Shown here: positions 1-64,000 of the stretch, piece by piece
Layout of the letters: the number at the start of each line of letters is the position of its first letter
Position numbering within the stretch: the first letter of the stretch is position 1
DNA from: Mobula hypostoma
Taxonomy: Eukaryota
Assembly (NCBI RefSeq): GCF_963921235.1
Contig: NC_086108.1
Coordinates: 49,354,001-49,418,000, forward strand
Length of the DNA stretch: 64,000 nt
Direction of reading: 5' to 3'
The notes under the pieces: model-generated
What the model saw: only the letters and a program-made list of their open reading frames with translations
The model's database searches: none
Told to the model about the DNA's origin: nothing
Program-made: the position numbers and the translations under genes

Positions 1-352
1 CCACTGCCATATATCGATGTTTGTGACAGTCTGTACTCTAATCTAATTGGTCACTTTGATGCAGCACAAGCTACGCTGAAAACGCGGTGCATGGCGGGGC
101 AACTACACTCATGTGCACTGGGCAGAAAGAACGGAACTAAAACTCCACAACCTGGAAACAATCTCTCTTTACAAACAGAGTTCAACAGCAAAAGTATTGC
201 TATATTACCATTATCCTAATTAGTATTACTTACTTTTATAACACTCACATTACAATAGTATTTGTGCATTTATTTTTGATTTTTTTCGGGATCTACTGGG
301 AAAGTCTCAAAGATCGACTGGTCGATTGTGATCAACGGGTTAGCAACCCCTA
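1..352. mobile_element. End of a non-autonomous hAT-like DNA transposon (truncated by the window edge)
   Basis: Subterminal GATCGAC/GTCGAT repeats followed by ...GGGTTAGCAACCCCTA, resembling hAT/Charlie termini; the other end is not visible. Confidence 0.45.
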
Positions 353-3350
353 TGTTAGAGCTTTCTTGTTAATGACCAACAACTGCATGCATATGTTAAC
401 AATGAAAAGAAGTCATTATTTCAAAGGGAATTTGAAAGTAATTTACGAAGTATGGAAACACTGTTCATATCCAGATGGAATAATCAATATCTACACAGCA
501 TGGCCACTCAGACAGGAAGGAAGTCGATGGCCAGTTAACCTATTTATTGGCGGCATTGATTAAGAGTGAAGTGGTTCAAATACCGAGGCAGGGGAAGCTC
601 CTAGCTTCTCCTTTCATGCTATGTGATCATTCATGTGCCCTTGACCAACCTTTGTGTCTCACTTGCAAGTCAGTTTCGCATCCAGTGCAGCATTGCCTGG
701 TTTTATAGTTTCAAGTTTTGCAACTGGAATGTGTCTCGATGGTAGTCCTGAAGATATGTTCACTATTTATATCATTTAGGGACTGTAATTTACAGTGTGT
801 GCAGCTTAACCTAATGTCAGATGTAGGATTAATTTTAGTCTTCCCTAATGCATTGGGTTTTAACCAAGCACTCTGACAGAAAGTTGTCCTTTTGCCAATT
901 CATAAGTTTCAGAATTAGTTCTGAATGGCTGTAAAAAATTTTTTTGCTACATCAGAATAGTATTTTTAAGTGATACCAATTTTCTCTGAATCTGATTTCA
1001 TATTATAGAAGCAGTACAAGTTTATCTGATAGCATTTGTCATAGATTTGCCACTGTTTATTCTTGTTAAGTTTTCCATGTGTCTTATAGTTATGACCTTT
1101 TCATAATGAATTCCAATGATAATTATAAAGGCCATTAAAATGTTTTGAACCTGCAATGTTTCAAGAGGCTTTTCTAGATAATTACAATTTTACTTCAAAT
1201 TTTCGTTCATTTTTTAACATGAATTGCACTGGTAGAATTTCAGTTCAGTCAAATTCATAGGTGCACGGTTCTATTAACAGTAAAGAGCCAACACCAGATT
1301 TTTAGGCAGGCACTCTCCTTGCAGTAATGTTAAAAGATACCAGAAGTAGATTCTTGATTGGTCTAGGGGCTATTTTCTAGGATAATCTCTGCTCTCTATG
1401 GCAGGTATGGGACCCAGAGTATGTGCTTCTGTTTTGTGAATGGTAGATTTGTTTTTTTTTAGATATATTTATGAAATGTTTCTGCCTTGCATGTTCATGG
1501 ATGAAATTAATGTGAGTCAGATGTTATACTTGGTACAAGCTATCTTCCTTCCTTTTTAAACCTTTTTATTAATTTTCAAAATTATAAACTCAATAACAAA
1601 GTTGGTACGAAGAGATTGGAATAATCTTAATTAGCATATACAAAAAGCATTTCAAGTAACATAGATATAATAAACTACCAAACATAATGAAATTAGTCAT
1701 AAAAAAGAAATAAAAAGAAAAAATATATATAAACAAAGAAAAATCCCCAAAAGAAAAAGGAAAAAAAAACAGAACAAAACAGGGCTAGACCAATATCTTG
1801 AATCAGACACGTTCAGTAATGTCGTCAACTCTGCTCCTCTAATCATATAATTTAAGTTTAAAAAAAAGATTCGGAAAGGTCAGATTACATCATACAAAAA
1901 TGTTGCATAAAAGGTTTCCAAGTTTCCAATTTAACCGAAGGGTCAAAAATATCACTTCTAATTTTTTCTAAATTTAAGCTTAATATAGTTTGAGAAAATC
2001 ATTGGAATGTAGTAGGAGGATTGGTTTCCTTCCAGTTCAATAAAATAGATGATCTGGCCATTAAAGTAACAAATGCTATCATCCGACAGGCTGAAGAAGA
2101 CAAAGATCTATGTTTTGCCATTGGCAATCCAAAAATTACCATAATAGGATGGGGTTTTAAATCAAAGCATAGAGCTGTTGAAATAATATGAAAAATATCT
2201 TTCCAATATTTTTTCCAAAAGAGGACAGGACCAAAACATATGAGTTAAAGGAGCCACCTCAGAATGACATCTATCACAGGTAGGGTTTATATGGAAATAA
2301 AAATGAACTAGTTTATCTTTGGACATACGGGCTCTGTGTACTACTTTAAATTGTATTAATGTATGTTTAGCGCACATAGAAGAAGTAATAACTAATAGAA
2401 AAATTTTAACCCATTTCTCTATAGGTAGACAGTTGAAGTTTGCTTCCCCATTCATTTTTAATTTTATCAGATATACCTGGCTGTAATTTCATAATTATAT
2501 CATAAATAATTGCTGTTAATCCCTTCTGCAAAGGATTTAAACCTAAAATTTTATCAATAATGCCAGTAGGATTTGAAGTTGGAAAGGTAAGGAACGTAGT
2601 ATTTTAAAAAATTATTATTTGTAAGTATCTAAAAAAATGGGATCTAGGCAAATCAAATTTCTTAGATAACTGCTCAAAGGACATAAAACAGTTATCCAGA
2701 AATAAATCACGAAAACATATTATACCTTTTGTTTTCCATATCAAAAAGACTTGGTCAATTACCAAGGGTTGAAAAAAAGAAATTAGGTATAATAGGACTT
2801 GATAACATAAATTCATTCAGGCCAAAAAATTTACCATATTGAAACCATATTTGCAATGTATGTTTAACTATAGGGTTAAACGTTTGTTTATTCAATTTAG
2901 ATAGAACAAAAGACAGTGAAGTTCCTAAAATGGAAGCTAAAGAAAACTTTTGTACAGAGTGGCTTTCAAGGTTTACCCTATATGGGCTTGGAGTTGTATT
3001 CCAATCTTGCGTCCAAAATATTAAATATCGAATAATAAAATATCCAATAATAAAATCTTAGGTTAGGCAATGCCAAACCACCCTCTTTCTTAGATTTCTG
3101 TAAGTATTTTTTTACTTAATCTGGGATTTTTATTTTGCCATATATAAGAGGAAATTTTAGAATCAATAGTATCAAAAAAAGATTTAGGAATAAAAATTGG
3201 TATCGTATGAAATAAATATAAAAATTTAGGTAAAATAATCATTTTAATAGCATTGATTCAGCCAATCAATAATAGAGACAATGGGGACCACTTAGTAATC
3301 AGTTGTTTAACCTGATTAATTAGTGGTAAAAGTTAAAATTGAATAGATCC

Positions 3351-4253
3351 TGTGACGAGAATACACATAAATTCAGATGTTAGCTGGCCTGGGCTGGCAC
3401 CAGTGGGATCAGCAGTTGGTCTGCCACCTGTCTTCAGGAGAAAAAGAGATAAGGAAAACAATGGAGCAGCATTTGGAGATGTTAATGAAGGGACAGGAGA
3501 GAGTAACGGAAGGAGAGCTGTCAAGATCGGCTCCCCCTTTGAACCCTGAACTGTTTGAAGTGATGGACAGGCGATACCCCAGCAGGGGGATAAAAAGGGA
3601 CAGGTTTGCTAAGGCAAGACACACACGACACCCCGAGGTAACGAGACCCTGGAAGTGGTGCGTCTCCCACAAGTCGGTGGGAAGTTTTGGAAGGTTGGTT
3701 GCGGGACCAAGCCATAGACGCACAGGGTGGAAAGGCACGATCAGCGGGAACCTGGTGTGTGTCCGCCCTTGCCTGGGTGCCAGGTTCACCGTAGAGGAAC
3801 GATCGTATCTGGAAACGGAGGGGTCACGGTCGGTGACCTCAGATGACATCACAAAGGGCTCGCCGGAAAGCTGACTGCGAAGAATGTCGAAGGTCTGTGT
3901 GGAAGCCGTTTGAATATTCATTCGTTTTGCTCTCTCTCTCCTTCCCCCCACACTGTCCATCTCCCACGGCAGCGATTACTGCGAACTGAACTGAACTAAA
4001 TTGAACTGAACTTTGCGTCACCTTGAAACTGGTCATTTACCCCTAGACAACGATAGAGCTTGATTGATCCCGTTATCTTAATTCTGTGTACATGTGTGTT
4101 TATCATTGCTGAACTGTTGCATTCATTATCCTTTTGATTAGACTACTGTGTTCCTTGTTTCTTTAATAAAACTTTCTTAGTTCTAGTAACCCAGACTCCA
4201 ACTGAGTGATCCATTCCTGCTGGTTTGGCAACCCAGTTACGGGGTACGTAACA
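3351..4253 (+). mobile_element. Solo LTR (Gypsy- or ERV-type) inserted in L1 ORF2
   Basis: TGTGACG...CGTAACA termini; 4-bp TSD ATCC (3347-3350, 4254-4257); AATAAA 4165-4170; removing it restores the L1 reading ...TKRHKD|LFNFN. Confidence 0.88.
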
Positions 4254-7200
4254 ATCCTTATGTCTCTTAGTAATTTTAACTCCTAGATAAGTAAAATAGT
4301 CAGTAGTGACTCTAAATGGAGAATTTCTATAAGTAGGAACCTGCATATTTAATGGAAAAGTTCACTCTTACCTAGGATCAGTTTATAACCAGAAAAACTA
4401 CTAAACTGAGCAAGCAAAGTTAATACTGCCGGAATAGATTTTCCTGGGTTAGAAATATATAATAGTAGATCATCTGCATATAGTGATAATTTATGAGTCT
4501 CATTTCCATGGGTAATGCCAAATATATTAGGAGAGTCATGAATGGCAATAGCTAGCGGTTCCAAAGCAATATCAAATAGTAGTGGACTAAGAGGACAACC
4601 CTGCCTAGTACCACGGAATAGATGAAAAAGAGGGGATCCTTGATTTTTAGTAAATACCGAAGCCAAAGGGGTAAGATGTATCAGTTTAATCCAAGATATA
4701 AATATCGAACTAAAATTAAATTTCTCAAGGGTGTTAAATAAATATGTCCATTCAACTCTGTCAAAAGCATCCGACGAAATAACATATTCTGGAATTTTGG
4801 GTGAAGGCGTATAAACAATATTCATTAATCTCCTAATATTAAAAAAGAGTAACGATTTTTAATAAATCCAGTCTGATCAGCAGAAATAATTTGAGGTAAT
4901 ACATTCTCCAATCTCATTGCCATTATTTTAGAAGACATCTTAGAATCCACATTCAGCAAAGATATAGGCCTATAAGATGCACATTCAGTAGGGTCCTTAT
5001 CTTTTTTAAGAATTAGGGAAATAGAAGCTCAATAAAAAGATTGTGGTAATTTACCTATAGATACTACGTCCCTAAAAACACTACATAGCCGAGGAGTCAG
5101 TGTAGTAGAGAAAAATTTTTAAAATTCTACCGTAAATCCGTCTGGGCCAGGTGCTTTACATGAGTTCATCGAAAAAATAGCGTTCTTTATTTCCTCTACT
5201 GTAATAGGTACATCTAATCTTGAACGTTCATTAGATGATAATTTTGGACTATTAAATTTCTTTAAAAATCATGCATTATAGTAGAGTCATCAGGACATTC
5301 TGATTGATATAAGGAGGTATAGAATTCTTGAAAGGATTTATTAATCTCATCCTGGTCAATTGTCAAAGTGCATACTTGTTTATGAATCTTAAGAATCTGT
5401 CGTTTAACCGAGGCCGATTTCAATTGATTAGTTAAAAGTTTCCCAGTTTTATCACCATGTATGTAAAATTGACTCTTAGTTTTGATTAATTGACTTTCAA
5501 TCGAAGATGCTAATAAGAGATTATGTTCCATTTGAAGTTCAACTCTCTGTTTATAAAGTTCCTGAGTATAGAATATTTCTTATCAGCTTCTTTAATCTTG
5601 TCAACCAGTTTTAAGTATTTCCTTATTAGTTTGCTTTTTTAGTCCAGCAGTATATGAAATAATTTGTCCACGGATATATGCTTTAAAAGTATCCTAGATT
5701 GTTGCACTGGAAATATTGTCTGTAGAATTCATTGTAAAGAAAAACTTAATCTGTTCCTCAATAAACCTAACAAAGTCTGGATATTGAAGCAAAGTGGTAT
5801 TAAATCGCCATTGTCTAGAATTAGTAAATGTATCCCTTAAGTTAATAAATAATTTCAATGTTGCATGGTCAGAAACAGCAATAGAATCATATTTGCAACC
5901 AGTAATGAGAATTAATCGAGGGTCGATTTAAAAAAAATAGTCAATTCTTGAATAGTGCTGATATACATGTGAAAAAAATGACAACTCTTTCTCATTCGGA
6001 TATAAGAATCTCCAAATTTCTGAGATTCCAGAGCCAGTCATAAAAGAGTTAATAAGTGTAGCTGATTTGCTCGGAAGTACTTGATTGAACTTGGATCTAT
6101 CCATCAAAGGATTTAAACAACAATTGAAATCACCACCCATAATCTGCATATAGTCATTTAAGTTAGGAAGAGATACGAAGAGATTCTTAAAAAAAATCAA
6201 GACAGTCAACATTTGGGGCATAAACGTTAAGCATAGCAGCTTTTTTGTTAAATAGCAAGCCAGTAATCAACAAAAATCTGCCATTAGAATCTGAAATCAT
6301 CTCATAATGCAGAATTGAAATTGATGGATCTATAAAAATAGAAACGCCTTTTACTTTAGCCTGTGAATTCGAGTGGTACTGTTGGTCCTTCCAGAATCTA
6401 AAAAAACACTGATTATCCTCTTTCTGGACATGAGTTTCTTGTACAAAAATAATATGAGCATTCATCCTATGGAATACTTTAAAAATTTTCTTCTGTTTAA
6501 TCGGGTGGTTTAAGCCATTTGTATTCCAAGAAACCAAATTAATAATCTTATCCATCGTAATGAGCTCCAGTATAAGGTATGTAAAGGGTTAACCAGGGTA
6601 CAGACTCATGACCCCGGAAGAGGAAAGAAGGTCCAAAGAGGAACCAGAAGTTACGGCATTTCAGGCATTTCGGTAGTTTCAGGTCAGCCCGTTTAAAAAG
6701 CAAAAATGAAATAAAAATAAGAACAAAAATACCACCCACCTCCCACAAAAACCCAGAAAAAAGCCAGGCAGTGGCCAATGCTAAATCTGAAGCTAATCCT
6801 AACCCCATCTTTCCAGAAGGCAACCCAAAAGATATATGTTTATCAGAAAAAGATACCACCCATATTCAGGAAAAAGTAAAAAAAATAGCTATAATAGTAA
6901 GAAACATCTTACAACGATTATAAGCATCGAATAGTTCCTTCTTATTCATATTTCAGAGAACATCAAATGTTAGCTCATATTACTATATTAATTTTTCATA
7001 TATAAATGATCGGAAGTGACGTTAGAGACAGAAAGGATTCTGGGGAGAAGAAGAAAACAATCCACCACTTAAAATATAATACTCCAGTAACATTTCAGAA
7101 AGAAAACAAGCATTAAAATTGTAACTAAATAACTTTCAAAAGGTATTAAGAGTAAGATATACAAGATCACTAACAGAAAATTATAATATCATTTAACAAT

Positions 7201-7291
7201 ATAAAGTGAACCTACACTGCAAGATCAAGGGGAAAAAAACCCTCGAACTATGCAAATCAAAGACGAGAGAGAAAACAAAGCGATACATTAA

Positions 7292-8136
7292 TTACTCCTC
7301 CGCAGAGGGAGGCAGATCATCAAGAAAACTTTGGGCTTCCATTGGATTTTTAAACAGGCTACGCGAGTTGTTCGGCATAACCACTCTCAGACTGGCTGGA
7401 AACAGTAACACTGTTTTATAGCCCTGACGATAAAGTTCTGCCATCTGTGGTTTAAAAGTCATCCGTTTTTTCAGTACATCTTGGCTGTAGTCTTCAACAA
7501 TTCTGAACTTGAATTCTCGAAATTCGATCATACCTTTCCTCCGAGCAGCTCGAATAACTCGTTCCTTATCATGGACATAATGAAACGGAATAATGCCTGG
7601 TCTCGGTCTGGTCAAATTCTCCGAATTAAAATAAAATGAATGATGTGCACGATCTAATAGTGGGGGCTCCTGCAATATATCGGAGCCAAACACATCCATT
7701 AGCAATTTGGGAAAATATTTGGTAGGATCTCCTGTCTCAGCATCTTCAGGAAAACTGATTATTTGCAAATTCTGTTGGGAGCAATTTTCAAGATCGATAG
7801 TCTTAGCTTGATAATGTTCCAATTGCTGAGTTACCAAAGTTAAACTTTTTTCAAGAGCTTCAATTTTTTTTGTCCCTTTTGTGGCCATCTTCAACTAGTT
7901 CAGAGATTCTGACTTGGTGTTGATCGATTTCACGTCTGAATATTCTTGATTCTCCTTTCATCGACTTCAACACTTCTTCAATTGCGGTGAGTCTTCGATT
8001 AACTGTATCTTCTAGAAGTTTCTTCATTAGTTCCATAGTTATCGGAGCTTCCTTCGATGTTCCAGGATCACCATTTTTTTTTCCCATTCCCGCCGGAACC
8101 TTTCCCTTCTTTAACTTCTTGTGCTCTGGTATTCAT
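7292..8136 (-). pseudogene. L1 ORF1 (frameshifted)
   Basis: Coiled-coil-like segment followed by LEN...NLQI, LDRAH, RPRP..I.F motifs typical of L1 ORF1p. Confidence 0.8.
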
Positions 8137-9897
8137 TTTCAGTAAGTAAAAGTCGTAGTTCAATGATATAAATGTGATAGAAATCGTTTAGTGTTAGGTA
8201 TAGGTAAAGTGAATAAGAGTGGTTACATGTAAGAGAGTAAAGGGTACGGAGCGACGCCAAAATACAGCACACTCCATGGGTCCCCTGCTGGAAAGTCAGT
8301 ACAAGCTATCAAAATTGGAAATAAATGCTGCACCACAATTGTTGTACCTACCTCTTATAGTTTGTAGCCAAGTCCCACTGTGAAAGTGCAGTTGAAAGTA
8401 CTGTATTTGTTCCACCTTCTTACGCAGTTCTTTTCAGATAACAACAGCATGGTGCTTTTGTTTAGAAAAAAAAGACAATATGATATTATAGAATCTTGGT
8501 CTAAACAAATTGCAGCCTATTAATCAGACTTACCATACACCAATTCCTGTTGTAATTAAAATTATTTCAACCTTCAAGTCCTGACTCCTGCATTTTTATG
8601 CCTTGACTTGTTTGTCTAAGTTTAAAATCTTTCTTCCCGGTAATTAGCATATTACCAAAACTTTTTGTGCCTATGAGAAAATTTATGTCTAATCAATGGT
8701 CGCAAAATACAAAAGGATTGAAGTGAGTACAATTTTAAAATGCTGCAATTTCAGATCTTTGAAATGAGATCATATCTCAGAAATATTCATAAGATGATTT
8801 CAGCAGCATAAGTACGTGTATGCAGAGGTAAAATGAAAATCTTATTTCCAGCGGCTTTACCGGGTCATAGCATCATATAAACAGTATATTTAATTATACA
8901 CAATTTTTGTAAGAAAAACCAGTTAATATGGTATTAAGAGTTTCCTCAATTCACAAGAACAATAATGGGCTCGAATATATTGAATAGATGCCAAGGCCAT
9001 TCTTTGCATATCTTCTTTGTCTATCATAATGACTGCATCATTTTTCCAACAGTTGAGTATATAGTGATACACCAAAGTACACGGTTTTTATAGTTGTAAG
9101 ATAGAAAGAACACATGCAGAAAGTTCCAGTAAATTGCCATTAAAATGAAAATAAACTTCAGAGATACTTATTCCATAGTTTCTTGTTGTATTAGAAAAGA
9201 TATTCATCTTTGAATTAATTTACAATATGCTTCTTTCTGTAGTTAACCAGTGTTTAAACAGACAGCAGCCAATCCAACCTATCACCTACAAGGTTAGAAT
9301 TCTTAGGTTTGTAGTCTGTAACTAAAAATGGCTTTGCAAGCAGGAGCTCCTGTAACGTACATTGTCATGACATTGCATGTAATCTTTCGCACTATCAAGG
9401 GCCATCCATGGTCCAAACACACAAGGCCACCACACTGAGAGCAAAGGATGAAGCATTCATCAATAATATAAAAGTAATTAGCATTTCATGAAAGGAACCT
9501 TTGGAGGAGCTCAACCACACATCTTTTTTTTATGTATGTGTTCTTGATTTCATCCAGTCCAGACTCATCAAATGAGAAGATTGAAAAATTAGGGGGAAAG
9601 AACACGAGCCAAGCATAAAACCAACAAGGCCTCAATCCAGAAACTAAAATACCCATTGAAGTTCTAAAATTTGGCAGTTACCAACCTTAGTCACAATTTC
9701 TTAATCCCAAGTCTGACAAAAGATGGTCATGCCAGAAAATCTTAGAGATGGCATAATCAGACCTTCTTTAAGAAGAGACAAATACAATTTCTGTATCTTA
9801 AACAACAGGAATTCTGCAGATACTGGAAATTCAAGCAACACACATCAAAGTTGCTGGTGAACGCAGCAGGCCAAGCAGCATCTATAGGAAGAGGTAC

Positions 9898-9933
9898 AGT
9901 CGACGTTTCAGGCCGAGACCCTTCATCAGGACT
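9898..9933 (-). ncRNA. Minimal type I hammerhead ribozyme motif
   Basis: AGTC-CTGATGA-AGGGTCTCGGCCT-GAAAC-GTC^GACT: CUGANGA and GAAA core, stem I AGUC/GACU, palindromic ACGU stem III. Confidence 0.75.
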
Positions 9934-10663
9934 AACTGAAGGAAAAGTTAGTAAGAGATTTGAAAGTGGGAGAGGGAGGTGGAGATCCAAAATGATAGGA
10001 GAAGACAGGAGGGAGAGGGATGGAGCCAAGAGCTGGACAAGTGATAGGCAAAGGGGATATGAGAGGATCATGGGACAGGAGGCCCAGGGAGAAAGACAAC
10101 GGGGGGGGGGGGAACCCAGAGGATGGGCAAGGGGTAGAGTCAGGGACAGAGGGAGAAAAAGGAGAGTGAGAGACAGAATGTGTGTATAAAAATAAGTAAC
10201 AGATGGGGTACGAGGGGGAGGTGGGGCATTAGCGGAAGTTAGAGAAGTGGATGTTCATGCCATCAGGTTGGAGGCTACCCAGACGGAATATAAGGTGTTG
10301 TTCCTCCAACCTGAGTGTGGCTTCATCTTTACAGTAGAGGAGGCCGTGGATAGACATGTCAGAATGGGAATGCGATGTGGAATTAAAATGTGTGGCCACT
10401 GGGAGATCCTGCTTTCTCTGGCGGACAGAGCGTAGGTGTTCACCAAAGCGGTCTCCCAGTCTGCGTCGGGTCTCGCCAATATATAGAAGGCCACATCAGG
10501 AGCACCAGACGCAGTATATCACCCGAGACGACTCACAGGTGAAGTGTCGCCTCACCTGGAAGGACTGTCTGGGGGCCCTGAATGGTGGTAAGGGGGGAAG
10601 TGTAAGGGCATGTATAGCACTTGTTTCGCTTACAAGGGTAAGAAGCCGAAACCTCTTCTGGTG

Positions 10664-13600
10664 ATGCCTACACCGAAGAAGTTTAAATCCTCTCTTCGAT
10701 GGGAGTTCAGTGAAACCATCTCTCACTGCTCCCCATCTGTAATTTCTTTGGCTCTTCAACTTTTTGACCACATTTTGACTCAGGCTCACTATCACAGCCA
10801 TATATCCTTTCTTGGAACATGCCTCTGTCACCAACTTACTCCAGTTGGCTTTAGGATTCGTTTCCGAGCCCCTCAATTTTGATCTTCTGAGGATCCCAGG
10901 TACTCACATTTTATTGACTCTGCCTCTCGTCGCTTCTCCCATCAAGCTCTGAAGGCGACCCTCTGTGCCATGAGGAGGTATTTGGTGTCCCTATCCCAGA
11001 CCCTCCACACCTTCGGGACACTTTCTTCGCCGTCTGTAATGGTCCTATCCGTTATTTCATCCTTCGTCGGATCCATGCCTGCAATCGCCATTTTTTTGAC
11101 TTTGTCATGTTAGGCAAAGATCGCAAGATCCTACATCTGCGGATCCCAGAGCCTGCCGGCCCTGAAGCTAGCAGGCATGAACTTCAGTTTGCCTCTGCCA
11201 TTGATCTCACCGGCTCCAATACCTCAGGGCATATTCAAAACCCAAACTCCAACAACGACCATGGACACCTTCAAAGCGATTGTGCAACCACCAACTGCGA
11301 CTCCAGCCTTGAACTCCAGGCTGGGTCTTTATGTGCTGCTGTTGTGACTCCTGTCTCCCCTTCCCCCACCAATACTCTGCAATCCCTTCTCCCTCAGATC
11401 CCATCGTCAGCTCCTGGGTACTCAGAGGCTCCATCTTCCTCTCACCCCAACCCTCCCCTCTCCACTGACACCCCCAGCCTCCCCTTCCCCCCTCTGATCC
11501 CAGCTCTCATCCATGCATGGTCTTTACCATCCCCTCCGACCTTCAACTGTCGGAGGCAGAACGCTCTGTACTCAGTAAGGTCCTCACCTTTGTCCCCCTT
11601 CGCCCACACCTCAGCGAGTTCCGTGTTCACCATGATGCGGAACTCTTCTTCCGCCGTCTCCGTCTCCGAGCCTACTTCTTCAGCAAGGACTCTTCCACCC
11701 CCACCGATGACCCCTTCTCCCATCTTCAACCCTCCTCTTCTTCATGGACACCTCGCTCTGGTCTTTTGCCTGCTCTGGATCTCTTTATTGCTAACTGCCG
11801 ACGGGACATCAACCATCTCGACTTCACTGCATCTTGTTCCCATTCCAACCTCACTCCTTCCGAATGCTCTGCTCTCCACTCCCTCAGCACTAATGCTAAC
11901 CTTACTATTAAACCCGCCGATAACGGTGGTGCTGTTGTAGTCTGGCGTACTGACCTCTACCTTGCTGAGGCTCGGCGACAAGTAGCGGATACCTCTTCTT
12001 ATTTACCCCTCAATCGTGACCCCACTAAGGAGCACCAGGCCATTGTCTCCCACACCATCACCGACTTTATCCGCTCAGGGGATCACCCATCCACTGCTAC
12101 CAACCTTATAGTTCCCACACCTCGCATTTCCCGTTTCTACCTCCTACCCAAGATCCACAAACCTGCCTGTCCTGGCAGACCTATTGTCTCAGCTTGCTCC
12201 TGCCCCACCGAACTCGTTTCTGCATACCTCGACACGGTTTTATCCCCCCTTGTTCAATTCCTTCCTACCTATGTTCGTGACACTTCTCACGCTCTTAAAC
12301 TTTTCGATGATTTTAAGTTCCCTGGCCCCTACCGCTTTATTTTCACCATGGATGTCCAGTCCCTATATATTTCCATCCCCCATCCGGACGGTCTCAAAGC
12401 TCTCCGCTTCTTTTTGGATTCCAAACCTAATCAGTTCCCCTCTACCACCACTCTGCTCCGTCTAGCGGAATTAGTCCTTACTCTTAATAATTTCTCCTTT
12501 GGCTCCTCCCACTTCCTCCAAACTAAAGGTGTGGCTATGGGCACCTGTATGGGTCCTAGCTGTGCCTGCCTTTTTGTTGGCTTTGTGGAACAATCTATGT
12601 TCCATACCTATTCTGGTATCTGTCCCCCATTTTTCCTTCGCTACATCGACGATTGCATTGGCGCTGCTTCCTGCACGCATGCTGAGTTTGTTGACTTCAT
12701 TAACTTTGCCTCCAACTTTCACCCTGCCCTCAAGTTTACCTGGTCCATTTCCGACACCTCCCTCCCCTTTCTAGATCTTTCTGTCTCTATCTCTGGAGAC
12801 AGCTTATCCACTGATGTCTACTATAAGCCTACTGACTCTCACAGCTATCTGGACTATTCCTCTTCTCACCCTGTCTCTTGCAAAAATGCCATACCCTTCT
12901 CGCAATTCCTCCATCTCCGCTGCATCTGCTCTCAGGATGAGGCTTTTCATTCCAGGATGAGGGAGGTGTCCTTTTTTAAAGAAAGGGGCTTCCCTTCCTC
13001 CACCATCAACTCTGCTCTCAAATGCATCTCCCCCATTTCATGCACATCTGCTCTCACTCCATCCTCCCGCCACTCCACTAGGAATAGGGTTCCCCTTGTC
13101 CTCACCTACCACCCCACCAGCCTCCGGGTCCAACATATTATTCTCCGTAACTTGCACCACCTCCAACAGGATTCCACCACTAAGCACATCTTTCCCTCCC
13201 CCCGCCCCCCGCTTTCCGCAGGGATCGCTCCCTTCGCGACTCCCTTGTCCATTCGTCCCCCCATCCCTCCCCACTGATCTCCCTCCTGGCACTTATCCGT
13301 GTAAGCAGAACAAGTGCTACACATGCCCTTACACTTCCTCCCTTACCACCATTCAGGGCCCCAGACAGTCCTTCCAGGTGAGGCAACACTTCATCAGTGA
13401 GTCGGCTGGGGTGATATACTGCATCCGGTGCTCCCGATGTGGCCTTTTATATATTGGCGAGACCCGACGCAGACTGGGAGACAGCTTTGCTGGACACCTA
13501 TGTTCTGTCCGCCAGAGAAAGCAGGATCTCCCAGTGGCCACACATTTTAATTCCACATCGCATTCCCATTCTGACATGTCTATCCACGGCCTCCTCTACT

Positions 13601-13704
13601 GTAAAGATGAAACCACACTCAGGTTGGAGGAACAACACCTTATATTCCGTCTGGGTAGCCTCCAACCTGATGGCATGAACATTGACTTCTCTAACTTCCG
13701 CTAA
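10664..13704 (+). pseudogene. PLE RT-GIY-YIG polyprotein, interrupted by a stop and frameshifts
   Basis: ATG at 10664 (MPTPKKF...HISFLGTCL...PVGF), stop at 10880-10882, RT in 11517-13277, endonuclease in another frame ending at 13704. Confidence 0.85.
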
Positions 13705-14001
13705 TGCCCCACCTCCCCCTCGTACCCCATCCGTTATTTATTTTTATACACACATTCTGTCTCTCACTCTCCTTTTTCTCCCTCTGTCCCTCTGACTATA
13801 CCCCTTGCCCATCCTCTGGGTCCCCTGCTCCCCCCTTGTCTTTCTCCCTGGGCCTCCTGTCCCATGATCTTATCATACACCCTTTGCCAATCACCTGTCC
13901 AGCTCTTGGCTCCATCCCTCCCCCTCCTGTCTTCTCCTATCATTTTGGATCTCCCCCTCCCCCTCCCACTTTCAAATCTCTTACTAACTTTTCCTTCAGT
14001 T

Positions 14002-14037
14002 AGTCCTGACGAAGGTTCTCGGCCTGAAACGTCAACT
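14002..14037 (+). ncRNA. Minimal type I hammerhead ribozyme motif
   Basis: AGTC-CTGACGA-AGGTTCTCGGCCT-GAAAC-GTC^AACT (one stem I mismatch). Confidence 0.65.
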
Positions 14038-14876
14038 GTACCTCTTCCTAGAGATGCTGCCTGGCCTGCCTGCGTTCACCAGCAACTTTGATGTGTGTTG
14101 CTGTATCTTAGATGTGCTTCCTGTTTTTCGCCACAGGGATAGCCATTGTCTGGTTACACATTAACTGCCTCCTCCCAGTGACCTGAAGAGTTGCTCTGAA
14201 ATGCACAGTGCATGTTCCAAAGACAATGCAGGCAGCAACATCAGCCATTATTCATAGTCTCTTTTTAAGCTTACAAGAGTGCAGTTGGGCACTTTGGTCA
14301 GTAGGCCAAAGGGCCTGTTTCCGTGCTGTATAACATTGTGAATTAGTGAAGAGACTTGCCTCTCAAACACAGCTAGTTTCCTCTGTTCCAACATCAAAGT
14401 CAATCTGACCTGAGTCATCAAGCTGCAGTATGCAGACAGTATTTGCTTGCTTACACATTTGGAGACAACATGAAGTCTTTGGACTTCAGTTTGGATTGGC
14501 TCATCCTTTCAAGCTTCATTTATTGCAAGGTCTGCAGATATTAAACTTGCTTTATCAGCTACTACTCGATCCATGGACTGTAGTATCTTGGAAGTAATTA
14601 GCAGTTTAAATATGCCATTTTATTGAATGGTTTAATTATGCAGTTTGTACTTGGATATAAAGCACAAAACTATATGTTCTTCCATTTCAATTACAATTTA
14701 TACTCCATGTTAATCAAAGTTTTATATAAATCATTGCAGAAAATGGGCCGTTGTGAATGTTTTACAAATGTATTTGGTTATACTGACAGTTCCTGGTGGA
14801 TAATTTCCTGACTACAACAAACTATAATTATGCATGTGATAGAGTGCTAACGTAGTTATTCTTTGCTCACTTACAG

Positions 14877-15007
14877 GAATGGGTGACAGCCACTGATATC
14901 AAAGTGACCTTGAATAGGTTGAACACCTTTGGGGATGAGGTTTTTAATGACCCGAAGGTTCTGAAGTCCTACTATTATGCTATTTCAGACTTTGCAGTTG
15001 GCGGAAG
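14877..15007 (+). CDS. LAMC1: Laminin subunit gamma-1, internal coding exon (end of LN domain; probably exon 3)
   Basis: ttacAG|GAA...GGA AG|GTactt; 131 bp; encodes [44 protein letters not shown], which I recognise as nearly identical to vertebrate laminin gamma-1; phase 0 in, phase 2 out. Confidence 0.95.
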
Positions 15008-15053
15008 GTACTTTTGTTTTCCCATTACTTCTGACAATTTTTTTTTTAAAAGT

Positions 15054-15187
15054 GCAGGTGAGGTCTTTCGTTAAGTAAGTGCATGAAAAGAGTAGAAATA
15101 TAATGCCAGAATTCTGCATGCTGTAAAAGAGTTGGCATTAGATTTCTATTCTTTTCATGCACTTTCTTAACAAAAGAGTTCACCAGC
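15054..15187. repeat. Inverted repeat/hairpin, 55-bp arms, 24-nt loop
   Basis: 15054-15108 vs reverse complement of 15133-15187: 48/55 identical, two of the differences are G-U compatible. Confidence 0.85.
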
Positions 15188-15389
15188 AGGCATTTTATAT
15201 GTTTTTAAGATTTTGAAATACTTAGTTGTGTGTGTTAATTTTGGAAATTCAGTGAAGTTTTTCTTAAAAAGCAGGATTATATCACAAATTCAAGAATACA
15301 TAAATGACAGTCTAATCTCATTAGTTGGAAACCCTTTGGGGACAGCAATCTAGAGCAAAATAAAATGATGGAAGGAACTATATGAATAC

Positions 15390-15670
15390 GGGGGCTATGC
15401 TACATAGCTGTTTGCACAGCGCCACAACAGCTTGGGGCATCGGAGTTCAGAGTTCAATTCCAGCGTCCTCTGTAAGAAACTTTGTATGTTCTTCCCAAGT
15501 CCAGGTGTGTTGCTGGGCAGCGTGGCTAGAAGATCCTATTCCACACCATATCTCTAAATAAAGTTCCCAGGATAAGGCTTTCCTTTCCAGAACATCAAAC
15601 ATGTCCTCCTCCTTCAAAGAACGGGGTTTCCCTTCCTCCATCTTTGATGCTGCCCTCACCCTCATCTTTC
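15390..15670 (+). mobile_element. SINE fragment followed by a PLE RT fragment
   Basis: tRNA-like B box (GAGTTCAATTCC), then sequence similar to the PLE at ~12930-13040 (SFFKERGFPSS). Confidence 0.5.
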
Positions 15671-16764
15671 CATGAATAGCAAGAAATGAATCTCAAGGTG
15701 ATATATGGTAACATATGTACTTTGATAACAAGTTTGCTTGAGCCATATCATGCTTTCTATCAAAGCATACTATTAAGCTATTACTTTTGCTGTAATATGC
15801 ACTTGTTTTTATTTGCATTGGCTGCGAGCATTGTTTGGCACAGCAAAGTTCCAGCATTCATTCATTGTACCATTGACATGCAGTGGTTGCTGTGTGTACT
15901 ATATACAAACTGCACAGCAGTTAATGAAGCAGACTGCTTCAGCAGCACTTTACAGATCTGTGATGGAAGAGAGTGTGCACATGGGAATAACATTCCAATT
16001 AAACTTTAAGTTGCGTAATTGTGACTTGGAAATGTACTGTCAATAAGTCTAAAACCTGGATTTCTCTATCCAAAACGTTTTAGGAATGCTTTTAGTTTAC
16101 CACGGCTCCATTGAGAAATGAAAATAAATGCTGTCATTGCAAACAACAGCATTGGGAAAAGATAATGAATTATTAAAAAGTAAAATTGTAATACAGACGA
16201 CTCTCCCACCCCCAATGTGACCATTTGGTTATGAAAGAATTTGCAAATCACTTTTCAAATATTTCAGCTAGGGAATAAAATTCATTTTCATGGAATTTAT
16301 GGGGTAGTAGATAGGCTAAATGCACAATGTGGAGTCTGACATTGCACGCTGCCATCCAAGGTGCTTGAAACATAAAACTTCAGAACTGTTCATTACTAAG
16401 TCGAAGAATTACTGTAGAAAGGCGATGGAAAGCTGCTTCCATGTCTTGTTGGCTTAAGATATTTTTTAACTTTATTCTAATGGTAGAGAAAAATTAAATT
16501 TGAATCCTTATTTAGACTATTATTAATATATTTTGTGATTGCTACATTTGCAAGTTTGATAAAATAAAATGCAATCAAATCAAAGGTGGTGACACCTGAA
16601 CTTTTTTCATACATTCAAAGTTCAAAGTAAACTTATCACACAACATATATATTACCATATACAACCTTGAGATATATTTTCTTGTGGTTCTTTTCTTTCT
16701 TGGTTTAGTGACCACCTGCAGAAGAATAATTTCAGAGTTATATACGTTGATAATAAGGGAACCT

Positions 16765-17585
16765 TTGAATCTGCATTTAGGAGGGAGATTGAAAATCTGG
16801 TTGTGTGGTGCCATAACAACAACCTCTTACACAATGTCAGCAAAACCAAGGAGCTGATGATTAAGTTCAGGCGCAGGAAACTGAATGTCCATGAACCAGT
16901 CCTCATTGGGGGATCAGAGGTGGAGAGGGTCCGCAACTTTAAATTCCTCGGTGTTATCATTTCAGAGGATCTATCCTGGGCCCAGCACATAAGTGCACAA
17001 GAAAAGCATGGCAGCATTTCTGTTTCCTTAGAAGTTTGTGAAGATTTGGCATGACATCTAAAACTTTGACAATCTTCTATAGTGGTGTGATCTAGAGTAT
17101 ATTGACTGGCTGTATCACTGTCTAGTATGGTGACACCAATGTCCTTGAAAGGAAAATCCTACTAAAATTTGTGGGTATGAACCAGTCCATCACGGATAAA
17201 GCCCTCCCCACCATTGAGCAGTCTACAAGGAGCATTGTCACAGGAAAGCATCAGGGGCCCCCGCCAACCAAGTCATGCTCTCTTCACACAATTTCACGCC
17301 TCATCGCTCAGCTGTTCCAACAACCTATGGACTCATTTGCTCAGACCCGTCATCTTAAGTTCTTGATATTTATTGCTTATTTGTTTATTATCATTTCTTT
17401 CTTTTTGTATTTGCACCGTTTGTTGTCTTTTGCACACTGGTTGAATACCCAAGTTGCTGCGGTTTTTCATTAATTCTTATTATTGTATTATGAATTTATC
17501 GAATATGCCTGCAAGAAAATGGATTTCAAGGTTGTATATGGTGACATATATGTACTTGGATAATAAATTTTCTTTGAACTTTAAA
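16765..17585 (+). mobile_element. Rex1/Babar-like LINE 3' part
   Basis: WCHNNNL..NVSKTKELMI.FRR...VERV.NFKFLGV.ISEDLSW; 3' tail ...GATAATAAATTTTCTTTGAACTTT. Confidence 0.7.
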
Positions 17586-18689
17586 AATATGAAAAACATA
17601 AAAATAGAGATATCAACATTCTCTATACTGAGAATATTGAATGTTACTAAACCTAAAATTATTGGGTGAACTCGCATAAATGTTGTGGGCATTGGGACTA
17701 ACTATTCACTCTTCACCACAGATTTACAAAAATTCACACAAAATGACATGGTGGCCTTTACACTAAATAGGAGTCTAAAAGATATTTGTTCAATATTCTT
17801 TAAATGAGAGAAATTTTTTTCCCTGTCCACCTCCCCACATTCAATTCTCCCATTTTTATTTATTACCTTTCCTAATATAGTTAATCACCTAATATAAGCA
17901 GTTTATTTCCAAGTTAAGTATGTATAATTTTGTGGTGTGGATGAAGTGGAAGTATGTGGCCTCTTGACAGTAAAATTGCATTTATTTTGGCAGAAGTCAA
18001 AACATTACTTTGACACTGTTTTCCCACAATTTTTGTATTCAAGGGCAGAATATATGGAATAGATCTCCGAAACCTATCTGGCCACACAAGTCTGTGTTGC
18101 AAATTAATTTTTGGCACTTTAGAGAAGGCGTATGTGGAATGCTGAATAATTTGTCAGCCACTATAACATTTCTTGAAGCCAACATACAGGACTGATATTT
18201 TGAATAATAATTTAACAACTGCAATAAAAACTACTGTGCATTAAAGATACTGGCAGGAATAATACCATCAGTATCAAACCAATAATTATTTAAAGGTTCA
18301 AAGGTTAATTTCAAAGATTCAAATTGAAAACTCGTTCTTCAAAATTCTGGCCCAGAGCAGATCAATGGAATAGCAATTAATAAAATTACTGGTTTTAATT
18401 TATCTTCATTTTTTTTCTTATATTACTTTATTATCCCCTTGTGCCATAATCCCATATTCTTTATGCTCTAACCTTTTTTTTTGTTCTGTTCTCCCCTTCT
18501 CTCCTTTTCTGTATCATAGAACTTGTTTATCTTTAGCTTATTGTAGCTCTGAGTTCACTGATCAGGAATCAAAGCTGTTTCTCTCTATATAAATTCATAG
18601 CACTTACTGCACTACCTGTCTTTTTAATAAGGAGTTTACTAGTCAACTCAATATTTCAAGAACTTTCAGTTCTTTGGCCTAGATCGCCT

Positions 18690-19790
18690 TTTTCTAAACT
18701 ATGGACATCTAGTCCCATAACACTTCCACCCCCCTTCAAGGAGGGCCTTTCTGTTTCTTTCTGCACAAGAGACCCAAGTAGTTGCCCTTCAGCACCACAT
18801 CCTCCATCAGGTGGAGCTGGTTCTTGCCCTCAACAATTTCTCTTTTGGCTCCTTCCACTTTCACCAAGACAAAGACGTCGCCATGGTCACTTGCATGGGC
18901 CCTGGCTATGCCTGTTTTTTTGTTGGCTATGTGGAACAGTGCTGATTTTAAGCGTACGATGCTATATTAAGGATTGCATTGGTGCTGCTTCCTTTGCCCA
19001 TGCTGAGCTCATCAATTTCATCAACTTCACCTCCAGTTTCCATCTTGCCCTCAAATTTACTTGGCCCATCTCTGACACTTCTCTTTCCCTTCTCAGTCTC
19101 TCTTCTCAGTCTCTCTGCCTCCATTTCTGGAGGCAGGCTATTCACTGACATCTTTAAAAACATGTCTTTCACAGCTAGCTTGGCTACACAACTTACTAAC
19201 CCATCACTTGCAAAAATGCTACTCCCTTCTCTTAGTTGCTATGTCTCCGCTGCATTTGTCCTTGGAATGAGGCTTTCCATACTATAACATCTGAGATAAA
19301 TGAATAAGATTTCCCTTCTATCTCCATCAATACTGCCCTCATCTACATCTCCATTTACCACACATCTGTCCTCACCCCATCGTCCCACCTTCATAACAGA
19401 GATAGGTTCCCCTTAACCTATCAGCCACAAGCCTTCATATCCAGTGCATTACTCTCCATAACATCCACCATCTCCAATGGGATCCTGACACTAAGCACAA
19501 CCAATCCACCCTGCCCAGGTTTCTATAGGAATTGCTCTCTACCTGACTCCTTTGTCCACACGTCCCTCTATGCTGATCCCCCTCCTGGCACTTATCCTTG
19601 CGAGAGTGCCAGCTGCTAAAGCTGTCCCTACACACCATCATTTCAGGGCCCCAAACTATCCTTCCAGATGAGGCATCACTTCACCTATGGGTCTCGTCTA
19701 TTGTATCCGGGTGCTCCCGATGTGGCCTCCCCTACATCATTGTGGCGACACAGATCAGAGGACTGATTTATCAAGCACCTTCACTCTGCC
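18690..19790 (+). mobile_element. Old, degenerate PLE copy
   Basis: Colinear similarity to 12330-13550 (YIKDCIGAAS...HLALKFTW). Confidence 0.75.
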
Positions 19791-19824
19791 CACCACATTT
19801 CTCGTCACTACACTACAGAATGGC

Positions 19825-20265
19825 ATTTAATGGAGAAAGACTGCAGAGGCACTTCACCAGGATGTTGCCTGGATTAGAGGACTGTAGTTATGGGGAGAGT
19901 TTGGATAGGCTGTGTTTATTTTCTGTGAAGCAAAGTAGTTTGAGGAAGCTTATAAGAGATGTTGGGTAGAAATTCAGGGGTACCAAGAACAAGGGCATAG
20001 ATTTATGGTGAGAGGCAGTTTTAAAGGGAATTTGAGAGAAAAGTAAAGTTTTCTTTTTGTTACAGAGAGTGATTGTAATTTGGAACTTGCTGCCAGGGAA
20101 GATGATGGTATCAGACACAATTGCTACATTTAACAGCCATTTAGACAGGTATTTGAATTGGCGAGACATATAACAATATGAACCTAATGTGGGCAAATGG
20201 GACTAGTATAGTTTGGCGTGAATGTGTGGGCTGAACAGCCTGTTTGTATAGTGTACAACACTATA
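19825..20265 (+). mobile_element. CR1-like LINE 3' end
   Basis: ERLQRHFTRMLPGLE..SY.E.L..L.LFS motif. Confidence 0.75.
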
Positions 20266-20930
20266 GCTCTGACTTTTTCTCAAATCTGCCTGGGACTTAT
20301 CTGCATAATTTTCTCCAGCTCAATATTGTGCTAAATGTATGGCTCATTCTGGACTGTTGAGTACCACTAAATTGAAATGCTGTACCATTGACACCCATGT
20401 GTTTTGGTATCATACCATTATGGAAATACTTCCTCGCACCATGGTCCAAACTCTCCCTTTTTAAGATGCTCCTTAAAATCAAGTGTTGTTCATATTCACC
20501 AATGTCATCTTCTCTGACTTGGCGTAATTTTTTTTATTACTCTGCTGTAAAGCTTTGTAGAACTTCTTTTGTATTATGTGGTTGGCGAATGCTGTAGGTA
20601 GATACTATGTGATGCCATGTCGTTCAAGATGAAGTGTTTAATATTGTTGAATTGATGTTAGTTATCCCAGTAGAAGCTGTTCATTTAGTAGAATTCTTGA
20701 ATTAATGTCTCTGTATCTGAATGCTTGAGGAGAATGGCCTTTACGGGGAGCTGTGAGGGATTCTAAAGGTGGTTAGCCAGTTTTTTTTTAATGTAAGATA
20801 ATTTCAGTGATTTTTATATTCTGTTTTGTTTTCTCATCTTACAGGGAAGTGATACCGAGAGAATATTGTAAATGTCATTTTAGGGAAGCAGGGAATTAGG
20901 AACTTTGTCCCATGAATTGGAATTGCAATA

Positions 20931-21772
20931 CGGGTCCACAATCCCTTATCTGAAATCCTTGGGGCCAGTTGCATTTCAGAATTCAGAATTTTTCAGATTT
21001 CAGACCCTCCCCCCCCCCCCACCGATACCAGAAAACACGTATGCTCAAGTTCCTTATTTAACCTGTCTCAGTGCAGTGGACTTTAGGACCCAGCGGCACC
21101 CCAAACCTACGCACATCCTCCCATATACTTTAAATCATCTCTAGATTACTTGTAATACCTAATGCAATGTAAATGCTATGTAAATAGTTGTTATACTGTA
21201 TTGTTTAGGGAATAATGACAAGAAAAAATTTTATTTCCAGCAAAAGCATTCAATAAAACGTAAAAATATACAGCTTCAAACGAACTGAATCAAACACGTG
21301 GTAAATTACTTATTGGAATAAATGTAGAACGTCACTGTTACTATAAAACTTCAGTAATTTGTTTTTCTGTTTATTTAAATCATGTGCAGTGGTAGCTCCG
21401 ACACTATTTTCTTCAGTAAGACGCTGCACAGACACACCACGATCAAGCTTCTGCAATAACTCCACTTTCTGTGTTATTGATAATGAAACAGATGCTTCCT
21501 TCTGTTTTTCTCATTGTTACCCATAGGGGTATCTGCAGCTCTTTTTGACATTTTCATATTGAAATTAAACACAAAGTCAACAGTGAACACAAAATATCAG
21601 CAAACAGCAAATGCATGTGTAACCAGTACGAGCGCTGAGCCACAACTGACTTCTGGCGGCCTCTGTTAGTGCTGCCACGTCACATCTGAGTGACATCAGC
21701 TGTTGGCAAAAAAAACTTCGGTTTTCGGAGCTTTTTGGATTTCAGAATTTCAGTTAAAGGAATGTGCACCTG
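20931..21772. mobile_element. Tc1/mariner (Tigger/pogo-like) non-autonomous element
   Basis: TA|CGGGTCCACAATCCCTTATCTGAAA ... TTTCAGTTAAAGGAATGTGCACCTG|TA. Confidence 0.75.
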
Positions 21773-22745
21773 TAATTACTTTAATGTCAATGTCTTTGAT
21801 CATTTACATCTTACAAGAAAGGAGCTAATATCAAACATTCACTGTTAGCGATACCAAATGTCAAAAATGTCAAATAGTCTTGTATCAGTAACGTGAGAAT
21901 TCAGTTCATTGACAAAGAGTTGTGGCGAGGAAGTAAGGATAAGATTAGTTCTAAAATTGGTCATTAGTTTAGAAATATGAAAGGTCATTCAACCTCTTCA
22001 GCTTTGCCATTGCCACTACATTCCAAAATCTGTGTAAACGATTTTATAAAACAGATGTGCCTTACTGCCCTGAAATTTATTGCATAAGTTTTAAGTTTCA
22101 TATGACTATTAGGTCGTGGCGCCCTTTGAATGGCTATTGTTACCAGTTGGCAATTTCTCAACTGCGTGACTAGGATATCTTACTCAGACACAGAAGAGGT
22201 GAGGATACCCACTGGAGTGGCTTATGCCATCCCCATCTGATTAGTCTAGGTTTAAGAAACCCAATTTCAAATAATAGATAGAGACATAAAGGAAGCAGGT
22301 CCTTCATCCCGTCTGGTCCATGCTGGCCAAGGTGCCAAATTGGTCTTATTTGAAAGCATTTAGCCCATGATCTTTAAAGCCTTCCTTATCTGTGTATCTG
22401 TCCAAATATCTTTTCAAAGTTGATACTGTACCCGCTTCAACCACTTCCTCTGACAACTCTTTCCATCCACTTGCCACTCTCAATGTTTAAAAACAAAAAT
22501 GATCCCTCAAGATCCTATTAAACCTATATTCTTTAGTTATTGATTTCCAATCCTGGGGAAAGAAAAAGATTGAGTGTGTCCCCCCCTCCATCTCTGCATG
22601 TTAATTATCTTATATACCTCTGCAAGATCTCAGAATTCTCAACATCTCCTTTGGCAACTGGATCCTTGACTTACTGCAGTCGGTAAGGCTAGGCAGCAAT
22701 ACTTCCGGCACAATTATGATCAACACTACAAGGCTGTATCCTCAG

Positions 22746-23784
22746 CTATGTTCCCTCTAGGCTGTGCGCGTACACACGTTTTTCAACCAGCGCACAAAAG
22801 AAATTAATGTGCGCACAAAAGGTTAGTTACCTAAAATAATGTAGTAATTAATAATTATACTTATTGAAAATAATCTTTTAGCTAAATGTTTCTGTTAACT
22901 AGTTAGTTGGTTTTTCAAATACCACAATGCACATCACTAATTTACGTGACCTCGCCTTTCCTGTTCCGGTTTGTACAGCTGCATCATAGCAGCAGCCATC
23001 TTTGGCGGACAGTGTTCATATCATAAAGTTTACAAAGATCTGTTTCAAATCCTGTAGATAGCTTACTCAGTTTTTATTGAAAACAATATTGATTCACTTT
23101 GTCGAATTCAAAAGAAGTGAAGGGCGTGAAGCGCAAAAGAACTACAAATTTGTTTAAAGTTGAATGGCTTAACAAAATAGTAGAAATTGCTATTGCGAGA
23201 GGTCATGAATGTTCAGCTATGAGAAATATTTATGTATGATTTGGAAACTGGAGTTATCTCTTTGTATTGTCGTGATGCGAAAGTTGCTGTAGAATTTGCT
23301 AGTGGAAAGAAGTGGGATGATATTTGGAAACTTGACTTTTTGAAGCATCATTTGGCAAGTAAATCGCATTTTGACGGTGTACAAAAGCTCAGGCAACAGA
23401 ACCTGTCATTACCCGTTACAGGAGTGCTACGCATGTTACGGTTGAGTGCAGAAACAAGCTGAGAAACCGTTTAGGTGAATGTCATTTGGATATGTTAATA
23501 AGAATCAAATGCTATCAATTGGATGGAAGTTCTTTTAGTCTAGATAGAGTTTACAAAGAATGGGTAAATGCCAAAGACAGGAGAGAGAAAAAAATAAATG
23601 AGTGACTTAAATATGTATGTTATTTTGTTGTTATTCTGTGCAGTTTTATGTCAAATATTTTGTAAACCTACATAAACTGTGCCATGTGTGCATTCAGTGC
23701 ACACACACTTCTGTCACAGGAAAAAAATTTGCACAACATAAGATTTTTCTGCACACTGACTACTAGAAATTAGAGGGAACATTG
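22746..23784 (+). mobile_element. Internally deleted hAT transposon
   Basis: TIR CTATGTTCCCTCTA / TAGAGGGAACATTG; 8-bp TSD ATCCTCAG (22738-22745, 23785-23792); remnants of a TTF-type zinc finger (FKVEWL...YCRD...LKHHLASKSH) and C-terminus (NRLGECHLDMLIRI). Confidence 0.85.
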
Positions 23785-24599
23785 ATCCTCAGCCCCCTAC
23801 ATTCATGACTGTGTGGCCAGATTTTTTCTTAACTCCATCTGCAAGTTTGTAGATAATACCACCATCATGGGCCATATCTCGAATAGCAATGAGTCAGAGT
23901 ACAGGTCAGTGATAGAGAGCCTGGTGACATGGTGTCATTGACAACAACCTTTCTCTCAATTTGTCAGCAAAACAAGAGCTAGTCATTGAGCTTTTCATTG
24001 ATCCCTTTCACCAATCAACGTCCCGGCTCTTTACTTCACTCCCTCCCCATTTCACTTATCACCTACCACCTTATAGTTTTTCCTCTCTTTTCCCCAGCTT
24101 CTTGCTCTGGTCTTCTCATCTGGCTTTCCAGTCCTGATAAAGGCTCTCGGCCCAAAACTTGGACTCTTTACTCTTTCCATAGATGCTGCCCGGTCTGCTG
24201 AGTTCCTCCAGCATTTTGTGGGTATTCGCTTCAAGTTACAATGAGTGAGCATTGCCTTTAGCCTGTCCTGGTACAATCATGCCAACTCCAGGATGAAGAA
24301 AGCTCACCAGTCCCTCTACTTCCTTAGGAAGCTAAATAACTATTTACTGATGCACAATAGATGATGTTCTGTTGGGTGGACAACCTACCAGGAAAACGTG
24401 CAGTGACGAGGGCTCTGGCACTGAGTCTAGCTCCGTGGCTCAAAAGGGAAGGGGTGGGGGGAAGAAGGGAGAATGGTGGTAATAGGGAATTCATTAGTTA
24501 GGAAGCAGCCAGATTCTGTGAGCATGAAAGAGACTCCAGGATGTTATGTTGCCTCCCTTGTACCACGGTCAAGGACTTCGTAGATTGGGTCCACATCAG

Positions 24600-26150
24600 A
24601 ATGAATAGCGTTGGTGCCGAGACACAACCCTATATGACCCCATTTGAGACAGGGAAGGGTTCAGGTGTCTCACCATTGTCCTGAACTCTTGCCTGCATGC
24701 CATCATGGAATTGCACCATGATGATGAATTTCCTTGGGCGTCCATATTTCACCATGATCTTCACCAGATCCTCTCTACTAACAGTGTCAAAGGGCTTAGT
24801 CAGATCACTTAGCAAGAGAATAGTCAGTGTTCTGCTCCTGACATTTCTCTTGCAGCAGATACCATGTCTTTAGTCCCATGGTCTTTCTGGAATCCACACT
24901 GAGTAGCTAGTAGGAATCCTCAATCAAGTGCGATGTGAGAAGGTTGAGAAGAAGCCTGGCGAAGATCTTGCCTGTGATAGCCAGAAAGGATATTCCCCAA
25001 TAATTGTAGCAGGACTGTTGATTGTCTTTCACTTATTCAGGTGGATGATGGATGGATCTGTAAATTCCGGTGAAATCGTCTCTTGCTGCCACACGAGTTG
25101 GAAGAGCTGATGAGCTTTTCTGTTAGCACTGCACCACCTTCTAGGCCTCAGCTGGTACTGTGTCTGATCCAGGCTCTTTGCCACTAGAGAGCTGATGTAT
25201 CGCTTTCCGAGCCTTGGCTAAGGGTGGTGGGACATACAGTGCTTCATTTTCAGGTAACTGGGGCAGGTGATCAGTGACTTAGTCACTTTCAGTCAAAGGA
25301 TGATTCAGAGCACTGTTAAAGTGCTCAGCTCACCAATGTAGAATTTTCTGTTTGTCCATGATCAGTGCATTCCAATCAGCGCTAAGAAGAAGGGACAATC
25401 TTGATGGTGTGGGGCCATAGACTTCTTTTAGTGCAGCACTGAAGTTCTTTAAATCATACTTATGTATACGCCTGGATCTCATCAGCTTTATTGCTCAGCC
25501 AGGAACCCTGCATCAGGCACAGTTTGCATTGTACAGTCCTTCGTATATTGTTGAAGGAAATCTTCTTTGAGATGGACTTGAGGAAAGCTTTGTGAAGATG
25601 ATGTTTCTCATCCAGCAGTTGTTTGATGTTGACACAGTTTTCATCAAAACAGTCCTTGTGCTTTCTGGTAGCATGCCCCATGATCTCTGTAGCAGTGTTG
25701 TAGATCAGCTCTCGAAGGGTTGAATTGACCAAGCAGTTTCTATTCTGATTGTCTAGAGGGATGGAATTCAAGTGGTCTGCCAGAGTGTCATCAAAAGACT
25801 GAGTAATGTTGCTGCTTTTCAGCTTGAAGACATTCGGCCGTCTTAGGGGTTTCTTTCCTTGTGGGCGTGCCTTGGGTTGGATATGGATGTTCAGTTTAGA
25901 AATTGAGATGGTGGGTTGTTCAGCATTCAGCACCATAGATTTTGTCACCCTTACATCCTGCCTGTCTCTCTTCCTGACAATAACGTCAATTAGATACCAG
26001 CGCTTATAGCGTGGATGCATCCATGAAGTTCTGTTACAGCTGGGAAGATGGAAGACAGCGTTGGTGATCAACAATTCATGTTCGGCACATGTCTGGAGTA
26101 GTAGACGACCACTGCTGTTGTAGTGGCCAACACCGTAATTCCCAATATGC
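24600..26150 (-). mobile_element. RTE-clade LINE fragment
   Basis: TSWMHPR.K.W.LID.IVR.RDRQDVRVTK (endonuclease) and DLTK.FDTVSRE.L.KI..KYG.P.KFI (RT). Confidence 0.85.
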
Positions 26151-26957
26151 TGTGGAACACACGTAGCATCTATAGGAAGTTATACTTCAGGAAGGCAGCA
26201 TGTATCATGAAGTTTTCAAGGATCCCCACTATCGAGATCATAGCTTCTTCACGCTACTACAATCAGGCAACAGGTATGGAAGCCGGAATCCCACTCCACC
26301 ATGTTCAGAAACAGCTACCTTTCTACAGCCATCAGCATCTGGAGCCGACCTGCACAACCGTAATCCTGTGTCAGCAGTGGAACACCATGGGCCTCTTGCA
26401 CCAGTATGGGCTTGTCTCCTGCTGTGACTTTTTGCACCATTGTATTGTAAAGTTCTGTTTTTGTGCTGCCTTATGTAATTTATGTATTATGTATAATTTA
26501 TACTCCGTGTGTTGCCTGTGATGCTATTTAAGCAAGTTTTTCATTATACCTGCAGTACCTGTGCCTGTGCAGATGACAATGCACTCGACTTGGTTCTGAC
26601 TTCATTCTGGGATTATTATTATGAAACTGTGGCCACCGTGGCCTGTGAGGAGAATGCAGAGATGCTTCAGGATAGAAAGGCTCCCTGAATGAGCAAGCAC
26701 TTGAGAGATGGAGTATTCTGAATTCACCCACTGGTGATTTTCTCAGAGGATGTTTGACAAATGAGATATTGAGAAGTGCTAATGTTCAGAGGGAAATGTT
26801 TCTTTGAAAGTCAATGGGCAGGTCAAGCAGGCATTCAGGAAACCTAAGACATACAATATAATTCATTGCAAATGGATTAAGGTACAAGATTAAGATTGAT
26901 GATGGTAATTGTATAGGGCATTGGTGAGACTACACCTGAAAAATTCATTGAAACATA

Positions 26958-27410
26958 CGAGGGGTGATTGATAAGTTTGTGGCCTAAGGTAGAAGGAGTT
27001 AATTTTAGAAAACCTAGCACATTTATTTTTCAACATAGTCCCCTCCTACATTTACACATTTAGTCCAGCTGTCATGGAGCATACAAATCCCTTCTTTGTA
27101 GAAGTGGTCCACAGCAGGGGTGATTGATAAGTCCGTGGCCTAAGGTAGAAGGAGATGAGTTATACAGCTCTCATTACATGCACATGCAGTTCAACTCTTT
27201 GAGTGATTATGCAGAAAGTTAGAAGTTAATAACTCATCGAGGGCGATTGATAAGTTAGTGGCCTAAGGTAGAAGGAGATGAGAGGAGAAGAAGGAGAACT
27301 TCAAACTTGCTGCATAATCACTCAAAGAGTTGACCGGCATATACATGTAACGAGAGCTGTACAACTCATCTCCTTCTACCTTAGGCCATGAACTTAACAA
27401 TCACCCCTCG
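26958..27410. mobile_element. Mariner-derived MITE with internally reiterated termini
   Basis: TA|CGAGGGGTGATTGATAAGTTTGTGGCCTAAGGTAGAAGGAG ... CTCCTTCTACCTTAGGCCATGAACTTAACAATCACCCCTCG|TA; sits within a CR1 remnant (~26640-28480). Confidence 0.85.
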
Positions 27411-27436
27411 TACAACATTTTTAAAGGGCTTGACAA

Positions 27437-28162
27437 TGGCGTCAGCGAACAACGCTAACACAGGCAACATTCTCAAGATGGTCCATGAAACTGCTTTTTC
27501 CCTCTTCTTTTACTTTCCTCGTCTTTTTCTTTCAAATGTGGCTCTGCTACTGTTGGAGCTTGTGATCTACGGTTTGATGGTGTGTTTTTGGGTCGATTGT
27601 GCCATCTGGTGCTTTGCTGTCTCAGCATTCCAGGAGGCCAGCAGCCTCCTTGAGGCCAAGAAATTTGGAGACGACGATCGACTCCACTTCTCGCAGATTT
27701 CACCAATTTAAAGCAGCGAGGAAGATTGAAAACATTGAGGCATGCGCGGAAGTCAAACAAGTGTTCAAGCTGTCTGTCTCACTGCTGCCCGAGAAGGGGT
27801 CTGTGTGTGACGGTGTCTTTCTCCAGTGATGCTGTCGGAAGATGGTGCCGGAGGAAGGTTTAATTGTTGCGATTTGTGGATTTGACTGCAGTTCACATTA
27901 TGATGTGTTTGTATCAAAGCGGCCTGTGGGTAAACTGAGCTGAACTGGACATGGACTCTTTTATATTCTGTGTTTTCACTTGTTCTTTTTGTTGCTTTTT
28001 GCGCGATTTGTTTCTTGCACATGGTGGGGGGGGGTGCAGGGTTGATGTTTCTCTTTGAACAGGTTCCACGGCTCTCTTTGCTTTGTGGCTGTCTGTGGGA
28101 AGACAAATCTCAGTTTTATACTGCATACATACTTTGATAATAAATGTACTTTGAATCCTTTG
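27437..28162 (+). mobile_element. Non-autonomous retroelement with Rex-like 3' tail
   Basis: Interrupts CR1 text (..GGGCTTGACA | AGGTAGATGCAG..); ends in TACTTTGATAATAAATGTACTTTGAATCCTTTG, a tail shared with other copies in the window. Confidence 0.5.
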
Positions 28163-30245
28163 AAGGTAGATGCAGATACGGTGTTTCCCCTAGCTGGAAT
28201 ATCTAGAACAGTCAAAACAAGGAATCAGTCATCGGGACTGTGACAAGTAGAGATTTCTTCACTCAGTGATTTTGAATCTTTGGACTTCTGTCCTGAAGGG
28301 ACTGTGGGAGCTCAATTCCTGTGTGTATATCTCATTGTAGGCAGAGATCTATAGATAAAGGGAGTCAAGAATTATGGGGTATGTGCAGGCAAGTGGCACA
28401 AAGATAAAAGATCAACTGATCTTATTGAATGGCTGAGGAAGTAGAAGGAACCTACAAGGTGGCCTATACCTGCTCCAACACCTTTTTGTCTGTAAAGAGA
28501 ATCAGCACTGATATGTGTGAAATAACAACTGTATTCTTCACCTCAGTTTGTTCACAATAATTTGCAGTAGAAAAATAATCAATTTATTTCGTGAAAATTG
28601 GTCTCTAAATTAGAGAGGCAGAAGAAAGCATAAATGTGGTTTGAAAGCTACAGGAAGGGCTCAAATGTGATGAGAGAGGTTAATGTGGCAAGTCAGGGAT
28701 TTGAAGGTGTGGACAAAAGATTCTAGATTTAATGTATGGGGTGCTAGTGAAATTTGGTATTGGGACTACACAAGAATTGAGGGCAACATGTTCAGGTTTG
28801 CATTTATGATATATTAAAAAAGAGTTAATCATCAAAATGTTAGTAAAGTTGTAAATGAGGTTCTCAGACAAATTTTGTGCCATGAAAATAAATTTGCCAT
28901 AGTAAGAATTAGAATTATAGAGCCTGGAAGCAGGCTCTTCATCCCAACTGGTCCATGCTGACCAAGATACCAATCTAACCTCGTCCCTTTTACCAGTGTT
29001 TGGCCAATAACCATCTAAGCCTTTCTAAACTAGGTACCAGTCTAATTGTCTCTTAATATGCTTTCCAACATGCTTGATGGATGTTATTTTCAGTTCTACT
29101 CTTAGTTCAGCTAATTGATAGATGCTCAGATCGACTCCTGTTAGATAAAGAAGAAATTTCAGTTTTATCAATTCTTGCATAATATAAAAATAGGTTTGAA
29201 AGTTGCGCTTTATGGCTGCCTGCAAAAGATTAAAGTCCAAGGAATGTTGCCAACGATTATCCTTATCAGTATCTGTACAAGTTGGATCTTTTCTAAGTGT
29301 GTTGCCAAATAAGTAAATAACAATTCAGGAACTCGATATATTTCTACAGTGAATTAAAGGATATTGTTAATATTTATAAATTCCAAATTGATCCCATAGG
29401 TCAATTTTTTTTAAATTAGGCAGCTTTTGTTTACCTAGGTAACTATACAGTTAACATCTGTAATTTATAAAGGAATTTAATCTTTAATCAAGATAAGGGC
29501 TTGAAAATGTTTTTTAAAAACTGGAGTGCTTACAATCTGATCTTAGAACAGCAGGAAACTAAAATGCATTTAGTGATGTAGTTAAATGAAAGTCTCGCTG
29601 CCTTTCTGATTTTTATGACTAACAGTTGATTATGCGGAGAATACTAAGAGTGTTTGGGAAGGAAGGTGAGGACAAAATAAATTCTAATGTCTACTTAGAT
29701 TTGTTAAAGCCGTAACAGAGACACAGCTGAGAGAAGGAGCTGGCAGCTCAATGTTCCAAGACACAGATGCCATGGGCATGACAGGTAGAAGATGAGAGGG
29801 GAACAAAACCGCAGTGCTTGAAAATTGTATTTGTTGGGGGGGGGGAGGTCATCCAGTGAGGCCAAAAGGGTAAAAATTTGAAGAGAGGAAATTCAGCACA
29901 CGAAACGCTTGGTGAACTCAGTGGGTCAGGCAGCATCTGTGGAGGGAAATTGACAGGCGATGTTTTGGGATGACAACATTCGCCACATCTGGAAAGAAAG
30001 AGGTGAGATTGCCAGTATAAAAAGATATGGGGAAGGATGAAGCAAGAGCTAGTGGCTGATAGGTGAATGCAGGTGAGAAGAGAGAGAAAGGCAGGTGAAG
30101 GAAGGGAAGAGTAGGAATGATATAAGCAGCTGGAAAATGGCAAATAGAAGTGATGAAGGGCGAAAGTAGATGACATCTGGTAGGAGAGGACAGGGCTGAG
30201 AAGAGGAAATGGATCAAAGTTCAAAGTAAAATTTATTATCAGAGT

Positions 30246-30532
30246 CTCTCTCTCTCTCTCTCTCTCTTCGACTGTCCATCAATTTTCAATGTTGACTGAG
30301 GCCTGGGCAAGGTAGTATGGAAGACCAGCAATTGCCCATGCTGCAAGTCTCCCCTCTCCACGCCACCGATGTTGTCCAAGGAAAGGGCACTAGGGCCGAT
30401 ACAGCTTGTCGTCGCAGAGCAATGTGTGGTTAAGTGCCTTGCTCAAGGACACAACACGCTGCCTCAGCTGAGTTTGAACTAGTGACCTTCAGATCACGAG
30501 ACTGATGCCTTAACCACTTGGCCACGTGCCAC
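30246..30532 (-). mobile_element. tRNA-derived SINE with (GA)n tail
   Basis: 11-bp TSD ATTATCAGAGT (30235-30245, 30533-30543); head GGCACGTGGCCAAGTGGTTAAGG (A box); core TGTGTCCTTGAGCAAGGCACTTAAC; homologous to 44834-45139. Confidence 0.85.
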
Positions 30533-31902
30533 ATTATCAGAGTACATACATGTTAGCATATACAGTCCTGGGATTCCTTTTCCTGTGGGTATACTCAGCA
30601 AATCTATAGAATGGTAACCGTAAACAGGACCAATGAACAACAAACTGTGCAAATACAAATATAAATAAAGAGCAATAAATAACGAGTATGAAATAAAATT
30701 AAATAAAAGAGCATGAGATAACAAGATTAAAAGTCCTTAAAGTGAGACCATTGGTAGCAGGAGCACCAGAAATAGAATGACTGTAGTTGTCCCTTTTTGT
30801 TCAAGAGCCCGATGGTTGAGAGGTAGTAACTGTTCTTGAACCTGGTGGTGCGATTCCTGAGACACTTGTGCGTTCTACCTGATGGCAGCAGCAAGAAAAG
30901 AGCATGGCCTGGGTGGTGAAGATCTTTGATGGACAAACGTACAGGTGATGGGCAGGTTGAGAGGTTGGCAAAGGGAAAAGGAAGTGTTGATGGGGTCATT
31001 GTGATAAGTGAAAACAAAGGGGGCAGCAGAGATGAGAGGTTAGAGCAATCAATGTTCATGCCATCAGATTGGAGACAACCCGAGGTGGAAGATGAAGAAC
31101 TCTTCACCTAATTTGTGTCAAGCCTCAGGCTTGGCAGTAGAGGAAGCGATGAACAGATTTGATGGTTGGAATGGAAGTGTAGTTTAATTTTAATCTTGCA
31201 GAAGTTGATTGGGTGGGATTGTTTGCAGGTAAAGAGATGACTGGCAAGTGTGAGGCTTTTGAAGGAGTAATGTTAAGAGTCTAGTAGTAGCACCTTTTCT
31301 GCTAGTGTGAAGGGCAAGGCTGGCAAATTTAGGGAACCCTGATTGATGAGAGATATTAAGGCTCTGGTCAGGAAAAAGGAGGCATGCATTTGGTTTAGAC
31401 AATTGGGAACAAGTAATCCCTCTGGCAATAAAATGTATCAGAGAACATATGTGGGAAGTTAGGAGGGCAAAAGATGGACGGTTGACAGGGTCAAGGAAAA
31501 CCACAAGAGATTCTAAAGAGGGAGGCTGAGGAGAGAATAGGACCTGTTAAAGATCAGCGTGGTCTTCTGTGTGTGGAGCCACAGGAGATGGGTGAGATGT
31601 TACTCAGTGACTCCATGGCTCTAAAAGAGCATGTTGGCTATTTTCTTTCATCATAATTATGCTTTTACTGTAGTCACTATACCTTCCAATCTTCTGTTTG
31701 TACATCAAATAATATTAGTCTTTTGATAGCATTGACCTTTTTTAAACAAATAAAGGAAATTGAAAAGCTGCCTAATTGCACAACTGTATTTACTTTGAAA
31801 TTATTGCAGATTCAAAGTAACAGCAAAATGTTATTTCAAATTTTCATTATATTCCATGAAAATATGTAATGAAAGTTATCGTCAAAGACCCGTTTTTAAA
31901 GA

Positions 31903-33066
31903 CAGCGGTCCCCAACCACTGGGCCGCAGACCGGTACTGGGCCGCAAAGCATGTGCTACCGGCCCGTGAGGAAACGATGTGATTTGGTGATATGAGTCAG
32001 CTGCACCTTTCCTCATTCCCTGTCACGCACTATTGAGTTTGAATGCACGCGAGGTCATTACCCGCGCGTCATCCATGTCAGCGCGGGAAGGAGATCAACT
32101 CCTCGAGTTTGCAAATGACAGCAGGCTGAAAAGTATGTTTGACATAACATCTCTGCCGGCATTCTGGATCAAAGTCCAGACTAAATATCCTGAGATAGCC
32201 ATGAAAGCACTGAAAACGTTGCTTCCATTTCCAACATATCTCTGCAATGAATGCAAAGAAAACTAAATTGCGGAATAGACTGGACATAAGGAACCCCCTT
32301 CGAGTATCGCTGCTTCCCATCACCCCTCGATTAGACTGTCTTGTTGCAGGAAAACAAGCCCAGGGCTCTCATTGATTCAGCGATACTGGTGTGTTGCAAT
32401 GATTTTATATGTTCATACGGGAAAATATGTGCTATGTGTTTAATATCCAAATGTTACTTAAAATGTTATGATGCTATTGATTTATATAACCATATAACAA
32501 TTACAGCACGGAAACAGGCGATCTCTGCCCTTCTAGTCTGTGCCGAATGCTACTCTCACCTAGTCCCACCGACCTGCACTCAGCCCATAACCCTCCATTC
32601 CTTTCCTGTCCATATACCTATCCAATCTTTCTTTAACTGATAATATCAAACCTGCCTCTACCATTTCTACTGGAAGTTCGTTCAAAACTTACTTCAAGCT
32701 CCCCTGTCCTCCCCTGATAATTGACTTATCACTATATTCATGCAAGGAAAATATGCACTGTGTGTTTAATATTAAATTCGCTAGATAAACCCTTTTAGAA
32801 ACAAAATTGAGTGTGTTAGCCACTTATCACCTCTATATTCCGGTCATGATTAACACCCCCCCCCCAAACAGAATCGCCAAAAACGATTTGTAGAAAAAAA
32901 TCGGCATGTACACGCATGCGCACTGGTGCCCGCGCAAGGCTTCATGGTCATTGTAGTCTTTCTAGGGGTAAACACAACGTATTTGACTGCTACTCTTGTC
33001 CGTTGGCAACCCTACCCCCCCTCGGGTCCGGCTGGTCCGCAGTGCAAAAAAGGTTGGGGGCCCCTG
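31903..33066 (+). mobile_element. hAT (Charlie/Buster-like) non-autonomous element
   Basis: TIR CAGCGGTCCCCAACC / GGTTGGGGGCCCCTG; 8-bp TSD TTTAAAGA; dimerization-domain remnant LPAFWIKV..KYPEIA.KALK.LLPF.TYLC; carries a CR1-like 3' fragment near 32490-32685. Confidence 0.87.
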
Positions 33067-33486
33067 TTTAAAGAGATACATAAAACAATAAAGCTTAAAA
33101 ATACGTTTTGTTCTTCTTGTCACAATATTAGACTGTCCACCCCACGAAACATTTCAGATTTCAGTTTGAATTGAAAATAATGGATGCTAATTTTAATCTG
33201 TATTGGACGTGCTCACATACCAAGGTCAATTATCAACTTGACATGATGGTTGCTTATCAGCAGCGGTTTATGGCCACTGTAAGCGTAAGGGAAGAAAAAT
33301 ACGTATAATGGATGTGTTGAAAATCATGAAATAATCACAGTCATAAATTTAAAATCTATTTCTTTTAATAACCATCATTTTTCCAGAGCAACTTTTGATG
33401 ATTTAAAAAAATCTAAAATTTACCCTCCTGTCTAGTTTTGATCATGTTCTTAGAATGTTTTTCTTTACTCATTTCTGCTTTCTCAG

Positions 33487-33653
33487 GTGTAAGTGTAATG
33501 GTCATGCCAGTGAATGTATAAAGAACGAATTCAATAAGATTGTCTGCAACTGCAAACACAATACAATGGGAACAGACTGTGAAACTTGCCAGCCATTTTA
33601 TAATGACCGACCTTGGCGGAGAGCCACGGCAGAAAATGCTAATGAGTGTCTAC
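33487..33653 (+). CDS. LAMC1: Laminin gamma-1 exon (LE repeat 1)
   Basis: tctcAG|G TGT AAG...CTA C|GTaagt; 167 bp; [55 protein letters not shown]; phase matches previous exon. Confidence 0.95.
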
Positions 33654-36600
33654 GTAAGTACAATAACCTTGAGTAGTTTGTAAAATTTCAGAATACTTTT
33701 AGCAGGATATATATGAACTTGTTCTGTCCCTTTATTGTTGATCAATAGAAATTGCCTCCTGAAATCATTTCATGATTCCAGGTGACGGTTGAGTGAATCC
33801 TGTTTGCAGTACATGCCGCAGTAATCATATTAAACTGGACTGAAGGTGAGAGCAATCATATTGTGAAACACATCCAACAGATAAAATAGAACCAAAAGTC
33901 AGAATTACACTGGGAAATATCAAAGCTGGTCTTCTGACAGACAGTAACAGATACATTAGTTATGTACCTAAGCTGAAGACTAACCTTCCAGCCATTACTC
34001 AGCATTTCAAAACAGGAGTTTCTGTGCTATGACGCTGCACTGATTTGAAATTCCAGTTCTCCATTTTTCTCCTTTTTGCAAATCCAATATCCTCTTCATC
34101 TACCCATGCACTTCTTGTTCCACTAATCCTTCAAATTTTGTTTTTATTTATGTTTATAAGGATCTTTACCTCTGGCATGGACTGCATTTATAGACCTTCC
34201 CCAGCTCCTTTTCACCTGAGCCATTTCAGCACATAGCAAAGTATCAGCCACGTTCATGATTCTGCTTTGGAGACAGGCTGAGGACAGGTGGCCTGATGAA
34301 CCATGGGGGACATAGGGATCGACTTCACGGAGATGTACAAACGTAGATTCTGCTGGATTGGGCAGACAGATGATAGATTAATTTTTTTCCAGAAAAATAC
34401 GGTAAAACTGATCATCCAAAATCCTTTTGGAATTATGTTATCTGGCCAACAGATTTTCCGGACGAATGGATATTATTCATATAACCCAACACACTTTAAA
34501 TTCACTTCTTTTCTACATGTTATATAGTAATATAATACATATTCAAGTGACCATGAAGTTTAAAGGAAGGGTAGGAATGGAGCCTTGAAGGATTTGAAGG
34601 GAGAGTGGATGAACTAAATTATAGGAAGTTTCAGCTTGGCCTGCTCTCTGGATCCCGGCTCTGGCCATAAACCCACCTGAGTTCAAGATGTCTGGTTTTC
34701 CTGGCTACAGCTGCACATTCTGTCCACGGTCAGTGATACGTACCTGATCTTGCAGTTAGTAGCTCCATGGATAATGAGGGCTTAATGTATTAATGAGTGT
34801 TCCATATGGTAAATCATTGGGATTTCCAAACAATTGGATGCCAGATTTTTGGAATTCTACACACATGAAGTTGCATCTTGATCAGAAGAATGTGAAAAGA
34901 CAATATTGAGGGTGCTTCTATGAAGGGTACAATAGCAGATCAGGGTTGGGGGAGAAGGGAATGTGCAGTTTGTTGAAAGTGGCAGAAAAGGCTGAGGAAG
35001 TGATTAGAGATGTAAGGGATCCTGGGTTTTGTAAAGAGTAGCACAGAGTACTATGAAAATCTTTTAGGTGACACTGATTTGCCATTATTGGAGTATTGTG
35101 TCCATTTCTGGACATATTAGGATAGTTAAGGGGCTGCAGAAGGATGTTTTTAGCAGTGGGGGACTTGTGTCATTAGACTGAAGACGCTGCTGTTACTCTC
35201 TTGGAACAGAGGGATATTTAAAATCTTGAAGGATTTAAACTGAGTTGATAGTGTGAAACTGAAATGAAATCGTCAAGAACTAGGACAAATAGATTGACTA
35301 TGGATGGCAAAGGAAACAGACGTAACATGTCACCTGCTCTGCTGATCTAATACAGACTTTCATCCTCTTCCTAGGTGGCATTTTGAGAGATGCTGTTGAG
35401 CAACTTGTGGAGATTATGGAAGTGGTTGTTATTGGGCGTTTATGTGTACCAATATTATTTGCCATTTGTCAATCTAGATCTGAATGTTGACCATGTTTTA
35501 CCACTGGGGAACCCATCTGTTTCTGAGGAAATGTAGGTGTATCTAAATCCTCTAATTATCAAGCTTCATTTGTTATCACAGAAAGGTATCCCTACTTCCA
35601 GCTCCCACTTGCCCAGTTTTGGCCTCTCTCCCTCCTTCCCCTCCCCTCCCCACCCCACCCTTGACCCAGGCATTTCACCCAGTAGTCATCCCCCCAACCC
35701 CCAAAATAAGTTCTAGTTCCATCTCCCATTCATCTCTCACTGGTAACCTTTGTATTCCTGTTTATCATCCTCCTAGCTATTTACACATCCACCCTCCCCT
35801 CACCGCTACTGGCTCCATCTGCTTGTGTTTTTGTCTGCTTGCGTTCACCTGCTTTTTCTATTATCCTTCACCCCTCCCGGGCCCTCTGGCTCCTGACTCA
35901 CCAATTCCACTCTCCTCTTTCTGCTGTCTGTCTTCGCCTCTACAATGTTGGACCTGATGCAGGGCTTCGATCCAAGAGATTCCTTCCCCCACCCCACTCC
36001 TCAGATGCTGTTTGACCTTCTGAGTTGCTCCAGCAGATTGGTTGTTACTCCTGAAATGTAATGTTCATCTGGACCGACGCTACAGTCTTCCGCTTTGTGT
36101 CTTTTACAGAACGTAAACTGAATACCAGTGAGAAAATGTCATGTGGCAGAGTTGCTGGCATCACATTGAGTCACTTTGCTGATAACTGCAAATTGGATAT
36201 GTTCTGCATTTTGAGCTAAGGACATAACACGAACCATTTTCTGTTTTGTCTGATAAGTGCTGAGTTGTATTTGTACTTGGGACAGCTTACCTGGATGCAC
36301 AACCAGTATTGAAGCTTGAAGTTTTCAACACAACAGACACTCATTGCTATCCTCAATAAACGCAACTGTTCGCTTAGTCCTTTTGACTAATAGACTGTTG
36401 TACTTGGATGTCAGTACAGAAGTCACTGAAGATGAACACAATCACCGAGTTACTGCTTCCCATTCATTGTTTAATTTTCCACCACTTTCTGCACCTGAAT
36501 TTGGCTGAAATGCAGAGCTTTGAGCCAATCTTTCAATGGTGGGATCCCTTCTCACTGTCTGTTGTATGCTGCCTTTTCTGTTTAGGACAGTGCTTTAGAA

Positions 36601-36849
36601 GTCTTTTTATTTCAGCTTTGCCAGAATAATACCTGATTATTAGTTACACATAGAATGGCCGCTGAGGTGCTCATTGGTACTCTTCATTGAGCCAGGGTTG
36701 TAATTCTGGGTTGGTGTTTGCAGAGTCAAGAATATACAAGGCGATGAGGTTAAAGATGTACTGGCAGTCCCTTCATTATGCATACTCATTTGTGACCTGC
36801 TAGATTTGTAACTCAACATAGTGTCAGTGCTTTGGAGAGTGCATCCATC

Positions 36850-38500
36850 ATAGGAACATAAAATATAGAACTCTACCTTCCTGGGCAAGCCATTCGCATC
36901 ATCATTTTGTCTCAACCTTGATGCCACTTTACACTAAATGTCCTGCTCCTGTGTATCATCCAGATACTTCCATTTCAGTCATATTCATGTGTTAATCTAA
37001 AAGCCTCTTAAACTCCACCAAGTTGCCTGATTCCACTCCTATCCTTAGTACCTATTCTAGGCACCTACCACTCACTCTCTGTTTTAAAAAAAACATAAGC
37101 TTACCCCTTCTGTTACCTTTAACAACCCCCCCCCAATAATTTTAAAAGATTGTCCTCTGTTATTTGACATATGTAGACTAGAGAAAAATTATGACTGTCT
37201 ACCTTATCCATGCCTTTCATAATTTAAAAAAACCTCTATCAGGTCTCCTCTTAGACACTGACACCTGAGGGAGAAGAACTCAAGTTTGTCCAAACTGTTC
37301 TTTAGCTCGTACACTTTAGTCCAGGCAGCATCCTGGTGAACCTCTGCACCCTTTCCATGGTCTTCACATCCTTTCTGTAATGGAACTGCATACAATACTC
37401 CAAGTGTGGTCTGACTAAAGTTTTATAAAGCTGCAGCATGACTTCCTTATTCTTATACGCAGTACTCTTACTAATGAAGGCAAGCGTGCTGTACGCTACC
37501 TTTAGCACCTCATCAACTTGCATAGGCACTTCCAGTGAACATAGAACATAGAATAGTACAGCACGGTACAGGCCGACCCTCAAACCCTGCCCCCCATATA
37601 ACCCCCCACCTTAAATTTCTCCATATACCTGTCTAGTAGACTCTTAAACTTCACTAGTGTATCTGCCTCCACCACTGACTCAGGCAGTGCATTCCACGCA
37701 CCAACCACTCTCTGAGTAAAAAACCTTCCTTTAATATCCCCCTTGAACTTCCCACCCCTTACCTTAAAGCCATGTTCTCTTGTATTGAGCAGTGGTGCCC
37801 TGGGGAAGAGGTGCTGGCTATCCACTCTATCTATTCCTCTTATTATCTTGTATACCTCTATCATGTCTCCTCTCATCCTCCTTCTCTCCAAAGAGTAAAG
37901 CCCTAGCTCCTTTAATCTCTGATCATAATACATACTCTCTAAACCAGGCAGCATCCTGGTAAATCTCCTCTGTACCCTTTCCAATGCTTCCACATCCTTC
38001 CTATAGTGAGGCGGACTCGGACCCCAATATCCCTCTGTAACCCAGTGCTCTTAAGGGGTTTACCATTGACTGTGTACTTTCTCTTTTCACTTGACCCCCA
38101 AAAGTACAACATCTCACCTAATTTCCATCTGCTGCTTCTTTGCACACATCTGTATCTGGTCTATATCACGCTATATTTTTCAATTTTTACGCTGTCCACT
38201 ACTCTCTTAGTCTTGGTGTTGACTGCAAATTTGCTAATCTGCCCATCTACATTTTCATCCAAATAATTGATATACATCAAACAATAGGGATCGATGCTAG
38301 CAGAACACCACTGGTTACCGAGCTTCTGCCAGAATAACAGACTTCCATCCTTGCTCTGTCTTCTATGGGCAAGATTCAAATGAAAACTTGCAATTCACCC
38401 TGGATCCCATGCATCTTAATCTTCTGAATTGACCTACCATTAGGTATCTTATCAAATGCCTTATGTGTCCATGAACATAATGTTCACTGCCTTACCCTTA
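36850..38500 (-). mobile_element. CR1-like LINE with a younger nested CR1 3' copy (~37537-38013)
   Basis: LERVQRRFTRMLPGLE...RRMRGDMIEVYKI...FFTQRVV..WNALP; (TTCTATG)n-type tail; older copy YKTLVRPHLEYC. Confidence 0.85.
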
Positions 38501-39870
38501 GCAACTCCTTACGGAGATGCAATGTTGTGTCTATCAGCACTGCAGTATCTCCTTCTTTGTGATGGATAGCTACTTGGTTGGTTACTGAGGGCATTGTCAA
38601 GTAAGATTTTCCTTTGGTTTTCCACTGCCTCCTGCAGTCCTTGTTCAGCAATCGTATCCTTCAAGAAATGTCCATCTCGCTTATTTTTAATGTCCCCTAC
38701 CAGAGTACATTATGTTCTGGGTAGCCCCATTATGGCTTGCAAGTGACAGTCATTGTTAAAGAGCATTGTTAGAAATCTCTCTAACTTATCATTGGTTGCT
38801 GTCAACTTAGCATAGGTTTGGCTTGACATTAAACTTGAATCTGTTCACTTACTTTTGATGTCTTGTCCATGTGCATCTAGTTGTCCCCATTCCATGGAAG
38901 CTGCGAACTTTTGTTCAGATAACCTCATTAAAATCATGTCTGGTGCTTACTTGTCAAAATGCATAGGTAGGAAATTATTATGGAGGAGTTGAAAATAAAT
39001 TTGGGTTTGCTGGGCATGAGTCTTTCTGTTAAGTTTCTCGTAAGTAATTTTTTTAAAATTTAAGTACAATAATGTTGGAAGATCTGGCATCCTCAAAGCT
39101 TTGCTGGACTGGCATATTTTCTACCTTATTGAAATTAATCCTCTTAATATCCCAGTACTGTATTATTAGATATTTTTCTTCTAAGTAGTATAATAAATCT
39201 ACCTATGAACCTGATTTAAAATTAAATGGAGAGTAGAAACAGGGCTCAAGTGAGTTTGAGGGAACTGTGGAAAATGGGGGGCTTATATGAGCTTGAAGGG
39301 AGCATGGGAAATGGCACCCTTTGAGCTAGATGCCGAATTGTTAAGATTTCTGAACAATTGAATAGTAGATTATTGGAGTTTCATTGTGTAATATTTTAGA
39401 TGAATATTTAAAATGAATGCTGCAAAGTGGTGCTGGAAGTGAAGAAAGAGCCGATCGGAAGATCCCGTCACGTGTATACTCAGTGGTAGAATCAAGAATT
39501 TATGGCACTTTGAGGAGCCATTCAACGTATCAGTCATATCCATTTAAGCCCAAAGAATGTTATTGAGACCATTTATTCAACTGAGCTGGTAACCATAAGG
39601 TGATCTAAATATTGCTTTATTTGGAAGGTTTGAAAAGAAAAACAATTGTTCCTTAATGCCTCAAAATACTTTGCTGCCAATAAAACACATTTTAAATCAC
39701 TATCACTAAGACCTGAGAGAAAATGTAGTCAGCCATATTCCACAATGTGATGTGCAATGTAAAGGTTACTTAATAGATTTTGAAATGTTGATAGAGAGGT
39801 AAGCATTGGCCAGTGTTGCTTAGTAGTAATTCTGCTAATTAAGTTGCATTTCAATTTCTGCTCTTGGCAG

Positions 39871-40059
39871 CTTGTAATTGTCATGGCAAATCTGCGGAAT
39901 GCTACTTTGATGCTGAGCTTTACCGAGCCACAGGACATGGTGGTCGCTGCCGCAACTGTATTGACAACACGGACGGTCCTAATTGTGAGAGGTGCAGAGA
40001 CAATTTCTACCGCCAGGGTCCAGAAGCTCCATGTTTACCTTGCAATTGCAGTCCTATTG
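39871..40059 (+). CDS. LAMC1: Laminin gamma-1 exon (LE repeat 2), GC donor
   Basis: ttggcAG|CT TGT...ATT G|GCaagt; 189 bp; [64 protein letters not shown]; only the GC donor keeps frame with the next exon. Confidence 0.92.
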
Positions 40060-42230
40060 GCAAGTATAAAACTGTTCCTTTTTTTTAAAAAAAAGTATAC
40101 ATTTTGGTCAACTTTGCAAAATTTTGCTGCTCTTATAATGCACTTCTGATTGTTTAAAACTTTTGATTACAATTAATTGTCTCATTGAGCAAGAAATATA
40201 AATTAACAAATTGATGTGGATATCATAATTATTCCTTTGAAATGATTTAGGATGATTTAGGTTCACTGGTTTTTACATGCACCTCTGTATTAATGATTTT
40301 CTTAGACAATATATTATTAAACTTGTTTAACTTGGTATGGATACTGCAATTTCCTGTTTACCACAACTCTCAAACTTGTGCTAAGTCCTTTGCATAAATG
40401 CAATTTCAATCACTTTGGCTTTAACCGAGCATTCAGAAGAGGCTTTTGGCTTTAAGTTCTCTTACAGAACTCCTTTTCACCAATGCTACTATCCCAGCAC
40501 TCACCCCTTGAGCAACAGTCAGTTTGCTGGAGGAGCTCAGGGCTGAGCAGCAACTGTGGGGTTGGGGGGTGGGGGTGGAGGGGAGGGAAGGAGTAGAATC
40601 AGAGTCAGGTTTATTATCACTGACTTGCATGGTGTGAAATTTGTTCATTTGTGGCAGCAGTACAGTGCAAAGGTACAAAATCACTATATATTAAATAAAT
40701 TAATAAATCATGCAAAAATAAAAGGAATAAGGAGGAGGTATTCAGGAATTTGATGGCTGAGGGGAAGAAACTATTTCTGAATTTTTGAGTATGGGTCATT
40801 AGGCTCCTGTACCCCCTTGATACTAGGAACAAGAAGAGGGCATGGCCTAGATGGTGAAGGTTTTTAGTAATGGGTGCTGCCTTCTTGAGGCGCACCTTCT
40901 GAATATGTTCTTAATGGTGTAAGGAGTTGTGCTCGTGATGGAGCAGAGTAAGTCTACAAGTCTCTGCAGCCTGTTGCAATCCTGTGCATTGGAGCCTCCA
41001 CGCCATGCTGAGACGAAACCAATCATTTTGGATCGAAACTCTGAAATCCAGATGCAGGCCTTCAACCTGAAATTTTGACAGTTTCTTCCCCCCATCCCCA
41101 GGGATGGTGCTTGCCCTGTTGAGTTTCTCTAGCTGAATGTTGCACCAGATTCCAGGATCTGCAGTCTCTTGTGTCTCCATAGGTTACAATACTCTGCAGT
41201 GATTGAGATTGCCTGGGGAAAGGCCTAATCTTTGTAGATTTTCGGCACCTCATCCAGTTTGGACTGTGCATGATAAAATTTTGCTGCCTGGGGGAAAAAC
41301 ATAACTGATTGTCACTATAAACCCTCCACCCATCCCCCCATCTGATAGTCCTCCCGTACACTACTGCCCTTCTGACCTGTTATTCTCAACAAATCCAAGT
41401 ACATACCTTCATTGTAATGCGAATCATTCAGATTCACCAGAGAGATTATCCAGAGTAAATTGTAGTTGTATCAAGTTGATGTAGCAAGTGATGATGAAGA
41501 GGACATAGAAGTTGGAGTAAGTTGTTTTGCTCTCCAACTCTTACCACCGTGTGGTTAGAACATGTTTGGTTGATACCTCAGCTCCATCTTAAACTGTAAA
41601 TACTCCTGGCTGGCAACTTGTTTTGATTTTGGATTTTAAATTATTAAATTATTTAAATTTTCAGACGTGCCAAAGTCAAGTTGTTGGTATTCATTCTTCA
41701 GCAATCACCATTATACATATGCTCTCACGCAGTCATATGCTATATTTTTAATATTACTAACTGGCTGTTAACATTTGTTGGCTTTATTCGGGTTTAATTC
41801 AGTTTTGTGAGTAGGGTTTTCCTCCCTAGCTATGGCCAAATTTAGTTCAAATGTAGTGGGGGAACCCATAGATCTATTTAAATTGTTACTACAGTTGCTC
41901 ATATATTTTGTTGCACTTTTGAGAAAAGTTGATCGACATTTTTGAAAAAAATACTATCATAAAAATGTTTCTTGACTTTATCTTCTCATCATAATATTCA
42001 CTAATTTTTTCCAGATCTAGATTCAGACTCGTTTGCATCAGTAGCACTCTGTTGCTTTAGAATGCAGTTAATTTTTTTTGCATCTGGTATTTTCATTTTG
42101 TTCACTTTCCTATCCTTTCAGAAATCAGGAGTCCTGTTTGCTATCCATTTTCTTTTTCTGTACACCTTGACTTTGAAAATAGTTTGCCTTCAATTTGGGG
42201 AACTAGTATTTGCTTCTGTTTGCTTTCAAG

Positions 42231-42348
42231 GTTCCATTAGTACCCATTGCGATATCTATGGTCGGTGTAGCTGTAAACCAGGAGTGATGGGAGATAAATG
42301 TGATCGCTGCCAGCCTGGCTACCACTCACTAACTGAAGCAGGATGCAG
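42231..42348 (+). CDS. LAMC1: Laminin gamma-1 exon (LE repeat 3)
   Basis: tttcaAG|GT TCC...TGC AG|GTgatg; 118 bp; [39 protein letters not shown]. Confidence 0.95.
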
Positions 42349-42524
42349 GTGATGGGTGTTAGCTTACCTTTTATTTATTTGCTGATGTGAAGGTGGCTCA
42401 CTTAAATAATGTATTATGACAAATATTTAATATTGTCATAGGCAAATAGTATCGCACTAATATTAAAACACATACTGCATTTGAGAATTGATCCCCTCTT
42501 CCAGCAATCCTACATCAAGTTTTA

Positions 42525-43140
42525 ATGGAGCCATGGAGTTGTACAGAACAGAAACGGAGCTTTTGACCCCTGCGTTTATGCCAATCTTTATGCTTATCTG
42601 CACTCATCCTATTTCTCTGCATTAGATCTGTTTCATTCTCTGCCCACGTGGCTCTTAAATATAATGATTCCCTACTTCTGCTATCAACAAGTTCTAGATA
42701 TTAACTATTCTCGATGCTTTAAAAAAAGACTTTCCCCTAAAACCCACTTTAAAGCTTTTTCCTTTTACTTTAAATCTATGCCACTCTGATTTTGGAACCT
42801 CAATCATGTGTGGGAAAAAAAGATTCTGGCAATCTACCCAGCCTATGCCCCTCATAATTTTATATTTAGTACCTCTCAGTCACCTTCACTCCAGAGAGGA
42901 AAATCCAACCGCTCCAAATGTCTGCCTATAGCTGAAGTTGTCCTATCTAGATAACATCCTAATCTGCGCTCTGCAGTACAACCACATCCTTCCTTTTGTG
43001 TGGTGATCAGAACTGCACACAGTATTTCAAGTGTGGTCTAACCACTACTTTGTAAGGTTTAAAATAGCATCCTAATTTTTATGTTCCATGCCTTGCCCAA
43101 TGAAGGATGCATGCCATATGCTATGTTCACCATCCTATCT
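42525..43140 (-). mobile_element. Degenerate CR1-like 3' end
   Basis: CAGAACTGCACACAGTATTTCAAGTGTGGTCTAAC = RPHL.YCVQFW on the minus strand. Confidence 0.65.
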
Positions 43141-44206
43141 ATGCTGCTGCCACTTTTCCAATTGTAAGTTCTGTCGCTCAGGATTTTCTGCAATAAACTC
43201 CCTACCACTGATGTTGGACACACTGATCTATAGTTACCCTTCTGCCCTTTTTAAATAAAGGAACTATTTTAGTCATCCTCACCTCACCTGTGGCTCAACA
43301 AAGATGAGAAAATCTCTGTCAGGGTCTCAACTAACTTTTCCCTTGCTTCCAAAAGCAACCTGAGCCTGATCTCATTCAGCCCTAGAGAACTTCAGCTCTT
43401 ATGTGTCCCATACCATCCAATATCTTTTCCTCCTTAGTACTGATTTTCTATATTCTCCAATGTCACATTTGAAAGTGGTATATCACACAACAGTTGAAAC
43501 TTGGGCATCCTGAAATTGCCAGTCCTGCTATTTGCACACTATGTTTCTGTACTTTTAAAAATATCATAATTCCACTTACTTATGTGTGAGACTTTTTACG
43601 TTAAAGTAAGTACATTGAGCCTGTCAGCTTTCCCATGCTCCCCAACTGGCTTCTGTCTACTCTGCTCCTCCACCTATCTTCTGTTGGCTGCAAAGCCATC
43701 AATTCTGTCATCCAGATCATTAACATATAATGCGAAAAGTAGCAGACTCGACACCGACCCCTGCGGAACACCACTATCCAGAAGGCCTTTGACAAGGTGG
43801 TGCGCATGAGGTTTAGCAGCATCGTGCTGTACTTGGCAAAGGCCTTCAGAAAATCCAAGTAAACAACATCCACTGACTCTCCTTTACAACTTGGTATGCA
43901 AGCTCTGAATAGCTCTGTAAGTCCCCTCTGAGAAGAGGGCTTAAAAGTTACCCCAGTTCTAACTTCCCCATGGTTATATTGCTCCTGACCTTTGTATTGC
44001 TCTGTGTTCAAGAAAATGGGAATTTTATCACAGAGCCCTGCTCCTTATTATGTAATACATTGGTTGCATGCTTAACTGATACCTTGTTTTATTTCCCCTT
44101 TGATTTAATCATTATTAGTCTACAATTTCGCACATAAGGTTTTGATAATGTAAATCTGGTTGTCTTAAATACCTTGTATTTATAATGTTCTTTCTTTTTC
44201 TGATAG

Positions 44207-44305
44207 AGCATGTGCCTGTAATCCTTCTGGTAGTGTAGCGGAATGTAGTGTCAATACAGGTCGCTGTGTATGTAAAAATAATGTAGAGGGATTCAACTGC
44301 GAGAG
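44207..44305 (+). CDS. LAMC1: Laminin gamma-1 exon (LE repeat 4)
   Basis: Not in ORF track; read directly: tgatAG|A GCA TGT...GAG AG|GTaagt; 99 bp; ACACNPSGSVAECSVNTGRCVCKNNVEGFNCER. Confidence 0.94.
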
Positions 44306-44833
44306 GTAAGTATTTTATAAGGTGTACGTTTTAGAAATTATTATTATAACTGAAGAATATCACTTGGGCTATTACATCCATGTTAGCTCCCAACAGAACA
44401 ATCCACTTAGTCCCATTTCATTCCACACCACTTGCCCTTTTTTTTTTCCTAATTGTGCAATTTTTGACCATGCATTCACATCAAATTTCCTTTAATTCTT
44501 TTACCTCTTTGCCACATCAATATGTGATTTATTGGAGTCAATTAACCTATCAGCAAACTTTGAATATTTATAACAACTTTATTTCTATATATTTCTTTTT
44601 AAGTGATAATGTTACTAAATGAAGAATTTGTTGCAAACCTATGCCAATGTATTACACACATCTTCTCATTCAGGTTCATCTGACTCTTAATATTTCTATT
44701 CTTTTATACCTTATGCTCACTTGGTTTCCCCATTGATAGACTTATAGTGGTTTTGAAGAAAGGTCACTCCAATTTGACCTCGTGATCTTATCTGAATTTA
44801 ATTGGTCTACCATTGGTGGCTGCGGTTTCTATT

Positions 44834-45139
44834 TAGGCATCCGTTAGTCTCATGAGACCATGGATTTACACCTTGGAAGGTTTCCAAGGCGCAGGCCTGG
44901 GCACATGATTGTATGAAAGACCAGCAGTTGCCCATGCTGCAAGTCTCCCCTCTCCACACCATTGATGTTGTCCAAGGGAAGGGCATTAGGACCCATACAG
45001 CTTGGCACCAATGTTGTCGCAGAGCAACGTGTGGTTAAGTGCCTTGCTCAAGGACACACACACTGCCTCAACCAAGGCTCGAACTAGCAACCTTCAAATC
45101 ACTAGACGAACGCCTTAACCACTTGGCCACGCGCCAACA
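44834..45139 (-). mobile_element. tRNA-derived SINE (same family as 30246-30532)
   Basis: TSD CTG(C/T)GGTTTCTATT at 44820-44833 and 45140-45153; shared head and core. Confidence 0.85.
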
Positions 45140-45849
45140 CTGTGGTTTCTATTACCATGCTGTTAAGCACTGGAATGCAGCTGTGAGAGGCAAGTACTTT
45201 TTTTCCCCTTGCTATCATTAACTATTGGCACAATCCTCATCATCTCTGCCTATCTTTCCTTAAGTCAATCCTTTAGAAGCTTATACGTTGACCATACTCT
45301 GGTTCTACATGGCTAAGTGTCACATTTTTATTTGATAGCATTTCGTGCAATGTCTTGGGAATATTTGTTATATTAATGGATGTGTATAAAATTAACTTGT
45401 CTTTGTTGTTATTGCTTCAACTAGTTCACTGCTGGAGATTTGCATATTCCTTCTAATTTCCATATTAAAAATGTTTCAGATGAATTCCTTCCTTAGTTTA
45501 ATTGTTATTCCTTTATCATTCCTTTGATCTTAGGCAAATCTCTACATTTTCACTCTATTTTGCCCCTCCTTCATCCTCATGATAGTATCTTATGTCTTAA
45601 AGTGAAGAAATATTATGTTTCTTCTGATCAGGAAGGGAGGCGGCATATTTGTCTAGTTTTGGGGAGCCTATTTGCTGTCAAGCAAAGTAAGAGGTGTTGA
45701 GATCAGCATTGGTGTGGCTAAAATAATTAATAGTGATCAAGGTTTAAATGAAAACAACAGGAATTCTGCAGATGCTGGAAATTCAAGCAACACACATCAA
45801 AGTTGCTGGTGAACGCAGCAGGCCAAGCAGCATCTATAGGAAGAGGCGC

Positions 45850-45885
45850 AGTCGACATTTCAGGCCGAGACCCTTCATCAGGACT
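45850..45885 (-). ncRNA. Minimal type I hammerhead ribozyme motif
   Basis: AGTC-CTGATGA-AGGGTCTCGGCCT-GAAAT-GTC^GACT. Confidence 0.65.
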
Positions 45886-48091
45886 AACTGAAGGAAGAGT
45901 GAGTAAGGGATTTGAAAGCTGGAAGGGGAGGGGGAGATGCAAAATGATACGAGAAGACAGGAGGGGGAGGGATAGAGCCGAGAGCTGGACAGGTGATAGG
46001 CAAAAGGGGATACGAGAGGATCATGGGACAGGAGGTCCGGGAAGAAAGACGGGGGGGGGGGTGACCCAGAGGATGGGCAAGAGGTATATTCAGAGGGACA
46101 GAGGGAGAAAAAGGAGAGTGAGAGAAAGAATGTGTGCATAAAAATGAGTAACAGATGGGGTACGAGGGGGAGGTGGGGCCTAGCGGAAGTTAGAGAAGTC
46201 AATGTTCATGCCATCAGGTTGGAGGCTACCCAGACGGAATATAAGGTGTTGTTCCTCCAACCTGAGTGTGGCTTCATCTTTACAGTAGAGGAGGCCGTAG
46301 ATAGACATGTCAGAATGGGAATGGGATGTGGAATTAAAATGTGTGGCCACTGGGAGATCCTGCTTTCTCTGGCGGACAGAGCGTAGATGTTCAGCAAAGC
46401 GGTCTCCCAGTCTGCGTCGGGTCTCACCAATATATAAAAGGCCACATCGGGAGCACCGGACGCAGTATATCACCCCAGTCGACTCACAGGTGAAGTGATG
46501 CCTCACCTGGAAGGACTCAGTTCCCCTCTACTACCACTCTGCTCCGTCTAGCGGAATTAGTCCTTACTCTTAATAATTTCTCCTTTTGCTCCTCCCATTT
46601 CCTCCAAACTAAAGGTGTAGCTATGGGCACCCGTATGGGTCCTAGCTATGCCTGCCTTTTTGTTGGGTTTGTGGAACAATCTATGTTCCGTGCCTATTCT
46701 GGTATCTGTCCCCCACTTTTCCTTCGCTACATCGACGACTGCATTGGCGCTGCTTCCTGCACGCATGCAGAACTCGTTGACTTTATTAACTTTGCCTCCA
46801 ACTTTCACCCTGCCCTCAAGTTTACCTGGTCCATTTCCGACACCTCCCTCCCCTTTCTAGATCTTTCTGTCTCTGTCTCTGGAGACAGCTTATCTACTGA
46901 TGTCTACTATAAGCCTACTGACTCTCACAGCTATCTGGACTATTCCTCATCTCACCCTGTCTCTTGCAAAAACGCCATCCCCTTCTCGCAATTCCTCCGT
47001 CTCCGCCGCATCTGCTCTCAGGATGAGGCTTTTCATTCTAGGACGAGGGAGATGTCTTCATTTTTTAAAGAAAGGGGCTTCCCTTCCTCCACTATCAACT
47101 CTGCTCTTAAACACATCTCCCCCATTTCACGTACATCTGCTCTCACTCCATCCTCCCACCACCCCACTAGGAATAGGGTTCCCCTGGTCCTCACCTACCA
47201 CCCCACCAGCCTCCGGGTCCAACATATTATTCTCCGTAACTTCCGCCACCTCCAACGGGATCCCACCACTAAGCACATCTTTCCCTCCCCCCCCCTCTCT
47301 CTGCATTCCGCAGGGATCGCTCCCTACACAACTCCCTTGTCCATTCGTCCCCCCCATCCCTCCCCACTGATCTCCCTCCTGGCACTTATCCGTGTAAGCG
47401 GAACAAGTGCTACACATGCCCTTACACTTCCTCCCTTACCACCATTCAGGGCCCCAAACAGTCCTTCCAGGTGAGGCATCACTTCACCTGTGAGTCGACT
47501 GGGGTGATATACTGCGTCTGGTGCTCCCGATGTGGCCTTCTATATATTGGTGAGACCCAACGCAGACTGGGAGACCGCTTTGCTGAACATCTACGCTCTG
47601 TCCGCCAGAGAAAGCAGGATCTCCCAGTGGCCACACATTTTAATTCCACATCCCATTCCCATTCTGACATGTCTATCCACGGTCTCCTGTACTGTAAAGA
47701 TGAAGCCACACTCAGGTTGGAGGAACAACACCTTATATTCCGTCTGGGTAGCCTCCAACCTGATGGCATGAACATTGACTTCTCTAACTTCCGCTAGGCC
47801 CCACCTCCCCCTCGTACCCCATCTGTTACTCATTTTTATGCACACATTCTTTCTCTCACTCTCCTTTTTCTCCCTCTGTCCCTCTGAATATACCTCTTGC
47901 CCATCCTCTGGGTCACGCCCCCCCCCGTCTTTCTTCCCGGACCTCCTGTCCCATGATCCTCTTGTATCCCCTTTTGCCTATCACCTGTCCAACTCTCGGC
48001 TCTATCCCTCCCCCTCCTGTCTTCTCCTATCATTTTGCATCTCCCCCTCCCCCTCCAGCTTTCAAATCCCTTACTCACTCTTCCTTCAGTT

Positions 48092-48127
48092 AGTCCTGAC
48101 GAAGGGTCTCGGCCTGAAACGTCGACT
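48092..48127 (+). ncRNA. Minimal type I hammerhead ribozyme motif
   Basis: AGTC-CTGACGA-AGGGTCTCGGCCT-GAAAC-GTC^GACT. Confidence 0.75.
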
Positions 48128-48559
48128 GCGCCTCTTCCTATAGATGCTGCTTGGCCTGCTGCGTTCACCAGCAACTTTGATGTGTGTTGCAAGGTTTAAA
48201 TGAGATAGTTTCTTCTCCTTTTTCAAATCAATGAGTCAGTTGAAGTTAGGCAGATATCAGAGTTTGTTAGGTACAATTATAACTGCCAACCCTAAATGGG
48301 GAAGTAAGTGGTTCAGCCAAGATCTAGATACAACTCTACAGGACAGAAGGATAGAACAACCCAAGGCAGAACTTTCCTGATAACAAAGAAGGACAAGAAG
48401 ATATGCAGAGAAAGGGAAACATGGCATACGCCAGGATGATAATTGGGCTGAAGCTGGAAAGATCATAACACAAAATGTTAAAGGGAAAATGAGCCCACGT
48501 GTGTATGTGAAAATTGGCTGGCAGATCATAACAGTGAATCCACTGACTGTCTCATGGTT

Positions 48560-49510
48560 TCAGACTTATGGATATTTAGGGTCTCTTCTGGGGAAGGCAG
48601 GACTTGTACCAAAGTGGTATGTTACCACCTGAACTTGAGAGGTCCAATATCCTGGCGGGCAGGTTCGCTAGAACTGAGGGGAAGGGTTTAAACTGGTTTG
48701 GCAGGAGGAAGGGAACCAGAGTGGTGGGGTAGTTGGTGTAAAGGTAGGTGCAGCCTGTAGAGAGACTGTGAAGAAGGATAGGCAGGGGAAAGGGCATAAT
48801 TGCACTCAGTTGGATGGTTGAATGTGTTTATTTTAGTGCTGGAGATACCAGGAGCAAGAACAATGAATTTAGAGCATGGGTTACTACACTGAGTTTTAAC
48901 ATTGTGGCTATTACAGAGACTTGTTGCCGTAAGGGCAGAAATAGATGCTGGATGTTGCAGGGTTCAGATGTTTCAGAAGGGACAAGCAGGGAGATAAGAG
49001 GTGGGGAGTGGCATTGGTATTTGGAGATAGTATCACAGCAGAGAAAGGAAGGACGGTGCAGAGGGATTGCTTACTAAGTCAGTGTGATGGAAGTAATAAA
49101 CAGGAAGGAAGCACCCTATAGACACCCCCTTTAATAGCAAAAGAGACACTAGAGGCGGATTTAGAAAGATACAAAAATAACAGGGTTGTTGTCATGGGTG
49201 ATTTCAACTTCCCTAATACTGATCGCCATCTCCTCAATGCAAAAGAGATGGGGCAGAGTTTGCCAAGGGTGTCCAGGAAGGATTCCTGGCAATGTATGTA
49301 GACAGACCAGCCAGAGGAGAGACTGATCTGGTTCTAGGCCATGACCTGGTCAGGTGACAGAACTCTCGGTGAGTGAGCATTTTGGAGACAGTGACCACAG
49401 CTTCCTGGCCTTTACCATAGCCTAGGACAGAATAGAGACAGATGGTATGAGAAATTATTTAATTGGGGGAGGGCGAATTAGGGTGCTATTAGGATGGAAC
49501 TTGGATGTCT
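48560..49510 (+). mobile_element. CR1-like LINE fragment (ORF1 end / ORF2 endonuclease)
   Basis: IVAITET and VVMGDFNFP motifs. Confidence 0.7.
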
Positions 49511-51768
49511 AAGGTGAAAGGCAAATTGTGTGTAGGTAGATTAATTATGTTCTTTTGAAAACAAGAGATGGTTGTGGGCAATGAAGTTTATATTGTGTAC
49601 ATGGGCTTTCAAAAGATACTTGTAAAGGACTGGATGTATTCATGATTGAAGTAATTTAATACCAAATGTAAAGTAATAGATATTGTAAGGAAGCGAAAAC
49701 AGGCAATACAATATATAGGAACAAATCTACAAGATAATAGGAACGGGGACAGTTGAGGGCAGTGCAGAGGGAGGAAGTTCACATTAATACGAATATTCTG
49801 GACAAGTTGGACTAAGTGTTAATTTGGCATATGATATCCTGAGTTTTAAGTAGAGGCATAGAGAATCAATGTAAGCACGTTAAATTGACCCTTGATAAAA
49901 ACAGCCGATTTAGCTGTAACTAGTAAGTAGTTTTGGATTCAGGGTTAGATGTAAAGACATGGGATTACTGAAATGATTCACTGTTACAGCTCTAAGGGTT
50001 ATGGATTTGCATAGATAGATTGGAGTAGTTGGATTTGTTCAGATATAAGTGCTTTTGAGATGGAATTCAAATATTGTTGGTGTTCAAGGTCACAGCATGA
50101 GGACAAAATGTAGAAATGCTTCATTGTTCTCGGTGCCCCGACCAAAAGGCCCCAGATATAAGGAGATTGGCAAAAAATGCAGAGGTGAGATAAGGAACAG
50201 GTTTTTTTTTCGTACAGCACTGATTAATCTGGAATGTACTGTCTGAACAGCAGTTGAAGCAGATTCAGTTGTGGTCTTCATATCGAAATTAAGTCAGTGA
50301 AATTTTAAAAATACTTCAAAGCTACTGGGGATGAGTTGGAATGGGAAACTAATTAATTTATTCTTACCAAAGGTCAACGGGCTAAATTGCCGCCACCTGT
50401 GCTATCATAATAATGTAATTCTAACACAAGGAAGCTTCCCTTGCCTACAGCACTAGAAGGAGCAGTGAAGTAGAGGCAACTTTCTTTCGGAGAAAAGACG
50501 TAATCTTTCAAAATACTTCTGTTTGAAGAAAAGATTCATCTGACATCAGAAATGTTTTAACATTTATATACCTGAGTCTTTTAAAGACTATCAAATGATT
50601 TCATTTGTATTTCTAAATACAGTTGTTTAAAAGCAATCATTAATGCAAAATAATTGTTTTAATGATCACTTAATAGACAACTCCAGTCTTCTAGTCTTTC
50701 CAGGGTTGCTTTTGTTTTTAAAAATCCAAGAGTTTGGGTTCTAATGTAATGCAGAGTTAACAAGCATAAGAAAGTGTTACAAGATCCAAGTTGTTTTTAA
50801 ATAAATAAATAAGCTGAAGAAAAACAAGTTGTGTCAGCATCAGAACATTAAGATAGTGTGATACTACTTCGTCACTGTTGTTGTCCAGCCTTTAACCCTC
50901 ACCCAACGTCCCTAACATAGGATAACATGGCTCCTACATTCCTGCATCATTGTGGCGCTTACATCGACATGGCCAAAAAGTGCTTTGTATTGTTTGAAAT
51001 GTTTTCAAATAGTTTTAACATAATGTTCATACAAAGGAATTACTTGATCATTTCCTAATGTTGCTATGGATGCAATTTTTTTTCTTTTCATTTCACTAAG
51101 TGTCTTAACTGGAACACAGTCCATTCATTATATCTATGATTGAGAAATTGTCATTTAATCTCACTTGAGGCTAGTTAAATTTAAATCTATTTCCTCTCAT
51201 TCTGTGGCCATAGTCCAAGCCAAATAGCTTGTATGCATGTGTAGCCATATCTTTCAACATTTTAAACATCTGGAACTTGTCTTGCTGCATTATCTTTCCT
51301 CTTATGAAAACATGTTCAGCTCTGTATATTTGAAGTTATCAGTTTACTTTAGTTATTCTTCACTGAACACCCCCCTACAAATTCAGTGTCCCTTTGAGTT
51401 TTAGATTAACTTTTTCTTAAATTGAGTAACTTCAAAATTCCACATTCAGTACTTGGTGCATGGGAGCTGACTTGTAATTCAAAATAACTACATCAGTAAT
51501 TATCCTCTGCCATCTTCATGTTTGTAGTCCAACATTTGAATAGTTAGATAATTATTTTAATTGCCATAATGCTAAGTAGTTTTATCAAGGAAAAAAACAT
51601 AGCTTGTATGTAATGTTATTCATGAAGGCTTGGTTTAATTGAAGGTAAAAGAACACACAACACAAACTTGGTAGTTTGAATATAAAAATGTATTTATAAA
51701 TTGATGCATGTAATCAACAGTTTAGTTATCAATAAGTATGTTCACAAGAATGTTCTCTTTTTCTGTAG

Positions 51769-51905
51769 ATGCAAGCCAGGCTTTTTCAACCTGGACCCTC
51801 AGAATGCCCAAGGCTGCACTGCCTGCTTCTGCTTTGGCCATTCATCTGTTTGTAGCAAAGCTGAGGGCTACAGAGTAGAGCGGATCACAGCAAGCTTTGA
51901 TGCAG
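51769..51905 (+). CDS. LAMC1: Laminin gamma-1 exon (LE4 end / LE5 first half)
   Basis: ctgtAG|A TGC AAG...GCA G|GTgtta; 137 bp; CKPGFFNLDPQNAQGCTACFCFGHSSVCSKAEGYRVERITASFDA. Confidence 0.94.
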
Positions 51906-52660
51906 GTGTTACTAAGATTTTTAACATATGCTATTTAGTAGACGTTGTTTATGAAATTTTGAGATTTAAGGTTGAGTTGTCAAATATAGTGACATCCAGC
52001 TCATGCTCCAGTTGAAATGTTGCTTGATGAAAAATGATTACGTTCTCCGAATTCTCCTTGTCAAACATCTGACAAACCAACTGTAAATGGATGTATTCTC
52101 AGGTTGATATTGCACTTCATTTTAGTTTGTTTACTAATTTCTTGGTGAACTGCCTAGTAAATAGGAAGTGACAGTAAGCAGAGTTCCATCATTACAGCAT
52201 CCCAAATGGCTCTGCTGCTTTTATTGTTTCAAGCATAGACCCATCTTTGATCATCTCCTTGTACTTGTCTCTACCTATGCCCCCTCCCCCTTGCCTTCAC
52301 ATCTCCTCCTAGATCTGATTTTTTCTGAACAATTCCAATTGCCATCTACACTTCAGGAACCTCAATTAACTGCCCCTTGACTTTCCATTCTCCATGGTGT
52401 ATCTCCAACTATATGTAAACCACATCAATCTTCTGTCTCCTCATAACATACTATACCCTTTAAAATCATCACTCTATCACTGGATGTTCCCTGAGCTAGA
52501 TCCTTCAGATGCAGACTTGAATAGATGTAAAGGACAAACAAGTTTTATCTATTTAAGATTAAATCTGGATGAATCACACAAAGCACCTGCTTGCTTATCG
52601 AAGAGCGGCTCACATTTCTACCTTAAATTATTTCTGTTCCCTACTGCAACACATTTACTC

Positions 52661-52770
52661 AAACACGAGATTCTGCAGATGCTAGAGATCTAGAACAACT
52701 CAGCAGGCCGTGCAGCAACTGTGGAGGGGAATAAATTGTCGACAGTTCAGGCTGAGACCCTTCATCAGGA
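52661..52770 (-). mobile_element. Short PLE 3'-end fragment with decayed hammerhead
   Basis: Minus strand CTGATGAAGGGTCTCAGCCTGAACTGTCGAC plus the same terminal tail as the young PLEs. Confidence 0.7.
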
Positions 52771-54279
52771 TTCAAGCCACTCTGTTCTGTCTTCTATATC
52801 CAATAGAAAATGTTAGAAATTCATGGAACACTCTGCCATTAAAAATGACATAATATGGTTAGCTGTATTTGCTACGTTTCCTCTCACCCACTGGGCTGGA
52901 CTCCTAATGTTCTCTCAGCCCCACCCCAGAATTTACAGCCTTTCTGGTTTCTCCTATTTCTAGCTCTAGCTCCCTTGAACTACTCCAGCTAATCTGCTGA
53001 CAGCTCGGCTTCTTTTTTCCATCTCCATGTTAGCTGCAGTTGAGACCTGATTTCTCACTCCTGGTGCTGTTCCTGCTCTTTCAATTCCAGTGCCATTTCT
53101 ACTCTCAAATAATCATCCCATCTTGGAACCATGACACTAACCTTGGCTTCCTCCTCAAAAGTACTGGAATCTATTCCGGCCTCTCAAGATTCTTGCCCAT
53201 CTTACCTGTATTCATCCAGTCAGGTTGCCAATGATGGTATGCATTATGTTCTATTTTTCTTGCTATTTATTAATTTTTAGGCATCAGTGATAAAGTCTAG
53301 AATTTATCAGCCATTTTTAATTATCCCTGAGAGAGCTGACCTTCTGACCCTACTCTGTTTTGCTGAAGATGGAATTTGTTTTGACAAAGTGACCAAAAGG
53401 ATTATTGAACTTTACCAAGTGCTCTTGGGGTTGCACTTATCCAGACAAGCAGAAAGCATTCAATAATCCTCCTGATTTATGTTTAGTAGATGGTAGAATA
53501 TTTATGGGATGTCAGGAAATGAATTACTTACCTTAGGATACCCAGCCTTGGACCAGTTATGGTAGACACACTATTCATGTGCTGGTCCAATTGAATTTCT
53601 CGTCAATAGAATGTTGATGGTGCTATTTGGCAATCATAATGCCATTGTATGTCAAAGATTAGTTACCATATTCTCTTTTATTGTGAATGGTTGTTAGCCT
53701 GGAACATTTGTGATGCAAATGAAGTTTGTCACTTAGGAGCCCACTGACAAATATAGGCCGCCTTCATACAGACATTAGCTGCTGTTTGCTGAGAAGTTAT
53801 GAATAGTATTGAACATTGCACAATGATCAGTAGATATTCCTCTTTGTGACCTCATGGCAGAAGGTTATTGATCAGTTTTACTAGAGCTTTTTTATGCCAT
53901 TTTTGGTCAAATTCTACCTTGACATATAGGGTGGTCACTGTATTTCGCCTCTGGACAGGTTTGGTGAATGCCTTTGATCTAAAACTGAGTAATCCGGATG
54001 AAACCTACAAAGGTTAATGATGAGTACACATTACTTAATATCACTTCCCATCACTTTGCAGATGATTGCGATTAGGCTGACTGATCCGCCGGTTTGGATT
54101 TGTCTTTTTTTTGCTAGCACTGCACAATTTTCACACTGGTGGGTGGATACTCGTATTGTAACTGTAGTGAAGTACATTGTTTGAGATACAGAATATCCTA
54201 GAGCACATTTTCAGCACTACGTTTAGGATATTGTCTAGTGCCATAGTCTTTGCTGTACTCTCCACTGTTTCCTGCAGTC

Positions 54280-54482
54280 TTCTTCTCTTCTTCGTCTTGT
54301 TTTATGGCGGTTGGCACCCAGCTTAACGGTGCATTACCACCACCTTCTGCTCCGGAGTGTGCAATAGACGTACATTCTAAATCCCTTCACCCTATCTCTA
54401 TCTCTATCTCTATCTCTATCTCTATCTCTATCTCTATCTCTATCTCTATCTCTATCTCTATCTCTATCTCTATCTCTATCTA

Positions 54483-54537
<55 letters not shown>

Positions 54538-54667
54538 ATCTCTCTATCTCTCTCTCTATCTCTCTCTCTCTATCTCTCTCTCTCTATCTCTGTCTCTCTA
54601 TCTCTGTCTCTCTATCTCTCTATCTCTTTATCTCTCTATCTCTCTATCTCACTCTCTATTTCATTCA

Positions 54668-54711
<44 letters not shown>

Positions 54712-56042
54712 AACCTACACTTTATCCTTCCATCTTTGGCCATCCTAGCACTCTATTCCTGCTTATCCATTATATCCTATAAAAAAAATCCCTGTACCCC
54801 TTAAGAAAGCTAAAAATACCCTAACCTGTGCTCCCTCACCCATGCCCAGCAACCCTTTTAATGTGAATTCTTGCACCCCCAGATCCCTTAGATTAATTCT
54901 CATCATCTCTCTCTATCCCATACTTGCTGCGACTCAACTACATGTTCTACTGACTCCTTTTCCTGACATTCCTCAGTTTTCCCTATCGTTTTCAATGTTT
55001 TGTTTAACGTACAGTGCCCCAGCCTTAACCTAGTCCACACAGTTTCCTCTCTTCTGTATCGACTACCTATCCTAGTAGCTGCAACACTTTTTTTGTATTT
55101 GATATAAATGCCTCCCTTTCCCCTCCCTGTCCCATCTTTCTTTCCACATTTGGTTGATTTTTTTCCCAGATTACACACTTAACTTCTGCTTTACTGATAC
55201 TAATGTGCTTTTCTATATTTTCCTTCTTTAACGCCCTCTTTGCCAACTCATCCACCCTGTCATTTCCCTTCACCCCTACATGTGCTGGAACCCCTAGAAA
55301 TTTTATCTGACCTCCCTGATTTGCAATTCTTGTGACTGACTGAAGGACTTCATAAAGTATATCATGTCGACTGTTTGAGTGAAAAGACCGGAAACTTGCT
55401 AGAACTGGGGATGAATCTGAGCATATCAACACTTTGACTTGTCTAGCTTTCTCCACCGATTGCAACGCAGCCAACACTGCCAGCATTTCCACTGTATACA
55501 CCCCTAATTTATTAGATGTTCTTCTGCTGATTCCAACTTCTTTTGCTGGTATAGCCACCCCAAACCCTATCACTCCTGTTTCAGGTTCCTTAGCACCATC
55601 CATATAAATCTGATTATAATCACTATACTTTTCCATCACATGACAGTTAAATGCACTGACCAAATCAGTTTTATATTTTCCTATCCTTTTTACCTCGAAC
55701 AAATGCCAGTCTATGTCAGGCCATACAAGCTTCCATGGAGCTACAACCGGATAAACTACTGAAGGACTTATCCTTAGATCAAACACTCCACATTCTTTAG
55801 CAATATCATTCCCTACCCGACTAAAGTTATCCCTCTGAAACCTCCCATTTTCCCAGCGCTCCTGCAACACTCCTTTAACAGGGTGAGAATCATTGTGCCC
55901 CTGCAAATTAGCCCGGTAGTTTGCCATCAATTACATCATTCTTAGTTCCAAAGGCATTACTCCCATTTCTACCCGTAGGGCTGACACTGGTGATGTTTTA
56001 AAAGCCCCACTGCACACTCTCAAAGCCTGAGCCTGAATTACA
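54280..56042 (-). mobile_element. 5'-truncated I/Nimb-like LINE with RNase H domain
   Basis: ORF 55930-55067: YMDGAK...E.LAV..AL...ICSDS...VPAHVGVKGNDRVDELAK; then RLRLGH..LN...C..C.E.ESVEH; (GAA)n-like tail; TSD TGCAGTC (54273-54279, 56046-56052). Confidence 0.85.
54392..54708. repeat. Compound microsatellite (CTATCT)n / (CT)n / (CA)n
   Basis: Directly visible. Confidence 0.97.
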
Positions 56043-56943
56043 TCTTGCAGTCATATGATGTAAATTGACTTGGTTAAGACTTGCTTCTCTGGTGCTTGGT
56101 AACTAAAATTAATCATCCACTTGGCACTTCTGAACATGATTGAAAATGGTCCTAGAGTTACCATTTCCTAACGCAGTAGTGTAGAGCTTTGAGAATTTTG
56201 TTGTTTCTAGTATTGTAACTGGGACAGAGGTCATTCTCAACCCAACTTTTGGCATGGTTGAGCACAACATTCTCATCTGCTAATCTTGTACCATTGTTCA
56301 CAAGGTGGGACTGCAATCCCGTTTCCAGTCTTTTCTGTCTAATCATAACCAGAGAATCAGTAACTAATAATGAGTTTTCTTCCATTATGTTGTTTCCACT
56401 GGTGTTCCTAAAGCTCCTGTCTTTGCCTTCTAACTGTTTCTCACTTTTAATGTCCTTCATCAATACACTGCTGTCATATTTCCACAAGTAAGCAGATAGT
56501 ACAAAGTTCTGCACTTTAACTCTCAATTGACAGCCAGCTTGTTTGACATACAGTAACAGGTTTTCTCCAACCAAATATCTGGAAGCCTCTTGCTTTTGTC
56601 TGTGGAGCCTGAAACAAACACTGTTCCCTTTTCAAATATTTCAAACTAATCCTACATCTACATAATCTTGGTATCATGTTTGATCTTGCAAGGAACTTGC
56701 AGACCACATATTTGAGCCATCAGTGAGACCACCTTTTTTTAAATTTCTGTTTCAACTGTTGATCCACTTTAATATCATGTTTGCTAATAATTCAATAAAG
56801 CATTTTTGGACTTGAGCGATGCTAGAAGTGACAAATGAAAATTGTTAACACGAGGAATTCTGCAGATGCTGGAAATTCAAGCAACACACATCAAAGTTGC
56901 TGGAGAACGCAGCAGGCCAGGCAGCATCTCTAGGAAGAGGTAC

Positions 56944-56979
56944 AGTCGACGTTTCCGGCCGAGACCCTTCGTCAGGACT
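56944..56979 (-). ncRNA. Minimal type I hammerhead ribozyme motif
   Basis: AGTC-CTGACGA-AGGGTCTCGGCCG-GAAAC-GTC^GACT. Confidence 0.7.
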
Positions 56980-58577
56980 AACTGAAAAAAGTGCTAGTAA
57001 GAGATTTGAAAGTGGGAGGGGGAGGGAGAGATCCAAAATGATAGGAAAAGACAGGAGGGGGAGGGATGGAGCCTAGAGCTGGACAGTTGATTGGCAAAAG
57101 GGATATGAGAGGATCACGGGACAGGAGGCTATGCCTGCCTTTTTGTAGGCTTTGTGGAACAATCTATGTTCCAAACCTATTCTGGTATCTGCCCCCCACT
57201 TTTCCTTCGCTACATCGATGACTGCATTGGCGCTGCTTCCTGCACATATACTGAGCTCGTTGACTTCATTCACTTTGCCTCCAACTTTCACCCTGCCCTC
57301 AAGTTTACCTGGTCCATTTCCGACACCTCCCTCCCTTTCTAGATCTTTCTGTCTCTATCTCTGGAGACAGCTTATCTACTGATGTCTACTATAAGCCTAC
57401 TGACTCTCACAGCTATCTGGACTATTCCTCTTCTCACCCTGTCTCTTGCAAAAATGCCATCCCCTTCTCGCAATTCCTCCGTCTCCGCCGCATCTGCTCT
57501 CAGGATGAGGCTTTTCATTCCAGGATGAGGGAGATGTCCTCCTTTTTTAAAGAAAGAGGCTTCCTCTCCTCCACCATCAACTCTGCTCTCAAACGCATCT
57601 CCCCCATTTCACGCACATCTGCTCTCACTCCATCCTCCTGCCACCCCACTAGGAATAGGGTTCCCCTTGTCCTCATCTACCACCCCACCAGCCTCCAGGT
57701 ACAGCATATTATTCTCCGTAACTTCCGCCACCTCCAACAGGATCCCACCACTAAGCACATCTTTCCCTCCCATTCCCCCTGCTTTCCGCAGGGATCGCTC
57801 CCTACGCGACTCCCTTGTCCATTCATCCCCCCACATCCCTCCCCACCGATCTCCCTCCTGGCACTTATCCTTGTAAGCGGAACAAGTGCTACACATGCCC
57901 TTACACTTCCTCCCTTACCGCCATTCAGGGCCCCAGACAGTCCTTCCAGGTGAGGCAACACTTCACCTGTGAGTCGTCTGGGGTGATATACTACGTCCAG
58001 TGCTCCCGATGTGGCCTTCTATATATTGGCGAGACCCGAGGCAGACTGGGAGATCATTTCGCTGAACACCTACACTCTGTCTGCCAGAGAAAGCAGGATC
58101 TCCCAGTGGCCACATATTTTAATTCCACGTCCCATTCCCATTCTGATACATCTATCCACGGCCTCCTCTACTGTAAAGATGAAGCCACACTCAGGTTGGA
58201 GGAACAACACCTTATATTCCATCTGGGTAGCCTCCAACCTGATGGCGTGAACATTGACTTCTCTAACTTCCGCTAATCCCCCACCTCCCCCTCATACCCC
58301 ATCCGTTATTTATTTATATACACACATTCTTTTTCTCCCTCTCCTTTTTCTCCCTCTGTCCCTCTGACTATACCCCTTGGAGTTTTTCTGGGTTTTTCTC
58401 CCCCCTCCCCCTTTTCTTTCTCCCTCGGCCTCCTGTCCCATGATCCTCTCATATCCCTTTTGCCAATCAACTCTACAGCTCTCGGCTCCATCCCTCCCCC
58501 TCCTGTCTTCTCCTATCATTTTGGATCTCCCCCTCCCCCTCCCACTTTCAAATCTCTTACTAGCTCTTCTTTCAGTT

Positions 58578-58613
58578 AGTCCTGACGAAGGGTCTCGGCC
58601 GGAAACGTCGACT
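58578..58613 (+). ncRNA. Minimal type I hammerhead ribozyme motif
   Basis: AGTC-CTGACGA-AGGGTCTCGGCCG-GAAAC-GTC^GACT. Confidence 0.7.
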
Positions 58614-58802
58614 GTACCTCTTCCTAGAGATGCTGCCTGGCCTGCTGCGTTTTCCAGCAACTTTGATGTGTATTAAATGAAAATTGTTGCTGTTGCCATT
58701 GTAGTTGCAGTTTTATGTTATAAAAACTTATGATAGGGCAGCGGGCCAGCACATTGCCATGTTTGTGGAATAAAGCTAAGAGTTTTCTCTGCCGGCCTGT
58801 AG

Positions 58803-58925
58803 GTGATGATGGATGGCGGGCTGAACATCGAGATGGTGCTGCGGTTCAGCTACAATGGTCTCCAGTGAATCGTCACATCTCTGTGATCTCCAATGATTAT
58901 TTCCCTGTTTACTACATTGCTCCTG
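58803..58925 (+). CDS. LAMC1: Laminin gamma-1 exon (L4/IV domain)
   Basis: ctgtAG|GT GAT...CCT G|GTatgt; 123 bp; GDDGWRAEHRDGAAVQLQWSPVNRHISVISNDYFPVYYIAP. Confidence 0.93.
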
Positions 58926-59128
58926 GTATGTAAATTCAGTAAATGCACAAAATGTTAACTTCACCAAGGAAAATTAGTACAGTTGACTTAGTAATTTAGT
59001 ATTTTATAATCCAGAACAATTTCAATGAAATTAGCTGTATAAGTTGAGGATCTAACTAATTGATTTAACAAACTGATGCATCCTTAGACACGTACAGAGG
59101 AAATAATTGCTTTTATATTCTCCCCCAG

Positions 59129-59318
59129 CAAATCTTTTAGGTGATCAGCTGATGAGTTACGGTCAGAACCTCTCTTTCACTTTCTACATGGACAAGAGAA
59201 ACAACCGTTTATCTGCTGAGGATGTCATACTGGAAGGAGCAGGCCTGAGAGTGACAGCTCCGCTAATCGCCCAGGGAAACCAGTATCCCACAGAAAGTCC
59301 TCAGAGCTATATATTCAG
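59129..59318 (+). CDS. LAMC1: Laminin gamma-1 exon (L4 domain)
   Basis: cccccAG|CA AAT...TTC AG|GTgaaa; 190 bp; ANLLGDQLMSYGQNLSFTFYMDKRNNRLSAEDVILEGAGLRVTAPLIAQGNQYPTESPQSYIFR. Confidence 0.93.
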
Positions 59319-59977
59319 GTGAAATAGGATCCAGAACATGATATTGTTATCAGGCTGAGTGATTAAAGATAAGAGCAATGGGTCATTGTCTAATCTGGTG
59401 ATCTGCCTAGAAGCTATTCCAGATTTTAGTAGCCCAAGTATACTTATTGTGCTTTCAGAGTATATTAATGGCTAATGGAGTCGTGTATTGAGACCTAACT
59501 CTCTTGTCGTGGTATTGGAATGTTAATATTTGTAAGCCACACACCAAAGTAACAAAGTATATATTCATGAGGGAAAATGCTGAGTAAGTATTTACTTCCT
59601 TGCACTCTTCATCTCCCCTGCCCTAACAAAAGGGAAATCAGGTTAAGAGTTACTTGATCTGCAATTGCATTCCAGCTCATTTCATATCTTTAATTTGTGT
59701 TTGTTTGTTTATTGATCCAAAAGAAGAAATTGCTAAGGAATTATAGTTTAGGAAATATCCCATCTGCTTCTGTGAAATTGAAACCTGGGTCTTGAAAGTG
59801 GAAACATGATGTTTTGCACTGGACCACCCAATCTCCTGTGTTCAAAGCAATATCTGTTTATTTAGGAGCAAAGATTACTCCAACTACCTGCACGAATCAA
59901 TTCAAAGCACCTTATGGCTTTGTAAAATGCTGATCATAAAATCTGTACTTTTTAAGCCCAAACTGAAGTTGTGAGTA

Positions 59978-60992
59978 CAGTAGATTCTGGCTAATTGGCC
60001 ATTGGTTACTTGGGATAGCCACTTACTTGGGACAACGCTTGAGAAAATAGCTGGATTTCCTTGTTTGGCAGGAGGCTGTTGCCAAACATTATCTAAGTAG
60101 TATCAGTCACGTGCACATCATGTGGCTATTCACACTATACCAAAGCAAACAGTTTTTTAAAAGTGCCATGTGTGTTTGTGTTCAAAAAGCACAGATTTTT
60201 GTCAGTGATGTTTAGCAAGGAATAAACAGTAAGACAATTCAGAACTGTTTTGCTCACTGTAGTTTCGAGCATTCAGGCTTGGAGATGCCCAATACGGTTG
60301 GGAGTGAAAATGAAGTGATTTCATTACTTCAATAAGTTAGGACTATGAAGAATTTGAAGTTATCGACAATCATCTTGAATGTTACCTCTAGGGACTCGGC
60401 TCTCACCTGTGGCTGCATGCAACAGTGGCCACATCCCAGTACACCGTTTTGACAGGCAGGCTAAACCATTTGAGGGAAGCTGCTGTGTCCCATATCCTGG
60501 TGAGATAGGAACGTACCTGTCCTAGCATCAAAGTCAGCTCCGTCAGTCTGGGTGCATGAGATCTATGGTGAGCTCCAATGGCCCAGAGAGCGATACTGCA
60601 ATTGTGATGTGGAGAGTGAAGGGCATGATGTTGCACAGTCATGGTGATCCACTGCAGCCATGGGAGACCCCTAGTTGTGAGGTCTAATCGTCCCACTGGA
60701 CCTGGCCAACCGAGGCCCAGGGAGTTGAACTGCCCCAGTGCAGTGGCTTTTCCACTTTAAAAACTCTCACCACAGAATTCCTGATATTGTTGAATATGAC
60801 AGACAACTACTAGCAGTGTCCTAATTTGTTCTATATTTCATTTAAATACACAATTTGTTACTCAGTTAAGTGGTAATTTGCCTTTTTTTAATACCTTTTT
60901 AACTACCATGAAATTTCAGCTAATTAATGCAGCCAGTTAATTGGACCAAAATGTACTGTTCCCAATGTGTCCCAATTAAATGGAATCCACTG
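59978..60992. mobile_element. Tigger/pogo-like non-autonomous DNA transposon
   Basis: TA|CAGTAGATTCTGGCTAATTGG ... CCCAATTAAATGGAATCCACTG|TA; probable unrelated insertion at ~60385-60810. Confidence 0.7.
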
Positions 60993-61058
60993 TATTTATG
61001 TTTGCAATCTGAAAAGAACTGTAAATGTTTGTAATGCATTCTTTTTATCTATTTGCAG

Positions 61059-61171
61059 ACTCCATGAAGTGACAAGCTACCCCTGGAGACCACAGCTTTC
61101 CTCTTTTGAATTTCAAAGGCTCCTTCACAACCTGACAGCTATTAAGATCCGGGGTACATATGGTGAAAATA
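61059..61171 (+). CDS. LAMC1: Laminin gamma-1 exon (L4 domain)
   Basis: ttgcAG|A CTC CAT...AAT A|GTaagt; 113 bp; [37 protein letters not shown]. Confidence 0.94.
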
Positions 61172-61410
61172 GTAAGTACTCCTAGAAGTAAGTAGGCCAG
61201 TTGACAATGCACATAAGGCTCAAAAGAATGGAAGCGGAAAGAGACTATTTCGTCTTCAAGCCTTTTCTGCTTTTAATGAGGTCATGTGCGGTCTTGTACA
61301 TTGTCCACTTTTCTGTCTGCTTCTCATTCCCTTGATTCAATCAGTATTGGTCGGAGTCTCTATCAGATTGAACCATTACACTATCACAATTCCATAGATA
61401 GAGAATACTA

Positions 61411-62964
61411 CAGTACTATGCTAAAGTCTTAGGCACCCTAGGTTTTCATGTAGATTTTGTTTTAGGATGTTTATTTTTTTGTCTTCTGCAATAGAGTGAC
61501 AGTAGAAAAGAACAAATTTTAGATCTCCAAACATTCATGTTCCAAAAAAATGAATGTTACAGGGAAATTTTTGTATTTCATTAAAGAAAGCAACATTATT
61601 AAGTAATAGACCATTTTTCACATCAAAACTTGATTACTTTGTAGGTATATAGCCCAGTGCATGATTAAACAAAGATAACGAACAGGATGCTAATGATCAA
61701 TGACATCACGAACTGAATGAGCTAAACTGATTAACTGGAACAGAAATGCATGTAGAAGAAACTGAGCCAAGGACAACAGAACTAAAAGGTGAGAGTTTGG
61801 CAGATGCGACAGTTTAATGTTCAAATCATCAGTTCTTACCCGATGGCAAGAGTGAGCATAACAACAAAACACAAGGTTGTCATCCTGCATCAGCAAGCTC
61901 TCTCTCAAGCCAAAATTTCACGGCAGACAGGAGTTTGAAGTTGTGCTGACAAAGCGCTTCTGAAGAAACAGAAGGAAATGGGCAAGGTTGAGGATGAGAA
62001 ATGCAGCAGTTGGCCACGGAAGCTGAGTGCAGCAGACATTAAACTGGTGTCCCTTCTAAATGAGAAGATGGCCATCACTGTTATCAGCTCTGAACTCACA
62101 GAAACCTCTGAAACCTAAGTACAGTCTGGAAAAGTCTTGTCAGAAAACTTGGATGAGTTGCTGCCAAAAAAAACATTTCTCTGAAGTGGAAACAAAGCCA
62201 AGAGACTCACCTACGCACTAAAACACAAGGACTGGGGTGCTGAACAGCCTCAGCATTTGCTCGACTGACGACTAAATTTGAAATTTTTGGCTCAAACAGG
62301 AGGCAGTTTGGCTGTAGAAGAGCTGGAGAGTGCTACATGGATGAGTGTCTGCAATCAACAGTGAAGCACGGTGGAGATTCCCTGCAGCTTTTCAGCTGCA
62401 TTTCCTGCAAATGGAGTTGGTAACCAGGTCAAAATTAATGGAATCCTCAATGTTGAGAAGTACAAACAAATTCTCATCCATCACATAATACCATCAGGGA
62501 GGTGTCAGATCAGTCCCAACTTCAACCTGCAGCAGGACAATAATGCCAAATACATGACTACGGTCACAGAGAACTGTCTTCAGTAAAAAGAACAAGGAGT
62601 TCTACAACAGATGGTATGGCCTCCACAGAGTGCTGATCACAACATCAAGGTTGTCAGAGATTACCTAGAATGACAGGAGCAAATAAGACAGCCAAAATCT
62701 GCAGAACCTTGGCAAGTTCTCCAAGATGCTTACCAGCTGATTTTCTTATAAAACTGCACAACAGAATACCTCAGAGAATTAATGGAGTTTAAAGGTAAAG
62801 GGTGGTCGCACTAAATATTGGTTTGATTTAGTGTTTTTTTTTACAGTTTGCTGCTCCTTATAGTGAATTTCTTGATATTTAGAAACTTTTCATTTTATTA
62901 TTTTTGAAAGCATCTTTGCTTTACAGATCTTTTTAAATGTGCCTAAGACTTCCGCACAGTACCG
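61411..62964 (+). mobile_element. Tc1-like transposon, full length, transposase decayed
   Basis: TA|CAGTACTATGCTAAAGTCTTAGGCAC ... GTGCCTAAGACTTCCGCACAGTACCG|TA; remnants TVKHGG, QQDN.AK, WPPQS.D.N. Confidence 0.88.
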
Positions 62965-63618
62965 TACGTAAAGAGGCTCTTGTCCGTCCTAAATAGTCAA
63001 CCCCTAATCGTGAGTCTATTTATTCTACATTCATATAATCCAGCACAGGGAAGCAGCTCCAGGATATCAGCAGTCTTATGTTGCCCCCCGCCCCCCCCCA
63101 AAATGTGTTGAGAATGACTGTCTCATATTCTGATCTGCTGGGTATAGGGCAATCTTACTTGGTCTCCTATCCTTATTTTAGAAGTAAACATGCTGTATCT
63201 GTTCCAAGGCAAGTGTATAATTTCTTCAGTGAGGAAAACAAATCACACTCAGTCTTTCAGTGAATAACACTTTTTTGTACTCCAAAGCCTTCACATTGAA
63301 AGGTAATATACCATTTGCTATCCTAATTGCTTTCTGTATCCACATGCTTATTTTGTGTGCTTTTGGAACTGTGACGCCAATATCTTTCTGCACACCCAAG
63401 TTTACCGCTTTCTTTAAGAATGTTAAAAGTTATTCTTTTCCATTCTTTATTAAAGTTAATAAATCCATATTTATCCCACTTTACATTCCAACTGCCAACT
63501 TCTTACCCACTTCTTTAACCTTTAAGTGCCCCCCTCCCCACCCGCCAACCTCTTTCTTGAATAGTTATCTCTGCTGTTCTCAGTCTTCTGGGAATCAAAG
63601 GAATTTTGAACAATCATC

Positions 63619-64000
63619 TTTTTTTTAATTTTATTTTTATTTGGATAAGGAATTCACAATTATCATGTACTTTTTTCACACATATAACCTTTTCCATTTT
63701 TTATATGTATAAAACTACAATTATTTATACATTCTTAAGTACACATTGAGATGATATAAAAGGAAAATAAACATTTAAATAGATAATTATGTACTGTGGT
63801 AAATCTAACCTATTAGGCTAAGTAATGAAATTAGTTGTTAAGAAAAATGGTAATAATAGTTTCCATACAACCCTTCTGGACCATTTCCACTGGTCCAAAA
63901 TGTTGCATACAAGCCTATATACCAACCATTGTAGGTGTTTATATCCCAATTTGTTCGTGCTTGTTCCTGCCCGCAGACATAATTATCCAATCCCTATGTA
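63619..64000 (-). mobile_element. Probable 3' end of another poly(A)-tailed LINE
   Basis: T-run plus TTTATT motifs, similar in layout to the L1 3' end at 1545-1900; no clear protein motif. Confidence 0.35.

What the first reader, a model, noticed from the sequence alone, without database searches (positions are those of the whole stretch)
9791..58688. Three independent PLE insertions share one tail-out inverted architecture with a fixed ~35-nt asymmetry
Seen: each insertion is TSD - inverted 3' end - variably truncated forward copy - TSD, with TSDs of 10, 13 and 14 bp. Arm pairs are 9836-10642/13292-14100, 45787-46517/47460-48190 and 56883-57129/58428-58674. In all three the short inverted arm has an extra 35-36 nt terminal tail (9801-9835, 45752-45786, 56847-56882) that the long arm lacks. 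Internal junctions show only 1-2 nt microhomology where I can resolve them (T46517; GC 57128-57129). Established: inverted pseudo-LTR arrangements and short tail extensions occur in PLEs. Inference: both nicked target strands prime reverse transcription, one at the RNA end and one ~35 nt internal, and the two cDNAs are then joined. This differs from L1 twin priming because the sequence is duplicated.
Basis: partly seen in the sequence, partly recalled or inferred. Interest (0 to 1): 0.7.

Follow-up and report, generated by a model that had tools for sequence, protein, structure and literature searches.

The report
Two-armed Penelope retrotransposon insertions
Three copies of a common Penelope-like jumping gene in a ray-like fish genome each landed as two outward-facing pieces, one 35-36 bases longer at its end, which is the already described insertion signature of this class of element.

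Summary
Three insertions of one Neptune-type Penelope-like element (PLE) each read TSD, tail, inverted 3' arm, 5'-truncated forward copy, TSD. TSDs are 10, 14 (or 13) and 14 bp; the 35-36 nt tail is on the shorter arm in 3 of 3. A contig from another organism stops matching at the last TSD base of insertion 2 and continues off-element, which looks like an empty site. Each arm holds sequence the other lacks, so neither is a fold-back copy of the other: two priming events, one per target end, is the best reading. The architecture is published (Craig 2021, Arkhipova 2013), and so are two internal RT start sites at the tail ends and extension of both target strands (Frangieh 2024). 'One primer at the RNA end' is not supported. 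Junction microhomology is at chance level. Still open: whether the tail always sits on the shorter arm (n=3 cannot show it) and whether one RNA or two template the arms. Insertions 2 and 3 point to one source; insertion 1 has arms that split at family-wide polymorphic sites.

The parts
9791..9800 (.). Insertion 1, left TSD copy (10 bp)
   Evidence: exact repeat at 14101-14110
9801..9835 (-). Insertion 1, tail (35 nt), absent from the long arm
9836..10642 (-). Insertion 1, inverted arm (807 nt): part of linker, GIY-YIG EN, 3' UTR, hammerhead motif
9902..9929 (-). Minimal hammerhead core (CUGAnGA...GAAAC-GUC) in inverted arm 1
   Evidence: pattern match; not an Rfam gathering hit
10643..10652 (+). 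First 10 nt after junction 1: reverse complement of about 10623-10631 with one extra base; candidate snap-back insert
   Evidence: null 0.0038 for a match of 10 or more
10643..14100 (+). Insertion 1, forward copy (3458 nt), near full length: candidate ATG 10664, N-terminal region, RT, linker, EN ending 13704, 3' UTR; broken by a stop and frame changes
14006..14033 (+). Minimal hammerhead core in forward copy 1
14101..14110 (.). Insertion 1, right TSD copy
45738..45751 (.). Insertion 2, left TSD copy (14 bp)
   Evidence: contig of run X5 matches up to 45751 and then leaves the element
45752..45786 (-). Insertion 2, tail (35 nt; 36 if 45787 is counted)
   Evidence: 402 and 362 loose ends at 45752 in runs X1 and X5
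45787..46517 (-). Insertion 2, inverted arm (731 nt); hammerhead core 45854-45881 with one core change
46518..48189 (+). Insertion 2, 5'-truncated forward copy (starts inside RT); hammerhead core 48096-48123; 1-nt overlap at junction (46517)
48190..48203 (.). Insertion 2, right TSD copy (first base shared with element)
56833..56846 (.). Insertion 3, left TSD copy (14 bp)
56847..56882 (-). Insertion 3, tail (36 nt)
56883..57129 (-). Insertion 3, inverted arm (247 nt, 3' UTR only); hammerhead core 56948-56975
57130..58674 (+). Insertion 3, 5'-truncated forward copy; hammerhead core 58582-58609; 2-nt overlap at junction (57128-57129)
58675..58688 (.). Insertion 3, right TSD copy

Best explanation
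Each insertion is one integration event of a Neptune-type PLE. The element protein makes a staggered cut in AT-rich DNA leaving 10-14 nt 3' overhangs (inferred from the TSDs). Both 3' ends prime reverse transcription of sense RNA with little or no primer-template pairing, at two start sites about 35 nt apart downstream of the hammerhead motif: one just after the GU-rich hairpin loop, the other at the tail end. Both cDNAs run through the hammerhead cut site, so the template was uncleaved or religated there (inferred). They stop at variable points and their 3' ends are joined by host end-joining, giving head-to-head arms with tails outward. On the template I favour one RNA unit read twice, a leading RT from the upstream site and a trailing RT from the tail site (about 0.45), because it predicts one tail per insertion, on the shorter arm, and identical arms; two units of a tandem RNA (0.25) or two RNAs (0.3) remain open. 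Shown here: the anatomy, shared alleles, apparent empty site. Shown for another PLE in vitro: two internal starts, nicking and extension of both strands. Inferred: everything about this family's RNP and the joining step.
For: One TSD pair spans each whole structure and junction positions differ in all three. The tail is only on the short arm and the RT-coding body only on the long arm, so two template reads are needed. Arms of insertion 2 share 25 alignment columns against all other arms, arms of insertion 3 share 5. Run X5 (organism B) has a 1660-nt contig at flank depth matching 45116-45751 and continuing 1023 nt on nothing in the laid stretch; its flank differs from the window at 11 of 637 places (1.7%), close to the 13 of 731 (1.8%) between the arms, as expected if the arms were identical at an insertion of about that age. 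402 (X1), 362 (X5) and 21 (X14) contigs leave the element at the tail end into diverse A/T-rich sequence. Primer overlap with element is 0-2 nt at 6 of 6 outer junctions. PMC11167929 (main text read): PAc cleaves and extends both strands, starts at two internal sites that match the tail ends, needs no homology, prefers AT-rich DNA, uses uncleaved RNA, is predicted to be a dimer.
Against: PMC11167929 saw no difference in start site between the two target strands, so it gives no reason for fixed polarity, and Craig 2021 places the tail 'at either end'. The short-end position (about 45787) was not among the 24 loose-end rows shown of 4,977, so a 1:1 ratio of tail and short ends was not seen. The letters of the X5 continuation were not shown, so a single TSD joined to the right flank is inferred. 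Arms of insertion 1 differ at 45 of 806 places and split along family-wide polymorphisms at 3 of 18 diagnostic sites (post hoc P about 0.01), which the one-unit version does not predict. The predicted hairpin is no more stable than shuffles (z -0.5 to -0.7). Target AT content (70-86% against 59% for the window) rests on 38 bases.
Confidence: 0.75

Rival explanations
1. L1-like twin priming on a multi-unit (tandem or read-through) RNA: one target end primes at a downstream unit, the other at an upstream unit, so no RNA stretch is read twice and the duplication reflects redundancy in the RNA.
For: PLE loci are tandem or partial-tandem and PAc mRNA is proposed to hold several copies (PMC11167929, PMC2377424). 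Would allow the partly different arms of insertion 1, which share 4 alleles against the other insertions but split at 5-6 others. Forward copy 1 stops just upstream of the candidate ATG.
Against: No tandem or direct pseudo-LTR copy is in the window. Needs an upstream unit of 807 nt or more in the transcript. Gives no reason by itself for one tail per insertion.
Confidence: 0.2
2. Two separate RNA molecules held by a dimeric RNP (protein dimer or hammerhead dimer), one per target end.
For: Insertion 1 arms carry different alleles at sites that segregate across the family (45998: 23% and 45% other allele in X1 and X5; 45826: 67% and 88%). Minimal hammerheads are proposed to act as dimers (PMC4209133); PAc is predicted to be a dimer (PMC11167929).
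Against: Arms of insertions 2 and 3 share private alleles (25 and 5 columns), so both RNAs would have to come from one locus. The split in insertion 1 is post hoc, weaker over the whole arm (6 of 67 sites, null mean 2.9, P 0.057) and could be gene conversion or recurrent mutation in the oldest copy. Does not explain polarity.
Confidence: 0.22
3. Self-priming or fold-back: one cDNA or an antisense template folds back and the inverted arm is copied from it (the reading offered for rotifer Penelope in PMC3846280).
For: Published palindromes at inverted junctions in Adineta vaga. Junction 1 has a 10-nt inverted match next to the arm end (null 0.004).
Against: A fold-back copy can hold only what the first cDNA holds, yet the short arm has the tail and the long arm has the RT body in 3 of 3. 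Junctions 2 and 3 show only 5-7 nt inverted matches with one edit, within chance, and no junction is a centred palindrome. The junction 1 match is better read as a short insert made during joining.
Confidence: 0.06
4. Two independent insertions at one site, or later rearrangement or assembly error.
For: Very abundant family (285,676 contigs of X1 laid on the 2.35-kb stretch); insertion 1 arms are only slightly closer to each other (94.4%) than to insertion 2 (92.6-93.4%). No listed contig bridges a junction by the tool's 31-letter rule (X1 record 1 enters the tail by 21 letters).
Against: One TSD pair and no inner TSD in 3 of 3; same orientation pattern; shared private alleles in insertions 2 and 3; apparent site with neither arm in organism B.
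Confidence: 0.05

Closest known systems
EN+ Penelope-like element insertions with an inverted 5'-truncated copy and a one-sided 30-40-bp tail (Craig et al. 2021, PMC8557442, Fig. 2 legend; Pen2a_Av with 9-bp TSD and 31-bp tail, Arkhipova et al. 2013, PMC3846280; D. virilis 34-37-bp repeat and variable inverted termini, PMC2377424)
   Same: Inverted 5'-truncated copy at the 5' side, head to head; tail at one end; short TSD around the whole unit; RT plus C-terminal GIY-YIG; hammerhead motif near the 3' end.
   Different: No direct pseudo-LTR next to the inverted arm in any of the three; arms reach into the EN domain; no centred palindrome at the junctions; tail on the shorter arm in 3 of 3, whereas the papers say either end.
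PAc (Poseidon, Anolis carolinensis) in vitro TPRT, Frangieh et al. 2024, PMC11167929
   Same: Two ends 30-40 nt apart downstream of a hammerhead; AT-rich targets; no primer homology; products run through the hammerhead site.
   Different: Different clade (linker CX4CxxC here); hairpin loop is GU-rich on the sense strand, AC-rich in PAc; no open ATG frame found through the hammerhead and tail here; the paper reports no strand bias in start site and the text read does not discuss inverted insertions.
L1 twin priming (Ostertag and Kazazian 2001; seen only as described in PMC2246262, otherwise recalled)
   Same: Both sides of the target break prime reverse transcription; inverted segment inside one TSD pair; two cDNAs joined.
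   Different: L1 primes at poly(A) and at an internal site of one RNA, so the two segments do not overlap much (recalled); here both arms cover the same 3' region and there is no poly(A).

Membership tests
EN+ Penelope-like elements | Single ORF with RT followed by C-terminal GIY-YIG endonuclease | tested here: met
   Pfam RVT_1 E 4.4e-5 (below curated cut-off) in 11469-13274 and GIY-YIG E 8.1e-5 (above cut-off) in 47273-47794; order RT then EN in all three forward copies
EN+ Penelope-like elements | CCHH motif in the EN (two Cys between GIY and YIG, His downstream) | tested here: met
   VIYCxxCSRCGLLYIGET...EH...THF in copy 2 translation; motif as described in PMC8557442 passages
EN+ Penelope-like elements | Minimal type I hammerhead motif near the 3' end | tested here: met
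   core pattern in 6 of 6 arms with palindromic positions and no helix III, as in PMC4209133; no Rfam hammerhead hit at gathering score; cleavage not testable
EN+ Penelope-like elements | Optional 30-40-bp tail at one end; inverted 5'-truncated copy; short TSD | tested here: met
   3 of 3 insertions
EN+ Penelope-like elements | Partial-tandem arrangement forming direct pseudo-LTRs in active copies | tested here: inconclusive
   0 of 3 in this window; no genome held; all three copies are truncated or broken
Neptune clade | CX2-5CxxC linker between RT and EN | tested here: met
   CKRNKCYTC in copy 2; shared with Nematis per PMC8557442; the preprint 10.64898/2026.07.22.740005 reports only Neptune and Poseidon in its vertebrates
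Neptune clade | RT phylogeny groups with named Neptune elements | not tested
   no named reference sequences were on hand
Naiad/Chlamys | N-terminal GIY-YIG, no canonical hammerhead | tested here: not met
   EN is C-terminal and a hammerhead core is present
L1-type twin priming product | Poly(A) 3' end and non-overlapping inverted and direct segments | tested here: not met
   no poly(A); arms duplicate 247-807 nt; defining features recalled

The most novel reading that the evidence does not exclude
The two RT start sites are used in a coupled, ordered way: each insertion gets one short-start and one tail-start cDNA, and the tail-start cDNA is always the shorter, because a dimeric RNP reads one RNA unit (linear multi-unit or hammerhead-ligated circle) with a leading and a trailing RT. 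This would be a duplicative form of twin priming that explains the PLE inverted pseudo-LTR and the tail by one mechanism, and this very abundant vertebrate family would let it be tested by counting. I did not find this rule stated in the papers reached.
Probability: 0.3. Interest if true: 0.55.

Novelty: already known. Interest (0 to 1): 0.24.

Why it matters
As an observation it matters little: it is the published PLE insertion signature. How the inverted arm forms is still not settled (self-priming was proposed in 2013; later steps are called unvalidated in 2024). These three copies argue against fold-back and for priming at both target ends, and they point to two countable tests, tail polarity and arm identity, in a family with very many young copies.

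Tried and rejected
No genome is held for the window, so no genome-wide table of arm ends was possible. Pattern scans found 0 matches in viral contigs, metagenome contigs and prokaryote genome contigs. Rfam at gathering score gave only a tRNA-like hit at 30459-30531. The RT region had 0 PDB sequence matches at E up to 1. A search with the N-terminal 79 aa among longer proteins gave 1 hit of 12 candidates, which matched only residues 52-79 and did not show what precedes forward copy 1, so whether the tail leads into the ORF stays open. One search used 4 of 24 listed runs and one stretch (45100-47450); it showed 15 of 1,490 joints and 24 of 4,977 loose ends, none giving polarity; its depths are no copy number; bins without cover in X9 and X14 were not used. 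Hairpin stability is not above shuffles. Junction microhomology is not above chance. Older hammerhead-bearing ends could not be paired: for the one pair tested (40508/41176) no abutting TSD was found, and the others match each other at only 60-72%. Supplementary figures of PMC11167929 are images and gave no text; Fig. S2 may bear on tail position in genomic copies. Evgen'ev and Arkhipova 2005, Pyatkov 2004 and Ostertag and Kazazian 2001 were not read and may already state the polarity or a two-primer model.
Full report
Observation. Self-comparison of the window finds three insertions of one family, 91-93% identical to each other, each with an inverted arm pair at the coordinates given: 9836-10642/13292-14100, 45787-46517/47460-48190, 56883-57129/58428-58674. 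Exact direct repeats abut the outer ends: 10 bp (9791-9800/14101-14110), 14 bp (45738-45751/48190-48203; 13 if the shared C is given to the element) and 14 bp (56833-56846/58675-58688). Such a repeat of 10 bp or more arose in 0.00055 of 20,000 random flank pairs. The minus-strand arm carries 35-36 nt beyond the point where the plus-strand copy stops, in 3 of 3. Junction 2 has a 1-nt and junction 3 a 2-nt overlap; random joins give at least 1 nt in 40% and at least 2 nt in 13%, so this is not above chance. Junction 1 cannot be scored for overlap.

The element. The forward copies encode RT followed by a GIY-YIG endonuclease (Pfam RVT_1 below and GIY-YIG above the curated cut-off), with a CX4CxxC linker and the Cys/His pattern of PLE endonucleases. 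That is a Neptune- or Nematis-type PLE by the criteria in PMC8557442 (passages read); I ran no phylogeny. Copy 1 is near full length (3458 nt, candidate ATG at 10664) but broken; copies 2 and 3 start inside RT. All 6 arms hold a minimal hammerhead core like those in PMC4209133 (passages read); Rfam does not report it. Short ends fall 65-68 nt and tail ends 101-102 nt after the predicted cut site, each just after a GUU-containing stretch; the short end lies at the base of a predicted hairpin whose outer stems use the tail, but the fold is no better than shuffles. The one protein relative found is labelled by its source as from the ray Hypanus sabinus, and insertion 2 lies between laminin-like exons (Pfam hit for one of the two).

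One event per insertion. Each structure has one TSD pair and its own junction, so the inverted arm was made anew each time. Arms of insertion 2 share 25 alignment columns against all other arms and arms of insertion 3 share 5. I laid 4 of 24 listed runs on 45100-47450. In X5 (organism B) a 1660-nt contig at flank depth matches 45116-45751, ending on the last TSD base, and continues for 1023 letters that lie on nothing in the stretch, which holds the tail, the arm and part of RT. That looks like an empty site; the continuing letters were not shown, so the single TSD joined to the right flank is inferred. The flank differs at 11 of 637 places, close to the 13 of 731 between the arms. In X1 a contig identical to the window enters the tail by 21 letters, short of the tool's 31-letter rule, and X1 may be the source of the window. 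At the tail end 402 (X1), 362 (X5) and 21 (X14) contigs leave into diverse A/T-rich sequence; their weak consensus (agreement about 0.4) adds about 4 element-like letters, so tail ends in the family probably spread over about 35-40 nt. Against my reading, the short-end position was not among the 24 loose-end rows shown of 4,977, so I could not compare the two end classes. Older relatives in the window stop at about the same two points: three short-type ends (near 24240, 29890, 36050), two tail-type ends (41176, 52661) and one weak short-type end (40508) (judged by eye from the alignment).

Mechanism. The short arm has the tail, which the long arm lacks; the long arm has the RT body, which the short arm lacks. 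Neither can be a fold-back copy of the other, which argues against the self-priming reading offered for rotifer Penelope (PMC3846280, Discussion read). Read 5' to 3', each strand leaves the TSD directly into antisense element sequence, which is what two target-primed cDNAs would give, from a staggered cut with 10-14 nt 3' overhangs (inference). Overlap between TSD and element is 0-2 nt at all 6 outer junctions, so priming needs no pairing. For the anole element PAc, PMC11167929 (abstract, main text and start of Methods read; supplementary figures unreadable) shows cleavage and extension of both strands, two internal start sites matching the tail ends, AT-rich targets, uncleaved RNA as main substrate, and a predicted dimer. 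For this family I could not see what follows the tail in a full unit. At junction 1 the first 10 nt after the arm are the reverse complement of the arm's own last stretch with one extra base (null 0.004); I read it as a short insert templated during joining, though it could be native element sequence. Junctions 2 and 3 show nothing similar.

What stays open. 'Inverted' and 'forward' differ only by length, so the real claim is that the tail-primed cDNA is the shorter one. With one tail per insertion, 3 of 3 on one side has P = 0.25; under independent 50:50 choice at each end the whole pattern has P = 1/32. PMC8557442 says the tail is found at either end and PMC11167929 saw no strand bias, and the old pair 40508/41176, if it is a pair, would have the tail on the longer arm (no TSD found). 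On templates: insertions 2 and 3 point to one source locus. Insertion 1 arms differ at 45 of 806 places, share 4 alleles against the other two insertions, but split at 3 of 18 sites that separate insertion 2 from 3 where all six arms overlap, all in one direction (null mean 0.5; P 0.011, 0.003 with direction), and at 6 of 67 over the whole arm (null mean 2.9; P 0.057). The test was chosen after seeing the pattern. Two of the three strict sites appear among the 40 variant rows shown as family-wide polymorphisms. This hints at non-identical templates or later conversion. I put one RNA unit read twice at about 0.45, two RNAs at 0.3 and two units of a tandem RNA at 0.25, given two priming events.

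Comparison and verdict. PMC8557442 describes an inverted 5'-truncated copy adjacent to the 5' end and a 30-40-bp tail often present at only one end; PMC3846280 describes a copy with inverted pLTR, 31-bp tail and 9-bp TSD; PMC8969392 (passages read) lists both as curation hints. The architecture is therefore known, and the cause of the tail is explained in vitro. My searches did not return a paper stating fixed polarity or an explicit two-primer model for the inverted arm, but the library lacks most subscription papers, including the 2004-2006 PLE papers, which I did not read. Earlier AI notes on this genome report the same pattern several times; they are unchecked and not counted as support. 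Verdict: real, already known, interest 0.24, with a countable open question on polarity and template number.

Noticed in passing
window 18664-19795 (+): Older, about 66% identical Neptune-type relic (RT to start of EN), cut off at its 3' side; no inverted partner found.
   Followed up: partly
window 24127-24247 (+), 29886-29992 (-), 35947-36061 (+), 40508-40562 (-), 41043-41176 (+), 52661-52774 (-): Decayed hammerhead-bearing 3' ends of related families, stopping at either the short or the tail point; 40508/41176 could be an old tail-out pair with the tail on the longer arm, no TSD found.
   Followed up: partly
window 10643-10652: Ten bases after junction 1 are an inverted copy of the adjacent arm end with one extra base; candidate snap-back insert.
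   Followed up: partly
window 9836-10642 and 13292-14100: The two arms of insertion 1 carry different alleles at sites that are polymorphic across the family.
   Followed up: yes
window 45100-45140 and 45752: In 11 contigs of three runs the tail end is joined to the end of the tRNA-derived repeat seen at 44893-45136, suggesting repeated insertion next to that repeat.
   Followed up: no
window 45796 and 45849 (loose ends): A second abundant family shares the hammerhead core and tail region but differs between them.
   Followed up: no
window 27116-27408 and 15053-15188: Two palindromic elements (arms about 112 and 56 nt) unrelated to the PLE; MITE-like.
   Followed up: no
window 30299-30531 and 44893-45136: Two 83% identical copies of a short repeat with a tRNA-like head (Rfam tRNA hit 30459-30531), probably a SINE.
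   Followed up: no
window about 42230-42350 and 51770-51910 (+): Laminin EGF-type exons (Pfam hit for the first; gamma-chain likeness recalled); insertion 2 lies between them.
   Followed up: no
window 55067-55930 (-): RNase H-coding relic of another retroelement, just left of insertion 3.
   Followed up: no

Follow-up and report, generated by a model that had tools for sequence, protein, structure and literature searches.

Minimal Hammerhead Motifs in Three Head-to-Head Insertions of a Neptune-Like Penelope-Like Element in Mobula hypostoma

Results

Organization of the Insertions

The 64,000-nt stretch of the Mobula hypostoma contig NC_086108.1 analyzed here (the window) contains three insertions of a Penelope-like element (PLE), E1, E2, and E3 (Table 1). 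All three consist of a short inverted arm with a tail of 34–36 nt and a longer tailless arm, flanked by a duplication of an AT-rich target (10, 14, and 14 bp); by chance, a match of at least 10 nt occurred in 16 of 20,000 random position pairs. Every left arm ends 101–102 nt, and every right arm 65–68 nt, past the predicted hammerhead cut site. This layout shows each of the three to be the product of one insertion event, in which two 3′ ends stand head-to-head and the tail is on one side only. Neither a tandem source element nor a 5′ pseudo-LTR (pLTR) was seen in the window. An assembly artefact was ruled out, since every element has its own duplication and its own junction. A non-LTR retrozyme was also rejected, because the arms contain ORF sequence and stand in inverted orientation, and tandem non-coding units are absent.

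Table 1. Features of the PLE insertions and related sequences in the window.
Feature	Positions	Strand	Remarks
E1 left target-site duplication, 10 bp	9791–9800	+	Repeated at 14101–14110
E1 short inverted arm	9801–10642	-	C-terminal endonuclease, 3′ UTR, hammerhead, downstream segment, tail (~9801–9833)
Minimal hammerhead, E1 short arm	9898–9933	-	Best form, G-U at 10.1–11.1; predicted cut after 9902
E1 long arm	10643–14101	+	Nearly whole ORF; lacks 5′ pLTR
Minimal hammerhead, E1 long arm	14002–14037	+	Damaged: stem I mismatch adjoining cut site, stem II change
Older relative of hammerhead-plus-downstream module	24127–24226	+	Core decayed
Older decayed relative	29888–29985	-	nhmmer E 9e-12
Older decayed relative	35948–36042	+	nhmmer E 1.5e-5
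Older decayed relative	41044–41133	+	nhmmer E 4e-9
E2 left target-site duplication, 14 bp	45738–45751	+	Repeated at 48190–48203
E2 short inverted arm with tail	45752–46517	-	
Minimal hammerhead, E2 short arm	45850–45885	-	Palindrome broken, ACGU to AUGU, CpG-type change
E2 long arm	46517–48189	+	5′-truncated inside RT; frameshift before endonuclease; no tail
Candidate 3′ splice site	48050–48093	+	Branch-point-like motif, pyrimidine tract, YAG directly 5′ of stem I; crude descriptor
Minimal hammerhead, E2 long arm	48092–48127	+	Best form; predicted cut after 48123
Older relative of hammerhead-plus-downstream module	52661–52778	-	GAAA box changed
E3 left target-site duplication, 14 bp	56833–56846	+	Repeated at 58675–58688
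E3 short inverted arm with tail	56847–57129	-	
Minimal hammerhead, E3 short arm	56944–56979	-	G-G at 10.1–11.1, common to partner arm
E3 long arm	57128–58674	+	5′-truncated inside RT; frameshifted; no tail
Minimal hammerhead, E3 long arm	58578–58613	+	G-G at 10.1–11.1

Coding Content and Affiliation

The assignment to PLEs made in the initial annotation was confirmed by the reverse transcriptase (RT), the CX4CxxC linker, the GIY-YIG endonuclease, the pLTR layout, the tail, and the target duplication. Pfam matches to RVT_1 and GIY-YIG place the RT before a C-terminal endonuclease, as in endonuclease-bearing (EN+) PLEs. In E1, the first residue of the homologs aligns at position 10664, the RT spans 11469–13277, and the endonuclease extends to 13704; the N-terminal part contains stops, and a frameshift separates the RT from the endonuclease. 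The ORFs of all three insertions are truncated or frameshifted and comparison of the two arms within each element gave differences at 45/808, 13/730, and 10/247 sites, so the elements can be called young in a relative sense only.

The linker was found in all three long arms (and in 76 of 82 endonuclease-bearing homologs), together with a CCHH motif. These motifs, compared by eye with Neptune1_Nv, fit the Neptune-type label given earlier; a CX2-5CxxC linker is common to Neptune and Nematis. The best named proteins came from Mobula (87%), Hypanus (84%), and Chiloscyllium (68%), and the family appears to be a very abundant Neptune-like PLE of a cartilaginous fish. A search of the literature returned no description of this PLE family in cartilaginous fish; the family may be catalogued in Repbase or Dfam.

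Structure of the Hammerhead Motifs

All six 36-nt motifs were located at the coordinates and on the strands given by the initial annotation, and the invariant core (CUGANGA, GAAA, NUH) is present in each of them. A scan of the window with the loose core pattern CTGANGA-N8,30-GAAANNTH gave eight matches against 1.37 expected, six of them being the PLE motifs, and none of 100 shuffles reached eight, which rules out a chance origin; as copies of one repeat, however, the six represent one observation. By its sequence, the motif belongs to the minimal type I hammerheads, has a palindromic, loopless stem III, and lies in the PLE pLTR.

The uniformity claimed for the motifs was found to be incomplete. 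The exact string recurs in four arms, the exceptions being 14002 and 45850. Stem I (AGUC/GACU) comprises 4 bp in five motifs, and in 14002 it has one mismatch, a G>A change at the first base of its 3′ strand, accompanied by a G>T change in stem II. The loopless ACGU palindrome is likewise kept in five motifs, with AUGU in 45850. What had been described as a 13-nt stem-loop is best resolved into a bulged A (unpaired between 9 and 10.1), a 4-bp stem II, and a 4-nt loop; the bulged A with 3–4 bp is seen in five motifs and altered in 14002. The closing pair 10.1–11.1 is G-U in four motifs and G-G in two (56944 and 58578), and in none is it G-C, which is present in two older window copies. Both E3 arms inherited G-G, which on sequence comparison was carried by the E3 source element. 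Only two motifs (9898 and 48092) have the best form of the family, the others being damaged or non-canonical (mismatch, broken palindrome, or G-G).

Conservation and Folding

The expected excess of core conservation over the flanks was not evident among the six window copies: variable columns numbered 5/36 in the motif, 33/149 upstream, and 7/61 downstream. Many contigs diverge from the reference at the motif borders 9896 and 9933 (in all four contig comparisons), showing that other subfamilies have the motif in common and differ just outside it. No compensatory change was found, none of nine pairs having a two-sided change in 11 window copies, which are few, related, and decaying.

Folding of seven stretches of 61–101 nt as monomers gave z-scores of -0.27 to 0.39 and the hammerhead fold in none, and the segment downstream of the hammerhead gave -0.41 to -0.68; these values indicate no special stability. 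For the two best copies, the active dimer fold was computed at -11.5 kcal/mol, against a minimum of -26.7 to -30.3 kcal/mol, with a model that ignores core stabilization. An Rfam search at E ≤ 5 returned four matches, none of them relevant and none a hammerhead family, and a metagenome scan with the family pattern gave no matches.

Discussion

Cervera and de la Pena (2014; PMC4209133) described minimal hammerheads from the pLTRs of PLEs in metazoans. The motifs described here share with them CUGANGA, an unpaired base before stem II, GAAA, the palindromic 15.2–16.2 (C-G) without loop 3, the short stem I, and the U-rich 5′ flank, and pairs of motifs on opposite strands were reported there too. 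Among the supplement rows listed, that of an Acropora Neptune has the same core and the same CGUC cut site, and none is from a cartilaginous fish. In contrast to the published forms, stem II is shorter here (4 bp) and closed by G-U or G-G instead of G-C.

The insertions also resemble published PLE insertions (PMC3846280, PMC8557442) in the inverted, 5′-truncated copy at the 5′ end and the one-sided tail; the published tail is 30–40 bp and the duplication about 10 bp. They differ in that all three lack a direct 5′ pLTR and carry the tail on the short inverted arm, and in that two of the duplications are 14 bp long. In the Poseidon element PAc of Anolis carolinensis, two RT start sites, an uncut template, and protein-assisted cleavage were described (PMC11167929); here, likewise, the two ends downstream of the hammerhead lie about 35 nt from each other, the targets are AT-rich, and the template was uncut. 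However, PAc is without the zinc-finger linker that is present here, its start region is AC-rich and not GU-rich, and the start of its ORF lies within the hammerhead; the ATG frames at and after our motif, by contrast, close within a few codons. The order of RT, CX2-5CxxC linker, and a GIY-YIG domain with CCHH at the C terminus agrees with the Neptune clade (PMC8557442, Figure S2), and the spacing, compared by eye, is like that of Neptune1_Nv (PMC8557442, supplement); the (TA)n microsatellite targeting of that clade was not seen at the three insertions, the targets of which are just rich in AT. A type I hammerhead of PLE origin is also carried by non-LTR retrozymes, for which one chondrichthyan genome is on record (bioRxiv 10.64898/2026.07.22.740005), but the six motifs lie in coding PLE fragments and not in tandem repeats. 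Both an element of this kind and such a ribozyme have thus been described before, and our result extends a known class by a family from cartilaginous fish.

The reading we favor, with a probability of about 0.85, identifies the motifs with the minimal type I hammerhead of a Neptune-like PLE pLTR and holds that the insertions were copied from uncut RNA and are broken passengers. The RT-endonuclease would make a staggered cut in the target, and both target ends would prime cDNA downstream of the hammerhead, at two internal start sites separated by 34–36 nt; the two cDNAs would then run through the uncut hammerhead, stop at variable points, and become joined head-to-head. The active source would be a partial tandem, not present in the window. 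Its ribozyme is probably slow, requiring for cleavage both dimerization through ACGU and the help of protein, and probably frees or trims the unit RNA at the upstream pLTR, the integrated end not being its product. The initial annotation had regarded the motif as the RNA-processing module of the family; in the simple form, with the ribozyme making the 3′ end, this is contradicted by the arms, all six of which extend 65–102 nt beyond the cut site. The copied RNAs were thus evidently uncut, which implies that the 3′ end found in the insertions is not determined by the ribozyme.

A model in which the hammerhead is an efficient, essential module cutting RNA into units, possibly circles, as templates for insertion (PMC4209133) accounts for its retention as a block across subfamilies and for its universal presence in canonical PLEs (PMC8557442), and a circular or re-ligated unit would likewise give cDNA with an intact site. 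Yet the site was read through in all six arms, the E3 insertion derived from a source that had G-G at 10.1–11.1, catalytic mutants of the Anolis element left insertion unaffected in vitro (PMC11167929), and the window holds no tandem, so we consider this model unlikely. It is similarly improbable that the motif in this family no longer cleaves and persists as a structural, protein-binding, or splice signal near the RT start sites. The lack of G10.1-C11.1 in all six copies, the weak stem II (4 bp with two G-U pairs), the competing folds that win in computation, and a downstream segment as invariant as the motif would all agree with such a loss; against it, the best copies keep the palindrome and all core letters, the published minimal hammerheads listed include G-U at 10.1–11.1, and related motifs cleave as dimers.

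Activity of the six copies in place, cutting host read-through transcripts, seems least credible of all. Two copies do have the best form, and very many copies could act as partners in trans. However, each insertion has only one sense motif, four copies show damage or a non-canonical form, the window yielded no identified host gene, and the inverted arms of 250–810 nt could fold into a duplex burying the motif. The two motifs of one element lie on opposite strands and hence cannot form a dimer within one transcript, and a head-to-head pair is not a tandem able to dimerize in cis. Under the uncut-template reading, the sequences suggest that the six copies are passengers decaying neutrally, and their cleavage in place is unlikely.

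Two further leads concern splicing and templates. The candidate 3′ splice site adjoining stem I recurs in the other arms, as found with our own crude descriptor, and among the 15 listed of 1107 contig joints there were no splice-type ends and no tail-to-ORF-start join. In Penelope of Drosophila virilis, stem I of the hammerhead has reportedly been noted once to coincide with a 3′ splice acceptor. The E1 arms carry different family haplotypes, and they may come from two templates. It is conceivable, though quite doubtful, that the 5′ strand of stem I falls on a conserved 3′ splice acceptor in the Neptune-like elements of elasmobranchs and that head-to-head insertions are made by a protein dimer able to copy two RNAs. 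If so, removal of a pLTR intron by splicing would exchange or eliminate stem I and thereby sort the RNA into spliced messenger and unspliced, uncut template, and two-RNA copying by a protein dimer would provide the geometry needed by a dimer-only ribozyme; the very many dated copies per genome would make both ideas testable from sequence alone.

Conclusion

What hammerheads do in PLEs is still under discussion (PMC8557442), and these six copies do not decide it. On the genomic side, the insertions agree with what was observed in vitro, namely copying of PLEs from an uncut RNA with two internal sites of initiation. A vertebrate family of high copy number, the ends, tails, and subfamily variants of which can be counted, offers good material on the role of the PLE hammerhead.

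Hammerhead Motifs and Their Consensus Fit

The initial annotation had placed one motif in each arm of three Neptune-type Penelope-like elements (PLEs), here E1 to E3, and all six were present exactly there (see the table). Their naming as minimal hammerheads was correct, as the core, stem II layout and palindrome fit the consensus in the available text of PMC4209133; the motifs are real, and ribozyme function in this family is putative. A loose core pattern matched the window eight times, against 1.37 expected (0 of 100 shuffles reached eight), and six of these matches were the PLE motifs, which are copies of a single repeat. The motif string proposed for all six was letter-exact in four; the 14002 copy has a stem I mismatch adjoining the cut site and a stem II change, and the 45850 copy has lost the palindrome. 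Only 9898 and 48092 show the family's best form. No hammerhead family was matched in the Rfam search of the window, presumably because the motif lacks stem III.

A stem II of 4 bp with a 4-nt loop, preceded by one unpaired A, is the best reading of the 13 nt that separate CUGANGA from GAAA, and it agrees with the published consensus as far as available (unpaired base between 9 and 10.1, palindromic 15.2-16.2; PMC4209133). The 10.1-11.1 pair, usually a conserved G-C, is G-U in four of the six motifs and G-G in both E3 arms; in the available rows of the PMC4209133 supplement, G-U occurs several times and no G-G was seen. Folding the motifs as monomers did not give the hammerhead shape. For 9898 and 48092 the active dimer fold reached -11.5 kcal/mol and the most stable alternative dimer -26.7 and -30.3; in 14002 the active fold scored +9.1 kcal/mol. 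Because nearest-neighbour energies omit core contacts, within this model the values show fold competition, not ribozyme inactivity.

Positions of the motif-bearing elements and of other element remnants in the window
Feature	Position (strand)	Organization or content	Motifs (strand)
E1	9801-14101	short (-) arm head-to-head with longer (+) arm	9898-9933 (-), 14002-14037 (+)
E2	45752-48189	short (-) arm head-to-head with longer (+) arm	45850-45885 (-), 48092-48127 (+)
E3	56847-58674	short (-) arm head-to-head with longer (+) arm	56944-56979 (-), 58578-58613 (+)
Older PLE fragments	18664-19728 (+), 15565-15667, 31036-31158 (-)	~66-72% identical to E1-E3; RT to linker, endonuclease end	
Decayed element	4349-7894 (-)	ORF1-like frame 7292-7894, Exo_endo_phos 6187-6588, RT 4349-4858	

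Carrier Elements and Other Repeats

Target duplications of 10 bp (E1), 14 bp (E2) and 14 bp (E3) flank the elements; among 20000 random position pairs, such matches of at least 10 nt occurred 16 times and of at least 14 nt 13 times. The short arm terminates 101-102 nt past the cut site and the long arm 65-68 nt past it, leaving a 34-36 nt tail on the short arm in all three elements. The arm junctions of E2 and E3 have 1-2 nt of common sequence, and the arms diverge by 5.6% (E1), 1.8% (E2) and 4.0% (E3). Donor-like motifs (GTAAG/GTGAG) occur 9 nt downstream of the short-arm 5' truncation point of E1 (10642) and 11 nt downstream of that of E2 (46517), probably by chance; E3 shows no such arrangement.

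By Pfam, the long arms code for RT plus an endonuclease of the GIY-YIG type, the RT match falling below the cut-off and one of three endonuclease stretches matching. They also carry a CX4CxxC linker spaced like that of Neptune1_Nv in the available part of the PMC8557442 supplement. The closest named relatives, among the best 120 of 8000 scored candidates, come from Mobula (87%), Hypanus (84%) and Chiloscyllium (68%), followed by marine invertebrates, which points to a ray as the probable host. E1 spans nearly the whole ORF, with stops and one frameshift; E2 and E3 begin inside RT, and both are frameshifted.

Five older, decayed relatives of the 3' module (hammerhead plus downstream segment) lie elsewhere in the window. 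Two belonged to the training set of the profile and three were found by it (E 9e-12 to 1.5e-5, compared with E 0.27 for the top match across five shuffled windows); two weaker matches (E 0.05, 0.08) were excluded. We take the decayed element at 4349-7894 to be L1-like. A 287-aa frame at 55067-55930 (-) has an RNase H domain (E 5e-12) and is probably a piece of another retroelement. A tRNA-like sequence at 30459-30531 (-), which at 31.8 bits exceeds the Rfam gathering score and is possibly a SINE head, adjoins a 101-nt repeat found at 30308 and 44904. A small element (26962-27408) combines a 79-nt direct repeat with a 112-nt inverted repeat (27116-27227, 27297-27408), and 54330-54730 holds a long array of TCTCTA/TC microsatellite repeats that gives way to CA repeats. 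The window yielded no identified host gene; a 121-aa open frame at 39784-40149 (+), with no Pfam match, may contain a host exon.

Abundance and Conservation of the Family

In four sequencing runs from three organisms, 248568, 230048, 99322 and 18073 contigs aligned to 9770-10900; the family is therefore extremely repetitive, and this depth is not a copy number. Among the 24 of 4712 loose-end rows listed, the largest loose ends of every run fell at 9896 and 9933, the motif borders, and among the joints listed 9929-9933 was linked to 10235-10269, skipping the 3' UTR. We read other subfamilies as keeping the ORF end and the motif and differing between and beside them, a pattern that speaks for the motif being under selection in source elements. 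Counted against such selection are the window copies themselves, with two-sided changes in 0 of 9 stem pairs and no clear excess conservation of the motif over its flanks (variable columns 5/36 in the motif, 33/149 upstream, 7/61 downstream). The loose-end row at 9800, where 477 contigs of run X1 continue into unrelated AT-rich sequence, shows that elements commonly terminate at the tail end. In run X4, a single contig connects position 9933 to the earlier position 9823; it may be misaligned, or it may represent a retrozyme-like tandem hammerhead unit of 111 nt.

A candidate 3' splice site may precede stem I. Our own crude descriptor and threshold place a YAG with a pyrimidine tract and a branch-like motif 4 nt ahead of stem I in five of six arms, the left arm of E3 falling below threshold; 110 of the 8651 AGs in the window also pass, a generous null as the UTR is pyrimidine-rich throughout. 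The older copy at 24130 has an acceptor-like signal at the AG of stem I and that at 52770 has none. The loose-end consensus at 9933 (agreement only 0.39-0.48) shows a pyrimidine run reaching the stem-I-proximal AG, implying that other subfamilies may share it. No splice joint was seen among the contig joints listed. In D. virilis, an intron ending at helix I is described in the available text of PMC4209133.

Insertion and the Role of the Putative Ribozyme

All arms read through the cut site. Because cut RNA would, from these starts, have given 65-102 nt cDNA lacking the motif's 5' part, the templates of insertion were uncut (or re-ligated) RNA. The G-G change, being common to both E3 arms, was most likely present in the E3 source, which still transposed. 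The uncut-template reading agrees with what the available text of PMC11167929 reports for an Anolis element, in which the hammerhead cleaves only with protein, catalytic mutants leave insertion unaffected, cutting and extension occur on both strands of the target, and RT starts at two internal sites, explaining the tail.

In the window, the observed layout would arise if the target were cut in a staggered way, cDNA were primed at both of its ends and the products were joined head-to-head; this layout is also described for PLEs in the available parts of PMC3846280 and PMC8557442. Self-priming on an antisense template, preferred in the former, may instead have produced the head-to-head arms. A further lead is that the E1 arms may have been copied from two RNAs: they differ at five non-CpG sites with both letters in other elements (1.19 expected, P 0.008), against one in E2 (0.24 expected) and none in E3 (0.38 expected), in three post hoc tests, and three of the five are common polymorphisms in the aligned contig runs. 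Since rare letters are also common to the two arms, E1 is explained equally well by conversion, by template switching or by a tandem source whose copies were unequal.

By analogy with the slow, dimer-only hammerhead cleavage described in the available parts of PMC4209133 and PMC6765202, the putative ribozyme of this family would cleave slowly and only as a dimer. In-place copies are unlikely to cleave host RNA, as the arms of each insertion are long and inverted and either strand carries just one motif in sense orientation. Our literature search found no paper on this PLE family in cartilaginous fish; a retrozyme preprint (bioRxiv 10.64898/2026.07.22.740005) includes, in its available part, one chondrichthyan genome. 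Published work already covers the class of motif, where it sits and how the insertions are arranged, and the window elements are a further family of the known PLE-hammerhead kind.
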